Below are positions 1 to 64,000 of a DNA stretch of 64,000 nt, one piece after another (within the stretch, counting starts at the first letter, position 1; each line of letters begins with the position of its first letter). This DNA is from Octopus sinensis (Eukaryota). The translations under genes were made by a program, and so were the position numbers. The notes beneath the pieces were generated by a model. The model was not told the origin of the DNA. It was given only the letters and a program-made list of their open reading frames with translations, and did no database searches. The DNA lies in NCBI RefSeq assembly GCF_006345805.1, contig NW_021832223.1:1-64000 (forward strand), read 5' to 3'.

Positions 1-145
1 AAAGATTCTGGCCTCGTACGGTGTGCAAAAGTAACCTAACACAATAACATTCAAAATTTTATCTGTTTGCATTGTTTTCATTTGATTTTAAGTTTTGCAT
101 TTTTTAATGTTTTTTGGTATATATAATTTTTTGTGCATTTTTTAA

Positions 146-885
146 GTCGAGGACTTTCTTGTTGTTCATTTTAACAAAAACGCAGAAAAAATTTTGTTTA
201 ATTTTTTGGCTCGAAGGTTTTGGGGGACCACACCATGTGAGTCGAAGACTTTCTTATTGTTCATTTTAACAAAAACGCAGAAAATAATTTGTTTTAATTT
301 TTTGACTTGAAGGTTTTGGGGGACCTCATCATCGAGGATATCTTTCTTATTAAAATTTTTTGACAGGAAGGTTCTTAGAGGAGGATATCAACCTTTTATT
401 GTGCCTCATTATCGAATAACTACAAAAGGGAAGGTTTGACATTTGACAATTTGATCTGGTTTGTAACAATTTGAATGTGGGTGTGCACAGAAGACAGACA
501 GACAGACACACAGACAGACACACACCATACCATTTTATTATTAAGAGCTCGAAGGTTTTGGGGGACCACACCATGTGAGTCGAGGATTTCTTATTGTTCA
601 TTTTAACAAAAACGCAGAAAATAATTTGTTTTTAATTTTTTGACTTGAAGGTTTTGGGGGACCTCATCGTCGAGGATATTCTTTCTTATTAAAATTTTTT
701 GACAGGAAGGTTCTTAGAGGAATATCAACCTTTTATTGTGCCTCATTATCGAATAACTACAAAAGGGAAGGTTTTGACAATTTGATCTGGTTTGTAACAA
801 TTTGAATGTGGGTGTGCACAGACAGACAGACAGACACACAGACAGACAGACAGACACACACCATACCATTTTATTATTTTAAGAT
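146..885. repeat. Tandem ~340-bp units (~95-bp subrepeats plus (ACAG)n), each ending in a Helitron 5' terminus
   Basis: GTCGA recurs at 241 and 579. Each unit ends CCATTTTATTAT(T)TAAGA. Near-identical arrays lie at 2456-3179, 58795-59523 and 61094-61816. Confidence 0.9.
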
Positions 886-889
886 TTCT

Positions 890-1520
890 ATTGTGTTTTT
901 TTCTTTTTATAGTGTTTTATTTTTCTCTTTGGATTTTTCGATTTTATATCATTTTTTTAATTTTTTTTTAATTTTTCTTTAATTTTTTCTATTTTTCTTT
1001 ATTATTTTTTATTTTTGTTTAATTTTTTTAATTTTTCTTTAATTTTGTTTATTTTTCTTTATTATTTTTATTTTTGTTTAATTTTGTTTAATTTTTCTTT
1101 ATCATTTTGTATTTTTTTAAATTTTTAAATTTTTCTTTATATTTTCTTATTATTCTTTATTTTTCTTTAAATTTTCTTTAATTTTTTTTGTATTTCTTTA
1201 ATTTTTTTTCTTTATTTTTTATTTTTTTTCTTTATTTTTTTATTTTTTTAATTTTCATCATTTTTTTGATTTGTATTTCTTTATTTTTCTTTAAATTTTC
1301 TTTAATTTTTTTTGTATTTCTTTAATTTTTTTTCTTTATTTTTTTATTTTTTTTCTTATTTTTTTTTTTATTTTTTAATTTTCATCATTTTTTTAATTTG
1401 TATTTTTTATTTTTCTTTAAATTTTCTTTAATTTTTTGTATTTCTTTAATTTTTTTTCATAATTTTTTTTATTTTTTTAATTTTCATCATTTTTTTGATT
1501 TGTATTTTCTTCTATTTTTG
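890..1520. repeat. T-rich low-complexity degenerate tandem repeat
   Basis: Recurrent TTTTTCTTTAATTTT-type motifs; copy at ~59530-60160. Confidence 0.9.
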
Positions 1521-2455
1521 TAGGGGGGATGGGGGGGAGTATTTTTGATTTTTGAGCTTAAAAAACAAAATAAATTAGAATCAACAGTCACATAACACAC
1601 CACGAGTAGTTATTTAACAGATTTAAGAACGATAAGATAGATAATTAAAACAGGCATACCCAAATAAATTTAAAGTTAACGCAAAAACAGAAATAAATAG
1701 TTAATATTTCTACGCGTTTTCGCATAAATGTCTTGTCAATAGATAATCAATTATGTAAATCTTTATTAAAATTTGCTTTTTACTTTTAATTTAAAGATTA
1801 GCATACTTGAGGTTGTCAGTTTCGGCGATTAAAAAGATAATAAGCCACTTTTTTGAGATATTATAAGGAAAGATTTGAATAAAGGTAAATGTAATTTAGA
1901 TGACTAATTTGAATTTTAATTGGCTCTATCTTTTAAGGCATTTAAACATTAGCATTATAGACCTTGTTAAATTGCATAAATTCATTATTAAATTCTAAAT
2001 TATTTGACTGGAAGGGATTATATATTTAATTGGTATGCAATTCTATTCAGATTGCCTCTTTTGGCTGGAAGGGATTATATATTAAATTTGCTATGCAATT
2101 CTATTCAAATTGCCTCTAACATAAACAGGCCTTAAAGCTTTTTTTAAATTGAACATGTAAATTTTGGCGATCGAAAAACAGTAATTAGCTTCATCTTTTG
2201 TGTATTATAAGGAAGAAGAGTACAGATAGTCAATTCAAGGTAATTTATAAATGGCAATTTGTAATTTAGATGTCTAATATGAACGAATATCATTAAAAAA
2301 ATATTTTAGAAAAAATACGTATTAAATTTTTAAGTACAAAATTGGTTTTCTTTATTGTTGTTCATTTTTTTTATCTGTTTGCATTGTTTTCATTTGATTT
2401 TAAGTTTTGCATTTTTTAATGTTTTTTGGTATATATAATTTTTGTGCATTTTTTA

Positions 2456-3179
2456 GTCGAGGACTTTCTTGTTGTTCATTTTAACAAAAACGCAGAAAAT
2501 AATTTTGTTTAATTTTTTGGCTCGAAGGTTTTGGGGGACCACACCATGTGAGTCGAGGACTTTCTTATTGTTCATTTTAACAAAAACGCAGAAAATAATT
2601 GTTTTTAATTTTTTGACTTGAAGGTTTTGGGGGACCTCATCATCGAGGATATTCTTTCTTATTAAAATTTTTTGACAGGAAGGTTCTTAGAGGATATCAA
2701 CCTTTTATTGTGCCTCATTATCGAATAACTACAAAAGGGAAGGTTTTGACAATTTGATCTGGTTTGTAACAATTTGAATGTGGGTGTGCACAGACAGACA
2801 GACAGACACCACAGACAGACACACATACCATTTTATTATTAAGAGCTCGAAGGTTTTGGGGGACCACACCATGTGAGTCGAGGACTTTCTTATTGTTCAT
2901 TTTAACAAAAACGCAGAAAATAATTTGTTTTTAATTTTTGACTTGAAGGTTTTGGGGGACCTCATCGTCGAGGATATTCTTTCTTATTAAAATTTTTTGA
3001 CAGGAAGGTTCTTAGAGGATATCAACCTTTTATTGTGCCTCATTATCGAATAACTACAAAAGGGAAGGTTTTGACAATTTGATCTGGTTTGTAACAATTT
3101 GAATGTGGGTGTGCACAGACAGACAGACAGACACACAGACAGACAGACAGACACACACCATACCATTTTATTATTAAGA
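2456..3179. repeat. Second array of ~340-bp Helitron-end units
   Basis: 60-885 is duplicated at ~2372-3179. Confidence 0.9.
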
Positions 3180-3602
3180 TGTCACATGGGTGATCAGACC
3201 CCTATGGGCAACCTGGCCTTTACGTGTTTCCATGGCAACTACATAGCAAATATTTACTAAAAGGCCAACACCATTCCAAAAACTAAATGATCTCTTCTGC
3301 TGTTTCTCCAGGTTCTGCAGCAGATGCTGCAGAGCAAAGAAAAATTGCAAATACGCAAACCTTGGACAACGGTACGCTTCGTACCTATCGCTGTGGAGAC
3401 TTCTGGAATAACCGGCCCTCTTACGACTTCTTTCATCAGAGAAGTCGGAGAAAATGTGTGCTAGGCGACGTGGGGAGCCTCGAGAAGTGTCATGGTTATT
3501 CCAACAAATTGGAATAGCTGTCGTTCGCGGCAATGCACACTCCATCATGCGTGCAACCGCAAGTGCCTTTTAATCATTGTCTAACTTATTTCAAATCTTC
3601 AC

Positions 3603-3645
<43 letters not shown>

Positions 3646-4981
3646 CAACTAATATAAAGACAACGATGCGAACTAATGATTGAACTTTAAATTTTTGAGA
3701 AAATGATGTTTTATATTTGAACCATGCTTGCTTTAAAATAGTAAAATTATTTTACACATTAGCAAATTATAATGTGAATTATTTTTATTTTTGATAATAT
3801 AAATTGCAACATTAGCAAATTATAATTTACATCAAATTTTTTGCAAAGTTTGTAACAACTTTAACTCTAACCTTAACCCAAACCCTAACGTTGGCAAATG
3901 ACAACATAAATATATTCAAAATCTGAATCCTAACCTTAACCCAAACCCTAACGTTGGCAAATGACAACATAAATATATTCAAAATCTGAACCCTAACCTT
4001 AACCCTAACGTTGGCAAGTGACAACATAAATATATTCAAAATCTGAACCCTAACCTTAACCCACACCCTAACGTAACCCTAACTCGAAATTAAATGATGT
4101 TTCTGCTGACGATTCTTCAGACATTTTTGACAAAAATTGGAAGCTTTTTTGGCCAACCGGTGTTTGCTTCGAGCATTCATATCCTCCGGGAATATCCCGA
4201 TTAACGTTTCCTTAATATGATTGTATTCGTTAATATTTCTGACGTAACCCTTAAACCCAGACATCACAAAGTGTGAGAGACCACGCTGTTAAAATTAATA
4301 TACTTTTGGGTAAGCCATTTTTAAAAGATAATTCAAATGTAATTTTTAATTAGAATAATTGATTAATCTACACTCTTCCATATATAAATTGCTATATTCA
4401 ATATTTAATACCTTTTCTGCGGTTTCCATAGAAACACGTAAAAGGACTGGCTGCCCATAGCGACATAGTCGCCCATGTGACATAATTTTAACAGCGTGGT
4501 CTCTCACACTTTGTGATGTCTGGGTTTAAGGGTTACGTCAGAAATATTAACGAATACAATCAAATTAAGGAAACGTTAATCGGTATATTCCCGGAGGATA
4601 TGAATGCTCGAAGCAAACACCGGTTGGCCAAAAAAGCTTCCAATTTTTGTCAAAAATGTCTGAAGAATCGTCAGCAGAAACATCATTTAATTTCGAGTTA
4701 GGGTTACGTTAGGGTTTGGGTTAAGGTTAGGGTTCAGATTTTGAATGTCCAAGGCCAGGTTGCCCATAGGGGTCTGATCACCCATGTGACAAATTAATAT
4801 ACTTTTGGGTAAGCCATTTTTAAAAGATAATTCAAATGTAATTTTTAATTAGAATAATTGATTAATCTACACTCTTCCATATATAAATTGCTATATTCAA
4901 TATTTAATACCTTTTCTGCGGTTTCCATAGAAACACGTAAAAGGACTGGCTGCCCATAGCGACATAGTCGCCCATGTGACA
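3180..4981. mobile_element. Non-autonomous TGT...ACA TIR element (Ginger2/TDD-like ends) with internal fold-back and TTAGGG-like repeats
   Basis: Starts TGTCACATGGG and ends CCCATGTGACA followed by TAATA. The matching TAATA lies beyond the Helitron (56718-56722). Confidence 0.75.
3270..3642 (+). mobile_element. 5'-truncated CRE-clade retrotransposon 3' end with poly(A) and TSD
   Basis: Frameshifted RLE C-terminus (PGSAADAAEQRK..., VPIAVETSG..., WLFQQIGIAVVRGNAHSI), an A36 tail, and GGCCAAC at 3263-3269 and 3643-3649. Confidence 0.85.
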
Positions 4982-5001
4982 TAATATCCTCTTTTTGCTC
5001 A

Positions 5002-6490
5002 CTACACATCACTATGATCAGTCTCTTCTACATACACTTGCCCACTCCTCGAAACCTCCGAATGTTCATCTGAACTCCACTGGTATGATCCAAATGACGC
5101 CTTCTTCGCGAAACATTTCTCTCCAATCAAACCTTCCTCTTGGACGAGTTGAGATGGATAGGCTGACTGACGAACAGACATTTTTCAGCCAACAGATCAG
5201 CCTCCTCGCAGACCGGAATGACCACTTCCATTCTCCGACGTAGAAAACTCCATTCACTTTTACTAAGTGACTCTCCTCCCACTTCACTCGTTGTGATCTC
5301 CTTGGCGTAGTCCACTCGGTCAGTTTGGGAGGCACAGTCTCTGGTGTGCGAGGAATTTCCAAAAGCGTCGACAATGTTTTGTACAGATGCAGTCATTGCT
5401 TTAATAGAGTCACTCAGTGCAGAGGGAATTAGCACATTCAAATGTTTCATTCGAGTCAATTTACTAATGAGACTGTTTATTGCCTCACTACCATCATGCA
5501 TCACTATTTCGTAATAAACTAAATTTTTTTTTCAGCTATGAAATTAAATTAATTTCGTAATATATTTATTCAAAAAAATCATGATTTAATTCTAAGTCTT
5601 TTTTGACTATTCCTATTATAGGTGTCAGTTTCATAAATATTTCAAATTTAATGCAGTCTCATAAGTTTGCATAGTTGTCGTAATAATGAATTGTTATTCC
5701 GAGTGTTTGCTTATATAGTCATTGTTATACGCGAAATGGTTATGATATCAAAGTAAACTGATAATTTATGCAATCAAATAACTATCGGAATGATCTTTTT
5801 TAGACTGTCACTGTACAAAGATTCAGCCGGTGACTATAAAAAGATATTAGAAAGTTGGATTGTCTTCTTTAGAAACAAAATTGAGCCAAAGATGGGTGAA
5901 GACTCGATAAGCAGCAATGTAAGATTAATAAAAGTGAACATTATAGTTGCACATGGTTCTCAAAAACTCAAAATAATCTTAACATCTTAACATTGAAAAT
6001 AATGATACCGATACTCCGCGCAAATTATATCTCTTAATCTGATAATAAACATCAAAATAATTTGCGAAATACAAAAGTACAACATATTATGCTCAATTGC
6101 AACTGCTCTAAATACAAGAATTTCACGCAAAATGAATGGGTCATTTATACTCGAGTTCAGATCTAATGCGGATGCCAATAACTTACAAATGGAGCTTGAT
6201 GATCTAAAAACTTTGGCTCTGAGTGTCATCAAATACGGCAAGCAGAGTTAAGTTCATTGGAGATCTTCCTAAGAAATATTCCATATTGGGCAAGTAATGA
6301 AAATCTGGAGAAGTACCTCTTAACGATAATCTCACCGCGGTTTAAAATGGAACGTTTCATTAAGTCTGAAAAACTTACCAGTAGGAAAGCTGACTATCCC
6401 CTCGAGAGGTGAGGCAAATTGATTAATCCGACTAGGACTAAACATTGGCTTCAGAAAATGGATCATCAGAACACTGGGTAACATATTGAT
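5002..6490 (-). CDS. Putative multi-exon gene of unknown function; only the last exon is clear
   Basis: ORF 5127-5504 reads through to the TAG equivalent to 5002-5004 in the second copy (63637-63951). Upstream coding-like blocks have GT-AG-like gaps that I could not resolve. Confidence 0.35.
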
Positions 6491-6559
6491 TTTACTCTAC
6501 TGAAAGAAAGAATAAGAGCCATTGCAAAACACTTTGTCAGACAACTCAAACTGAAAAAG

Positions 6560-7570
6560 AACGTGATTGGTTACGCCAATCAAAAATGCTCGTTCAAAAC
6601 ACCCCAAATTTTGGACAGTAAAATAACTGGAACTCAAACAAAGGCCTAAGTTATTGGCTTGCAACTTCCGGGAGGATGCCTGTCGAGCCAAGAGGAGACT
6701 ATCGAACTCCTCCGCAATCAGCACGCAGCGGTTTTGGAAACAGATTGAAACGTTACACAATTAATGAGTCTGAGACTCGAGAAGCAATAAAGGCAGCCAA
6801 AAATGCGGCTCCAGGATATGATGACAAGATTCAAATGGCCTGTTTCAAGCATGCATCAAATTGCTTTGTGTCTCTGCTCACAAACTTTTTCAATTCCAGT
6901 CTCTAGGGAAGATATGTTCGAAAATCATGGAAAAAATGAAGTTCAAATGGTTCGAAAACCTAAAAAAAGCTAAAGAAGCCTCGAGCAATAAACCTATAAC
7001 CCTAATTATCTCTACATTAAAGATAGTGAAGAAAATCGTTTATAGAAGGCTAGTACTGGATATAGAAAAGAATTACTGGCTCTCTCACAATCAGTGGGAT
7101 TTTCGTCCGGGCCGGTCCTGTGCTCACTGAATCTATCGACTCAATTTGATAGTATCTAAGGCATGAGAATCTGGCTTATAGACCAGTATTGTCTGTTTGG
7201 ATTTGTCGATGACTTTCGAAGGGGTCTGTCTTGCTAGAAAATCTTGAAAATTGTAACATTGATGCAGGAACCCTTTGATGGCTAGCAAGTTTTTTTGAAT
7301 GAGAGGATCTCTTTTGTTAAGTATCTTGACCCATTCTCCAAAAAAGGAAAGTACTTCAGTCTTCAGCCTAATAATGTTTAACGTGTATATGGCAGACTTT
7401 CCAAAACCTGTGTGCATCTCAACGAATTTGCTCATTTATGCCGATTACGCTATTATCACGAATGAGGCAGCCCTGCATACGACGTCGGATATGAAAACTA
7501 TAAATCTACTTAGAGCAAATAAAACGAACGGACATTATATGAAATTATTCACAAATAATAGTTCTTAAAA
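6560..7570 (+). mobile_element. Degraded Jockey/I-like reverse transcriptase relic
   Basis: Broken RT motifs QWDFRPGRS, MFNVYMADFPKP, LLIYADY. Confidence 0.75.
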
Positions 7571-7614
7571 TTTTGGAATATTGCGATATAATATTGCGAT
7601 TACTCAATCAATCG

Positions 7615-7680
7615 GGCGTCATGTGGTTCACCGTTTCTGGTGGCGTCAGATACAATCTTAAATTGTATCCAAAAGAACCA
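7615..7680 (+). ncRNA. HDV-like double pseudoknot (variant L3)
   Basis: P1 GGCGUC/GGCGUC (two G-U pairs), P2 UGGUUC/GAACCA, P3 ACC/GGU, P4 GAUACAA/UUGUAUC, J4/2 CAAAA. Confidence 0.65.
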
Positions 7681-8395
7681 TTAGTCAAAATCCATCCAGC
7701 GGACCTCCCCCTGGACAGCACTCCCTCTAAGTTAGCGCACTTTCCTGGTGGCGGCTCATCATTTCCGGAGATGTTGAGCAAAATCCTGGACCTAGAAAGA
7801 ACCTCAATATACTGAGCTTGAATATCAACGGAGTTAGAGGCAAGGCCAAAGAACTAAAACTTTATCTGGAGAGGAAAGATATTGACGTCTGCCTCTTGCA
7901 AGAAACGAAGCTTTCGAAAACTGGCAAAACTCCCAATTTCTCTGGCTTCAATGTGCTAAGAGTAGATCGCCCATCGAGGCACGGCGGAGGCTTATTGACC
8001 CTTGTCAGAAAGGAAATCATCTTCTACAAAAACCACTCCACATTCAGGAAACTGGATAAAGACTGTAATACAGAATTTCTCGCCATCTCCATTCTAACTT
8101 CTCTTGGACAAATTATTATTGGAAACATCTATATTCCACCTCCCGGCTCCTGTGCCAAAGAATTTACAGTGGATCTGTCTGAACTTGACAAGGTGGAAAA
8201 CTTGCTGGTCTCTGGCGATTTTAATGCCAATTTAACAAAGTTATTCTAAAGGGGAGAGATCTATTTGTAAAGAAAGGAGTCCTGAAACTCACGAAAAGAA
8301 AATACGACGCTAAAACAGTCAAACTAATAAAAGAAAGAAATCGCCTCAAACACAGTACACATCTGACGAAACTTACAACGAGAAGGATTCGGGTA

Positions 8396-10024
8396 TTGAA
8401 CATGGAGATCGCAGAAAGTGCGAGACGAGTGCAAAAAAGACAATTGGACACGATTTCCCGAGGGATGAACAAAAAGTGCTCACTCTCGAAAATGTGGAAG
8501 ATGCTGCGTAACATTAAAAACGCCGACAGTACAAACGAGGATGACAACAATCACCAACTAGACCTAAACACTTTTATGAAACATTGCGTGAAGATAAGTC
8601 ACAAGGCTTATAAAAAATCGGAATCCTCTTCAATTATTAAGGGCAAACCGAAAAGGGAGCCTCCATCATCGTACTTCCTACCTCGAGATGTCGCTTTAGA
8701 AATTTCCCGACTAAAGAATACACGCTCCTGCGGACCAGACGGAATCCCAGCGATCATGCTCAAAAAATTGGGCGATGCAGCTATCTCTGCACTTACGAGT
8801 ATTTACAACTACTCGTGCAACTTCAATTTCATTCCAACATTATGGAAACTGTCGTGCATTCACCCAATCCTGAAGCCTGGAAAACCGAAGGAGCAACCTG
8901 GATCATACAGGCCACTGTCCCTTTTATGCGTCCAGGCACGAATTCTAGAGAGAATGGTGATGACTTTGATTCGCCCCCTCCTCCCAGAAGTCAGTTTCCA
9001 ACATGGATTCAAAGAGGGGCGATCAACTGTCACACACCTAAATGCTTTAATGAAGTTTATATCAGACGGTCTAAACAAGAAACCTAAACAGGAAAAATCC
9101 ATTGTCTGCTCGATCGACATAAAGAAGGCTTTCGATTCGGTGCCAAGGAAAATACTCACACAAAAGATCTATTCCTCAAATATTGATACGAATCTAAAAC
9201 TATGGCTTGGGAATTTCCTGAGCGGCCGTCGGGGAAGGGCTTGCTGTGGAAACAGATCTTCCATATCGAGACTATTACCAAATGGGGTCCCTCAGGGTTC
9301 TCCACTATCTCTACTTTTATTCAATCTCATGATGAACGACATACCACAGCCAGAAGGGGACAACGATCTGTTATTACTATATGCAGATGATATTATCGTC
9401 GCATCAAGGGATGTGAGCATAATAAAAGCAACGGATAGAATACAGGATAACCTCAACAATCTGAGTTCATGGCTATATAAAAACGAACTGGAGGCAAGTC
9501 CGGAAAAATCTATTTTGACTCTGTTTACGAAAAACAGAAGGCTTGGGAAAGTCTCAATTGAAGCGAAGTTAGACGGGGAAATTATACCGCAGAGCAAAAC
9601 CCAGAAGATTCTTGGTGTTACATTCGACACCTTTCTAACCTTTTCAACCCACGTCGAAAATGTAGTTATGGCGGGTGCAAGAAAGATTAACTTCCTGAAT
9701 GCCTTCCTGAAGAACGCAGGAGAATGCAAAGGCCTATATGGCCTAAACAACATATATAATCAATACATGGAACCTACGATCGGCTATGCGTGCGGAATCT
9801 GGGGAACAAACTTAAGCGCAAACAATCAATCAAAAATCGACAAAATTCGGTTGAAAGCGGCAAACCTGCTAAATATTTTCTCTGATAAAGAGATTATCCC
9901 AAAAGCCTGGAACAACAAAGAGGTTCGTCCTGAAAATCCCCGTCCGTACCGAAAATGCGTCGGGACAACGGCGGAACATCGGGAGAGGCTGCGCGAACTG
10001 CTGAGGGAGGCTGGGATCACCTGA
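8396..10024 (+). CDS. Non-LTR reverse transcriptase (542-aa open frame), no RNase H apparent
   Basis: GPDGIP, SYRPLSLL, QHGFKEGRST, IDIKKAFDSV, GVPQGSPLS, YADD, ILGVTFD. Confidence 0.92.
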   Translation: MNMEIAESARRVQKRQLDTISRGMNKKCSLSKMWKMLRNIKNADSTNEDDNNHQLDLNTFMKHCVKISHKAYKKSESSSIIKGKPKREPPSSYFLPRDVALEISRLKNTRSCGPDGIPAIMLKKLGDAAISALTSIYNYSCNFNFIPTLWKLSCIHPILKPGKPKEQPGSYRPLSLLCVQARILERMVMTLIRPLLPEVSFQHGFKEGRSTVTHLNALMKFISDGLNKKPKQEKSIVCSIDIKKAFDSVPRKILTQKIYSSNIDTNLKLWLGNFLSGRRGRACCGNRSSISRLLPNGVPQGSPLSLLLFNLMMNDIPQPEGDNDLLLLYADDIIVASRDVSIIKATDRIQDNLNNLSSWLYKNELEASPEKSILTLFTKNRRLGKVSIEAKLDGEIIPQSKTQKILGVTFDTFLTFSTHVENVVMAGARKINFLNAFLKNAGECKGLYGLNNIYNQYMEPTIGYACGIWGTNLSANNQSKIDKIRLKAANLLNIFSDKEIIPKAWNNKEVRPENPRPYRKCVGTTAEHRERLRELLREAGIT

Positions 10025-10259
10025 ATTCTTCTTTCTTTTGGCTATGACGGTGGTTTTTTGGTTCAATAAATAAATAAAAATAAATCGGGTATATTATAAA
10101 ATAGAAGGACTACATTTTTATGATAACAAAGCAAGCCATAAAAATTATATGAATAAAAAAATGAAAGAAAATTTAGGTTATTCCGACGACTCAAGAAAAG
10201 TCCTCAGCTTAGAATTTGTTAATGATGGACTAAATATATCATTAATTAAGTTCTTGATA

Positions 10260-11446
10260 CAGTGCAACCCCTTATTGGGGCGACCCCAGACGTGGGGCAC
10301 CCTCGGGTTTTGGGGCACTCTCGGGTTTTGGGGCAATTTGAATTTCTATTAGGAGTTTTTCTGTTTATTCTTTATAAGATAAACCCCTTTATGGGGCATT
10401 TAATATTATATATATTTTTTAGTTATAATTTTTGAATTTTAGGCTTTAGAGAACCCAATAATAGTGATAAACATTCATTTCTCGACAAGAGAACCCGACA
10501 ATCGGAAAATACAAGTCTCCTCGTTGTTTGAAAAATTTTAATATTGAACAGCATAATGTATTATATATGTCTTCAAAAAATGCGTGGATGACAAGTTATA
10601 TTTTTAATGCATGGTTATATGTGATAAATGAACAAATGAAAAAGAATAACAGACATATTTTATTAATTTTGGATAATGCAGGATGCCATAAAGCAGATGA
10701 TTATTCCAATATAAATTTTTTATATTTGCCTAAAAATACTACTCCGCTGCTTCAACCGCTTGACATGGGAATAATTCGCTCATTCAAAACATGTTACTCA
10801 CATGAACTGGTTAAATTCATATGTTTTTTTGAAGGCAAAGAATTAATATTAAATGGTATTCACTGTAGATAAATAAATCTTTTAAGGCCTATCAAATATA
10901 AATATGAGAAATGTTTTGCTAGCAATTGAAGATGCTTGGATGAATGTTACTAAAGAAACGATTACAAATTGTTGGAATAAAATTAATGAGCAACGTACAC
11001 ATGATGTGAAAAAATCTGATCAAATAAATGGAGAAAAAATCGAAGAAACTGTCAAGGAAGTTATATCAGTAGAAATCTCTGGTATAGAAAATGACAACGC
11101 ATTATATGACGGAGTTATAAAATGTCAATCTATCAAGGAACTAATTTTTTCAATTAATGCAATGGAAGATGGCATTTTTCAGCATGCTCCAGAGATATTA
11201 AATGAATTTTATAATTTTAAGAAGTTGACAATGGATCGATTAATTCAAAAGTACAAATTCGGAGCGAAAATAACGGATCATTTCCCGACAAGTAAAAACT
11301 AAAATTGTTAAATGAAATTAAGAATAGACATCTTTTGATTTTAAATTAACAAAACGTTAGTTTTTTTCGTTAATATTAAAAAACCCCTCTATCTGGGGAA
11401 ACCCCTGTTTTTGGGGCACTAGGTGCCCCAAAAAGAGGTTAGACTG
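10260..11446 (+). mobile_element. pogo/Tigger-like element, internally deleted
   Basis: TA|CAGTGCAACCCCTTATTGGGGC...GCCCCAAAAAGAGGTTAGACTG|TA; DDE_1 motifs NAWMTS, LILDNAGCH, TTPLLQPLDMGII. Confidence 0.88.
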
Positions 11447-12189
11447 TAATTGTGTCGCTTTATTTTGCGAAAAGAAAGAAAAAAACTTGAAGGATCACAG
11501 TCAGAGCTATAAATCCGGAAAGAAAATGACATTTTTTTGCATAAAGTTTATAAAAATGATCCGACGATTTGTCTTCTATAGTTTGTATTGACAGCGATAG
11601 ATAATTATTCTGGAAGTTTTAGTAAATTTTTTTGTCGAATTTGAGTGGATTTGTTGTAGAAGTTTGCGTTGAATTAAAAATTGTGCTGTTGGCCAAATGT
11701 GTAGTTGTGCTGGTTTACAAGATACCAGCAATTTAGTTTTACCAGTAGCAGATGACGAAACAAAAAGAGTTGTTTTTAAACACTACGATGGTGCTAAATA
11801 TAAAGTACGCCGATTCATTAAAAATAAGCCAGTTCAAAATTATGCTTATTTTAAAAAAATAACAAGTGAATATCAAATTCATAATATATGGAATTCTAAC
11901 TTTCACGTTTTCTTTTTGTGTTACTTTCCATTATACCTAAAGAGACTGCCTCGTCCAAAGATCTAACAACGACATCCAATTGAAGTTGAGAGTCTTCCAG
12001 TCCATTTATTAGATCCCCTTTATTGTCCTCATCGCGTCCTACATTATACTCACATGTTTCATTTTTCATGTTAAGAGATTTGACCGGTATTTGTAATAAT
12101 TAGAGAAAATCTCACAGCAATAAGGTTTTCGCTATAGACAGACCTGCAGTGACTGCTTCTTAACAATTCACTCCATAGCATCAAGAGCA

Positions 12190-12800
12190 ATGTAGTTAAA
12201 GGAAACTTTATCTCTCATATTTCTAGAAATATCAAAGGCTTTCGACAGCGTATCTGTGACCCAAAAAGAAAGGCCTTTCCCTGGCCTTGGTGCTTCCTCT
12301 TAAACCTCTACTTATTTATATCTAAATCTGGTTTTTTCTCAAGAAACATCACGTTTCGAAGGAGGGTTCCTAATCTAATCCAGGACTCTTGTAAGGACAC
12401 AAAACTTTCGGAAAAACGGCCTTAAGTTATATTGAAGTGGTGCATCGGTAAGCGGCTCTTGCACGCCATGAACAAATTTGTTTACCTCGAAATCAACGCA
12501 AGAAAGTCACCAGATCAGAGACCCAGGCCCCTAATGGAACTTGCTCGCCCTGACTGTTTACGCTACTTGGGACAGGCAATTGACGCTAAATCGGGCTACT
12601 ACCTCCATATCAAGCAGAAAGGGAGGAAAGCCATTGCCGCTTTCCGCCTTTTAAGAAATAAAAATCCTGATGAAATGCGAAAAAAAATACGCCAATACGT
12701 ACCAAAGCTAGCCTATAGGCTAGATCAGGGGTCAGCTAAACACAGAAAGTATAAAATAATTAATGCGACAATTGTCCCTGTATCTCATTTGACAGTGTTA
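12190..12800 (+). mobile_element. Degraded RT C-terminal relic
   Basis: DISKAFDSV-like (12225-12255) and RYLGQAID motifs. Confidence 0.55.
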
Positions 12801-13420
12801 TTATCTCGGGAATATAGTTAGTCATTTTTAATTTTACACAAGAATTAAAACTTTCGTCAGTTAGTTGACTCCTTAATTTTGATTTTATTAAATTCATTTC
12901 TGAGAATGACCTTCCGCAAATATACGTTGATCCAAACATTGTTATAATTCCATATGCGAATTTTTTTAATAAATAAAATGACTCAGGAAGGCTATTCCAT
13001 ACATCAAATATTAACAAATCTTGTCTTTCTATTTCGTGTTTCTGCACGATTATTTTTATTTAATTCTTACTTCAATTAACAGCTTCTGCTATGTCTTCAC
13101 CACAGGTATAGCCTTTGAGAGGTAAGAATGACAGAAATGATTCTCTGAGAAAACAACGAGAGACATAGCGGGCAGAATAAATAGGTAAAAATTAAAAACT
13201 TCTCTATATCTTTGATATGGCACGAGGCATCTACTCCTAATAAAATTGATTCCGAGGTTTTGAATTTGTTGTTTTGTTATATTTGAACACATTCTGTCAG
13301 CAACTGTTTTCGCAGACAGGGGTATATTATTAAACAATTGAAGATGTTTCTCATTAAAAAATTTCTCATTAAATTGGAGAATCTGGCAAGCAGAAAATAA
13401 TGCCTTTCTATATTCTTTGG
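12760..13420 (-). mobile_element. hAT (Charlie/Buster, GTF2IRD2-like) transposase relic
   Basis: FGSTYICGRSFSEMNLIKSKLRSQLTD dimerisation region; NIPLSAKTVADR. Confidence 0.8.
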
Positions 13421-13563
13421 AGTATAACTCTATACAACTTTGATATGCCGGATAAGGGTTTTACTAAGTTCAATGAATTCATTTTTTGCTGTACTTTTTG
13501 GATAAGTCATATTCGGAATTCACTTATTTTATTGATTTATAAATTAGTCATGTCGTTGTTGTT

Positions 13564-14742
13564 GTGGTTATGAATACCTCATTATCTATTCTTGTACGCT
13601 CGACCAACACCACAATTGATCCGATCCAAGCCACAAATGTAATTTGCGAATCTCCAACCGCCTTGAGGGCCCGCATTTCGCGGCGCCATAATGGTTCTTA
13701 CGAACTTCTTTTTAAGAATGCTGAGGACCGTAACGACTTCATCCTGGATTGGGAGCGGAATCTCCCTTTTGGTCCTAATGGCCACTCTATTGAATACTTG
13801 ACACCTCGGAACTCAGAACTAATTATACGAAACCTGCCTTATTGGGTAACAGACAATGCCTTGGTCAACATGCTATCCCGTTCAATCTCTACGGGCTTCA
13901 AGGTGGAGAGATTCGTCCGTAAAGGGGTGCCACTCCCGGTGGCAAAACTCACGATGCAAAACAAGATCGAAGCCCAATCTCTGGTCAGACTGGGAATGAA
14001 GATCGAGTTCAAGGAGATTTCATTCGGATGGTTTAAAAAACCAGAGGCCCAATGCTTCAGATGCCAGAAATTTGGCGATATTTCGCGATTCTGCAGGGAG
14101 CTGGAGCGCTGTCTACGGTGTGGGGGCCCGCACAGGTGGGACCAATGCAACTCTGCGCCTGAGTGCCACAGAACGTGTGTCAACTGCGGCTCTTCTGATC
14201 ACTGGGCGAACTACGGTGGTTGCCCTATTGCAAAAGCCTCCCAAAGAAATAAGTTCTCGAAAGTCAGTGGGGGGAGAGAAACCCAAGCCGAAGCAGGATG
14301 GAACACCGTCCGGAAGGGACGAGTCGTCGTCCAGGAAAAAATTGACTCTACGATCAGACAGGCTTGTGGACCTATTGCCAATCCTAAAAATCTGGAGGAA
14401 CGATGGTCTACCAGGAAAAGCTGGGCTACGGAGAAGGGAGTCCAGACCTGCTCTGAGATCTCTGTAAAACAAACTATGGACGTGGGTGTGCAGACGGATA
14501 TGGGAAACTTAATCCCCGAAGTCACAGCGACCACCAGAGGAATCCAGACGGAGCCGACCCCGAGTGAGTGCCAGGCACCGAAAGCGAAGAACCTGAGGAA
14601 GAAGGCAATGCCGACACTTCCATCTCCACTTGATGCGTCGGATATCTTGCCAACTCCAGCCGAGCCAATACAGAAAAAGCCCCCTTTACGAAAACGGGCG
14701 GCGCTCAGGCACGAGGGCAGCCGCGTTCCAAATCAAGTGTGA
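13564..14742 (+). CDS. LINE ORF1, gag-like with three zinc knuckles
   Basis: CFRCQKFGDISRFC (His replaced by Asp), CLRCGGPHRWDQC, CVNCGSSDHWANYGGC. Confidence 0.85.
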   Translation: MVMNTSLSILVRSTNTTIDPIQATNVICESPTALRARISRRHNGSYELLFKNAEDRNDFILDWERNLPFGPNGHSIEYLTPRNSELIIRNLPYWVTDNALVNMLSRSISTGFKVERFVRKGVPLPVAKLTMQNKIEAQSLVRLGMKIEFKEISFGWFKKPEAQCFRCQKFGDISRFCRELERCLRCGGPHRWDQCNSAPECHRTCVNCGSSDHWANYGGCPIAKASQRNKFSKVSGGRETQAEAGWNTVRKGRVVVQEKIDSTIRQACGPIANPKNLEERWSTRKSWATEKGVQTCSEISVKQTMDVGVQTDMGNLIPEVTATTRGIQTEPTPSECQAPKAKNLRKKAMPTLPSPLDASDILPTPAEPIQKKPPLRKRAALRHEGSRVPNQV

Positions 14743-16430
14743 GCGTGATAACGCTTATCAATGCCCGGTCTCTCACGAGACGGGCAACGGAGCTGAGGTC
14801 CCTTCTGACCTTGGCAAAGACAGATGTCCTAATTGTGAACGAAACCAAAATGAAGGGGCCTCGGCAGATCAAATTCGAAGGCTATAGATCCCTCCACATT
14901 CCATGGAGGTCGGGGGCGATTGCGGGAACGGGATCCTCGCTTTACTACAAAGCCGACATTGTTGTAAAGAACTTGAGGATCCTTGAAGAAAACCGATGCG
15001 AACTGATCGCACTAGAACTCCTAACTTCCATTGGATGGATAACAATCGGTGGAATGTACTCGAAGGACCTCAGAAACTACCCTGAAGTGATCAGGAAGTT
15101 CTTTGAGGATAATGAGATGGCCATTCTTGCGGGAGATCTCGACGCCAAAAATACCGTTTATGGATGCGAGACCTCTAACCAAGATGGTCGGGCTTTACTG
15201 AGGATCGCGAGGAAATATGACCTTAATGTCTGGACTTCTGAGGAACTTAATCATTTCTGCTTCAGTGGAGGTGATTGCCTCAGACTATTTCTTTCTTCCG
15301 CGTCTGTGAGCCCTTTTTGCGACAGGCCCCGGATAGAAATGCGGACTGGGAGTGACCATCTGCCCCAATCAATGTTGTTGCGGACATCTACGGAGTTGGT
15401 ATCAGATCTCTTCACGGGATACGACTTGTCCCCTGTGCAATGGCCCATGTTCGCCATATTCATGGGTGCAGCTTTGGAACCTCTCTCCCACATGCATCTG
15501 TCCACGAGTGAAAGTATTGATCATCTCGATATGGCTATACGAAAGCATGTGGTGGCCTTTCTGGACAGATTCGCTTCTAAAAAACATATGAAATCCCAGG
15601 GATCTTGCGCCAAGAGGACCGAAACTAGACTATCTGAGCTAGTCAGAGACAAGGCGCAAGAAGGCACCCGGATGCTTGCTTCGTATTCTGGTAAAACTAT
15701 TCAATGCCAGTTGGGACAATGGTCACGTCCCACCTAGCTGCAAACGAACAATCGTCCGAATGATCCCAAAACCTGGAAAACCAAATACGCAGGCAGGAAG
15801 TTATAGGCCAATTAGCCTTATCTGCACAACGTCGAGGATAATGGAAAGAATTATTTTCAATCGTTTATCGGCTTACGTGGAACAAAATAATATACTCGCG
15901 GAGGAACAGTGGGGTTTTAGACCTGGTCGATCAACCGGTCTTTGTTTCTCGCTTCTTGAGGAAGAACTGACTCGGGTCAAACAACATAAAGCCTGCCTAA
16001 CGGCGGTCTGCCTGGACGTCTGCAAGGCCTTTGACAGTGTCTGGCACTTGGGGTTGTTAGATAAAGTAGCGGAGTTGGGTGCTGGGCGAAAAACTGTCAG
16101 ATGGCTTAAGGAGGGCTTCTTGTGCGAGAGAAAATCGTTCATTCGTTGTGGAAATTTGCTATCGAAGGCCGTGAATCTGAGGAGAGGTGTTCCTCAGGGA
16201 TCGGTTCTCAGCCCCTTGCTCTTTAATATATTTCTGGCCGACGTCCCGAAACCACATTTTCCTACGAGCAGACTAATTATCTACGCGGACGATATCATGG
16301 TTACGGATGTCACGATGTGGGGACCCCGACACAGAAGAAGGCTGTCCTGGAGCAGACTAGAACCGTACTTGGAGGAACTTGAAATCTGGTGCAATGGTAA
16401 AGGCTTGAATCTCGCTCTGGACAAAAGTAA
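14739..16430 (+). pseudogene. LINE ORF2 APE plus RT, frameshifted
   Basis: TLINARSL, VNETK, GDLDAK, GSDHLP; SYRPISL, DVCKAFDSV, GVPQGSVLSP, IYADD. Confidence 0.85.
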
Positions 16431-17646
16431 ACCATATTTTATTTTTTTTATTTTATTGATTGTTAGATTGAAAGATAAGTTCCTTACCGGAATTTCAAAA
16501 CACTTTAAAAAACCGTTATTTCATTGAATTCTACTAATGAATTCAATTGCTATTTTTTTTGACTTGGTATGTAAATGTTCCAAATATTATTTTTTATCTG
16601 AAAGTTCATTCTATAAATAAAGGTCGAGGACTCTAAGATTCCTAATTTTGTCCATACTAGAAATACCACAATGATTTTGGTATAACAGTCGAAACAAAAT
16701 GTTCTCACTTGAAGATTCTAATATAGAAAATAAATCGCCCTGTTTTTTCCATCAGATTTTTAATCTTGCAAAAATCTGAGAATGGATTAATAGCGTTCCA
16801 CATGGTTTTGTCAACTAAAAACTATTATCACTTTATTCTACTACCATCTTAGCATTCGGGTTTAAAATTCGCTCATTTTCAAGATTTCTCTTCAAAATTA
16901 ATAAAATTGGAAACTATTGGCTTAAAAGAGCGGATATACTAAAATAATCTTAGTATTTATTCTTTTAAAATTATTATTAGAAATGTTATTGTCTTTAACT
17001 TTCACTCGGAATTTTGTAAAGCAAATAATTGTCTGTCTTGATATATCCTACTATCCTCCGACAACCACTTTTCTTGAGATCTCTACAACCTATTTTTTTA
17101 AACAAACAAAAGTAGAATAAATAAAATTTATCTTTCGACGTGAATGTGCCAAACAATTTTCTACCACATTTTATTTTTATTTAATAGTGATTCAGAAACG
17201 CAAAAATATTTTAAATTCATAAAAAACCGGTAATCTTAATTAAAATAAACTTTGTTAACTTTAAAAACAAAAATTCTTTCAAATAAGTCTCAACCACATA
17301 CAGTCTTTTCGTCTTAAGATCTAGTAATGACTTTTACATGGACTGAAGATTCTTTCTGCCAATCAATTATAGAATCGTTTTGATGCAGCAAACATTGCTG
17401 GTCTTAAAACAAATGACTCTATTGAAGAATGGCAATTTGATTATTTGTTGAATTTGGACATCCTTAAACAATATTTATAGACTTGTGAAATAAAAATTTA
17501 ATTTTTATACTTATCTCTAACGACAACAAAACTTTCTCAATTTTTGTACTTTACAAAATGCCCGAAAATAAACCTCGTGTAATTACCTGGATCAAATACT
17601 GTTGCCAAAAATTCGGAATTCAGAGTTCTAGAACAATCCAAAAACA

Positions 17647-19936
17647 TTTATTATTATTAAAAGCACTTCCGAAAAGTCATAAAACTAATTAAGCTTCCCT
17701 TATGCCGCGTGAACAACAATACTGTCCCACAACCTTCTCCAGGTGCCTCTCCTCTTTGCCAATTCTCTTAGGTTGTCGAGATCATCAGCAGTTTCGAGTT
17801 TCCTCCCAATAATTTTGAGATCCTGATTTAGCACCGATGGAAGTGTTGTCCTTGGTCTTCCTAGGAAATAGCCTCCATCGTGATTTCAGGATTTCGATCG
17901 AGAGAATTTCTGAGTTGCATAATTTGTATAGGTTGTCGTTTGTGATCTTCTGCGGGTAGCGGATGTTGAGTGCTGCACGTAATATATATTGTGCTGTATA
18001 TATTTAAGAATTTCTCCGTCGTCCGACACAAAGTTCAAGTCATCTGCGTAGGATATCTCGTAATAATCATTTTTTATAACTGATTTAAAGTCCCTCAGAG
18101 CGACCTCAAGATACACAATACAAAGCACGGGAGATAGTGAGTCTCCTTGTGGAACACCCCTTGTTGTTTCGAAGTATTTTGATGTCGTCTTTCCGACTTT
18201 AACGGCGAGTTGGATGTTCACTAGGAGAAGGTTTATCATTCTTGTATCGTCTGAATGGAGGAAGCTCTTTAATACTTCCATAAGGAGCCCTCTGTGAATG
18301 GAGTCGAAGGCCCGAATCATGTCTACCCCAAGAATTTCAATACACTTTTTATATTTTTGGCACAGGGCACCAGTCTATCCGTATGTCCAAATTACATCAG
18401 CTGTTGATCTTCCCTTCCTGAATCCACTTTGTCCATGGGATAGAAAACTGTTTACTCGGTCTTTGATTCGGGTCAGTATAATTAGCGATAATGTCTTTCT
18501 CAATGTCGATAGCAGAATAATCGGCCTCAGGTTGCCAGGAGGTCCTCTTGGTCATTTATACAATTTCGTGACTAGAACATGGGCGGTTTCTGATCGTGTT
18601 GCAGTTATGCAGATGAAGTTTGGAGACAAACCTAATTCTATTATATCAATTATCAACATATATGCGCCAACGGGAGCGAGAGTTAACTCCAATCCTGAAG
18701 AGCTGGACGAATTTTATTCCACCCTTATGGAGACATATAACTCCCTGTCGTCATATAAAATTCTTATTGCTGACGATTGGAACGCCAGAGCAGGGAGAGC
18801 CCGGTTTGGAGAGACCTGCATTGGGTCGCATGGGAGAAATCGCAGAAACTCTTGCGGAGAGTCCTTAATTCAATTCTGTTCGGCATTTGACCTATTCATA
18901 TCGAACACCGCCTTCGACCACCGAGCAAGGCATAAAACTACCTGGACAGGAGCAAGAAAAGACAAAAACGGAAACATTTACCCGATTTATAACCAGATTG
19001 ACTACATCATATGCAGAAGAATTATGAAAAACATATTGTCAGATGCGAGATCCTATGATGGCCTTGAAACCAGCAGTGATCATAAACTGGTTGTGACTAG
19101 GATTGTTTTAAAGAGATTACATGGGACAGTTGGCGTACAAAGAACAGGACAAATGGAAACCATCGACACAGAGAAACTTGTTTACGACAAATCAAAGAGA
19201 ATTGAGTACAGTGAAAATCTCAGAAGAGAAATTAATAAAATTGACATAAGCCAGCCTGCAAACATAATATGGACGGAGACTGTTCTTGCAATGAAGAAGA
19301 CGTCATTATCTATTTTGGGACCTGTTCATAAAAGAAAATACCTGCACAATAATTTGGAAATCGAATCTTTTTCGATTGAACAGAAAAGACTCAGACTCGA
19401 ACTAAGCAAAACATTGACGGCAAATAGGAAAAAGGAACTGAAGACACAACGTGGAAGAATATTAAAAAAAATCAAAACAATACAAAAACGTCAATTACGA
19501 AAAGAAGTTGAGGAGCAAGTTGCTGAAATTGAAAAATATAAGGATGGAACGAGGATGTTTCAACCTGTTCGCTTAATAAACAGAGGAAAAAGAACAAACT
19601 ATATTACTGTGCATGATAAACTTGAAAGAACAGTCATTAGTGAACCTGGAAAAACTGCAATCATTTCGGAATATTTCCACGAAATTTTCAATCAAAATAG
19701 CGAAGTCAATGAAATTCGGAACATTCAAGACACTCGAATAATCAGTCCTATTAATATTACAGAAACAATGGATGCCATTAAAAAATTAAACTGCAAAAGG
19801 TCCCCCGGACCAGACAACATTCCTGCAGAGCTTCTCAAATTTGACCAATCGAGCTGGCCGAAGTGATCACACACATACTGAACAAAGCAATCAAAGAAAA
19901 CAAAAACTTAGATATTGGAAAAGGATTGCTAATTCA
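17647..19936. mobile_element. RTE-clade LINE with inverted 5' part
   Basis: APE plus linker lie on + (~18560-19936: INIYAPT, DWNARAG, QIDYI, SSDH, SPGPDNIPAELLK). RT continues on - from ~18550 (GPPGNLRPIILLS, GVPQGDSLSP, YADD). (TAA)n tail near 17650. Confidence 0.85.
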
Positions 19937-19959
19937 AGGTGTGAATAACTAGAAAATAT

Positions 19960-21165
19960 TTATTCTAAAATTGGGTAAAAATTGTAATGTCCAATCCCAC
20001 ACTGCTCGTTCTTATTTCTTGCCATTTTTATATAACCGTTGTTTCCGTAGTAACGAGACCAACTGCCAATAAAACAGTCGACTGTACCTATTCTTGACCA
20101 ACTAATACTCTTTTCCATTCTCAACCCCATAACCAACGACCACTATAGCGTGATTTATACGATTTTGACATTGAGGATTGTCGTGAACTCCTTAATTTAG
20201 AACATTTAAGATTACCTTTTTTATATAATTGAAATGATAAATCTAAAGCACATATACGTGTAGTGATCGGTCCAATGTTGATTAGTGCTTTCATTAACTC
20301 AGATTCTGATGTGAATTTTTTGAATCCAGTCATTTTTACAACATTTTTCCTATATCTGCAAAACCAACTCTAAAGATTGACATAAGATAATACACTCTAG
20401 CTTCGTAAGGGTACATTTCTTCGGTGTCGATACCACCATTCTTCATTATGTATTCAAATACACTCTTCACGGAGCCCCCGGCACATCCGTTCGTTCCAAT
20501 ACAGTCGATTACATTTTGCTCGCTGAAGCTAACAAGTTTACCGTATTTAATAGCGAATTGGCTTTCAAAACTTCCCAACTACGAATTGATTAGTGTCTTA
20601 TACAGCTCCAAATATATAACGGGATGCACAGCTTCCTTCACTCTTAACATGCGTGACAGCATTACGATCCACCCAATTAAAGTTGACTGGGACGTCATAA
20701 TTATCTCCAAATTCGGGCTTGGAACTAAATTCTTGAAATTCGGTTAAATTGAGGTCAAAATGATATCCTTTATGCATTTCTCCAAATTCCTGACTAGTTA
20801 GAGAAGTGATGAGATACCATGTCCGCGAACTGATTGATGCCTAGAGCATACGAAGTCTCCCTTTTTTCGTACTTCAAGTTGTGTTGATCAATTAGTTCAA
20901 GATTTCTTCGAAATAATTCCCGTCTTCGACTCTCTTCGTGTTGTGGATATTTTTTTGTCTACCAAAGTTAATTTAATGAACAACTAAATGTTTTAAAATA
21001 TTCATTCCATTTCAGATTAAACTGATGGCCCTGAGAGATATTGGAACGAATATTGTCTTTATACTTTATTGCTACTTTGAGTGGACTCGAGTCGAAACTT
21101 CTGACTATTATTGCAAAAACAACAAAATGTGTCATAGAGTTATAAATTGAATTTAACTTATTCAA
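19960..21165 (-). pseudogene. Cathepsin-L-like (C1A) gene with 25-28-nt introns; catalytic Cys lost and a premature stop
   Basis: I29 prodomain (GINQFADM), VKSEGSCASRYIF, SEQNVIDC, GCAGG, NHAIVVVGYG, EY*LVKNSW; final TAA at 19960-19962. Confidence 0.85.
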
Positions 21166-23159
21166 TTTTATTTTTCCTGCTTAATTTAATATTTTTAAAT
21201 TGCAATTTAAATAAAACAATATTCGACTAATTTTTTACTTTCATGGATCCTCCAATTCCTTTCGATTTGATAAATTTTATTTTAATAACGTTACGAAATG
21301 CACAAGTACCCTTTACAGGTTTGGGAGATCAACTGCCGATTTAAATATAAGGAAATACATGTATCTGTGTTATATGCCAAAAATTTGAAATATTAACCAC
21401 AATATTGGGCATTGATGTGAGCAGGGTATTACACGATTCGCAGAGACAATCTGAACTGATATATGATGTAGACTTTTTGTCTCATATAAGTCAACACTTC
21501 TGAACATTACTTTACGTGTATAAAAATTATTATTTCTCATTTTTTTAAAAAAGTAAAATTTCTTCATTAAAATTTCATCTCAGAATTGAAGTGAACATTG
21601 TATTAATAAATCAATTTACTGATTTGAAAGCTACATTTAACTCCCAATCACCTAGCATTTTGTAAACAAAATTGACAGAATGAAAAACCTATGAAGAATT
21701 TTGTTAATCTTTGTTTTTTTGAGACGTAAACTTTTGATCAAAGGCAAACTATGAGATAGTTAGGATAAAGTGTGTAACCATTTAGTTCCCTTAACTAAGC
21801 GATGTGACACATATATTACAACAGAAGCAATTTTCTGTCATGCTATTACCTTAGAATGTAAAAATCCCCATTCTCTTTCATTTTTGTAATTTTAAACAAG
21901 CTATAAAATAAGTATTTCAAACCTGTAATCAAAATCTGTTTATTCAATACCCGGTATTCTTCTATTATAGAATTTCGCATGGTCGTTAGTAATATTCATT
22001 TGGCTTAATTGTTATTAAATATAGATGCTATAGTCATTTTATCCAATCAGTTAATCATAGTTTTAAGTAAAGTTTTATCATTCAATATAATCTAAACATT
22101 TTTGATTTTATACCATATTTCAAATTATTTGAAAGTTTTTTGTTTACAAAATTGTGCCAAATAGTTTGCTAAAATATGAATATATACTACTTTGTAAACT
22201 GACATTTAAGTAAAAAAACAATAAACTTGCCAATTTAAAACAAGAATAAGATAATATTTATTGAAACTGGAGTCACATCTTCAAAAATTTAAAACAATTC
22301 AAGAAATGCTTCGACCAGATCAGAATCCCCAAATCACCTAAAACGACATTGGGAGTACAACCAGCAGAAAAAAGAAGTGAAGGAGGCCGTCGAACTCGCT
22401 CTTAAACATTATAAACTGTACAAGCAAAGTGGGATTGACTTCTCTTTCGGAGTGGTTAAACCGTTAATGAAACTAATTATGTTTTCGCTTCTGGTCCGAA
22501 TGAGTCATTTTAAATTGACCTTATTTATCTAAAAAGGTTTGAAAACGTAATTGGTAGTTACTCTTAACCTCAGAAAAATTGTGACACGCCTTAATGATTG
22601 AGGAAATTTCGACATGTTGCAAAATCGTCAGAAATAAAGAAATCTGTTCAGAGAACTGACTTAGAAATAAAGAAAGCTGTTCTCTTAAATACATCAAGCG
22701 AGTTGGTAAACAACATTACGCCACGTTGATATAAAGTAAAAAAGTTCCCTACTATTTTAATCAAGAAAAAGAGAAGTTAACTAAATTAGATGAGTCGCCT
22801 TAAAAAAATACTTAAGAGATAGTGAGACCGATAAATATATAATAAATCACTTTAACTAATAACTGTGATCGAGATTCATTGAAAAAGTACCGAATCTTTC
22901 AAATTTTTTGGTGGTTTTGCAATAATTTAATTTTCATCGTCACCTGGACATGATTATTTGGATTTAGGTCAGTTGATTAAAAGGCCCAATCAAGAATGGT
23001 ATATTTTCTATCTTTTATATACTGCGCTCAAAGTATGGCAAGCGGAATTATCTTGCTGAAAAATAAAAAAATTTCAGCTCCATATTTGTGTTATATTGTC
23101 AAATCGTCACAAATTACATCTCTCTAACTCTGAGACAGAATCCTTATTTATATTGATAT

Positions 23160-24050
23160 TAGTATGCTAGATGTTGAATTTTGCCCTGCGTTATTACAGA
23201 CTGAATTTAAGGAGGTGGGTGCCCTTACTCACCCCAGGAAGCAGTCAAGGCCGCCGAGGAAATAAGCAGACTGTGTCCCACTGGCCGCCTCAAAGTGCGT
23301 TATTCTCGAAATGCTCAAAATATACTTGGCATTGTACTTCCCTCATTCACTCAGGTTGGCTTCCTAGACTGTCTGCGCTCTCCTCTACATTTCCCCTGGC
23401 ACACACAACAACATCTTCTCTCTCCTCCCCGACTGCCAACATCCCCGCATGAGTTGACTCGAGCCATTCTTTTCTCTCACTCCAGACTGCCGATAATGTC
23501 GAATTACTCGTCTACCCTCCCCTAAATGGACGACCTTGTCCCCCCTCCCCTCTTCCTACATAGGCTTGTCGACAGACTCGACTTTATACGCACTCACCCT
23601 CTCCTCACTGTCTTCCACGACACAATACTCCACATGTCCATTATCTCCTCAAGTTGTGTATGACACTATTCACTTGCACTATGTATGGCTGACTATATCG
23701 GCCACTCTCCTCTCCTTACTCTCATCGCTCAACTGTCCCACCGACTCGACAATATTGTTGTCCTCCCACACTCACCCACAGATCATCATCCACGACCACT
23801 CCCTCACCATCCCACACCCCCTGACGACTGGATCTCCGCACAAGTCTCGGAGGAAGTGAGGCAGGAGAGTGAGAATATTTGTCGACGCCAGAATGACTTG
23901 GATGCCACCGTCCGCTATTACTCACACGTCCTCCGCACCACTGAATGTGAGAAGTACAAAGAATGTGTTTTCCAGTCACATCCTCCTTTCTATGACGATT
24001 CGTTGGAGAGTCGGGTGTCCCCCATGGTTGACGTTGATTCACCATTTTTA
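23160..24050 (+). mobile_element. Degraded APE-endonuclease-like LINE fragment, GC-rich
   Basis: ALLQTEFK near the start and ADYI...DNIVVLPHSPTDHHP resembling the APE C-terminus; base composition differs from the flanks. Confidence 0.45.
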
Positions 24051-24782
24051 AGTTGCCTGTGGAAGAGCATATCGATCGTCTGCGGAGTCTTGAGTCATTT
24101 TGTCTGCCGTTTGTGGACTTTCTAGGCGAAATGAGACGTGCCAGATTGGAGGTTGGAGTCCATTCTGACTGGAGGTTGAACAACCACAAAAGTGGCCTGC
24201 CCTGTAAAATGGATAAGTGTACCCGTCAAAGACATTTGCTCGGGCTCGAAAAGGAGGAGAATCGACTGAAAGCAGACGCAATATTTAAAAATCAATTTTA
24301 TCTGGACTTTTCAAATAAATTAAAATATTTTCAGCATTGTATTTTTAAGATACAAATTCTGCAATAGTGGCCGTATGTGTTTTCTATAAATCAGTGAGTT
24401 GCAGAATTCTTCCTCTATTTAGAAAAAATTTTCTTTATGTTTCAAAGTCACCAAAAAGTGACTCTGGGATTCTTCCGAATTTATTTCTTAAAGAAAAGTC
24501 ATTGTTAGCCGGATAGAAGTGAATATGATTGTCTATAAAGATCGACGGATATTTTTGTCAATTTTTCAAACTCTCAGGTCTTAATATCATTCAGTCAAAT
24601 GTAATAGTTATAAAGGGAGATTGCATCCTTGTTTATAATAGGTTGACTAAGTTTAATTCAGTTTTTGTTAAGTTTTTAATTCTCGTAGATGGTTCTTCAT
24701 AGATTAAAATTTTTGTTGTATTATTTGTCTTATTTTAGTCGTTAACATTGAAATGACAATTAACTTTAATTAATTCATTTAA

Positions 24783-25193
24783 ATGCTGACCTATATATTC
24801 TTTGTCTTTTCAGTCATTTTTGGAGATAATTGTACTTTCTCGTCCACGGAGGTGACTAACTGTGATTATAAAAATTCTGTTTCTTTTACATTTACAAGTT
24901 TGATTCTACGAGGCATTACATCGTTTGACGGCGATTTTACCAAATTTGATATGCACAAAAGTCTCACAAGTTTGTAGATAATTTGTTTATTGTTTCTAGA
25001 ACGTGTGAAACTCTAAATTTGATTAAACTTGAAGATGTGAGTTTTGGGAACAACGGTAACTTTATCCCACTAGAAACTTTGTGAGTCTCTAGTCCGATCT
25101 CACATTAGATTATGGGATCAACAGCTCAGAAACAATACCGCCCTCCAAGTTTGCTCTTATAGGACCTCCGGGGAGTGAATGACAAATTTTTTG
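24783..25193 (+). CDS. Putative secreted-protein gene start with two micro-introns, abutting a hAT relic
   Basis: Hydrophobic N-terminus MLTYIFFVFSVIFG; removing 26-nt and 28-nt GT-AG introns keeps the frame open. Confidence 0.35.
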
Positions 25194-25199
25194 CTTAGT

Positions 25200-27490
25200 G
25201 AAAGAAGACCAGGTCAGCACAGCTCAAAAAAAAATCTCGAAGAGATCTTTTTGACAATATAGAATTACCACCTGAAATAATAATTACAAGATGGGGAACC
25301 TGGCTTAGTGCAGCCTTTTACTACTCGAAAAACATGCATACAGTTCGCACTATAGTTTCTGGTCCTGAATTTAACAAAAAAGGGAAAATCTTAGATAAAG
25401 TAAAAACTGCTTTAGATTCAATTAATTTGGAAATAAACCTTGCATTGATAAAATCATGTTATAGTGACATATTAGATGGATTACATCAATGCCAAGAAAC
25501 TTTTTTTACCATTGAGGATGCCGTTAAATTTATTAATGTGATAAATTTTGGGGATGATCCATGTGGAATATCTAAATATTTCCGTAAAAGAATAGATAAA
25601 AATCGATTAAAAGAATTTATACTGCTAAGATTGATAATTGTTCACCAGAAATTTGTTCGATATTATGGAAATGTCCAGCAACAACTATTTCTATTGAAAG
25701 AAGTTTTTCTATGCTTCAAAAGATGTTGGAGAAGGATAGAAACTTTAAAAATGATAACATTAAATATTGTCGTAAGTTATAATGTCTAGGCCCGTTCTAA
25801 GTGTCCGGAGTGATAAATCGGATTTATCACTCCAAATCATGTAAATTCTTTGTTTAAGATCTGAAATTCTTAATGATTACTTTTGTTAATTCAATAATTT
25901 TTTAAATTATTAAAATTTGAAAAAAGTAACTCAGTTAACAAGAATGCGGAAATTAAACAAAGAAATTTTCATCAATCAGGTGATTGAGCGTCATAGTAAC
26001 GAACATAAAATGTAAGTTACTCCATGCGAATTTTTTCTCACAATTAACCTCAATTAATTCAATTCAAATCCTTTAGTTTTATAACTATTTGTTGATTGCT
26101 AAAAAGACTATAAAATATAGATATTGACTAAATCGAAAACCGAAACTAAACATAATTTTTTAAAAGTTAATTTTTTTAATCATTGACTTTGGAATTGTCT
26201 TCCTTTCACCAGATGTGCAATTCTCAACGAGAACGGAATGCAGAGAAACTTCTTCCACTACTAGAAATTGTTCCTTGCTAAAAAAACTAGTGAGTGGATA
26301 TTTTCTTGTTTTTATATTTTTATCGAAATCAATTTTAATTGTAACATTATCTCCAATTGTGATATCTTTTTTTCGAAAATTTTTATTTGCGTCTTCTGTA
26401 ACTTTTCTTTTATACTTTACATTATGAGTTTTTACTTCTAAAGATAATTCCGTTTCTTCCGATTCCGAATTAATCTCTTCTTCTGCGCCTCCACATGGCA
26501 AAATATTAAAACCCGTTATTCCGTAAAATAGACTGGGTAAATAAAAAGAGACTAACCAAAATGGTGACTTTCCAGTTGCGCGATGACAAGTTATGTTGTA
26601 TTTATACACCACCTTCTGTAGAATTCTCTCCACCTTATAGATTCTGTTGCGAACAAAGTCTTCCCCAACCAACGTTTGAGAGTTTGGTTATATCTTTCTA
26701 TTTGTCCTTGAGATTGTGGGTGCCTTGGTCTTCCATATATCGGAGTTATTTTCCAATCATCAAGAAGTTTTGAAACTTCTTTGTTGCGGAATTCCTTTCC
26801 ATTGTCCGAATGAAAATAAATTGGAGGTCCGACAGTCTGGAATAAACTCTCAATTGCATTATAGATGCTTTGTGATGTTTTATTCTCTAACGCGAATGAC
26901 CATGCAAACTTTGTGTATGCATCGATGACAGTAAGTATCCATTTAAAATTGTCATTATTTGCAGAATACCGCCTTAGATCTATACAGTCGGCGATAAATC
27001 TTTCGTATTTTTTTTCCACAGAAATCATTCTGATATTTTCACAAGTACTTAAAGAGTTAAATGATTGGCACGGTATGCATTTTGATACAAAATCACGAAT
27101 TATACATTGTTTAATTCCAATATATTTTTGAGAAATTAGATAACACATTTTATTGAACCCAGGATGTCCTTCATTATGTTCATCACAAAGAATAGAATAA
27201 AATTTATTCCCAAAATCATAATGATTTGGAGTGATAAATCGGATTTATCACTCCGGACACTTAGAACTGGCCCGGACGCTATAACTTACGACAAATATTA
27301 CTTTTCGTTATATTACAATAAATTTGAGTGATTAGTTCTAAATATAAGCCTTATTAAAACTTTATTAATACATAAAAATAAAAATTTATTAGGTCATATT
27401 AAGGGCATATATTTTTTCGTTTAAGGTCATATAAGTCATATTTTATCGGTCATATTTGAAATTTTTTAGGTCATATTTGCGGCTGCCCTA
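25200..27490 (+). mobile_element. hAT-like transposase relic (CGGBP1-related type) split by the Ginger element
   Basis: LPPEIIITRWGTWLSAAFYY. The frame rejoins across the insertion (DNIKY|YFSLYYNKFE*). Right end has GGTCATAT repeats and GCGGCTGCCCTAG. Confidence 0.65.
25768..27293 (-). mobile_element. Ginger2/TDD-like integrase DNA transposon, 1526 bp
   Basis: 73-bp TIRs TGTCGTAAG...CTTACGACA, 5-bp TSD AATAT; H2C2 plus rve core (DCIDL, HSDNGKEF, QGQIERYNQ) in frameshifted ORFs 26591-27148 and 26160-26672. Confidence 0.88.
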
Positions 27491-27491
27491 G

Positions 27492-27870
27492 TGATGACCA
27501 GAACGGAAACGAGCCAAGTTTGTCTGAGCCGAACGGTCGAAAAGCAATTCAGAAGGGTAAACGTCAGGAGGAGGTTTATTGAGCACAGAGTTGGACGTCA
27601 GCTTAAGAATTGCTGACGTAGATATTGAATTGGATATGGACATTGGAGCAGGCCATCAATTTTAGCAAGAATCCGGGAATATAGATTCGCCGGCGTGTTC
27701 TTCACTGAACGAGAATTTCCGTTTAGCACATTTAAAGCAGACCAAGGATGATGGGGAATACGAGATGCAAATACAAATTGCGCTCCTCTCATATTTAGAT
27801 GATCTTCAATTGGCAAAAGGTTTGTTTCACAGTGGAGGTTATCAACTGGGGTTGATTTCAGACACCCAGA
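27492..27870 (-). mobile_element. 3' fragment of Vingi-like family B
   Basis: NLHCETNLLPIEDHLNMRGAQF...KNTPANLY is nearly identical to 50380-50600. Confidence 0.85.
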
Positions 27871-28840
27871 TATTAATAAATAGCTCGTGTGACCTTTTAG
27901 GCATACTATCAATTAACTTCAGAATATTTTCAGATGGCAATTCGTTCCAAATTTTCTTTAATTTGACTTCGAGATCAAGTTTATTTTTTGCAGGATCTAA
28001 TGAATACTTTTTCTTCATCATGCTCCAAACATGTTCCATTGGGTTCATGTCTGGAGATTGCGGAGCCCAATCAAGAATTGGAACTTTATTTTCTTCAAAA
28101 AACTTGGTTGTTGACGCAGATTAATGACAGGGAGCCAAATCTTGTTAAAGTGAACTGATTTAGTCCCATTTTTCGCGCCGAAACAAACAAATTATTCGTG
28201 ATTACATTTATATATTTAGCGGAACTGAGTGTTCCATTAACAAAAACTAAATTGCTCACTCCTTGATAGGAGATACAGCCCCAAACCATAACACTATCTC
28301 CACCAAATTTTACTGTCGGCGTTATATGATTCATTTCATAACATGAACTTTTTTGATAACAGTTTTTTTTTAGTATGAAAAATCTGAAAAGATGCTTCAT
28401 CAGAGAAAATAATAGTTTTCCATGCTTCATTGGTCATCCGAATAAAAATTTTTGACAATTCATATCTTTTATTATGTTTTTCTTCGAAAGCAACGGTTTA
28501 CGTTGACGTACTCTTCCGATGAGAAAATGTGAATTTAAATAAGTTCCAATTGTCTTTCTACAGACACTCTTACCAGTTAAATGTTTTATTTCATTCCTCA
28601 ACGTGTTAGAAGATTTTTTGGATCGCACTAAATAAGATGCAATAGAATTTCAATGTCTGTTTTCTGAAGCTTTTTAGGACGTCCGGAACCAGGAATCCTA
28701 TCAGCACTTCCATATTTTTTGAATTTTCGAAGAAAATCTCCGATTGTCGATTTTTGAGTATTTAGATGTTTTGCGATATCTTTTATCGTCCAATTTAACT
28801 CAAAAAGAGCAAGGATCTTTCATTTAATTATTGCATTTAA
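27850..28840 (-). mobile_element. Tc1-like transposase relic
   Basis: GSGRPKK, RQRKPLLSKKN, PTVKFGGDSVMVWGCIS, NPMEHVW. Confidence 0.85.
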
Positions 28841-29064
28841 CATTTTCTTATAAAACTCAAAATTCAACAACTAAAATATCACTCAATAAAGCAAACCGGT
28901 TTTTTATTCACACGTAAAAATTTAAATCTTCAAAATTTTAAACGATTAATGAAATTTTTTATAAATAAAAAAAATCATAAATTTAATCAACTCCAAAGAG
29001 TTCAATTCGGGTGAAAAATTGAATGCTATTTGTCAAAAAAAGTTAATATCTGCAATGCATATTG

Positions 29065-29120
29065 CGGTTCACCTGTCGTTGTGGTGGCGCCCAGTGCATA
29101 TTCTGCATGAAAAAGAACCG
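29065..29120 (+). ncRNA. HDV-like pseudoknot variant, 5' strand of P1 missing
   Basis: P2 CGGUUC/GAACCG, P3 ACC/GGU, P1' GGCGCC, P4 GUGCA/UGCAU. Confidence 0.55.
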
Positions 29121-30283
29121 TTCGACCCTCTCCTCCCCCCCACGACTTTGGGAGGGGTGGCCTCCCAATTTCCCCCTCTCTTTTCTACATCTGGCTGGCG
29201 ACGTGGAACCGAATCCGGGGCCCGATTCTCTGGTTATCCTACAACTGAATGTCAATGGAGTCCGAAGTAAAGTCTTGGAGTTACGCTCCCTATTATCTCG
29301 GCTAAAAGTGGACATTGCTCTCATCCAGAAGTCTAAACTCTCTGTCATCCTCAACACCACGGTTCCCCGGCTACACTGTACTGCGAAAAGACCGGACGAG
29401 AAGTCTTGGTGGAGGACTATTGACAATTGTCAAGGATGGGCTTGTGTTGACCGATGTTACTACATTCGTTTCCTCCCTGTGTGAAGACGACCCTATTCTT
29501 GAGCAAATCTCTATAGAAGTTCCTTTCTTACCCTCAAGACATCTTACACTGTGCAATGTATATGTCCCACCGCAGAGCTCGACGACTTCCTTTATCCCAA
29601 AGTACACACCCAACTTATTGAAACTCCGCGGACTGAAGGACCTGCTGCTATGCGGCGACCTAAATGCCAAGCATCCGCTCTGGCTCCGGTCTCAACCGGC
29701 CGACATTCGCGGCGAGTACATCCTTTCCGTACTCAATAAGTTGACTATCCTAAACGACCCATACGCTCATACAAGGACACCAACCCGCAGAAGAGACAGC
29801 CCAACCTCCCCGGACCTGTCTCTCTGCACTCCATCCTTGGCTGGATATATCTCGTAGAATGTTCGTTATGGCTTCTCGAGCGACCATAACCCCATTGTAC
29901 TGACACTTAGAAGGCCTTTCTGTCCAACGCGCCGTCCTACGAAGTTCAAAAATTACTCGAAGGCTAACTGGCATGGTTTCGGGCTGTACGTGGACGACTG
30001 CCTGCTCGATCTCTCTTTGGAAAATTGCACAGTGGAAAAGACGGCCAAGATCCTGTCTACTATCATTTTGCAAGCTGATAAATTATTTATACCTGTCGCT
30101 TCATACAAGAAGTTCAATCCAAGATTATCATCACAAATCCTATCACTTATCAAAGAACGAGATGGCCTGAAGAAAAACAAGTCCAATGACTCATATCATA
30201 CTATACGTTCGTTGAATATCAAAATTTCTGAACTGATCCGGACTAATAACGGACTCGAGTAGAGTCGTCTCGTTGGTCGATTA

Positions 30284-30556
30284 TGTGACAGGTAAGAGGC
30301 GGAACCACGTTGGAGCCGAAACCCAAGTTGTTATTTTGAATAAACAATAATTTTTTGATTTAATTTTCATTGTAAAATCATTTAGGGTTAGGGTTAGTTT
30401 TTCACTTAGGGAAAAAGTGAAATAAAGTTGAGCAAAAAATGTATATTTGAGTGTTTTAATAAATATTTTAGTGTACAATTTTAATTTTAAAAAAAATTTG
30501 AAAAATTCCGCCTCCAGGTTCCGCCTCCGGCGTGGTTCCGTCTCTTACCTGTGACA
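30284..30556. mobile_element. 273-bp TGT...ACA MITE
   Basis: ~26-bp TIR TGTSACAGGTAAGAGRCGGAACCACG, TSD GATTA, internal TTAGGGTTAGGGTTAG; the host frame rejoins. Confidence 0.85.
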
Positions 30557-31536
30557 GATTATGTCACAGAAATTCCTGCGCCACCTTCTGGAAAACGCTA
30601 AGAAGGATCAATTGCCTTATCGGCGAGGAGGACGGAGGAACTGAGGCCGTTGCCCACAATTCCTTGGAACCCGCTCGCAAACTTGCAAACAAGATTATGA
30701 AGTACTACGTATCGATCAGGGTCCGTATTGGCAATACTACTTCAAGATCAAGACTACTGCCCAATGGTGTCCCACAAGGCTCCCCTTTATCTCCTCTCCT
30801 TTTTAACCTATTTCTACATGACCTACCCATCACTAATGACCCGGACATTATGTTCTTATCCTATGCGGACGACCTGATTATGGCTGCAAGAGATAAATCT
30901 CCTTCTGTGGCTATCGCAATGGTCCAGTCACACCTCAACCGTGTATGTGATTTGGCTATCTGCAAACATGCTGCGTGTGTCTGCATCTAAATCCCAATTC
31001 ACCCTCTTTACTACTGATAGAAGATTCAAGAATGGACTGGAACTATTCATTGGAGACAATCCTATTCCCTCTTCGCGTACCCAGAAGATCCTTGGCGTGG
31101 TTTTCGACTCCTTAATGACGTTCTCAAGTCACGTAGAGGAGGCCCTAGCTAAAGGTCTTCGGAAGTGGAACGTCTTGAAGGCTCTGTTAAAGAAGAGTCC
31201 CTTCCCCTGAAAGATTGTGTCAGCAAGGTCTACCAACAAGTGATTGCCCAGACGGTTGAGTATGCCTGCTCAGCCTGGAGGTTTGCAATTGCTTGTTCGA
31301 AAGCGGAACGTTTGAACTCACTCAGAAGGAAGATTATGCTCCACACTGACACCTCAGTTGGCAGCCTTGCTTCCGAGGAGGCGACGCAGAAGAATGGACA
31401 GGGTTTCCTAAGTTTCTGCAAGGAACTGGGAAACCCACTCAAGGAAAAGGTGGCCCATGCAGAGGAATTTCGGTCGATTATAAAGAAATGCACTCCAATT
31501 GAGTTCCTCTGCAGAAGGAAGAGAAGGTGTTTCCGG

Positions 31537-34046
31537 GGTATGCGGAAAGAAAGTCAAGCGGAAAAAACGTCAAGTGGAAAAAAAGTCAAGTCCGTAAGCG
31601 GAAAAAAAGTCAAGTGGAAAAAAAGTCAAGTCGTCTTTGTTTACTTTATATTGTATCTTTTTCGCAATAATAGCAACTTTTAATTTTTAACAAATTTTTT
31701 CAATACTTGACTTTTTTTCCGCTTTACTTTTTTTCCATTTTTGAAATTTATTCCCTTATAAATTTTCGAAATTTAGCGCAAAACGGAAAAAAAGTCAAGT
31801 TCGTTAACGAAATTACGGACTGTAATTTCATTTAAATGTTCTGCCACAGCTAAGCAACACGTTGTGAAAATAAATTTTAAAAGCTTGGTTCAGAATATCG
31901 GTTTTTTAAAACTGATATCACTTGCAATTGTATGCGCAAACTTTTTTTCGTTCGCGTTAGCTTCTCGCCTGCCGAAATAGTTCGCTTCCTTTGTTTTATC
32001 TATTCTGTTTCATTTCTTCCGGAAAATAAATCACATAAATTTTACAAAAATTCTTAGAGTAGTCCAGATTTTCTTTATTTTTAAAATTTTTAAATATTTA
32101 AAAAAGATTTTTATTAAACGTGATGAAAGGATTATTTAATTCGAATCAAAAGAATATTTAATATTCCATGCAATTGCTTGTAGGGTTTCTCCTATTGTCT
32201 TTTTTCTGTTTTGGCGATCCAGACATATATTTAGCAGCCTTTGTTGTCGATCGAGTGTACTCTTGTTTTTTCTTGTCGTAATTTTTCTTCCGATGGAATC
32301 CTGGTCAATAATTGTTTTCGTCATTTTTTCTTCTTTTTGAAAAGAAGATATAATATTCCATATCGATGGATGACGATATCCCGTCAAATTGTATAATTTA
32401 TTGTTCCATCCTTCACAATAGTTGTTTGTTCTTTGATCATTATTGAGCGTGGCTTCATACACATTCCATAAAATTGGAGGGAACAATGGAGAAATGTGCT
32501 GTATTCTAACAGATAAAGGGTTTTCTTGTTTATTTAAGCAACGATAATAACCACGAACATATGTTCGATCAAAATAATCTACTATATATTTTGAATCTGG
32601 AACATCTTTTGGTATATTATCTATTAGGAATTCTATTCCTTCTTCCAGATCTTGAATGGGCAAAAACGCAGAGCGTCTATCATAGCGCAAAAAATGTTGA
32701 AGTTAATATTTTCTTTATATTCTTTTACTAAATGCAATTCTTGAATTTTTCTCCAGGTTGACTGCCTTAGATGATAATAACATCCTCTAATATGTATTCG
32801 TCTCCCAAATACTGCAAGGACAGCTCGAAATACCGAATCTTCAAAGTCTGCCATAATAGTTTCAAGACAAAATTCCAAATTCAAATTATGAATTGCATTT
32901 TGAATAGTCTCAAAAATTCTTCGTAAATCTTTCTTGATTTAGAAGGTAATATTCCATAAATAACTGTAATTGGACTGGAATTGAACTCAATTCTGATAAA
33001 ATATATTTGCTTGAATATGCATGGTGCCATAGAGAAATTTCCATCCATACCATACTTTGGAATTTGCCAATAACGTTAAATTAGTATTGGTGCTGAATAT
33101 TAAAAGTCTATCGTTTCTTCTTTGATTATCATAAATTAAAAAGTTTTCTGAATCCGGACCAAGAGTTGAAGTTAAAAATGATGGAATATCTTCTAGATCT
33201 AGAATATTTTTGGAATATGTAGAGACAAGCGTTGATTTCTTATTGTTCGCTTGAAAGAATCTGCAGAAGGGAGAATAATTCTGGATGATGTATCACATTG
33301 AGAAACAACATTTGAATAGATTTGTAAGGGATTCTCTTGGCTCTTTTTTGCAAGAAGTTTTGCCTTGTTGCACAACTTCGTCAGTTTTATTTGAGTTTCG
33401 TCTAATTCGTGATTGTGAGAGGTTCCTTCTTAGGAAACTCAAAGTTATGATCTGTTCTTAAGCTTCCTCTGCATCCTTGCGAAGACTTTTTACACAATTA
33501 AAAATTATATAATTTTTTGTTGTCGAGTGCCTTGTATACATATAACCTTTGAAACAAATTTTTTTTCCTCCTTTGTTAGATGATATTATCTCCATTTTGT
33601 CACTTATTTTTGCGGCATCCATAATATTTAAGATACAATATGCATAATATTTAAGATCAAGGCGTAAGATTAAGCAAATAAGTCAGGCCACTTTTATTAT
33701 TACTTTGAAGTTCTTAAATTGATTTAGGAAAAGCGATTATTTTAAGACGGAAAATAAGTCAAGTTCGTTAACGAAATTACGGACTTGACTTTTTTTCCGT
33801 TTTGCGCTAAATTTCGAAAATTTATAAGGGAATAAATTTCAAAAATGGAAAAAAAGTAAAGCGGAAAAAAAGTCAAGTATTGAAAAAAATTGTTAAAAAT
33901 TAAAAGTTGCTATTATTGCGAAAAAGATACAATATAAAGTAAACAAAGACGACTTGACTTTTTTTCCACTTGACTTTTTTTCCGCTTACGGACTTGACTT
34001 TTTTTCCACTTGACGTTTTTTCCGCTTGACTTTCTTTCCTACAATC
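31537..34046 (-). mobile_element. Mutator (FLYWCH-MULE) element with ~257-bp repeat-rich TIRs
   Basis: TIR arms 31544-31800 and 33783-34039; 8-bp TSD GTTTCCGG. Confidence 0.88.
32136..33622 (-). pseudogene. FLYWCH/MULE transposase, frameshifted
   Basis: KICFKGYMY, YMDGNF, MADFE, IRGCYYHLRQSTW, RTNNYCEGWNNK. Confidence 0.88.
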
Positions 34047-34181
34047 GTTTCCGGATTACGGTCGGGTCATCAGAAGATCATGTAAGGAGAGTACGGCTGT
34101 TGTTGGAGGCAGGGATCACCTAATTAGTTAGTTCTGACTCATCTTTCTCGGTGATCTTGGAGTTAATAAATAATAATAATA

Positions 34182-34606
34182 TGTCGCGAGCGCAGCGAGC
34201 GACCGAACGCTAGACGCGACTTTGACACCTAACAAGCCTGTCATCAACAAATATATTTATTAAATTATTTAAAATTTTAACATGATTTAAAATTAAAATT
34301 GAAATAACTTAAGTTTTCCATTGAATCCCATAAAATAATTTATAAGTAGACTTTAATAGAAAAAGTAAAATCAATGAATACTGAACGCTAATTTGGTTTA
34401 GGTTGTGAGGGGGGTAATAATTTGACAGATCTCATTGCTATTTCTCGTTTCAATCTCAAAAATTAGGTCTTCTAATCAAAAATGAACTGTGCAGACAGGC
34501 TTGCTCCTTCAGAAGATTCTTGTTCAATTTATAAATTTTTTGATTGATCGCATCTAGAAATTGAGTGGTCGCTCGCTGCGCTCGGTCGCTCGCTGCGCTC
34601 GCGACA
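34182..34606. mobile_element. 425-bp TGT...ACA MITE inserted in the LINE tail
   Basis: ~29-bp TIR TGTCGCGAGCGCAGCGAGCGACCGARCGC; TSD TAATA. Confidence 0.8.
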
Positions 34607-35032
34607 TAATAAATAATAATATCTGCAAAACCGGTTTTTTTCTACTAGCACTGTATATTCAACTAACACTCCTTTTGCTGCTGTAGAACAGGCATTCTCA
34701 AGTAACATCGGATGGAGAAAGCTATCTACTTGACACTGTGGACACCTCTGGACACACTGCGGAGTATCTTTAATCTTTTGCATCACAAAATTGTGTTTAT
34801 TTACAAGCTTTTAAATAAGTCTGATTAAAATCAAAAAAATCTTGTTTAAATCCAAAAAACAGATTTTTTTGATTTTTAACAACCCTGATATTAATCAATT
34901 ACGTACGTTATATTAATCTAAATGATGTAATTCAAGAAGAATTTTTTTTCTGAATATCTTGAACTCGACACAAGAGGGTTAACAATTTTCAAAACTATTG
35001 AACAATATCAACTACTTCAAACTATTGAACGT

Positions 35033-35108
35033 TGCGTCATGTGGTTCACCAGTTGCTGCAGCTCTGGAGGCGCACAGAATGCTCCTAAAGCATTCGAGAA
35101 AAGAACCA
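35033..35108 (+). ncRNA. HDV-like pseudoknot variant with expanded L3
   Basis: P1 UGCGUC/GGCGCA, P2 UGGUUC/GAACCA, P4 GAAUGC/GCAUUC, ~15-nt L3. Confidence 0.55.
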
Positions 35109-36563
35109 TTCACTCTTCCCAGCTGGAATTATCCAGACGACAATCCCGGGATCTCAGCCCCCGATAGACGAAAGGCTTGAGCATTCTGCTTCCGGGCGAT
35201 GTTGAGGAGAATCCAGGACCACATCTAACCATACTCCAACTGAACATCAATGGAATAAGAGGGAAAGTTTTTGAATTACGAACATACCTTAAAAAACACA
35301 ACATCGATGTAGCTGCCTTACAAGAAACCAGATTAACACCCTCCTCATTTACCCCCTCATTCCCGGGATATAACTGTATCCGCTTAGATCGGTTAAACCG
35401 ACTTGGCGGAGGCCTTCTGTTTATTATCAAATACGTTTTGCAATATACAGACTCCACGGATGACCTCAAGGCAACAATTCAGGACGGCGTATCAGAAATA
35501 TCTGGAATTATGTTGAATACTAAATTTGGAAAGACCGCTATTCTTAACATATATGTTTCACCCCCTCCGTCTTGTCCAAAGGGATTCAATCCAAACTTCT
35601 CAAAGCTATCCAATTTAAAGAACCTTTTAATTTGCGGAGACTTGAACGCAAAGCATCCGACTTGCCTTAAATCCCAACGGGCAGACTCAAGAGGATGGTC
35701 TCTATTGAAACAACTCTCTGCCATGTCTTTCCTTAACAATCCGAAGACCCACACTAGGACACCTTATAAGGATACCAAACGCTTAACATCTCCGGACATT
35801 GCACTATCTTCAACTAACTTATCCTCAGCCATTTAATGGACAGTAGACTACGATCTTAATTCAGATCACAATCCAATCATCATCGTGATCAAAAAAGCTC
35901 TTCCTCGTACGAACAAAGCTATGTCCTTTTTCAATTACAAGAACGCAAACTGGGAGGGATATGCTAACTTCACCGACGCAACGGGAGTGTATTTCTGAAT
36001 GGAATCAAATCAATCTCAAGATTACTTCTAAATGGAGTTCCCCAAACTGTTCAAATCAATCGACGGAGCTGTCAAGTACCTAAATGAGGCGATCTTGCTG
36101 GGTAGAAAACTATTTATCCCAAAATGCACTTACCATCACTTTGAAGAAAATCTCGACCAGGAGACAAAAATCCTTATCAGGAAAAGAAACTTTCTTAAAA
36201 AGAATCTAATTTCTATTCCCGGATGAAGAAAAGAAATAAAGAACCTAAATGATACAATCACTAAGAAATTGAAAGCATCCCAAAGAAGATGGGAAAAACA
36301 AATCAAAACGCTTGGAAAGGAAAAATCTGCCCAACGCATATGGAACGCTCTCAAAAAGTTCAGACCCGGCAAGTATTGCATAGACTCAGAACAGAAAAGT
36401 CAACCTGAATTGAGTAAACTCATGAAATTCTACGCCGGAATCAGCCACAAGAATCATTTGAAGATAAACTCATATTATGTAAACAATAAACCAAAAAAAT
36501 CAAACTCACCCACCTATATATCCCCTCAGGAGCTTCGCAAAACAACTAAGTTCTCCAAGCACT

Positions 36564-36705
36564 GTACCATCTTAGTCCTAAATACCCGCTTAGTCGTAAA
36601 TACCCGTTCCCATCCGAACGCGGCAGTTAAGCGATTACAGGCTGTTTTAGTACTTGGCTAGGTGACCGCCTGGGAACAAACAGTGTCGGTACGATCATAC
36701 TTAGT
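36564..36705 (+). rRNA. 5S rRNA-derived copy (rearranged, probably a pseudogene)
   Basis: AATACCCGTTCCCATCCGAAC...AGTTAAGC...TAGTACTTGG...GTGACCGCCTGGGAA. Helix II UAGUCG/CGAUUA. Partial 5' duplication, and a new 5S start GTACGATCATACTTAGT overlaps the 3' end. Confidence 0.8.
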
Positions 36706-36856
36706 TATTACACCAGTTTTGTACGGTCTGCCATTAAAGTTCCTATAATTTGTTTTGTTTGATTCTGTTATTAAATGTTTTGTTCTCCAAACTTGTTCGT
36801 TCTCGTCGAGGGATTTAATAATGACTTGGTATTAGAGAAATCTAATCGAATGATTC

Positions 36857-37051
36857 CTATTTGTGCGTTTTTGAGCTGGATGTAAGTATTGTTATAGTTC
36901 CAATAATGCACGAAATTGTGAAAATCCAGAGAAGAATTCTATCTATCACCATTCCAATGAATTTCCATTCTTTGTTGTTCTAAAATACTTTTCATCATCA
37001 CCCAACTTGTGCATGCGCATCTTGGTCACGGAACCAATTGGCTATGTATCC
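36857..37051 (-). pseudogene. Fragment of a Cys-loop (nicotinic acetylcholine receptor-like) subunit gene: MA-M4 with a 27-nt intron
   Basis: GYIANWFRDQDAHAQ|NNKEWKFIGMVIDRILLWIFTISCIIGTITILTSSSKTHK*; GT-AG intron 36980-37006. Confidence 0.85.
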
Positions 37052-39282
37052 TCACTCGATCTTCAGAAGGCCTTTGATTTGGTCTCTAGAAAGATACTGA
37101 CTCAAAAAATATTCGGCCTATCCATCGATTCGAACATAAAACGCTGGCTTTCGAATTTCCTCAGCACAAGGAGAGGGCGTGTATGCCTGAATCTCAAGAT
37201 TACTTCCAAATGGAGTTCCCCAAGGCTCCCCCCTCTCTACTGCTCTATTCAATTTATACCTATCCGACATTCCTAACCCTGAAATGGAAGACTCAATCAT
37301 TCTTGCCTACGCTGACGACCTACTCATTGGATCACCAAGGCCTCTCGAAAGCTTCTAAAAGAGCACAAGATCTCTTATTACAAATTCGAACTTGCTATAT
37401 CAAAACAGGATGAACATTTCCCCCGGAAAATCGTCCACTACCTTATTTACGTCGGACAAGAGACTTGGAAGCCGTACTGTTGATTTTTCTCTGGACAACG
37501 ATAAGATCCCATTCACGAAGAATTCTAAAATTCTGGGGGTCACTTTTGACATCCACGTGTGTTTTACTGCCCATTTAGAGAAGGCCATCGGATCCAGTCA
37601 GAAAAAGATTGGACTAATCAAATCGATTTTTGGCGGACTAAAGACACCGTTTCCGGCTCTCGGCACTCTCTACAAACAATTCATCGAACCAACAAATGGC
37701 TATGCCTGCGCCGCATGGGGTACTAATTTCTCATGGTCTAACCGCTTTAAAATTAAGACTACACTATGCCGAGACGCGGCTACCATAACGAAAATTTCCA
37801 ACTTGAACAACATTATCCCAACTCCGCTTGACCACCTTATTAAGAAAGATGGAAAGGGTTTCTTAGCCATCCAACAAGACCACGTGCCAAAAGACCTTAA
37901 TAACCAGAAGCACATCACCCCGATTCAATTCCTCACAAAAACTGCTCCCCGCCCGTCCCGCACTTGCGTTGGGTCCAGTGTCCAACATCGGGAAAGGCTG
38001 AGAAAGATCTTCAGGATTGTTGGAATCATCTAATTAATTACCCTAATTAACTGTTGGTGATTCTTGGGTTAAATAAATTAAAAAAATAAAAATATTGCCT
38101 TGTTCTTTGGTTTTAAGGTTGATTATAAGTAATTAAAAATAGTTTATTTTCTCTTCTTAGAAGAGATGGGCAAACGTTACAATTTATTGTAAGACCCTAC
38201 TCCAGCGCATTGCCTCATTAATCGAAAGGGTTACCGGCGACCCGTGTGAGCACCGGTATTTAATCGAAAGAATATCTATAGCCATAGTCAAAGGCAATAC
38301 TCTGGCTATCTGCCAATGACTATTTCTCTTTTGATTTGAAATATATTTTAATCTAAAAAAAAAAATTTATTGTTGTTTTTTTTAAACAGATTAATTTACA
38401 AAAAAGAAATAGAAGAAAAGCGTTAAGTGCCAGCGGCAAGGACGCTCTTTGAGAATTTATTGTTGTTATTTTAATATTTCATTTAATATTTCACTTTGAG
38501 AAGCAAAATGCAGGAAAAAGGATGTATAAATTGGCGGGTTTTAATTAAATTTGATATTTTCTTCTGTGTGAAATGTCCTAGATCCCTGTTCCAACGAAAT
38601 ATCCCTATTTGTGGAGTAGACTTCTTTATTGTTATTGTTCAATTAATTTTATGATAATTTATGTCGCTCTTATTTAAAATGAAAATTTTTTTCATTGTCT
38701 TATGAAAGATTTAGAATAATTTTACTGGTCTCCGAGCCTAGTGATACAAACTCCACAATTGACAGAAGATAAAAGTACTTAAAGTCTTTATCGACTCTTG
38801 CAGAGCAAAGTCCTTGAGAAAGGCAGAGGGACTTTCCTGATGTGTCTGAACGAAACGAAAACGAAAAATTTTTATTTTAAAAGGAGAAATTAGTCATCTG
38901 ACACGGACGCTTTTCATCAGCCGTGATAATACCAACAGTTTTTAGATTCCTTTCAAATTAGCATTTTGTAAAGTTTATTTATTATAAGCAAGATTGCAAT
39001 CCAACATGCGATAAAATATGAAATAAGAATATGAAAATAAGAATTTTCAGCATTAAAAGAATTAGAAAATAGTAATTTCACAAATTCGGCATAAAAAGGT
39101 CAAACTACATTTATCTCGTCTGGAAGAAAGTCTACGAAAGTCATTCAAGTGGTTAATTTAATCTAACAGCAATTCAAAACATTTTGAAGGATGTCGATAC
39201 ACAATTTATTATTTTTTGTTCAAAATTTTTAAGAAATTGGCATATCAGAGTACACATTTTTTAAGAAAGTGGCATATCGCAT

Positions 39283-39479
39283 ACCCGATGTTTATTTGCA
39301 AGATGCGTAGTAGGTTCTTCTTGGCAGGTTCAGGATTTTGTTCAATGCTTCCGGAAAAGAGAGAGGCAAATTTGGCGTATAAAAGAAAGATGGGTGGGAG
39401 CAATGGCATTGCGCCTGCTTCGGTGTCACCAACATCACGGAAGATAGGATCTGACAAAGAGTAGTTGTGGGTCTTTTGG
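39283..39479 (-). mobile_element. 5' fragment of Vingi-like family B with degenerate 2A
   Basis: CCAAAAGACCCACAAC (J4/2-P2'), SGSIEQNPEP, KKNLLRILQINI. Confidence 0.8.
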
Positions 39480-39521
39480 TAGTTTTGATTTTAGTTTTTA
39501 CTAAGATAATGTAAAAATTAA

Positions 39522-40190
39522 TTAATGTTTTACTGGGGAGAGGCTGACGCGATCGAGAAAAAGTTTGAGCGTACTATCGCGAGGAATATCCATCCAAAAA
39601 ACCATCCGATTCGCGGACGTCACCTGTAAGTTCGACATCCAAGACCCGATCTCCTGAACGAAGCTGATTGCCTTTCCGCCCAAAGAACCAGACATCTCAA
39701 CTGCGAATGGAAGGAATTGGTACTTCTCCACAAGTAAAGAGTACTTTCGTATCTTTTTACATTCGGTATTAGTGGCGATTGATCCAGGGGCGGATCCGGA
39801 CCTCAGCAGGTTCTCGGGCGAGAATGAGTCCACACACGTGACGTCACAGGTAAGTGACTCCCCTCTGTTGAAGGGAAACACAGTAATCCCGTCCGGGCTC
39901 TTTCTGTCCTCCCGATCAATCCTAGTGGGCTCGAGTATGGAGGGGATTCCGGCGACTTCTAAGGCTCTCCTGATGAGATCATTCAGAGCAGCGTGCCGCG
40001 GGATACGGCCAGATTTTCGCACCACAGCGGCAGACATGTGGCTTACATAGGCAAAAACGAAGGCGTAAACAAAACCCTGTCCTAACGGACTCATTGTCCA
40101 GAAAATTACCAATACTTGGCAGTAGAGTGGTATTTAACCAGGCACCGTTGTGAGGACGACGGGTCTTCTCAGAGCAGGCCAAACGATGTT
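39522..40190 (-). mobile_element. CRE-clade RLE endonuclease fragment
   Basis: RHAALNDLI, EDRKSPDGIT, DVTCVDS, FAVEMSG. Confidence 0.85.
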
Positions 40191-40404
40191 GATCGAGGGA
40201 TGCGCGAAATTTGAAAGAAAATTAAAATTGATATGAAAGAGAATTAGAATAGATGTGAAAGTAAATTGAAAAAATAAAAAATTAGAGAACAAAAACAACA
40301 ACGTTCAACAGCGTACAGAAAATTTTATAGCTTTTGGTAGTTAATCTGACGTAAATTTTCATTTGTCAACATGAAAGGGTGAAGGACATAGACAAATAAA
40401 TAAC

Positions 40405-40497
40405 GTACGACACTGTTTGTTCCCAGGCGGTCACCCAGCCAAGTACTAGAATAGCCTGTAATCGCTTAACTGCCGTGTTCAGATGGGAACGGGTATT
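40405..40497 (-). rRNA. 5'-truncated 5S rRNA copy
   Basis: Very similar to the 36564 copy; ends GTGTCGTAC; no T4 terminator. Confidence 0.8.
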
Positions 40498-40559
40498 AGT
40501 CGTCAAGAGACAAAAGTCGTGGAAGGATACAATGATGTTTACGGAAAATATTAAATAAT

Positions 40560-40900
40560 GTTATTTCTGCCAGAGTGCCAAACTACGGAGTTAGCACGTA
40601 CGAAGAACTGGCAAAAGCGAATTATAACTGTTATTGATAAGTATTTACTGCTATCCCGAACGTGCATTAACTAACTAACTTTTGGGAATCATCATTATTG
40701 TCCAATGTGGCCGTGAAACTGTCCGAAGAATTAAAAAATAATATTAATGTTTGGAAAACCTTCCATTCACACTGACAATGAGAAGAAAGTTGTCGACAAA
40801 AGAATTTCCCGATTGTGTGAGGAGTTCAAGATAAAGTGCGTTATTAGTTGTGCAAGATGTCCTTAAGTGCAGGGCCAGGTAGAAAGACTAAACCAATTTT
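40560..40900 (+). mobile_element. Degraded Ginger-type integrase core
   Basis: IHTDN...VQGQVERLNQ aligns with HSDN...SQGQIERYNQ of the 25768 element. Confidence 0.6.
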
Positions 40901-41309
40901 TAAAATATGTGTTGTCTTCCACCTGTTTGTCCGAAAACTTCAATAAATTTCCATAATAGGCCGAATAACCACTTTACATAACTTGATTATGTCTAATGCA
41001 TCTTTCAGAATTATGTTTAGGTATAATGTCAATCAGTCGGCAAGCATATATATAGCAAAGAAGAACTTAATCAATTATTCGCGGAATTGTTTTAGCAAGT
41101 CTACCAGATAAATACATTTTTCTGTCAAAACATAGTAAGTATGTATTATTAAGTTCAAATACTTAATGAGTCGCATTTAACCCACCGTTAGCTTTCGGTG
41201 CTACAACAAACGTCTTTAATGATTAAATAGATTTTGCGCCATCGTTCTCAGCCTGCTAGCACACAGAACCAGTGAAATTATTCTTTTTATTAATAAATTA
41301 AAACAAAAA

Positions 41310-42400
41310 TCAGTATCCTTTAGTGAGGTCAACTACATTTAATGGGACACCTCCATTTTCCATGGCATTGTAATTATAAATAAATTCTTGGGCAATTTGA
41401 GAAGGCACAGTGACTCCTGAGACATGGGGAGTTAAATACACATTCTCCATATTCCATAAAGCACTGTCCTCACCCAGTGGCTCATTCTCAAATACATCTA
41501 AAATCACTGCAGAAAGCCACTTTTCACTATACGACAGGTTATTTACAATATGCACCCCAATGCTCGGATAATTGACTCTTCGCTGATTACATTGCCGCGT
41601 CCAATGTTGATAAAAACAGGTGGTTGCTCTTTCTTACACACACTAAAGACGTCCCCGTCTAATAAATGACGAGTCTGATCTGTTGATGGGAGAACGTTAC
41701 ATATATAGTCCACATCAGCAATTGCTTCCCTAAGATTGTCAGTTGTACTAAATAATTTATTATATTATTACTAGATTTTGTCAATTTCTGGATTATCCGA
41801 GATATTAAAATCCTTAATATTTGATTTAACCGCAACGACAGTCATTCCCAGAAACCGCAATACTTTTGCAACTAAATCTTAATTGAATAGAATAACTCGA
41901 TTTCCCGATTACCCCATACCCCAGAATGCACACTGACAGTAAATTTAGAGGCCTGTATATCATAAATTCAGAACATGACCTACAATTTAGATATATAAGT
42001 AAACCATTTTTTAATTTTTTGAGCATCCCAAATGCCCCTCAGGTGACGTTCGTGGCAAATTATTTGGCCAAGGACGTACTCAGACATGTCTTGTGCTAAG
42101 GTTCCCTGAAAACGTGATAAAGTAATATTTCTCGTTTGGAGGGGTTTTATGAATTGTTCAACACCAGCGGTGGTTGACTGAATAAATTCCACGTTAGGTA
42201 TTCTATCCATCAGAGCGGGAAAGCAAAAACAGGGTGTTACCAAATATTTTGCGCTTTTTAGTTCATTGGTACAGTCTTTATTTTTATTATTATTGTGACA
42301 AACCGATTTTTGGGGGATAAGAAGTTCCTGCTATACTAATATTAGGTGCAATTTTTTTGATTGATTTTAAAACTTCATCCCCCACCACAAAAACAGACAT
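41310..42400 (-). CDS. D-isomer 2-hydroxyacid dehydrogenase (GhrA-like), 6 exons, intact
   Basis: Introns 42276-42303, 41980-42004, 41872-41896, 41748-41771 and 41527-41555 give one open frame. Motifs GYGVIG, NVLPST, INIGRG, LDVFENEPL, TPHVSG. Confidence 0.92.
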
Positions 42401-42899
42401 TTAGTTGTATAATTTATTATTTAAAAAAATAATTGAAATATTTATTTTAATTAAAATTTACTACAGTCGAACCCTGCCTTAAAAGCAAATTAACACAAAT
42501 TGCGGGGTCGACGAGACAAACTTACAAACTACTGGGTCCCTAGCATTTTGAAATAAAGTTCTCCGCGACATAATAAATGCAATTCCCTCATATTATTAAG
42601 CACTTCTCGCCTTGCCACAATAATTATAACAGGGCATGTGGAACACTGGAAACAATTTATTAGTTATTCCTCTTCATCTACATGAGCAATTGATCTCAGT
42701 GCTTCCAGATCCTCGTTTCATTTTATACACTTCCTCACTTTTTGGAGGTTATTTTGCAATACGACTTTCTTGGTTGACCACGAAAGCATTTCCCTTTAAA
42801 TATGAAATAATCTTCCAGTGCCACATTAGCTGGGGCAATGAGATCTATACGCAGAATATTGCCAAAAAGTCTTCATCTGGCGTAAGTGATATCTAGGCT

Positions 42900-44600
42900 T
42901 ACATCTTTAATCGTGCAGTTGTTGTAGATTCCAGAATCGAAATTCTGGCAGGCCAGTGCACACCGAATAACAGTCTAAGCTGTTTTCTGTGGAACGCAGC
43001 GAGAGCCGGTGATTCCGCAATCCTACAGGCCTAAGTGCGAGTGTATAAGTTTTACTTTTCAAATACATTGTACATACGTATCTGTATATTGACAACAAGT
43101 CCTTTTAGCCATCTCTTTTTAAGTTTTTACATTGCTACTCCAGCAAATATTTTCCTTTTGACTTAAGCTTGTTTACGTGTCGCCAGCGTTCATAAAGAAT
43201 GTTGTACCATTTTTTGATTTCGGTGATTTCCGTTTTAGCTTTATTAACGAAAAGAAACCATTCACTCAATTTATCTGTTGCATTTCTCATCAAAACCGTG
43301 AGAGTTTTGTTATCCTCGGGTATAAACTCTGCATAAAAGACTTTATATATTTTTTCTTTATCTCATGTTCTTTGACCACGTAGTGCGGCTTTAAGATAAA
43401 TCAAAAATAGCAAGGGAAAGAAGGAATCTCCCTGATTGTGGTTTTAAAAGACCTGGAAAGAGTTCTTCCAATTCTGATAGACAGTTCAGTACTGGAGAGC
43501 AACACTTGGATGATTTTTTCCAAAGATTCATCCACAAATTGTTTAAAAACCTTTATTAACTAGTGCCTACTGATAGTATCAAATGTTATAGAAATATCAA
43601 TCTCAAGGATGTTCGTGGTATTTTAAAATCTTTGAGCGGTTGCACAAAACAACCTATGGTTCAACTGTTGTTCATCTTGCTTTACGAAATCCACTATGAG
43701 AGATATTTTTCAGCCGGGCATTTTAACGGGTTCAAAATGACAGACAAGAGAACTTTGCGATGTGTTTAACAATATAACTAGACGCAAATTTTCTAGTGGT
43801 CTTTTTGGTTTGTTAGGTTTTTGTATAGATATAAATGTTTCATTTCCCAGGAGTAGAAACGAGTTCGACGTAAATACTTCGTTAAACAATGTTGCAATGG
43901 TTTTGAAAAAGCATTGGTCTATATTTTAGCAATTCAGGAAGAATCCTGTCCGGTCCTGTTCTCCTACGATTCTTCAGCCTACTGCACGCATTTTGAACTT
44001 TTTCGGATGTGATAGTTGTTCCCAAAGTCCATGTTTCTCTGATGAAGAATCCAGATTATAGCTAATCGTATCGAGTAATCTTTCAAAGTGGGAGGCGATC
44101 AATTCGACTTGTTTTTCTGAGTTTGAAATAAGTTTCCTATTCTTATTCATCACATGTATTGTTGCTTCTTCTTTTCTTTGACTAATCGGACTGCAGAAAA
44201 CATTTTTTCATTATTCTTTAGTTGCTCCAGCTCGTGAAGGTATGATAAAATAACATTCTTTGAGTGTTTATTGTTTAGTTTGAAGATTCTTTTCTTTATT
44301 TTATTCCGTTCAGTTTGAAGTTTGTTTTTAATATCTATATCCGTCGTATTAAGATTCTGTATCCATAGTTCCCGTTGTTCTTTTGCCAATCGGGATGGCC
44401 TAGTGACATGTTTCCAGATGTCCGCTGTCTCACAACAAGGTGAATTTTTGCAGCAAGGAAATAATGTTTTTAGTCTGATCCCACGAGTTTTGTATAGTCA
44501 TACTAGTCGGTAATGCATTCTGGCGGGTTCTCAATATCCTTTTGGTAGTTTATTCCCAGTCGGAGCTAAGACCAGCAATTCCTTCTACGATCGCTCAATA
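42900..44600 (-). mobile_element. Highly degraded RTE relic
   Basis: Linker ...MFSAVRL resembles ...MFQPVRL of the 18298 ORF. Confidence 0.55.
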
Positions 44601-45099
44601 AATTTTTATTAATAAAATAAATTGCTCAGAAATTATAATATTTTTTAATGTAAAATAATCAGTTAATTTTAATAAAAATGATATTTTTTTGACAAAATGC
44701 TGTTTACAGTACTTTTGAAATGTTGAAAAAATGAACGTGCTGAAAAGCATATTGGAAATATGGAAGTGTGATTCTCACCCGGTCTTGGCAAACATGTATC
44801 GTCAATACATTAAACCATGTTTTTCCTACTTTTGTGCTTCATGGGGATTAGATGGCCGCGCTGATATCTTCGATAGTAATTCAAAGTGGACCTAAGTTAC
44901 TCCTGACAATTATGAATTTTTTTAATACCATTACGCGCCATGTTTTCGCCGGTCTCAATAAAAGGAAAAAACTTGTTTGAATATTAGACAAAACAAATTT
45001 TTATATAAAAATGTCTGAAAAGATGAAAACTGGTATATAATATGTCACAGAGAGTCAGATTTTCCTTTAATTGCGAGGTCAGTGAACCGCGCTGCTTTG

Positions 45100-45860
45100 A
45101 ATTAGGTTCCCTGTTGGATGTGCCAATGGCCATGGAACCAAAGTAAAATAATTGCCACTCCCATTCCCCCCGTCGTACTTGAGCCCCCTTCAAGGAATAA
45201 ACCTGAACATGCTAACCTTCGTAATAAAGTCCACGCCAAGTTTATGGAAAATGATGTTAAAGCAGCTGTCCGCCTTGTGGCTTCCGATGACATTATTCCA
45301 CATCCGTCGGAAGAGCTTCTCGAGTCACTCAAACTAAAACACCCAGCTGCTCCACCGACTTCCGTGCTTTGCCAGCTCTCTCTGGAACCCCTACACATTC
45401 GTTTACTCCCTCGGAGATCTTAAGCTGCATCGCGAGTTTCCCCCTCAGCAGCAGTGGTGGCGTGGACGGTCTCCGTCCTGGCCACTTACGTGATCTGACG
45501 TCCCTGGTTATAGGCGAAGCAAGAACCCGCCTGTTGAAGACAATCACTGCCCTTTGCAATCGGTTTTTCTCCGGCGACATTATCCCGTATGCACGTGACT
45601 TATTCTTCTTTGCTAATCTCACTGCCTTGAGGAAGACTGATGGAGGAGTTTGCCCCATCGCTGTTGGAAATGTCTTCGGGAGGCTGGCTGCTAAGCTTTG
45701 TTGCAGACTCGTCTCTTCTGATCTTGGGGCATTCTTCGAGCCTGTCCAACTCGGAGTTGTTGTCAGGAATGGATGTGAGGCTGCCGCCCACGCCATGAGA
45801 TGTTATATCGCCAATGCGTCAGCCGATTCTCGCCCTGAGTTGAAGCTTAAATGCATTGAG
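45100..45860 (+). mobile_element. CRE-clade RT N-terminal fragment
   Basis: SSGGVDGLRPGHL, LTALRKTDGGVCPIAVG, VQLGV...GCEAAAHA. Confidence 0.85.
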
Positions 45861-46080
45861 GTATTTGATTAATTAACATTAATTAGGCGGAACATAATTA
45901 TCATGACATTTACTTGATCGAAGATGAGAATGGTGAAAAAACTAACGTACATACATGGTGAAAAAACTTCTAATGTAAATTTTAATTATTATCTCAATTT
46001 TAACCGATAACCGAAAAAAATTGTCTTGTTATTTTTAATAAAGAAAAATTAACCATTTGATTAAAATTAGTAATTGACTT

Positions 46081-47631
46081 CTAAGAGAGCCAAGATTTAA
46101 TTATATTGATCGCCTGATTCCTTGCAGATTTCAGACTTATGCTGTCAAAAGATGGTGACGACTTCCTCAAGTCAGATTGATGAACAGCTCCGGAGATTTC
46201 AATGACAGTAATCCCCTCGTTAGTCGTGTTATGATAGCATCCTCCATTAAAGGGGTCAAATTCTCCATTGGTGAATATAATATTCGTAAATGAAGACAAA
46301 TCATTAATATTCGTATTCATAATATTGAATTTCCATTTTGGAATTACATTAAAATTATCCCAACAGGTCTGCTCTATGTTATCAACATCAAAATCCATTT
46401 CAGGAAACATGTTGTTTGAACTTTGTCGCGAACATAGATAAAAAGGCATTTCAGTGCAAAACTAAAATGTTCTTTCATTTAAAAAACCTGGAAATGTTTC
46501 TCAGTTGAAAACGAAGAGTCAAATATATTGGTTATGTTAATACATTCCGTTTGGCTATCATTTTGAAAATAAAATTTAAGAGTATTATATAAGGCTGAGA
46601 CCAATTCATCTCTTTTCATGTTTGGAGCTGAGAAAAATTCTGAGATTTTCTAAAAATTTTTAGCACAAACAATACATCAAGTGGGCGGGCTGGTAAATTC
46701 TTTAAAAGTGTTGAAGGAGTTTCGTAGTTAGCCATTGCCGCCACTGAAAACACATCTTGTATATTCCAATAGGCCATTGAAAAATCATGAAGATCGCAAA
46801 TTTTAAGTTTACGAAGTGTATTGTGTTGATATTCTAAACTATGTTGACTTAGATCAGACTGAGGTAATCAATTTTGACGAGTTTAAGGACATTTTTAATA
46901 TTTTCGACCGAGTTTGGATTTGCTTTTCGAAAAGCCTTTGTGGTGATTTCATAGGGAGAACTACAGTCAGCGTATCCGTTGAACATCATAATAGGAGCAG
47001 ATGAGGCAAAAGCGCTATTTTAGATTACAGGGTCAACCCAGTTATTTTTGCGGGATATTTCATCCTCATTTGAACTGCCAAGATCCCTGCATATCCTCCG
47101 CCAATGGTTATGACCTTCTCGTCAGGAAATAATTCATAAATCAATCCAATGTAGTCTTCAATTGCTTGTTGAGATGACAAATAGGGAAATGGTTTATTCT
47201 AAACATTATAATTGTGTTTAACATGATGGGTATTCTTTGGGATTGACTCGCCGTAATATCGATGTTCAGCAAATATGATAAATGCGTTTAATTCAGCTGC
47301 AGCATTCCATACAAATTCCTATTTAAATAAATGGAACAAAGGACTAGGTTCTCTGCAAATTTTTCAATTCGGTCTTCGTGTCCGGGATAAAAAAGGACTG
47401 GACCGCCTGGTTTATGATACTTTGAAGAATATATGTATTTCATAGAGAATTCATCCATGTTGTAGGGATCAAAGTGATCGACCTGCAATCTGAAATACAA
47501 TTTGTTACTTGTGTATTGAACCATTCAATATGATAGTTTTCTACTTGTTTCGAATCGACCTTTTTGATTTTGATGCTAATTTCAGATGCCACTTGGTGAC
47601 ACAATAATATATAGGGCAAAAAGAATTTCAT
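46081..47631 (-). CDS. Peptidase S28 (prolylcarboxypeptidase/DPP7-like) homologue, 8 exons, nucleophile Ser replaced by Gly
   Basis: Signal-like N-terminus, QVDHF, FAEHRYYGES, YLSSQQAIEDY, GGGYAG, FASSAP, CTEM, NGEFDPF, GAVHQSDLR; seven introns of 23-26 nt. Confidence 0.88.
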
Positions 47632-47766
47632 TTTAATATTTATAATCCTTTATTTAAATATCACAATTTAGGCAGCCAACGTAAAATTAAAAAAATCATA
47701 TTTAATAAGATACATTATAAATAACAATTTTCCAAGTATTTCCAATATAATCCACTCCAAATCTTA

Positions 47767-50700
47767 GAGTACAAGGTCGTCTGTCGTTGTGGGTCACCTT
47801 CTCGCGGTGGTAGATGATAGTTTTATACTTCGAAAAGACCCACAACTACTCCCCTGTCGGATCGGATCGATTCCGCGACGTCGGTGGCAGCAGAGCAGGC
47901 GCAAAGCCGTTGCTCCCAAGGAGCTCTTTGCTTATCAAACTCACCCTTTTTCTTTCCGGAGACATTGAACCAAATCCTGGCCCCAGTAAGAAGAACCTAT
48001 TGCGTATCTTGCAGATCAACATCAATGGGATTGCTCAGAAGACTGCTGAACTTTATTCCTTCCTGGAGAAGCACGACGTGGACATTGCTTTGGTGCAAGA
48101 AACGAAGCTCTCGGCCAAAAATCGCTTGCCAGATTTCCCTGGCTATTCTTACATCCGTCGGGACAGACCGGGCTCTGTAAATGGGGGTGGCCTACTAACT
48201 CTTATCAAAAAAATCCATCCCGTTCACTAACTGTACCTCCCAAGCTTACTCGCTAACATACCTCCTCACTCGTCATGTCCTCATGGATGGACCCCTTCTA
48301 TTCAAAACCTCCAGTCCCTCAACAATGTCATTATTTGTGGTAATATGAACGCAAAGAGCCCGATATGGCTAAAAAATCAATCTCTCAACTCAAGAGGATC
48401 TCTACTATTCGACCAAGTTGATGGTTTAGTTATCCTCAACAATCCCTCATCTCACACCAGAACACCGTCAAGGAAAGGCGACGCAATTTCTTCTCCTGAC
48501 ATCTCTCTATGTACCCCAATTCTGGCCCCTGTTACTTCTTGGAAGGTCATTTACGACCTAAATTCCGATCACAACCCGAATTATTATTGAGAATGCCCTA
48601 AAATCCAACATCGACATTCAACGGCGTTGTTATACGAATTACAAAAGAGCTTCCTGGGACGACTATTGCCTCGCTTTAGAAAAATCATTGAATGATTTCG
48701 ACATTATCAACTTTCGTTCGACTGACGCAGCAGTCAATTATGCACTTATCATCTCCACCTCCAAAAAATTCATTCCTCAAGGAATTATACAAAATTTCTC
48801 CCAAAGTTACAGCCACGAAGTAAACGCCCTTACAAACTGAAACGGGAAAATGGACAATCTGCTGTGTCCTTTATAGAACTGAGGAATCTAAACAAACAAA
48901 TCACTGCTGCCATAAATCGGCATATTGACTCGAAGTGGAGTCAATTTATTGCTTCTATTGATTACAGATCCAATTCCTCCAAAATTTGGTCAACCCTTAA
49001 GGGGATGAATGAACTGATGTTCGAAAAGGCAAAATCGCATGAGTCTGTTGTTTCTCGTCCCCACTTAATCCGGTTCAATTACATTTCATTAAGTCACAAA
49101 ACATCTAACAAAAACGACCGGAAAGTAACCAAATCTCTTAGAAGACTTCCCGTCAAAGATTCTATACCGACTTTCACTGCGGAGGAAGTCTCGCAATGCA
49201 TTAAAAACTCCAAAAACTCCCCTGCAACTGGCCCTGACAACATTTCAATCTATCATCTCAAAAGACTAGGCCCTAATGCTATCAAAGCAATAGTCTCTAT
49301 TTTCAACAATTCTGTTGCGAAAAACGAAATACCGTCCCTCTGGTAGAAATCATGTATCATTCCATTGATCAAACCAAACAAACCGGCTGGCATTCCAAGT
49401 TCCTACCGCCCAATCTCTCTTCTGTGCACGCTAGCTAAAATCATTGAAAGACTAATCCTTGCCCGAATATCCATACATTTGCCAACTTCCCATACTCAAA
49501 ATGGTTTTAAACCACGGCACTCAACAACTACTCACTAAACAATACTTTCGCTATCTGTGCTGGACGGCTTCAATAAGAAGAGACCCCCAAAACGAACAGT
49601 ACTAGTTTCAATCGATGTCTCAAAGGCGTTTGACAGCGTCCCTCGATATGGACTCAGCAACAAAATTTTAAAAACAGACCTAACTAAACTCAAACTTCAA
49701 ATCCTGGCTTGCAAACTTCTTATCGGGTCGAATGGGATACGTCTCCCTTATGGACCACTGTTCAAAATAACGCTATCTTCCAAATGGGGTACGCAGGGTT
49801 CTGTGTTGTCCCCTTCCCTGTTCAACTTATATTTACATGACTTTCCAGCTAATGACCCAAACAACTTGACATTATCTTACGCAGATGACATTATCATTGC
49901 TTCTAAACACGCAGATTACATATCAGCCTCTCTCAACATCCAGCAACAATTATACTCAGTTGAGAATTGGTTCATTGAAAACAGACTCGAGGCTTCGCCC
50001 TCGAAATCATCGGTCACCTTATTGTCTTCCGACAGAAGACAATCAAACCTTCACATGAAGTTATCTCCCTTTGGTTCTGACCTCCCACTATGCAAAAACC
50101 CTACTATCCTCGGACTTACTTTTGATCCAACTATGTTCTTCAACAAGCATGTCTCTAACATTTCTGACAAGGCAAAAAGACGCACAAACATACTAAAAGC
50201 AATAAGTGGTCACATTACAGGCGCCCAGAAGCCACTCCTCAAACGAGTTTACAAACAATACATACGGCCCGTATTAAGTTATGCGAGTCCAAGCTGGGCG
50301 CCCTGTCTATCCATAAACTCGACAATGGCACTTCAATCAGTACAAAACAAGGCCATTCGCACAATTTAAATCAACCCCAATTGATAACCTCCACTGTGAA
50401 ACAAACCTTTTTCCAATTGAAGATCATCTAAATATGAGAGGAGCGCAATTTTTATTTGCATCTCGAATTGCCTATCATCCATGTTCTGCTCTAAATGTGC
50501 CAAACGGAAATTTTCGTTCAGTGAAGAACACGCCGGCGAATCTATATTTCCGGATCCTTGCTAAAATTGATGGCCTGCGCCAATGTCCATATCCAATGAA
50601 GAGAATTCACGATTCGATATCTACGTCAGCTATTTTTAAGCTGACGCCTAACTCCGTACTCAATAAACCTCCTTCTGACGTTCACTGTTCTGAATTGCTT

Positions 50701-50992
50701 CTCGACCGTTCGGCTCAGACAAACTTGCTCATTTCCGTTCTGGTCATCACTCCTCATTAAACCACTATGCGCACAAAATGGACATCTCGATCTCCCCCTT
50801 TTGTCCCATTTGCCATGCTGACGAGCACACAACCGCCCATCTATTCCGCTGTCCTGGTCTTCTTTCGCTCCGTAAAAAATTTGCCATTCACTCCCCGGAG
50901 GTCCTATGGGACCAACCTGGAGGGAGCTGTTGTTTCTGCAAGCTGCTGGTCTCATAACTTAATGTGAGATCGGGGGTTATGCAACAACAACA
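47767..50992 (+). mobile_element. Near-full-length Vingi-like LINE, family B (frameshifted)
   Basis: TSD ACTCC(A/C)AATCTTA, 12/13 match (47754-47766, 50993-51005); ribozyme; 2A LFLSGDIEPNPGP (47946-47984); APE; RT; C-terminal CPIC...H...C motif; (CAA)n tail. Confidence 0.92.
47779..47846 (+). ncRNA. HDV-like self-cleaving ribozyme candidate
   Basis: P1 GUCUGUC/GGUAGAU with G1-U, P2 10-bp perfect, P3 ACC/GGU, L3 UUCUCGC, P1.1 UC/GA, short P4, J4/2 UCGAAAA. Confidence 0.85.
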
Positions 50993-51029
50993 ACTCCCAA
51001 TCTTATTCTCAATGTAATCCATCATTTGG

Positions 51030-51300
51030 TACCTACATCACTTCACTCAACTACAAATATTTTTTTGAATTGTTCGGCTAGTTCATTTTGAAGCACTAAC
51101 TTCGATAGAATTCATCAACCTTTTCTGGCATTTCTTGAGTATTCAAAACAAATTTGAGTTTTCTGTTTACATCCACCACAGAATTCTTAATTTCACTCAA
51201 TTTGGTCTCCATTCCAGTCAATCTGTAAAATTGTACCAAATATTACAATACGTTTAAAACTTAGCAGTGGAAGATGATTTAGGCGGATTAAACTCGTTAT
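51030..51300 (-). CDS. Possible 3' exons of an unknown gene
   Basis: Open block LTGMETKLSEIKNSVVDVNRKLKF...EFYR with a 23-nt GT-AG intron before the last exon; upstream exons unresolved. Confidence 0.3.
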
Positions 51301-52509
51301 TTGGTAAAGAGGTTGAAAAGTAGAATGCCTGAAAGTTTCAACTATCACCAGAATGTGGAAAGCCTGTCAGATTTGATTTAAACGTAACATCTGATTATAC
51401 CGAAACAAAAATTTGAGCTCCCCTGGATAAGGAAGACGCTCTTTGATCTTTTATTTGAGAACTAAGTGGACGGTTTAAAAATTGAAAGCTAGCCGTAACT
51501 TTTATTTAGCTAAATTTCATATTTATGTTTGTTTAGTGTTTGGTCAGGCATGTAAGAGTTTCTTTTTATGATAGTTTTTTAAATACAACTGGCTCTGACA
51601 GCCTGGTGTTTTAGGAACCGGTGGATGATGTTGTTTATCCATTAGAAGTTCTCTTTGGGGTTTGCCAATAATACATGTATCAATGTCTAATAATTATTCC
51701 AATGTGTTTAATTAACAAAAAGTAGTTTAACAATAAAGGAGAATGCCTATTGACTGATAGCAGGAAAACATACCGATGCTAAAATGAGTTGCCGGTAAAA
51801 GTGATTGACCAGCAGTATTAAAACAGAGTATGGTTTTAAACAAACAAAATCAGAGCAATACTGCAAATCTCACAAAAACTGGCAAATTTTCCATTTCTAA
51901 ATTTTTAATCCAGTTCTTATTCCAAAGAAACATTACGTCCCTGCGAAGAACCGCAAGCTGGGTCCTTACATCTGTAAATCGAACTCGAAAAACGGGAGAA
52001 GTGTGAAAAGTTACCTGGCACGTGGAAAAGGGCAATTAAACTGTATCTGCGGAGGAATATGTTCAAAAGAATGTGAATAACTTGATCAATTTCTATCCAA
52101 AAAATATCACATAAAAAATACAGGAAATTTGATGAACTTCAAACAGAAGACTGAAGAAACGGTCATCACCTCTCTAGATAAACCGACTTTAATGCCCACG
52201 GTCTCTAAATCTTTTGTTAAATAGCTTCTAATAATCTTCAGATCATTTGGCACAGTTCTTTTTATCTATGTCCTCTTTTCCAAAAATGTCCTCCACCTGG
52301 TTATAGATCAAATTCAGAACTATGCAGCAGTGACCGAGGGTGGCTACCTCTATATTGAGACTAGACAATAGGAAGGTCACTCACTAGAGCATTGAACACC
52401 CGCCCGTGTAGGCCAGTTTGATGAGATAAAAAATTGATTGAAAAAATATTTTTTATTGATTCAAATATTAAAAGTTAATATTCTCAATTAGATATCCCCG
52501 ACAAGTCCG

Positions 52510-53640
52510 TCATTTGGTAAATTTGGACGCTATACAGAAAGAATGCTCCGTCTCTAAAATTATGGAACGAATTGTCTTCACATGGCTTTCGAACTTTGTA
52601 GAGGAATCAGGTGCACTTGCAGCGGAGCAGTGGGGATTCCGATGAAAAAGATCCTGCGGAGATTGTTTCGGAGAACTCGAGAAAGCCATCTCGCTTAGTC
52701 TTGCAAACAATACAGAGACTATTGTTATCTGCCTCAATGTCTCAAAAGCTTTTGACAGCGTAGGCCACCTGGGCCTCTTGGAAAGTGTCGCCAGAATCAA
52801 ACCCGGGTCTAGAACGGTCAATTGGCTGAAGAGGTATCTATCCATGAGGCGGTCATACATAAGATGTGGGAGCCGAATGTCGGAACCTGTGAATCCCAGA
52901 AGAGGAGTACCCCAATGCTCAGGTTTGAGACCTCTTCTTTTCAATATCTATTTGCCAACATCCCAAACCCAGTCGATCTCAGCAGTCGTCTTATAATCTA
53001 CGTGGACGACGTATTAATAACGGATGTTTGTAGAGAAAAGACATTTCGTAGAGGAAATTGAAAAAGTACGTTTCAAGAGTGGAAGAGTGGTGTATATTCA
53101 AAAGACTGACACACGTTAAAGAAAAGTGCACCGGGACATAGATTGCGAAACGGCGACCAAAACGAAAACCGCCAAGAAATTTCCCTGGGTTTACAGTAAC
53201 TGAGAACCTAAAATACCTTGGGGTTGAAGTTGGATTCAAGGGTTCTTTCAACAAATACATCGATTAGAGAAGGAAATGCGCTCAAATTTCCAGGAGCATA
53301 ATTCACTTCCACCTTTGTCCGGAAACATTTTTATATGTTTATAAAACGTGCGTCGAACCATTGCTTACCTACGGGTTCGAGGGATGGTACCCTACTGCTG
53401 AGAGGGATGGGATTATCGCTAAGCTCGAAAAGACGAGACGATATGCCATCAAATTGGCAAATGGACTCCAGCTGGACCAACCCATCCCTCAAGAGATTGA
53501 AGACGCGACGGAAACGGTTGGAAGTGTTCTCTCAAATCTGAAATTAAACATAAAAAAGAGGGAAACAACGCATAATAGGCATACTTTGTCTCATTAACTT
53601 TTCTCTTTTTTTCGGCTTTTCCTTTTAAATAAATAAATTC
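52510..53640 (+). mobile_element. Degraded Jockey/I-like RT 3' part
   Basis: EQWGFR, NVSKAFDSV, RGVPQ, IIYVDD, KYLGV; related to the 15676 ORF. Confidence 0.8.
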
Positions 53641-55599
53641 ATTCACACAGAAAAAAATAATTAAGAATGTCATATTTGATTAAAACAATGCTATTAAAGA
53701 GGAAATTTCGTTTTTCATCTTGAAAGGCTGTCAATATCCAAATACTGTAACAAATATGGATATTGAACAAATGATGGCATATCAGACAGCCTCAGCAATA
53801 TGCTTGCACAGACATATGTTTAGTTATTTTTTATATGGACAAATTTTTAATAAATGATATTGTTGAAAGTATCCATTCTCTGGAGTATTAAGTTTTTAAG
53901 TTTTAAGCAAGTCATTGTAGCATGAAAAGACGGGTTGAATTATAAAATGACAAATTCGATTATTATAAAATTCGAATTCGGTCCGGATATTGTAAAATCG
54001 GTTTAGAGAAAAACCTCGCAAAGTAGTATTAAAAAAAGTGCCGTTAAAAAAATTAAAATAATAAAATCAAACATTGAAAAATAAGTAAAAGAAAGAAATC
54101 GAAAAATATCACTAAAATAATGAAATTTTAGTTAACGTGAAACTGCTAAATTATATCCACGTGGTAATCTGGGATTAATGTGATTTTGAAAATTTCTCCA
54201 TCAAATTTATAAGTACCAGAAAAACAAACTCATATATGAATAATCAAATCAAAAACAACATTAGATGCTAGCTAGGTAAGAGAATAGTTGAGAGCCTAAT
54301 GACGCTACGCTGGATATTGATATTACCCGAGTATTTACATAACACATGAAAAATGTATAATCTATCATTGGATGCCTTATTTATTTAAACTCCAAGACCA
54401 TGGTAGAAACCGGACAAATATTCACGTGATCCCGATGCACTCTACCAGGAACCTTATCCTCGCTCGGGAACTTCCCACGAGCCCACACAACATCGCACAT
54501 CGCACTCGGTTTCGCTGTGACATTGACGGCAATCTATAGTTCTCTAACGTTCGGGTCTCCTCGACTCTCCTCCTGTTGATTCAAGATAGCAGCGGTCCCC
54601 ATGATTGGCAGGCGTACGATATGGATGGTCCAAAGTATTGGCGATAAATTTTTGCCAATACAGAAATGAGAACCATAATCTGGATAAATTTCTACATTAT
54701 TCAAAGTTACTACACTATGTTTAGCTTATTTTTAAAGGAAGGCTTAATAAATTAAAGCACGCTGATACGCGCGGTTGATTTATTTTGTTACTATTTATAT
54801 GTATTTTTCTACATGCTTATTTAATTTGATTTGGAAGGAAAAAATAGTATTTACTGATTCAGAATTTTAAATTTTGTTATTTTTATGATTTATTTTGATT
54901 TTATTCCTTCGGAGTCAATTTTTTATCATTTTGACATAATGAACCGATAATGATTCTATGGTGGATTTCTCCATTGGGTTTTTTGAAAGCAAGTAACCTT
55001 GGGGAGAGGAGCAATTATCTGACATATTCTGGGATGTTGCCGCTAACCATTTTTCTGATTAGGTTCGTAATTGATTTGATAAGACAGCGTTGGAAGTGGA
55101 GGTAAGGTCTTTAATATGGCCAGGAAGTAACCCTTCCAAGCCTCCGACGTTGCCAGCGGCAAAGAAATAAATTCCGTGTCGCACTTTTTGTTCGATAATG
55201 ATACTCTCCTGGTTCCTTCAGGATTCAAAAACTTTTCATAGTCAGTCGGTGCTTCTACTTCAATTTATTGAGGACATCTTTGGGGTATGCCCTCTGCTTT
55301 TGACCTCATTGACATTAAGTGGCTGTTCAAGTATTGTGGTCACGTGTGTGAAAAAATAAGGATCTACTCGAACAAAATTTAAAGATCCAGCAGTAATGAA
55401 CAGGGTGAAGTTGATTATTGTTTATTTTAAAGTAAAATTTACAAAATATTAAATTAATCGGGAAAAATAAAATTGAATAATTTAAACGTTACGGACCGGC
55501 TTTTCAAATAAAATTGAATAGCATTAGCCTCACAAGAAATACTATGGCGAATTGGATTTCGGATATTGCCACTGATTTTCATAATTAACTAAAGACGAA

Positions 55600-55860
55600 A
55601 ATCAGTTCATTGACGAGAGTGCTAACATTATGGATGTGATTCAGTTAGCTATATTCATTCGTGAAATGGACGAAAATCTGACGATCACAGAAGAGTTTTT
55701 TGATTTGATACCTGTGACGAACACCAATACGGCAAATGAAATATTCAAATCTTTCGTCAGTGTGTTGGATTACTTTGGAGTGGAATGGGCTGTTAGTGTG
55801 GCTACAGATTGTGCTCCGTCAATGATTTGCAAAAACTGTCGTTTGGACACTTTTTGAATT
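55600..55860 (+). mobile_element. hAT (GTF2IRD2-like) transposase fragment
   Basis: DVIQLAIFIR...ITEEF...SVATDCAPSM. Confidence 0.75.
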
Positions 55861-56722
55861 TGATCGTTATACCCATTTTCTGACATTATTGAATATAAAT
55901 TCGACAGCTTTCTGGAATTTGACAAGACATGTTTGACTGATTTGACAGCAAAGATTATCCTCGAATAATAAATTATAATTGCCCTTTCGTTATTAGTTTA
56001 GAATGGGAAAAGTACCTAATGGGCCTATGAACTGGATCATTATTGTTCTGACATCTTTTTCCAGTTCTGTGATCTTTACTTGGGACAACTGTGACATCAA
56101 TTTGTGATTATTATAACTTTATTGAATTGACAAACTTGTCTACGATTGTCTTATTTTCAAAAGACAGGAAATTGCTATTGTTATTTTCCACAGTTTTGTT
56201 AAAGTGAAAAGCAAAAATTTAATCGATCTTAGCCGGATACAAGATATGATTGCCTTTAGCAAAATTGGCTTTCCAACACGTTCTTTCCTTTTTAGTTTTA
56301 AAGTTGTAACATTAGACTTTAACTAATAGGGAAATCTGGGATTTCATGCCTAAAATCATGTTTGCTGTAATCATACATGTACTCAGTCAAGGCATCATTG
56401 ATCTCTGCATCAAGTATTTCCAACTTACGTATGTTGTCCCGTTCAGTGAGGTTAGCTTAGTAGTCAGAAACCCTTTGAGATTATTTCAGGAATCTGACTT
56501 AGCGTTAATTTTTCCTATGACTTTTAACACATCGAGTTTGCGCAAGAGAAGCAGTCAAAAAAAACAGTTGTGATTCCACGATAGACTTTTAGAGATCTTG
56601 GTCGGTAGGGTATTTGTTAGGAAGACTTTATTAATTTGTTTGATAAGGAAAAGAATAGACGACCTATGTCGTTATATAGGGGTGAGGAATAGACAATTAT
56701 AACACTCCCTATTATTATAATA

Positions 56723-59700
56723 CTAGCTCAGCAGTTCGCTTCGCTCACTGCGAGCTAGCTCCTGCGGAGGCCCTGCTCGCTACGCTCGCAGTTCCTTCTT
56801 AAATAAGTATAAATTTATGTAGATATATAATGCGACCTGCTTTGATATAACCTTATTCTAAGGCCTGTGGATAAACGATGTTTGCAGTCCGTCCATCCTT
56901 GGCAAATATAATAAATTTTCTCTTCTACCTACCCTTGAGCACCCCACATACAGCTGGCCATGTGAAAAGCACTCGTTCTCTAAAAATAAGCCTACTACCT
57001 TTAAAGACTGTCCCTGGGCCTTGTTTATTGTCATAGCAAAATTATCTTCAGCGGAAATTGTAGTCTCTTAAATCTAAAAGGTAATTCTTCCGAAATCAGA
57101 GGTATTCGTGGGATATAAACATCCTCACCTCTGTAATTACCTGTTAATATTGTCGCTTCTATTACGTTAGCCATCAAATTCTTGATAACCAACCTTGTAC
57201 CATTGCATAATTTAGGTGGCGCAAGATTGCGGAGTAACACAACCGGTACACCTATTTTTAATTTCAATAGATGATTCGGCATTCCAGATGGATCTAAGGA
57301 ATTTAAAAATTCTACAGGATATTCGCAGGCCCTTTCATGGTCCATAATAACGTCGACCGATTTATATATTCTTTCTCTGCCAGGGATTTTCATTAATAAA
57401 TCTAAATTTATATTAAGTACCTCATCATTAAGTGGAGCTAATATAGCTCGTTCACGCAGCCAGTCGAAATTCACGTAGTGTTCAGATAGTTCGGAATAGA
57501 CGGCATTCAATAATTCTTCTGCTGTTTCTACGAAAATACATAATTCTTCCGGTAGCCTAATTTTCTGGTCTTGCATTTCTGAAGTGATTGCCCATTTCCA
57601 ATATCTAGAAGGATTTGTGGGAATATGCTATTAACGCCTTGTAAATGTGCACGTACATTACATCTAAGCTTACCTTTTTCACGTGTGTCCACAAATATGA
57701 CGATTTGAGGCAGGCATTCAATTCATCCGCAGGCGTCCCTCTTTGAATAATTGGCAGCGTCTGTCTAAAATCACCTGCCAATACAACTATTGCTCCCCCA
57801 AATAAATGGTCGCTACAATTCTTGATATCTCTATATGTTCGATCAACTGCTTCGAATGCGCCTTTATGAGCCATCGTACATTCATCCCAAACAATTAACT
57901 AGAATGCATAATTCTATTACCCGTAGTTGATTTTTTTTTTACATTACAAACCGGTTCAGTAGTATATGAGAGATTCAACGGAATGTTGAATGTCGAATGT
58001 GCGGTTCGACCGCCATCTAAAAGAGTTGCAGCAATTCCAGAAGATGCAACTGCTAAAGCTAGTTTATTTTCGCTTCTGACCTTAGCTAATAATAGATTTA
58101 GAAGATAGGTCTTACCTGTTCCACCCGGTGCATCAATAAAAATGATAGAACCGTTTTCTTCTTGGATGACTCGATTAATTTCTCTGTATACCTCCAACTG
58201 GCCAGTGGTTAAGCTTTGTTCTCTTTCTTCCACTATTGTTCGAAGTTCTTCTAAATTATAATGCTCATCAAATGAATTAATATTATGAATATCGCTGATT
58301 ATAAAACCAAATTCACCTACACTCTTACCAACGATAGATATTAGCAATCTATCTATCATGATTAATCCAATGTTGAAAATCTCTGCATCGAAACTCAATC
58401 TATTCTTCTCTCTTAATATATCTTCACACATGCTTTCTCGGTGACCTTCCCACAGTTGTTGTGGATTTGCTAACCCACAATGGGCTAGCATCAAAGTAAA
58501 TAAATACCTTAGTCGCGATGGGGAATCTGCAAGTTCAGCTTCTGTTAAAGTCTGATTCCAGTGATTATCATCCTCTAAAAGACCTAATTTAAAACAGGCT
58601 TCTCTGTATGTTTCGCAGAGTACTCCATCTACAGTCCGTAGATCAGTGAAAGATTCTGGCCCTCGTACGGTGTGCAAAAGTAACCTAACACAATAACATT
58701 CAAAATTTTATCTGTTTGCATTGTTTTCATTTGATTTTAAGTTTTGCATTTTTTAATGTTTTTTGGTATATTAATTTTTTTGTGCATTTTTTAAGTCGAG
58801 GACTTTCTTGTTGTTCATTTTAACAAAAACGCAGAAAATAATTTTGTTTAATTTTTTGGCTCGAAGGTTTTGGGGGACCACACCATGTGAGTCGAAGACT
58901 TTCTTATTGTTCATTTTAACAAAAACGCAGAAAATAATTGTTTTAATTTTTTGACTTGAAGGTTTTGGGGGACCTCATCATCGAGGATATTCTTTCTTAT
59001 TAAAATTTTTTGACAGGAAGGTTCTTAGAGGATATCAACCTTTTATTGTGCCTCATTATCGAATAACTACAAAAGGGAAGGTTTTGACAATTTGATCTGG
59101 TTTGTAACAATTTGAATGTGGGTGTGCACAGACAGACAGACAGACACACAGACAGACACACACCATACCATTTTATTATTAAGAGCTCGAAGGTTTTGGG
59201 GGACCACACCATGTGAGTCGAGGACTTTCTTATTGTTCATTTTAACAAAAACGCAGAAAATAATTTGTTTTTAATTTTTTGACTTGAAGGTTTTGGGGGA
59301 CCTCATCGTCGAGGATATTCTTTCTTATTAAAATTTTTTGACAGGAAGGTTCTTAGAGGAATATCAACCTTTTATTGTGCCTCATTATCGAATAACTACA
59401 AAAGGGAAGGTTTTGACAATTTGATCTGGTTGGTAACATTTGAATGTGGGTGTGCACAGACAGACAGACAGACACACAGACAGACAGACAGACACACACC
59501 ATACCATTTTATTATTTTAAGATTTCTATTGTTGTTTTTTTCTTTTTATAGTGTTTTATTTTTCTCTTTGGATTTTTCGATTTTATATCATTTTTTTAAT
59601 TTTTTTTTAATTTTTCTTTAATTTTTTCTATTTTTCTTTATTATTTTTTATTTTTGTTTAATTTTTTTAATTTTTTTTAATTTTGTTTATTTTTCTTTAT

Positions 59701-61816
59701 TATTTTTATTTTTGTTTAATTTTGTTTAATTTTTCTTTATCATTTTGTATTTTTTTAAATTTTTAAATTTTTCTTTATATTTTCTTATTATTCTTTATTT
59801 TTCTTTAAATTTTCTTTAATTTTTTTTGTATTTCTTTAATTTTTTTTCTTTATTTTTTATTTTTTTTCTTTATTTTTTTATTTTTTTAATTTTCATCATT
59901 TTTTTGATTTGTATTTCTTTATTTTTCTTTAAATTTTCTTTAATTTTTTTTGTATTTCTTTAATTTTTTTTCTTTATTTTTTTATTTTTTTTCTTATTTT
60001 TTTTTTTATTTTTTAATTTTCATCATTTTTTTAATTTGTATTTTTTATTTTTCTTTAAATTTTCTTTAATTTTTTGTATTTCTTTAATTTTTTTTCATAA
60101 TTTTTTTTATTTTTTTAATTTTCATCATTTTTTTGATTTGTATTTTCTTCTATTTTTGTAGGGGGGATGGGGGGGAGTATTTTTGATTTTTGAGCTTAAA
60201 AAACAAAATAAATTAGAATCAACAGTCACATAACACACCACGAGTAGTTATTTAACAGATTTAAGAACGATAAGATAGATAATTAAAACAGGCATACCCA
60301 AATAAATTTAAAGTTAACGCAAAAACAGAAATAAATAGTTAATATTTCTACGCGTTTTCGCATAAATGTCTTGTCAATAGATAATCAATTATGTAAATCT
60401 TTATTAAAATTTGCTTTTTACTTTTAATTTAAAGATTAGCATACTTGAGGTTGTCAGTTTCGGCGATTAAAAAGATAATAAGCCACTTTTTTGAGATATT
60501 ATAAGGAAAGATTTGAATAAAGGTAAATGTAATTTAGATGACTAATTTGAATTTTAATTGGCTCTATCTTTTAAGGCATTTAAACATTAGCATTATAGAC
60601 CTTGTTAAATTGCATAAATTCATTATTAAATTCTAAATTATTTGACTGGAAGGGATTATATATTTAATTGGTATGCAATTCTATTCAGATTGCCTCTTTT
60701 GGCTGGAAGGGATTATATATTAAATTTGCTATGCAATTCTATTCAAATTGCCTCTAACATAAACAGGCCTTAAAGCTTTTTTTAAATTGAACATGTAAAT
60801 TTTGGCGATCGAAAAACAGTAATTAGCTTCATCTTTTGTGTATTATAAGGAAGAAGAGTACAGATAGTCAATTCAAGGTAATTTATAAATGGCAATTTGT
60901 AATTTAGATGTCTAATATGAACGAATATCATTAAAAAAATATTTTAGAAAAAATACGTATTAAATTTTTAAGTACAAAATTGGTTTTCTTTATTGTTGTT
61001 CATTTTTTTTATCTGTTTGCATTGTTTTCATTTGATTTTAAGTTTTGCATTTTTTAATGTTTTTTGGTATATATAATTTTTGTGCATTTTTTAGTCGAGG
61101 ACTTTCTTGTTGTTCATTTTAACAAAAACGCAGAAAATAATTTTGTTTAATTTTTTGGCTCGAAGGTTTTGGGGGACCACACCATGTGAGTCGAGGACTT
61201 TCTTATTGTTCATTTTAACAAAAACGCAGAAAATAATTGTTTTTAATTTTTTGACTTGAAGGTTTTGGGGGACCTCATCATCGAGGATATTCTTTCTTAT
61301 TAAAATTTTTTGACAGGAAGGTTCTTAGAGGATATCAACCTTTTATTGTGCCTCATTATCGAATAACTACAAAAGGGAAGGTTTTGACAATTTGATCTGG
61401 TTTGTAACAATTTGAATGTGGGTGTGCACAGACAGACAGACAGACACCACAGACAGACACACATACCATTTTATTATTAAGAGCTCGAAGGTTTTGGGGG
61501 ACCACACCATGTGAGTCGAGGACTTTCTTATTGTTCATTTTAACAAAAACGCAGAAAATAATTTGTTTTTAATTTTTGACTTGAAGGTTTTGGGGGACCT
61601 CATCGTCGAGGATATTCTTTCTTATTAAAATTTTTTGACAGGAAGGTTCTTAGAGGATATCAACCTTTTATTGTGCCTCATTATCGAATAACTACAAAAG
61701 GGAGGTTTTGACAATTTGATCTGGTTTGTAACAATTTGAATGTGGGTGTGCACAGACAGACAGACAGACACACAGACAGACAGACAGACACACACCATAC
61801 CATTTTATTATTAAGA
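56723..61816 (-). mobile_element. Internally deleted Helitron, 5094 bp
   Basis: 5' A|TC at 61816, 3' CTAG|T at 56723, hairpin 56731-56751; PIF1-type helicase ([40 protein letters not shown]). Confidence 0.9.
56850..58700 (-). pseudogene. Helitron RepHel C-terminal helicase, frameshifted
   Basis: ORFs 57895-58677, 57605-57874 and 57031-57576, followed by QLYVGCSRV near 56940. Confidence 0.9.
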
Positions 61817-62237
61817 TGTCACATGGGTGATCAGACCCCTATGGGCAACCTGGCCTTTACGTGTTTCCATGGCAACTACATAGCAAATATTACTAAAAGG
61901 CCAACACCATTCAAAAACTAAATGATCTCTTCTGCTGTTTCTCCAGGTTCTGCAGCAGATGCTGCAGAGCAAAGAAAAATTGCAAATACGCAAACCTTGG
62001 ACAACGGTACGCTTCGTACCTATCGCTGTGGAGACTTCTGGAATAACCGGCCCTCTTACGACTTCTTTCATCAGAGAAGTCGGAGAAAATGTGTGCTAGG
62101 CGACGTGGGGAGCCTCGAGAAGTGTCATGGTTATTCCAACAAATTGGAATAGCTGTCGTTCGCGGCAATGCACACTCCATCATGCGTGCAACCGCAAGTG
62201 CCTTTTAATCATTGTCTAACTTATTTCAAATCTTCAC

Positions 62238-62280
<43 letters not shown>

Positions 62281-64000
62281 CAACTAATATAAAGACAAAC
62301 GATGCGAACTAATGATTGAACTTTAAATTTTTGAGAAAATGATGTTTTATATTTGAACCATGCTTGCTTTAAAATAGTAAAATTATTTTACAACATTAGC
62401 AAATTATAATGTGAATTATTTTTATTTTTGATAATATAAATTGCAACATTAGCAAATTATAATTTACATCAAATTTTTTGCAAAGTTTGTAACAACTTTA
62501 ACTCTAACCTTAACCCAAACCCTAACGTTGGCAAATGAAAACATAAACATATTCAAAATCTGAATCCTAACCTTAACCCAAACCCTAACGTTGGCAAATG
62601 ACAACATAAATATATTCAAAATCTGAACCCTAACCTTAACCCTAACGTTGGCAAGTGACAACATAAATTTATTCAAAATCTGAACCCTAACCTTAACCCA
62701 AACCCTAACGTAACCCTAACTCGAAATTAAATGATGTTTCTGCTGACGATTCTTCAGACATTTTTGACAAAAATTGGAAGCTTTTTTGGCCAACCGGTGT
62801 TTGCTTCGAGCATTCATATCCTCCGGGAATATACCGATTAACGTTTCCTTAATTTGATTGTATTCGTTAATATTTCTGACGTAACCCTTAAACCCAGACA
62901 TCACAAAGTGTGAGAGACCACGCTGTTAAAATTAATATACTTTTGGGTAAGCCATTTTTAAAAGATAATTCAAATGTAATTTTTAATTAGAATAATTGAT
63001 TAATCTACACTCTTCCATATATAAATTGCTATATTCAATATTTAATACCTTTTCTGCGGTTTCCATAGAAACACGTAAAAGGACTGGCTGCCCATAGCGA
63101 CATAGTCGCCCATGTGACATAATTTTAACAGCGTGGTCTCTCACACTTTGTGATGTCTGGGTTTAAGGGTTACGTCAGAAATATTAACGAATACAATCAA
63201 ATTAAGGAAACGTTAATCGGTATATTCCCGGAGGATATGAATGCTCGAAGCAAACACCGGTTGGCCAAAAAAGCTTCCAATTTTTGTCAAAAAGTCTGAA
63301 GAATCGTCAGCAGAAACATCATTTAATTCGAGTTAGGGTTACGTTAGGGTTTGGGTTAAGGTTAGGGTTCAGATTTTGAATGTCCAAGGCCAGGTTGCCC
63401 ATAGGGGTCTGATCACCCATGTGACAAATTAATATACTTTTGGGTAAGCCATTTTTAAAAGATAATTCAAATGTAATTTTTAATTAGAATAATTGATTAA
63501 TCTACACTCTTCCATATATAAATTGCTATATTCAATATTTAATACCTTTTCTGCGGTTTCCATAGAAACACGTAAAAGGACTGGCTGCCCATAGCGACAT
63601 AGTCGCCCATGTGACATAATATCCTCTTTTTGCTCACTACACATCACTATGATCAGTCTCTTCTACATACACTTGCCCACTCCTCGAAACCTCCGAATGT
63701 TCATCTGAACTCCACTGGTATGATCCAAATGACGCCTTCTTCGCGAAACATTTCTCTCCAATCAAACCCTTCCTCTTGGACGAGTTGAGATGGATAGGCT
63801 GACTGACGAACAGACATTTTTCAGCCAACAGATCAGCCTCCTCGCAGACCGGAATGACCACTTCCATTCTCCGACGTAGAAAACTCCATTCACTTTTACT
63901 AAGTGACTCTCCTCCCACTTCACTCGTTGTGATCTCCTTGGCGTAGTCCACTCGGTCAGTTTGGGAGGCACAGTCTCTGGTGTGCGAGGAATTTCCAAAA
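58649..64000. repeat. Second copy of the 5.36-kb repeat
   Basis: Colinear with 1-5364. Confidence 0.97.
61817..63616. mobile_element. TGT...ACA fold-back element (copy of 3180-4981), containing CRE insert 61906-62277
   Basis: TSD TAATA at 56718-56722 and 63617-63621. Confidence 0.8.

Follow-up and report, generated by a model that had tools for sequence, protein, structure and literature searches.

An HDV-Like Fold, Probably of the Self-Cleaving Ribozyme Family, at the 5' Ends of Octopod LINEs and Overlapping Their Reading Frame

Results

The fold found at the 5' ends of octopus LINEs is real and conserved, and the sites bearing it are probably the 5'-terminal modules of octopod single-ORF LINEs that belong to the HDV-like (delta-like) family of self-cleaving ribozymes. 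They represent an unusual example of a known device and not a new ribozyme class. Our analysis covered a window of 64,000 nucleotides of Octopus sinensis DNA (contig NW_021832223.1, positions 1 to 64,000), in which three copies, hereafter A1, A2 and A3, had been flagged as HDV-type double pseudoknots at LINE 5' ends; this identification and its coordinates were correct, and the three copies are dead and partly degenerate. A fourth copy lies outside the flagged range and represents a second family (B) with a canonical fold. The elements of the four copies are as follows.

Copy A1
7615-7680 (+), HDV-like fold (covariance model and pair alignment)
7615-7620 with 7642-7647 (+), P1
7621-7623 (+), AUG of J1/2, the start codon of the family's ORF
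7624-7629 with 7675-7680 (+), P2
7630-7632 with 7639-7641 (+), P3
7633-7638 (+), L3 of 6 nt, GUUUCU
A7648-G7649 (+), P1.1 candidates
7649-7656 with 7662-7669 (+), P4
7669/7670-7674 (+), J4/2, with C7669/C7670 and then AAAA
7767-7793 (+), 2A/StopGo motif GDVEQNPGP
7731-10021 (+), coding remains: AP endonuclease 7731-8246 and, in another frame, reverse transcriptase 8225-10021
10065-10089 (+), 3' (AAAT/AATA)n tail, then AATCGGG at 10083-10089 (read directly in the sequence)

Copy A2
29057-29120 (+), degenerate fold (covariance model and pair alignment)
29057-29062 (+), 5' strand of P1, GCAUAU, unpaired with GGCGCC
29062-29064 (+), UUG in place of AUG
29065-29070 with 29115-29120 (+), P2, CGGUUC/GAACCG
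29071-29073 with 29083-29085 (+), P3
29074-29082 (+), L3 of 9 nt
29086-29091 (+), P1'
29094-29098 with 29104-29108 (+), P4 of 5 bp
29197-29223 (+), 2A motif GDVEPNPGP, in frame with the fold
29306-29854 (+), frameshifted remains of AP endonuclease

Copy A3
35033-35108 (+), fold (covariance model and pair alignment)
35033-35038 with 35069-35074 (+), P1
35039-35041 (+), AUG
35042-35047 with 35103-35108 (+), P2
35048-35050 with 35066-35068 (+), P3, extendable by AG/CU
35051-35065 (+), L3 of 15 nt
35077-35083 with 35089-35095 (+), P4
C35095 (+), candidate catalytic C; J4/2 is GAGAAAA
35165-35167 (+), inactivating in-frame TAG between the fold and 2A
35168-35833 (+), 2A motif GDVEENPGP (35195-35221) and AP endonuclease

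Family B
47779-47846 (+), canonical HDV-like fold
47779-47785 with 47809-47815 (+), P1, first pair G.U
47786-47795 with 47837-47846 (+), P2
47796-47798 with 47806-47808 (+), P3
47799-47805 (+), L3, UUCUCGC
C47801-G47816 and U47800-A47817 (+), P1.1
47819-47821 with 47827-47829 (+), P4
C47831 (+), putative catalytic C from its position in the fold, then GAAAA
47814-47816 (+), start codon after a TAG, in frame with 2A, overlapping the end of P1' and the first P1.1 base
47958-47984 (+), 2A motif GDIEPNPGP
47985-50757 (+), remains of AP endonuclease and reverse transcriptase in several frames, the latter at 49539-50366

The nested order P1-P2-P3-P3'-P1'-P4-P4'-P2' of a double pseudoknot is found in A1, A3 and B. 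The original prediction had assigned the order P1-P2-P3-P1'-P4-A-rich-P2' to all three flagged copies, which holds at 7615-7680 and 35033-35108 and fails at 29057-29120, where P1 is lost: only two of six positions pair between GCAUAU and GGCGCC, and A2 is unable to fold this helix.

A covariance model seeded with three copies and not including P2 retrieved eight sites and no others from the 144 kb of octopod DNA searched; when applied to the window with filters off, it matched the same four copies only. The alignment of eight copies, three of which had seeded the model, comprises the four of the window and four more from Octopus sinensis (Os1 to Os4). Standard pairs occupy 90.4% of its pair cells versus 71.6% in shuffles, none of 500 of which reaches the observed value, and 29-49% in slid controls, while P2, although outside the model, is 97.9% paired. 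Both sides have changed in 14 of the 23 pairs, so that compensatory changes are indeed found in a larger alignment and the fold goes beyond chance. The compensatory change proposed for P2 of A2 is real, and the P4 stems, as first noticed, are unrelated in sequence yet always paired. P1.1 also covaries, being C-G in Os2 and B, U.G in Os1 and U-A in A1.

The octopod elements have the layout of a non-LTR retrotransposon in which leader, 2A, AP endonuclease and reverse transcriptase form one ORF. Pfam domains Exo_endo_phos and RVT_1 lie downstream of every fold site, and the nearest named matches of the reverse transcriptase are generic. In the window, NPGP motifs occur about 100-180 nt 3' of all four folds, against a chance expectation of 0.37. 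The fold marks the element's 5' end, since the identity between A1 and Os1 begins there (85% in the fold, 61% downstream and 51% upstream, the random level for such an alignment) and a probable target-site duplication of A1 ends at 7616. The latter consists of AATCGG(G), the heptamer at 10083-10089 being the same as that at 7610-7616, and would put the 5' end at 7616-7617.

The fold is also coding sequence. The J1/2 AUG is the start codon of the family A ORF, and translation covers the entire fold (MWFT...KRT), in the frame of 2A; the O. sinensis protein P0122 starts with MWFTFSGG...KRTI...GDVEQNPGP, and in Os2, an intact copy, the J1/2 AUG begins an ORF that runs through 2A and is uninterrupted for at least 615 aa. 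The fold shares its frame with 2A in A3, A2 and B. An indel in the P4 region puts the AUG of A1 out of frame, and this copy is dead through a frameshift and a TAA at 7728-7730. Of note, the coding nature of the fold had been missed in the original prediction.

Given that the AUGUGGUUCACC block and ...AAAAGAACC lie within the ORF and are nearly invariant, one could argue that the sequence is conserved only as code for an N-terminal peptide, with incidental pairing. This is very improbable and already contradicted by the alignment: the 5' strand of P1, located upstream of the AUG, shows covariation with P1', P4 encodes unrelated peptides (GVRYNLKLY, AQNAPKAFE, LDADFTSAT) even though it always pairs, and the ORF of family B begins 35 nt further into a fold that keeps every helix.

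Textbook cores are present in two relatives, family B and Os2, both with a 7-bp P1 starting from G.U, a 7-nt L3 of the form UUCUCGY (UUCUCGU in Os2, UUCUCGC in B) containing the conserved C and G, a 2-bp P1.1 with U.G or U-A beside C-G, and C-N-A-A in J4/2. The first P1 pair is G.U in B, Os2 and Os4, and G-C, U-A or a mismatch in A1, A3 and Os1; in A1 the pair is G-C, with G.U as the alternative for an RNA starting at 7616, and in A3 it is U-A, with G-C as the alternative for a start at 35034. Among the copies, L3 varies between 6 and 29 nt; it has the noted lengths of 6, 9 and 15 nt in A1, A2 and A3, and is canonical in none of the three. The catalytic cytosine of HDV-like ribozymes is the first position of J4/2 (PMC10879173). 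As originally read, a J4/2 C is unambiguous in A1; C35095 of A3 is usable only if the closing G-C of P4 opens, and A2 has G instead (GAAAAA). The sole candidate catalytic C also closes P4 in A3 and Os1.

The L3 loops of A2 and A3 are unrelated to the consensus, and each of these copies has only one P1.1 pair. The 6-nt loop of A1 lacks a G in its 3' part, and its P1.1 (U-A and U.G) is weaker yet covaries with the C-G of Os2. Os1 has a similar L3, UUUUCU, again without the G, an invariant base of R2 ribozymes whose absence is associated with inactivity (PMC3774820); both copies keep a C at the first J4/2 position and a possible P1.1 (U.G, U-A). Given their altered L3 loops, A1 and A3 are expected to have weak ribozyme activity or none. 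A2 is dead in several respects, with AUG changed to UUG, P1 broken and the J4/2 C missing.

Part of the flagged variation is decay, because all three flagged copies are dead elements. A separate, undescribed HDV-like subtype is not sustained either: the copies belong to one family with identical J1/2-P2-P3 (AUGUGGUUCACC) that includes Os2 with its textbook core, and family B is textbook too. Nevertheless, the 6-nt L3 recurs in the diverged Os1, and therefore one lineage with this variant (A1/Os1) is, from the sequences, probably real. A long P3 hairpin extension replaces L3 in Os3 and Os4, and the L3 of A3 likewise extends P3. Lineages with an altered, possibly non-cleaving core thus probably exist, which leaves standing one part of the original idea.

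Discussion

Self-cleavage, the mode of initiation and the role of 2A are what we infer for the octopod elements from their fold, reading frame and 2A motif. The element would be transcribed by read-through from upstream DNA; the double pseudoknot would then fold and cut at the first base of P1, leaving a defined, structured 5'-OH end, so that the whole ribozyme would be carried to the next insertion. The same RNA would serve as mRNA, with a start at the J1/2 AUG in family A or at the P1'/P1.1 junction in family B, about 7 nt and 36 nt, respectively, from the processed end. The ribosome would pass through P2, P3, L3, P1', P4 and J4/2, producing a leader of roughly 50-60 aa with a sequence set by RNA structure, and the 2A (D[V/I]ExNPGP) skip would free this leader from the enzyme.

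The variant lineages A1/Os1, A3 and Os3/Os4 could instead carry a 5' pseudoknot that does not cleave and that shields RNA lacking a cap or made by read-through, or places the ribosome at the embedded AUG. We regard this as a possibility of rather low probability, which corresponds to the second option of the original prediction and can coexist with a ribozyme in other lineages. The common 6-nt L3 of A1 and Os1, despite 61-68% identity elsewhere, would fit it, as would the persistent covariation of P1, P2, P3 and P4 in variant copies, the extension of P3 by the L3 insertions of A3, Os3 and Os4 and the inactivity of R2 ribozymes deprived of the conserved L3 C and G (PMC3774820). Os3 and Os4 also have about 14 nt in common upstream of P1, a leader expected of uncut RNA and one that a cleaved RNA template would not carry. 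However, the variant types in the window are all dead copies, so that decay after insertion explains much of their variation; each type is represented by one or two copies, and the possible P1.1 and first-J4/2 C of A1/Os1 leave room for weak activity. It is less likely still that the first ~70 nt function mainly as an internal promoter at the DNA level, with the RNA fold secondary. LINEs need a promoter that travels along with them, and L1Tc uses one 77-nt stretch as promoter and ribozyme alike (PMC3383444, PMC5814959), but a DNA element predicts no compensatory changes in four helices.

Returning to the HDV-like ribozyme, we tentatively suggest, at odds clearly below even, a metazoan lineage of such ribozymes that is wholly translated, with the start in J1/2 or at the P1'/P1.1 junction and 2A present to discard the leader dictated by the fold. 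It would include sublineages whose L3, cut to 6 nt or turned into a long P3 hairpin, would make the ribozyme a non-cleaving 5' pseudoknot that still serves initiation or RNA protection and heads SINE-like derivatives as well. HDV-like ribozymes at LINE 5' ends and 2A at LINE N-termini are already known, and so is their joint presence in trypanosome L1Tc. If our suggestion is true, ribozyme and 2A would be mechanistically linked in animals, the ribozyme acting in 5' processing and at the same time supplying the first ~20 codons of the mRNA, with 2A removing the junk peptide, which would explain the constant N-terminal placement of 2A in single-ORF LINEs. The elements would also offer a natural system in which the ribosome initiates inside a double pseudoknot and then unwinds it, together with a graded series of natural L3 variants for probing the tolerance of the HDV core. 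For genome annotation, the fold is a precise marker of full-length 5' ends in a cephalopod LINE family.

Comparison with Known Systems

The cores of B and Os2 resemble those of genomic HDV and CPEB3 in the 3-bp P3, the 2-bp P1.1 and the C-N-A-A of J4/2, and the AUG in J1/2 of family A is the same as in genomic HDV. L3 is UUCACGU in CPEB3 and UCCUCGCU in HDV, compared with UUCUCG(C/U) in B and Os2. The octopus folds differ in their short P4 and genomic context, and no copy matches the HDV-family models of Rfam even at E<=10; these models have a narrow scope and leave the pseudoknot out.

The R2, R4, Dong, Baggins and L1Tc elements owe their processed 5' ends to HDV-like ribozymes (PMC3774820). 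As in the octopus, the ribozymes of R2, R4, Dong, Baggins and RTE elements form a nested double pseudoknot at or near the 5' junction, with the proposed role of freeing the element's RNA from a co-transcript; for retrotransposon ribozymes of this kind, participation in translation initiation has been suggested as well (PMC3774820, citing Ruminski et al. 2011). Those elements lack the 2A of octopus LINEs, and in R2 ribozymes a highly conserved 15-nt P1.1/P3/L3 core is accompanied by long inserts in J1/2 or P4, in contrast to the variable L3 of the octopus. LINEs of the APE type that contain 2A, with a single ORF and 2A just upstream of the AP endonuclease, have been described in metazoans, among them the molluscs Aplysia, Crassostrea and Lottia (Odon et al. 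2013, PMC3708506), in a study that does not mention ribozymes or include cephalopods.

Among known systems, L1Tc of Trypanosoma cruzi comes closest; in it, such a ribozyme occurs together with an N-terminal 2A (PMC5814959). In trypanosomatid LINEs of the L1Tc/ingi clade (Pr77/L1TcRz and L1Tc2A) the HDV-like ribozyme is the first ~77 nt, just as the octopus fold is confined to the element's first ~80 nt, with P1 as the starting point of both homology and the probable target-site duplication. In both, a single ORF has 2A (DxExNPGP in L1Tc, D(V/I)ExNPGP in the octopus) upstream of the AP endonuclease and reverse transcriptase and sharing their frame. Non-autonomous derivatives of L1Tc (NARTc) have its 5' module (PMC5814959, PMC3185411, PMC3383444), and Os3/Os4 likewise have that of the octopus elements. 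An unrelated 2A LINE from a metagenome (L129) also has a canonical HDV-like fold that shares the reading frame of 2A, and the coupling of ribozyme and 2A may therefore be general. The L1Tc ribozyme is described as belonging to the 5' UTR of an element hosted by a kinetoplastid, whereas the cephalopod elements have their start codon within the fold, so that translation takes in the ribozyme body.

Candidate Folds at the 5' Ends of 2A LINEs

Each site in the Octopus sinensis window, that is, the flagged 5' ends of three family-A LINEs (A1, A2 and A3) and the fold of family B, is followed on its 3' side by an AP endonuclease and a reverse transcriptase, as identified with Pfam. The pattern AAYCCNGGNCC (..NPGP) occurs four times in the window (7782, 29212, 35210 and 47973), versus 0.37 occurrences expected by chance. 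All four belong to D(V/I)ExNPGP 2A motifs lying directly 5' of the endonuclease, and one candidate fold sits ~100-180 nt upstream of each motif. The window copies, which share the HDV-like nested arrangement P1-P2-P3-P1'-P4-P2', were segmented by hand and each helix was checked.

Helices of the four window copies
A1, 7615-7680: P1 GGCGUC/GGCGUC, 6 bp with two G.U; P2 UGGUUC/GAACCA; P3 ACC/GGU; L3 GUUUCU; P4 8 bp
A2, 29057-29120: P1 5' strand GCAUAU, unable to pair with GGCGCC; P2 CGGUUC/GAACCG; P3 ACC/GGU; L3 9 nt; P4 5 bp
A3, 35033-35108: P1 UGCGUC/GGCGCA; P2 UGGUUC/GAACCA; P3 (A)CC/GG(A); L3 15 nt; P4 7 bp
B, 47779-47846: P1 GUCUGUC/GGUAGAU, first pair G.U; P2 10 bp; P3 ACC/GGU; L3 UUCUCGC; P4 3 bp

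Helix by helix, the original prediction described the sites accurately except for P1 of A2, the strands of which do not pair. The compensatory change that it claimed for P2 is present, A2 having CGGUUC/GAACCG versus UGGUUC/GAACCA in A1 and A3. The family B fold (47779-47846) falls beyond the range that it covered; here the GA after P1' can pair with the UC of L3, and J4/2 reads UCGAAAA.

Genomic Setting

The 64-kb window is 64% A+T and abounds in decayed transposable elements. Several of its repeats match O. sinensis loci at 71-88% identity, and its top named protein matches are from the same species, which points to an octopod source. The following features accompany the four LINEs:

1-5364 and 58649-64000: direct repeat of 5.37 kb, 99.3% identity, 58.65 kb apart
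209-878, 2369-3179, 58706-59516 and 61007-61816: ~330-bp tandem repeat blocks, 94-98% identical, within the duplicated ends
13543-16527 (+): LINE without 2A; an upstream ORF of 399 aa in which Pfam finds nothing, followed by AP endonuclease and reverse transcriptase with shifted frames
27490-27858 versus 50368-50751: inverted copy of the family B 3' portion, 88.8% identical and ~23 kb off
31544-31804 and 33779-34039: 261-bp inverted repeat, 99.2% identity, with ~2 kb between, just 3' of A2
36589-36684 (+): 5S rRNA match, 67 bits, 5'-truncated, inside or just past element A3
40402-40517 (-): 5S rRNA match, 64 bits, inverted relative to the former, mutual identity 93.7%

Either a recent duplication (segmental or tandem) or an assembly artefact could underlie the end repeat, and the 261-bp inverted repeat could mark the termini of a DNA transposon or have arisen by recent inverted duplication. 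The 5S matches are possibly 5S pseudogenes, or else copies of a 5S-derived SINE. On the 5' side of the LINE without 2A, the covariance model described below found no HDV-like fold.

Further Copies and Model Searches

The O. sinensis protein P0122 has the N-terminus MWFTFSGGAGYSPKRYLKRTI...GDVEQNPGP, and its locus contains another copy of the fold, Os1. Three more (Os2-Os4) were obtained when 80 kb of O. sinensis DNA was searched by motif and by model.

Further copies of the fold in O. sinensis
Os1, L007 9995-10061: fold in the locus of P0122
Os2, L007 3158-3088, minus strand: motif/model search
Os3, L005 25878-25789, minus strand: motif/model search
Os4, L005 28964-~28877, minus strand: motif/model search

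A covariance model seeded with A1, Os1 and A3, in which P1, P3 and P4 were paired and P2 was kept unpaired, matched exactly eight sites in 144 kb, namely the four window copies and Os1-Os4, with E values from 4e-9 to 5e-3 for the five non-seed sites. With filters off, its matches in the window were the same four sites only. Two home-made structural descriptors were too permissive in AT-rich DNA (466 matches on one strand; 230 in 328 kb) and were excluded from the evidence. The metagenome pattern ATGTGGTTCACC-N35-65-AGAACC returned 120 loci; P1 and P3 pair in none of them, and all are chance matches. When the A1 N-terminus alone was used in a protein search, one weak relative emerged, whose contig (L006) was uninformative.

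Homology between A1 and Os1 starts at the fold, the 60 nt upstream aligning at random level. The sequence AATCGGG at 7610-7616 is repeated at 10083-10089, directly past the AAT-rich 3' tail of A1. This repeat is probably a target-site duplication, which would place the 5' end of A1 at 7616-7617, on base 1 or 2 of P1; an RNA starting at G7616 has G.U as first pair. A1 is the only copy for which such a duplication could be proposed. The 18 nt before Os2 (L007 3175-3158, minus strand; ACGGUUCACCUUCUCGUG) repeat positions ~8-27 of the Os2 element, a partial 5' duplication of the kind that a template jump would leave as reverse transcription finishes.

Covariation of the Fold

The eight copies were aligned under guidance of the model, with P2 added as a pseudoknot, because MAFFT alone misplaced L3, P4 and J4/2. 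Standard pairs occupy 90.4% of the pair cells in this alignment of n=8 sequences, three of which are the model seed and which is fitted to P1, P3 and P4; the corresponding values are 71.6% for shuffles (0/500 reaching the observed value) and 29-49% for slid controls. Changes on both sides are seen in 14 of the 23 pairs (P1 4/6, P2 3/6 and P4 7/8). P2, which lies outside the covariance model, is 97.9% paired across the eight copies. Small and seeded though the alignment is, the low slid controls and the pairing of P2 outside the model speak for a real signal. Nested minimum-free-energy folding returned P1+P4 and P2+P4 as alternates, with z-scores (-0.1 to -3.0) that are weak because nested folding cannot represent a pseudoknot.

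HDV-Like Ribozyme Features

Os2 and B possess all the sequence-level features of HDV-like ribozymes that were checked: a 7-bp P1 with first pair G.U, a P3 of 2-3 bp, a hairpin P4, a 7-nt L3 of sequence UUCUCG(U/C), a 2-bp P1.1, and C as the first J4/2 base followed by N-A-A, in line with the C-N-A-A criterion for this position (PMC10879173). A single parse, P1', N38-G39, P4, C-N-A-A, P2', suits all copies but A2, and under it the P1.1 pair 22-38 forms a compensatory series, C-G in Os2 and B, U.G in Os1 and U-A in A1. The stretch GUCAUGUGGUUCACC is identical in Os2, A1 and A3 and, given this exact sharing, family A descended from a canonical ribozyme. The original prediction was thus partly right: it holds for the HDV-like folds at LINE 5' ends and for the variation in L3, but its option of a separate HDV-like subtype is unsupported, since the same family includes the canonical Os2.

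Rfam searches, at gathering threshold and, for four of the folds, at E<=10, gave no HDV-family match to any copy, and elsewhere just the two 5S rRNA matches. The HDV-family models of Rfam are narrow. Judged by their sequence, the sites are predicted to add to the HDV-like ribozymes known from the 5' ends of LINEs.

A Predicted Start Codon inside the Fold

The AUG in J1/2, overlooked in the original prediction, is the predicted start codon of the ORF. From this AUG, the ORF of Os1 and Os2 crosses the entire fold and the 2A into the endonuclease; it stays open for 377 aa in the former and for 615 aa or more in the latter. The folds of A3 and A2 are in frame with their own 2A motifs, and the frame of A1 is shifted within P4. 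The AUG of family B (47814-47816) spans the last bases of P1' and the first base of P1.1; a stop codon precedes it, and 2A lies in its frame.

The fold is dual-coded, specifying both RNA structure and protein. Coding alone is insufficient to account for it, because the 5' strand of P1 lies upstream of the AUG and yet covaries, because P4 always pairs though its peptides are unrelated, and because the family B ORF starts elsewhere in the fold with every helix kept.

Variants of L3

A1 and Os1 have in common a 6-nt L3, (G/U)UUUCU, which lacks a G found invariantly in R2 ribozymes; in the sow bug, an R2 ribozyme in which the conserved C and G of L3 are substituted is inactive in vitro (PMC3774820). 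The identity of A1 and Os1 is 85% in the fold, 61% in the following 240 nt and 64-68% over the element. The 6-nt L3 therefore probably goes back to an active ancestor, rather than having arisen as one copy decayed.

In A3, the 15-nt L3 allows P3 to be extended, and in Os3 and Os4 an insert of ~28 nt converts L3 into a long extension that continues P3, a change predicted to destroy the HDV active site. These two (L005 25892-25600 and 28978-28720, minus strand) are SINE-like, non-autonomous elements of ~270 nt with ~72% mutual identity, composed of the 5' module, an A1-like 3' end and an AAT-rich tail. They have ~14 nt upstream of P1 in common, as expected if their RNA were uncut at P1. A1, A2 and A3 are all dead copies, hence molecular fossils, with one or two examples of each L3 variant type. 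The variation of L3 is real, and its effect on function is a prediction from sequence.

Comparison with Known Systems

Outside the octopus, an ENA metagenome assembly contains a 2A LINE (L129) that carries a canonical HDV-like fold at ~1008-1082, with P1 CCCGUC/GGCGGG, L3 UCCACGU, GG for P1.1, a 9-bp P4 and J4/2 ACGAAAGG. Read from an ATG immediately ahead of P1, this fold shares the frame of the 2A, with a single stop on the way. Ribozyme and 2A may be coupled widely. Upstream regions of L128 and of three distant 2A LINEs (L001-L003) presented no evident fold on inspection.

A survey of 2A in metazoan LINEs, molluscs included, does not mention ribozymes (PMC3708506). Our literature search found no paper joining octopus, HDV and retrotransposon. 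Ruminski et al. reportedly found in 2011 that HDV-like ribozymes promote translation initiation in LINEs. In the literature surveyed, an architecture in which 2A follows a translated ribozyme appears not to be described; an embedded start codon may already have been noted elsewhere.

The closest known system is L1Tc of Trypanosoma cruzi, which combines, as the octopus LINEs do, an HDV-like fold, 2A and AP endonuclease/reverse transcriptase. Its first 77 nt contain an HDV-like ribozyme, its 2A shares a reading frame with the AP endonuclease and reverse transcriptase, and a non-autonomous partner has a common 5' module (PMC5814959, PMC3185411, PMC3383444). The L1Tc ribozyme is described as 5' UTR, whereas the octopus fold is predicted to be translated.

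Follow-up and report, generated by a model that had tools for sequence, protein, structure and literature searches.

A single-ORF LINE copy in the window (the whole stretch of DNA analysed, 64,000 nucleotides) is fairly likely to represent a lineage whose head combines an HDV-like self-cleaving ribozyme with a 2A motif that lies approximately 110 nt further on and is fused to the endonuclease. The anatomy of this head can be read directly, it recurs at six heads with compensatory changes in the helices, and an ATG stands in frame with the 2A motif; self-cleavage, cap-independent initiation and ribosome skipping are what we infer from it. The original prediction had a ribozyme and 2A system at work in this micro-intron animal. 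The architecture is borne out by the six heads and their covariation, the activity of this particular copy is not, its ORF being broken and its P1 weak.

The ribozyme candidate and the LINE copy that carries it

The features of the copy are the following.

47754-47766, + strand: 5' copy of the target-site duplication, ACTCCAAATCTTA, 12/13 bases identical to 50993-51005
47767-47778, + strand: 12-nt 5' extension, GAGTACAAGGTC, between the target-site duplication and the predicted cleavage site
47779-47846, + strand: HDV-like ribozyme candidate, from direct reading, descriptor match and covariation with five related heads
47814-47957, + strand: frame of the leader in this copy, which runs from ATG 47814 up to the 2A motif
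47958-47984, + strand: 2A/StopGo motif GDIEPNPGP, as defined in PMC3708506
47985-50992, + strand: decayed LINE body, from Pfam, three-frame translation and comparison of the 3' end with a fragment at 25094
50993-51005, + strand: 3' copy of the target-site duplication, ACTCCCAATCTTA, pairing with 47754-47766

The strand order of the nested double pseudoknot (P1-P2-P3-L3-P3'-P1'-P1.1-P4-J4/2-P2') is complete at 47779-47846, with the same order in five related heads, and direct reading confirmed each of the HDV elements that had been assigned there. P1 (GTCTGTC 47779-47785 with GGTAGAT 47809-47815) consists of 7 bp, with G47779-U47815 as one of three G-U pairs, and P2 (GTTGTGGGTC 47786-47795 with GACCCACAAC 47837-47846) is made of 10 Watson-Crick bp. 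P3 is formed by ACC 47796-98 and GGT 47806-08 and closed by L3 (TTCTCGC, 47799-47805), from which C47801 and T47800 face G47816 and A47817 in P1.1. P4 is minimal, with 3 bp (AGT 47819-21, ACT 47827-29), and J4/2 (47830-36) contains at the sequence level the putative catalytic C47831, followed by the purines GAAAA next to P2'. On this model, cleavage is predicted 5' of G47779.

The copy spans 47767-50992 (+) and is bounded by a 13-bp target-site duplication, with a match quality (12/13) reached in 1.3% of shuffles. The duplication at 47754-66 sets the 5' end of the element at 47767, 12 nt before G47779, as had been noted earlier; these 12 nt would not be expected had the template RNA been cleaved, and a search for an internal source of 47767-47778 gave no meaningful match elsewhere within the window. 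Pfam recognizes two endonuclease pieces (Exo_endo_phos, 47814-48227 and 48345-48587), the RT (49557-50366) and a weak CCHC/zf-RVT match near 50769-50909, and the 3' end, as compared with the fragment at 25094, reads ...GAGATCGG followed by a GGGTTATG(CAA)n-like tail. Three-frame translation reveals many stops, in addition to a gap in the endonuclease. With its ORF broken, three G-U pairs in P1 and a stop codon inside P1', this copy is a dead relic, a decayed pseudogene, and, since it is a fossil, the biology has to be sought in intact relatives. Its P1 is also thermodynamically weak by calculation, P1, P3 and P4 together contributing only -2.3 kcal/mol against -22.4 for a competing nested fold.

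A loose HDV descriptor gives approximately 90 hits per window and is thus uninformative, so that a stricter one was used instead, together with shuffles. The abundance of loose hits is in line with a chance resemblance in which conservation merely reflects the coding constraint of the leader (MWFT..SGG..K-R/E-T) or recent common ancestry, an explanation that we consider very improbable. The strict HDV-type descriptor is expected to hit a dinucleotide-shuffled window only 0.125 times, yet it matches two LINE heads, at 47779 and 7615. Its three further matches in the window were rejected as ribozymes, being copies of one AT-rich satellite unit.

The Infernal scan with HDV-like models suggested earlier was carried out as an Rfam 15 cmscan and produced no ribozyme match: the whole window contains no HDV-type match at the gathering threshold, short stretches and related loci (this copy, C_7, L021, L027, L002 and L026) match no ribozyme family at E<=5-10, and the HDV-type covariance models match 0/6 heads. 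Apart from 5S rRNA, the scans returned nothing but snoRNA-like matches attributable to chance. The lack of Rfam ribozyme hits, along with the 12 nt kept upstream of the 'cleavage site' in this copy, would suit a conserved 5' structure with some other function at the RNA or DNA level, sharing just the HDV-like topology. Candidates for such a function are an IRES-like platform, a site bound by the protein that the LINE encodes, and a Pr77-like internal promoter; we judge this reading to be improbable, if less so than chance. Against it, the signatures of the catalytic core are all present, namely a 3-bp P3, an L3 of 6-7 nt capable of P1.1, and, directly before P2', a C with purines after it.

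Related heads and covariation

Three further LINE heads were found in the window (at 7615, 35033 and 29055), where the ribozyme core occurs only at 2A-APE LINE heads (7615, 29055, 35033 and 47779), and two more, Osin1 and Osin2, in the 'Octopus sinensis' contig VCDQ01001009.1. All six heads share the order ribozyme, leader, 2A, endonuclease. The additional features of the window are listed below.

7615-7793, + strand: LINE head C_7, a paralogue, with candidate ribozyme at 7615-7681 and a 7-bp P4
29055-29223, + strand: LINE head E_29, a decayed paralogue that has kept P2, P3 and P4 and lost P1
35033-35221, + strand: LINE head D_35, a paralogue, with candidate ribozyme at 35033-35109, an enlarged L3 and a 7-bp P4
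39287-39483, - strand: 5'-truncated fragment of the family of the 47779 copy, 74% identical to 47827-48023, beginning in J4/2 and carrying a degenerate 2A (GSIEQNPEP)

The heads differ in detail. The P1 of Osin1 has 5 bp only, and an A-A mismatch is present in the P3 of both D_35 and Osin2. Only 2/5 heads, the 47779 copy (G47779-U47815) and Osin2, close P1 with a G-U wobble where cleavage is predicted, the corresponding pair being G-C in C_7 and U-A in D_35. A C is located 6-8 nt before P2' in 5/6 heads, the exception being E_29, in which the catalytic position is a T in a CG-to-TG context. No target-site duplication of at least 8 nt was detected at C_7, D_35 or Osin1, and a 5-7-nt AATCG(GG) considered as a possible duplication at C_7 was not significant. 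A second protein search with P0001 gave three hits and no new heads, and the 17 hits of a metagenome scan with GGTTCACC..GGTGGCG..AAARAACC were all discarded as chance matches in high-GC bacterial contigs.

Covariation was evaluated by counting pairs on explicit helix strands, the MAFFT alignments A2 and A3, made from the raw heads, being left unused as they misalign L3 and P4. Across the six heads, 9/21 helix pairs change on both sides with pairing kept, a figure reached by 1/500 shuffles, and the covariation score is 0.419 as opposed to 0.177 in shuffles, none of 500 reaching the observed value; the sample consists of these six heads only, among which C_7, D_35 and Osin1 have closely related cores. 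In the alignment behind these values, A4, which was made from the proposed helix strands and hence leans towards structure, 89.7% of cells pair compared with 78.3% in shuffles (0/500 reach 89.7%), and slid registers pair in just 29-51%. Double changes affect three columns of P1 and two of P2, every column of P4 varies in a compensatory way, and P3 is conserved. The P2-P3 strand GTGGTTCACC is identical in C_7, D_35, Osin1 and Osin2, third codon positions included, despite an overall identity between C_7 and Osin1 of just 64-68%, which points to a constraint acting at the RNA level.

These observations bear on both alternatives. A coding constraint on the leader gains some ground from the fact that the region is coding in the relatives, and common ancestry from the small sample with three of six sequences close in the core, but a coding constraint does not predict compensatory double changes in three helices. 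Nor does it account for strands that pair better within their own sequence than across sequences, for P4 peptides that are wholly different while the hairpin is kept, or for invariant third codon positions in P2-P3. As far as comparison of six heads with compensatory changes can tell, the HDV-like fold is credible and is not due to chance. That the covariation indicates a conserved structure rather than catalysis leaves room for a non-ribozyme element, against which it can be observed that homology between families starts at the predicted +1: the similarity between C_7 and Osin1 begins within 2-3 nt of it. Furthermore, platform and ribozyme functions are not mutually exclusive. At Osin2, a 16-nt partial duplication of P2-P3-L3 abuts G1, an arrangement that fits a cDNA ending at the cleaved 5' end followed by a template jump.

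Start codon, leader and 2A motif

ATG 47814-16 is within the P1'/P1.1 strands and in frame with GDIEPNPGP 47958-47984, in agreement with the earlier reading, and an in-frame TAG (47811) lies just ahead of it, inside P1'. This ATG is probably secondary, to judge from the relatives: the codon homologous to their ATG is TTG 47787, from which TAG 47811 interrupts the frame, and C_7, D_35, Osin1 and Osin2 have their start codon in J1/2-P2, 5-7 nt downstream of where cleavage is predicted. The competition between folding and initiation envisaged earlier rests on ATG 47814 and is not borne out, four relatives starting in J1/2-P2 instead. A start codon inside the structure is also what an initiation platform would have. 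With the start codon between P1 and P2 in the relatives, the candidate ribozyme would itself encode the leader peptide (MWFT...).

The frame from ATG to 2A is intact in P0001 and L021. In C_7 a frameshift separates ATG 7621-23, in J1/2-P2, from the 2A DVEQNPGP (7770-7793), and in D_35 ATG 35039 is in frame with DVEENPGP (35198-35221) with one intervening stop; the 2A of E_29 is DVEPNPGP (29200-29223). From the start to the 2A proline there are 57 aa in this copy, counted from ATG 47814, compared with 59 in P0001 and 64 in L021.

Strict D[VI]ExNPGP motifs occur four times in the window and in none of 200 shuffles. The fusion of DIEPNPGP to APE that had been reported holds, as GDIEPNPGP 47958-47984 abuts the Exo_endo_phos domain (Pfam), and the motif has the position of LINE-type 2As, 40-80 aa from the N-terminus. 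It is preceded by a Leu-rich tract (LLIKLTLFLS), and the predicted skipping site lies between Gly 47979-81 and Pro 47982-84. According to PMC3708506, whether a 2A is active varies with its context and has to be established by assay.

In the proposed mechanism, the element would be transcribed within a longer or read-through transcript, in which the nested double pseudoknot would fold and cut 5' of G47779 to give a 5'-OH RNA starting with the ribozyme, so that a full-length cDNA would regenerate it. Cap-independent translation would then start on or in the ribozyme, the AUG of the relatives being 5-7 nt past the cleavage site in J1/2-P2, and the ribosome would traverse P2, P3, L3, P1', P4 and J4/2 to yield a leader of 55-65 aa, with its first ~23 codons dictated by the RNA structure. 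The 2A would free this leader, and the endonuclease-RT protein would begin at the 2A proline.

Why single-ORF LINEs have a 2A near the N-terminus is left open in the 2A literature, PMC3708506 suggesting dosage control only. We tentatively propose, as an idea about which we are more doubtful than confident, that the 2A is there because a ribozyme or initiation structure occupies the first ~20-25 codons, and that StopGo serves to strip the ribozyme-encoded leader peptide dictated by the RNA, giving the endonuclease-RT a clean start. If so, ribozyme and 2A would be coupled in general, in L1Tc and these dicyemid-type LINEs and possibly also in L027 and L002, two LINEs from marine metagenomes, and the pairing would not be peculiar to trypanosomes.

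Host and comparison with known systems

The closest known arrangement is that of L1Tc, for which PMC3185411, PMC3383444 and PMC3708506 describe a 2A as well as an HDV-like ribozyme at the 5' end, so that the trypanosome precedent invoked by the original prediction is confirmed (PMC3185411, PMC3708506). At the 5' end of L1Tc and NARTc of Trypanosoma cruzi the HDV-like ribozyme, L1TcRz, lies within Pr77, as set out in PMC3185411, PMC3383444 and PMC4035085. L1Tc and the lineage considered here are both single-ORF APE-RT LINEs with an HDV-like ribozyme (a candidate here) at the extreme 5' end, then a short leader and a 2A that immediately precedes the endonuclease, with the motif -DIEQNPGP- in L1Tc and DVEQNPGP and DIEPNPGP here. 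In L1Tc, however, the ribozyme is described as part of the 5' UTR that doubles as an internal promoter, whereas here the start codon of the relatives is inside it. The combination of promoter and ribozyme in the first 77 nt of L1Tc, as well as the proposal that HDV-like ribozymes act as IRESs (PMC3383444, PMC6765202), lends some plausibility to a non-catalytic role of the structure. L1Tc also contains RNase H and C2H2 domains, neither of which was found here: Pfam identifies RVT_1 alone in the C_7 ORF (542 aa), with no RNase H downstream of the RT, and, in the C-terminal ORFs of D_35 and of the 47779 copy, nothing except the weak zf-RVT match.

The hosts differ as well, a kinetoplastid for L1Tc and here a metazoan, probably a dicyemid, in whose genome the micro-introns mentioned in the earlier reading were indeed found. 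By analogy, the head at 47779 matches the L1Tc arrangement and, with a probable ribozyme, would extend it to a micro-intron animal. Should cleavage and skipping be confirmed, the L1Tc-type head would no longer be confined to kinetoplastids but would also belong to LINEs of a spiralian parasite, and a set of HDV-like ribozymes missed by current Rfam models would come to light.

The LINE RNAs of R2, RTE and baggins are cut out of a co-transcript by an HDV-like ribozyme at their 5' end (Eickbush & Eickbush 2010; Ruminski et al. 2011, as summarized in PMC6765202 and PMC3774820), and these ribozymes have also been proposed to promote cap-independent translation. Unlike the LINEs described here, R2, RTE and baggins are without 2A, and R2 is, in addition, site-specific with a REL endonuclease. 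Activity has been demonstrated for 2A sequences in single-ORF LINEs of metazoans (Odon et al. 2013, PMC3708506). In these 2A-bearing LINEs (Ingi-1_AC of Aplysia, and CR1, L2, Rex1 and Crack elements), which lack ORF1, -GD(V/I)ExNPGP- is found 40-80 aa from the N-terminus and in some of them immediately upstream of APE, as observed here (PMC3708506). The word 'ribozyme' is absent from PMC3708506 and from the later 2A surveys PMC3894237, PMC12338488 and PMC13405545, which do not deal with the RNA element upstream of the 2A. Non-LTR retrotransposons of Schistosoma mansoni carry twister-variant ribozymes (PMC8501958), which belong to another ribozyme class and come with no 2A, but provide a case of a self-cleaving ribozyme tied to the LINEs of a parasitic spiralian.

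Fold and coding content of the target LINE head

Direct reading of 47767-47984 agrees with the sequence described in the original prediction, and each of the HDV elements that it had named (the G-U wobble in P1, the 10-bp P2, P3, L3, P1.1 and C47831) can be assigned in the target copy:

47779-47785 with 47809-47815, +: P1, GTCTGTC with GGTAGAT, 7 bp with three G-U pairs including G47779-U47815
47786-47795 with 47837-47846, +: P2, exact 10-bp helix
between the P2 strands, +: P3, ACC with GGT, enclosing the 7-nt L3 TTCTCGC
G47816/A47817 with C47801/T47800, +: P1.1, able to pair
47819-47821 with 47827-47829, +: P4, 3 bp only
from 47831, +: J4/2, C47831 followed by GAAAA

The observation is supported by two chance controls: the strict HDV-type descriptor, for which 0.125 matches are expected per dinucleotide-shuffled window, matches at 47779, at 7615 and in an AT-rich satellite unit (three copies), and strict 2A motifs number four in the window against none in 200 shuffles. 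RNAfold without pseudoknots recovers P2 (−22.4 kcal/mol, z = −3.0), with the interior taken by a competing helix, and P1, P3 and P4 alone contribute −2.3 kcal/mol, as compared with −11.8 for C_7, a paralogous head in the window, and −13.7 for the second head of database locus L021. Poor self-cleavage, if any, is expected of the target copy on these estimates. Transition decay of a once stronger P1 could account both for TAG 47811 and for its three G-U pairs.

ATG 47814, within P1'/P1.1, opens a frame to GDIEPNPGP (47958-47984) that continues straight into an Exo_endo_phos domain, so that the proposed fusion of the 2A to APE is borne out. The Pfam matches are:

47814-48227 and 48345-48587, +: endonuclease pieces
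49557-50366, +: RVT_1
near the C-terminus of the target, +: weak zf-RVT match

The copy is a pseudogene, because numerous stops interrupt its frame and the endonuclease is incomplete. To define its 3' end (...GAGATCGG and a short GGGTTATG(CAA)n-like tail), it was compared with a 3' fragment from its own family (27858-25094, −). A 13-bp target-site duplication (47754-47766 and 50993-51005, with one mismatch; an equally good match is found in 1.3% of shuffles) delimits the insertion to 47767-50992, and, as predicted, 12 nt (GAGTACAAGGTC) separate the duplication from the putative cleavage site; an internal source for this extension was looked for, and none was found.

Conservation of structure among related heads

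Further heads, from related but diverged LINE families and each with a 2A directly upstream of the endonuclease, are found in the window:

7615, +: C_7, full fold, frameshift before the 2A
35033, +: D_35, full fold, one stop before the 2A
29055, +: E_29, decayed
39483-39287, −: B_39, 5'-truncated fragment with its first base in J4/2

The best database relative is P0001, a protein annotated as Octopus sinensis LOC115229065, which has the N-terminus MWFTFSGG..., carries GDVEQNPGP and is encoded at a locus with the same nucleotide core as the window heads; the enlarged locus, L021, contains a second LINE head on the opposite strand. E_29 (29055-29121) has lost P1 and kept P2, P3 and P4. On the 3' side of this element, a 261-bp stretch (31544-31804) is repeated inverted 2 kb off (34039-33779) with 99% identity.

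When the target, C_7, D_35, E_29 and the two heads from 'Octopus sinensis' loci were parsed into one common helix set, P3 and inner P2 were conserved, and P1 varied in sequence between families with pairing kept (GTCTGTC/GGTAGAT, GGCGTC/GGCGTC, TGCGTC/GGCGCA, GATCGTC/GACGATT). Three P1 columns changed on both sides, as did two P2 columns, in which U-A was replaced, for example, by C-G in E_29 and by G-C in the target. In C_7, D_35 and the second L021 head, P4 forms 7-bp hairpins whose sequences are unrelated, and all P4 columns show compensatory variation. Five of the six heads have a cytosine 6-8 nt before P2'; in E_29 this putative catalytic position reads T, and the CG-to-TG context is suggestive of transition decay at CpG.

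In an alignment of the helix strands of only six sequences, which favours structure because it was built from the proposed helices, standard pairs occupy 89.7% of cells (shuffled, 78.3%; 0/500 shuffles reach the observed value), 9 of 21 pairs changed on both sides (shuffled, 4.6; 1/500) and the covariation score is 0.419 (shuffled, 0.177; 0/500). Slid registers give only 29-51% pairing; of these two controls, the shuffles carry more weight. Four heads (C_7, D_35 and the two from 'Octopus sinensis') share an identical P2-P3 strand, GTGGTTCACC, even at third codon positions, although C_7 has an overall identity of only 64-68% to the first 'Octopus sinensis' element, which fits a constraint at the RNA level. 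The scan with HDV-type covariance models that had been suggested gave no match to a curated model, since no Rfam family detects any of the six heads. It is very improbable that the resemblance is the product of chance and coding constraint.

Proposed cleavage, initiation and 2A release

The reading that we consider probable is that of a genuine HDV-like ribozyme, which would trim the LINE RNA to its own 5' end, and would be coupled to cap-independent initiation of translation on the ribozyme or within it and, through 2A-mediated skipping, to release of the leader that the ribozyme encodes. The 5' ends bear on the unlikely alternative of a non-cleaving structure that is kept because it serves initiation, binds protein or acts as a promoter. 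The homology that C_7 shares with the first 'Octopus sinensis' element starts within 2-3 nt of the predicted +1, and in the second L021 head, otherwise intact, a 16-nt partial duplicate of its own P2-P3-L3 (GGTTCACCTTCTCGTG; L021 3174-3159 and 3147-3132, −) abuts the predicted +1 G, as if cDNA synthesis had reached the 5' end of a cleaved RNA and then switched template. Both observations would speak for cleavage at the predicted site. For the target copy alone, the 12-nt extension points the other way, and it may derive from an uncleaved template or from nucleotide addition at the 5' junction.

As to initiation by such a ribozyme-headed RNA, C_7, D_35 and the two 'Octopus sinensis' heads have an ATG in J1/2-P2 that follows the predicted cleavage site by 5-7 nt, and the MWFT... 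frame runs across P2, P3, L3, P1', P4 and J4/2 on to the 2A (intact in P0001 and L021, with one stop in D_35 and a frameshift in C_7). TTG 47787 is the target codon homologous to this ATG, and TAG 47811 ends the frame just before ATG 47814. The position assigned to ATG 47814 stands, but the competition with folding that was drawn from it is therefore probably a feature of this decayed copy. The general point becomes stronger than originally put: in this lineage the ribosome would have to unwind the entire ribozyme.

Known systems and genomic surroundings

The L1Tc head, as originally stated, carries an HDV-like ribozyme in its first 77 nt, ahead of a short peptide, a 2A and APE (PMC3185411, figure 1 legend; PMC3383444), the same order as in the heads described here. 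HDV-like ribozymes are also found at the heads of R2, RTE and baggins elements (PMC6765202), and some metazoan single-ORF LINEs, Ingi-1_AC of Aplysia among them, are known to carry active 2As (PMC3708506). None of the 2A papers examined (PMC3708506, PMC3894237, PMC12338488, PMC13405545) contains the word 'ribozyme', and no full-text paper combining 'HDV-like', '2A peptide' and 'retrotransposon' was found. This kind of system is already known; what has not been described before is its host lineage, a start codon placed within the ribozyme, and sequences invisible to Rfam. Pfam finds no RNase H domain in the C_7 ORF or in the C-terminal ORFs of D_35 and the target, and membership of the L1Tc/ingi clade is not established.

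Among other, unrelated 2A-APE LINE contigs from ENA metagenomes, two have HDV-like candidates near their starts: L027 a good one (101-177, 54 nt upstream of ATG 231, 7-bp P1 and P4) and L002 a plausible one (213-283, 6-bp P1 and P2, L3 TTTACGC), both being leads only because the loose descriptor used on L002 and L022-L027 has a sizeable false-positive rate. With it, L026 gave a weak candidate and L022-L025 none.

A host gene for a prolylcarboxypeptidase-like S28 peptidase (47631-46087, −) lies head to head with the target LINE, 135 bp apart, and divergent transcription from it could feed the LINE. The term 'micro-intron animal' proved correct, since the gaps between its exons measure roughly 6-70 nt. 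P0074, the best homologue, also carries the label Octopus sinensis, and on the contig that encodes it the introns of this gene are 23-68 nt long; no other molluscs are among the top matches. The closest relatives of host gene and LINE are on VCDQ01001777.1 (L020, 10001-12775) and VCDQ01001009.1 (L001/L021) of the octopus assembly GCA_006345805.1, with a GC content of 37-38%. In Dicyema japonicum, which parasitises O. sinensis, GC content is 36.7%, introns average 38 bp, repeats make up 49% and LINE ORF2 copies are numerous (PMC6736024). We infer that the window is from a dicyemid, and both contigs are probably dicyemid parasite DNA assembled and annotated as octopus.

The remainder of the window is largely transposon debris; by eye, ORFs resembling the following were noted, along with two 5S rRNA matches (93.7% identical to each other):

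10528-11302: pogo/Tigger-type DDE transposase
13564-16527: two-ORF LINE with zinc-knuckle ORF1, without ribozyme match
18298-19866: another APE-RT element
26591-27148, −: retroviral-type integrase
57031-58677, −: PIF1-like (Helitron-type) helicase
36589-36684, +: partial 5S rRNA (model positions 14-109), inside D_35
40402-40517, −: full-length 5S rRNA, on the strand of the LINE fragment 39483-39287 and about 900 nt upstream of it

The window ends (1-5364 and 58649-64000) are 99.3% identical over about 5.36 kb and contain an AT-rich tandem satellite (about 145-3179 and 58794-61816); they could reflect a segmental duplication or an assembly/circularisation artefact with a period of about 58.65 kb.
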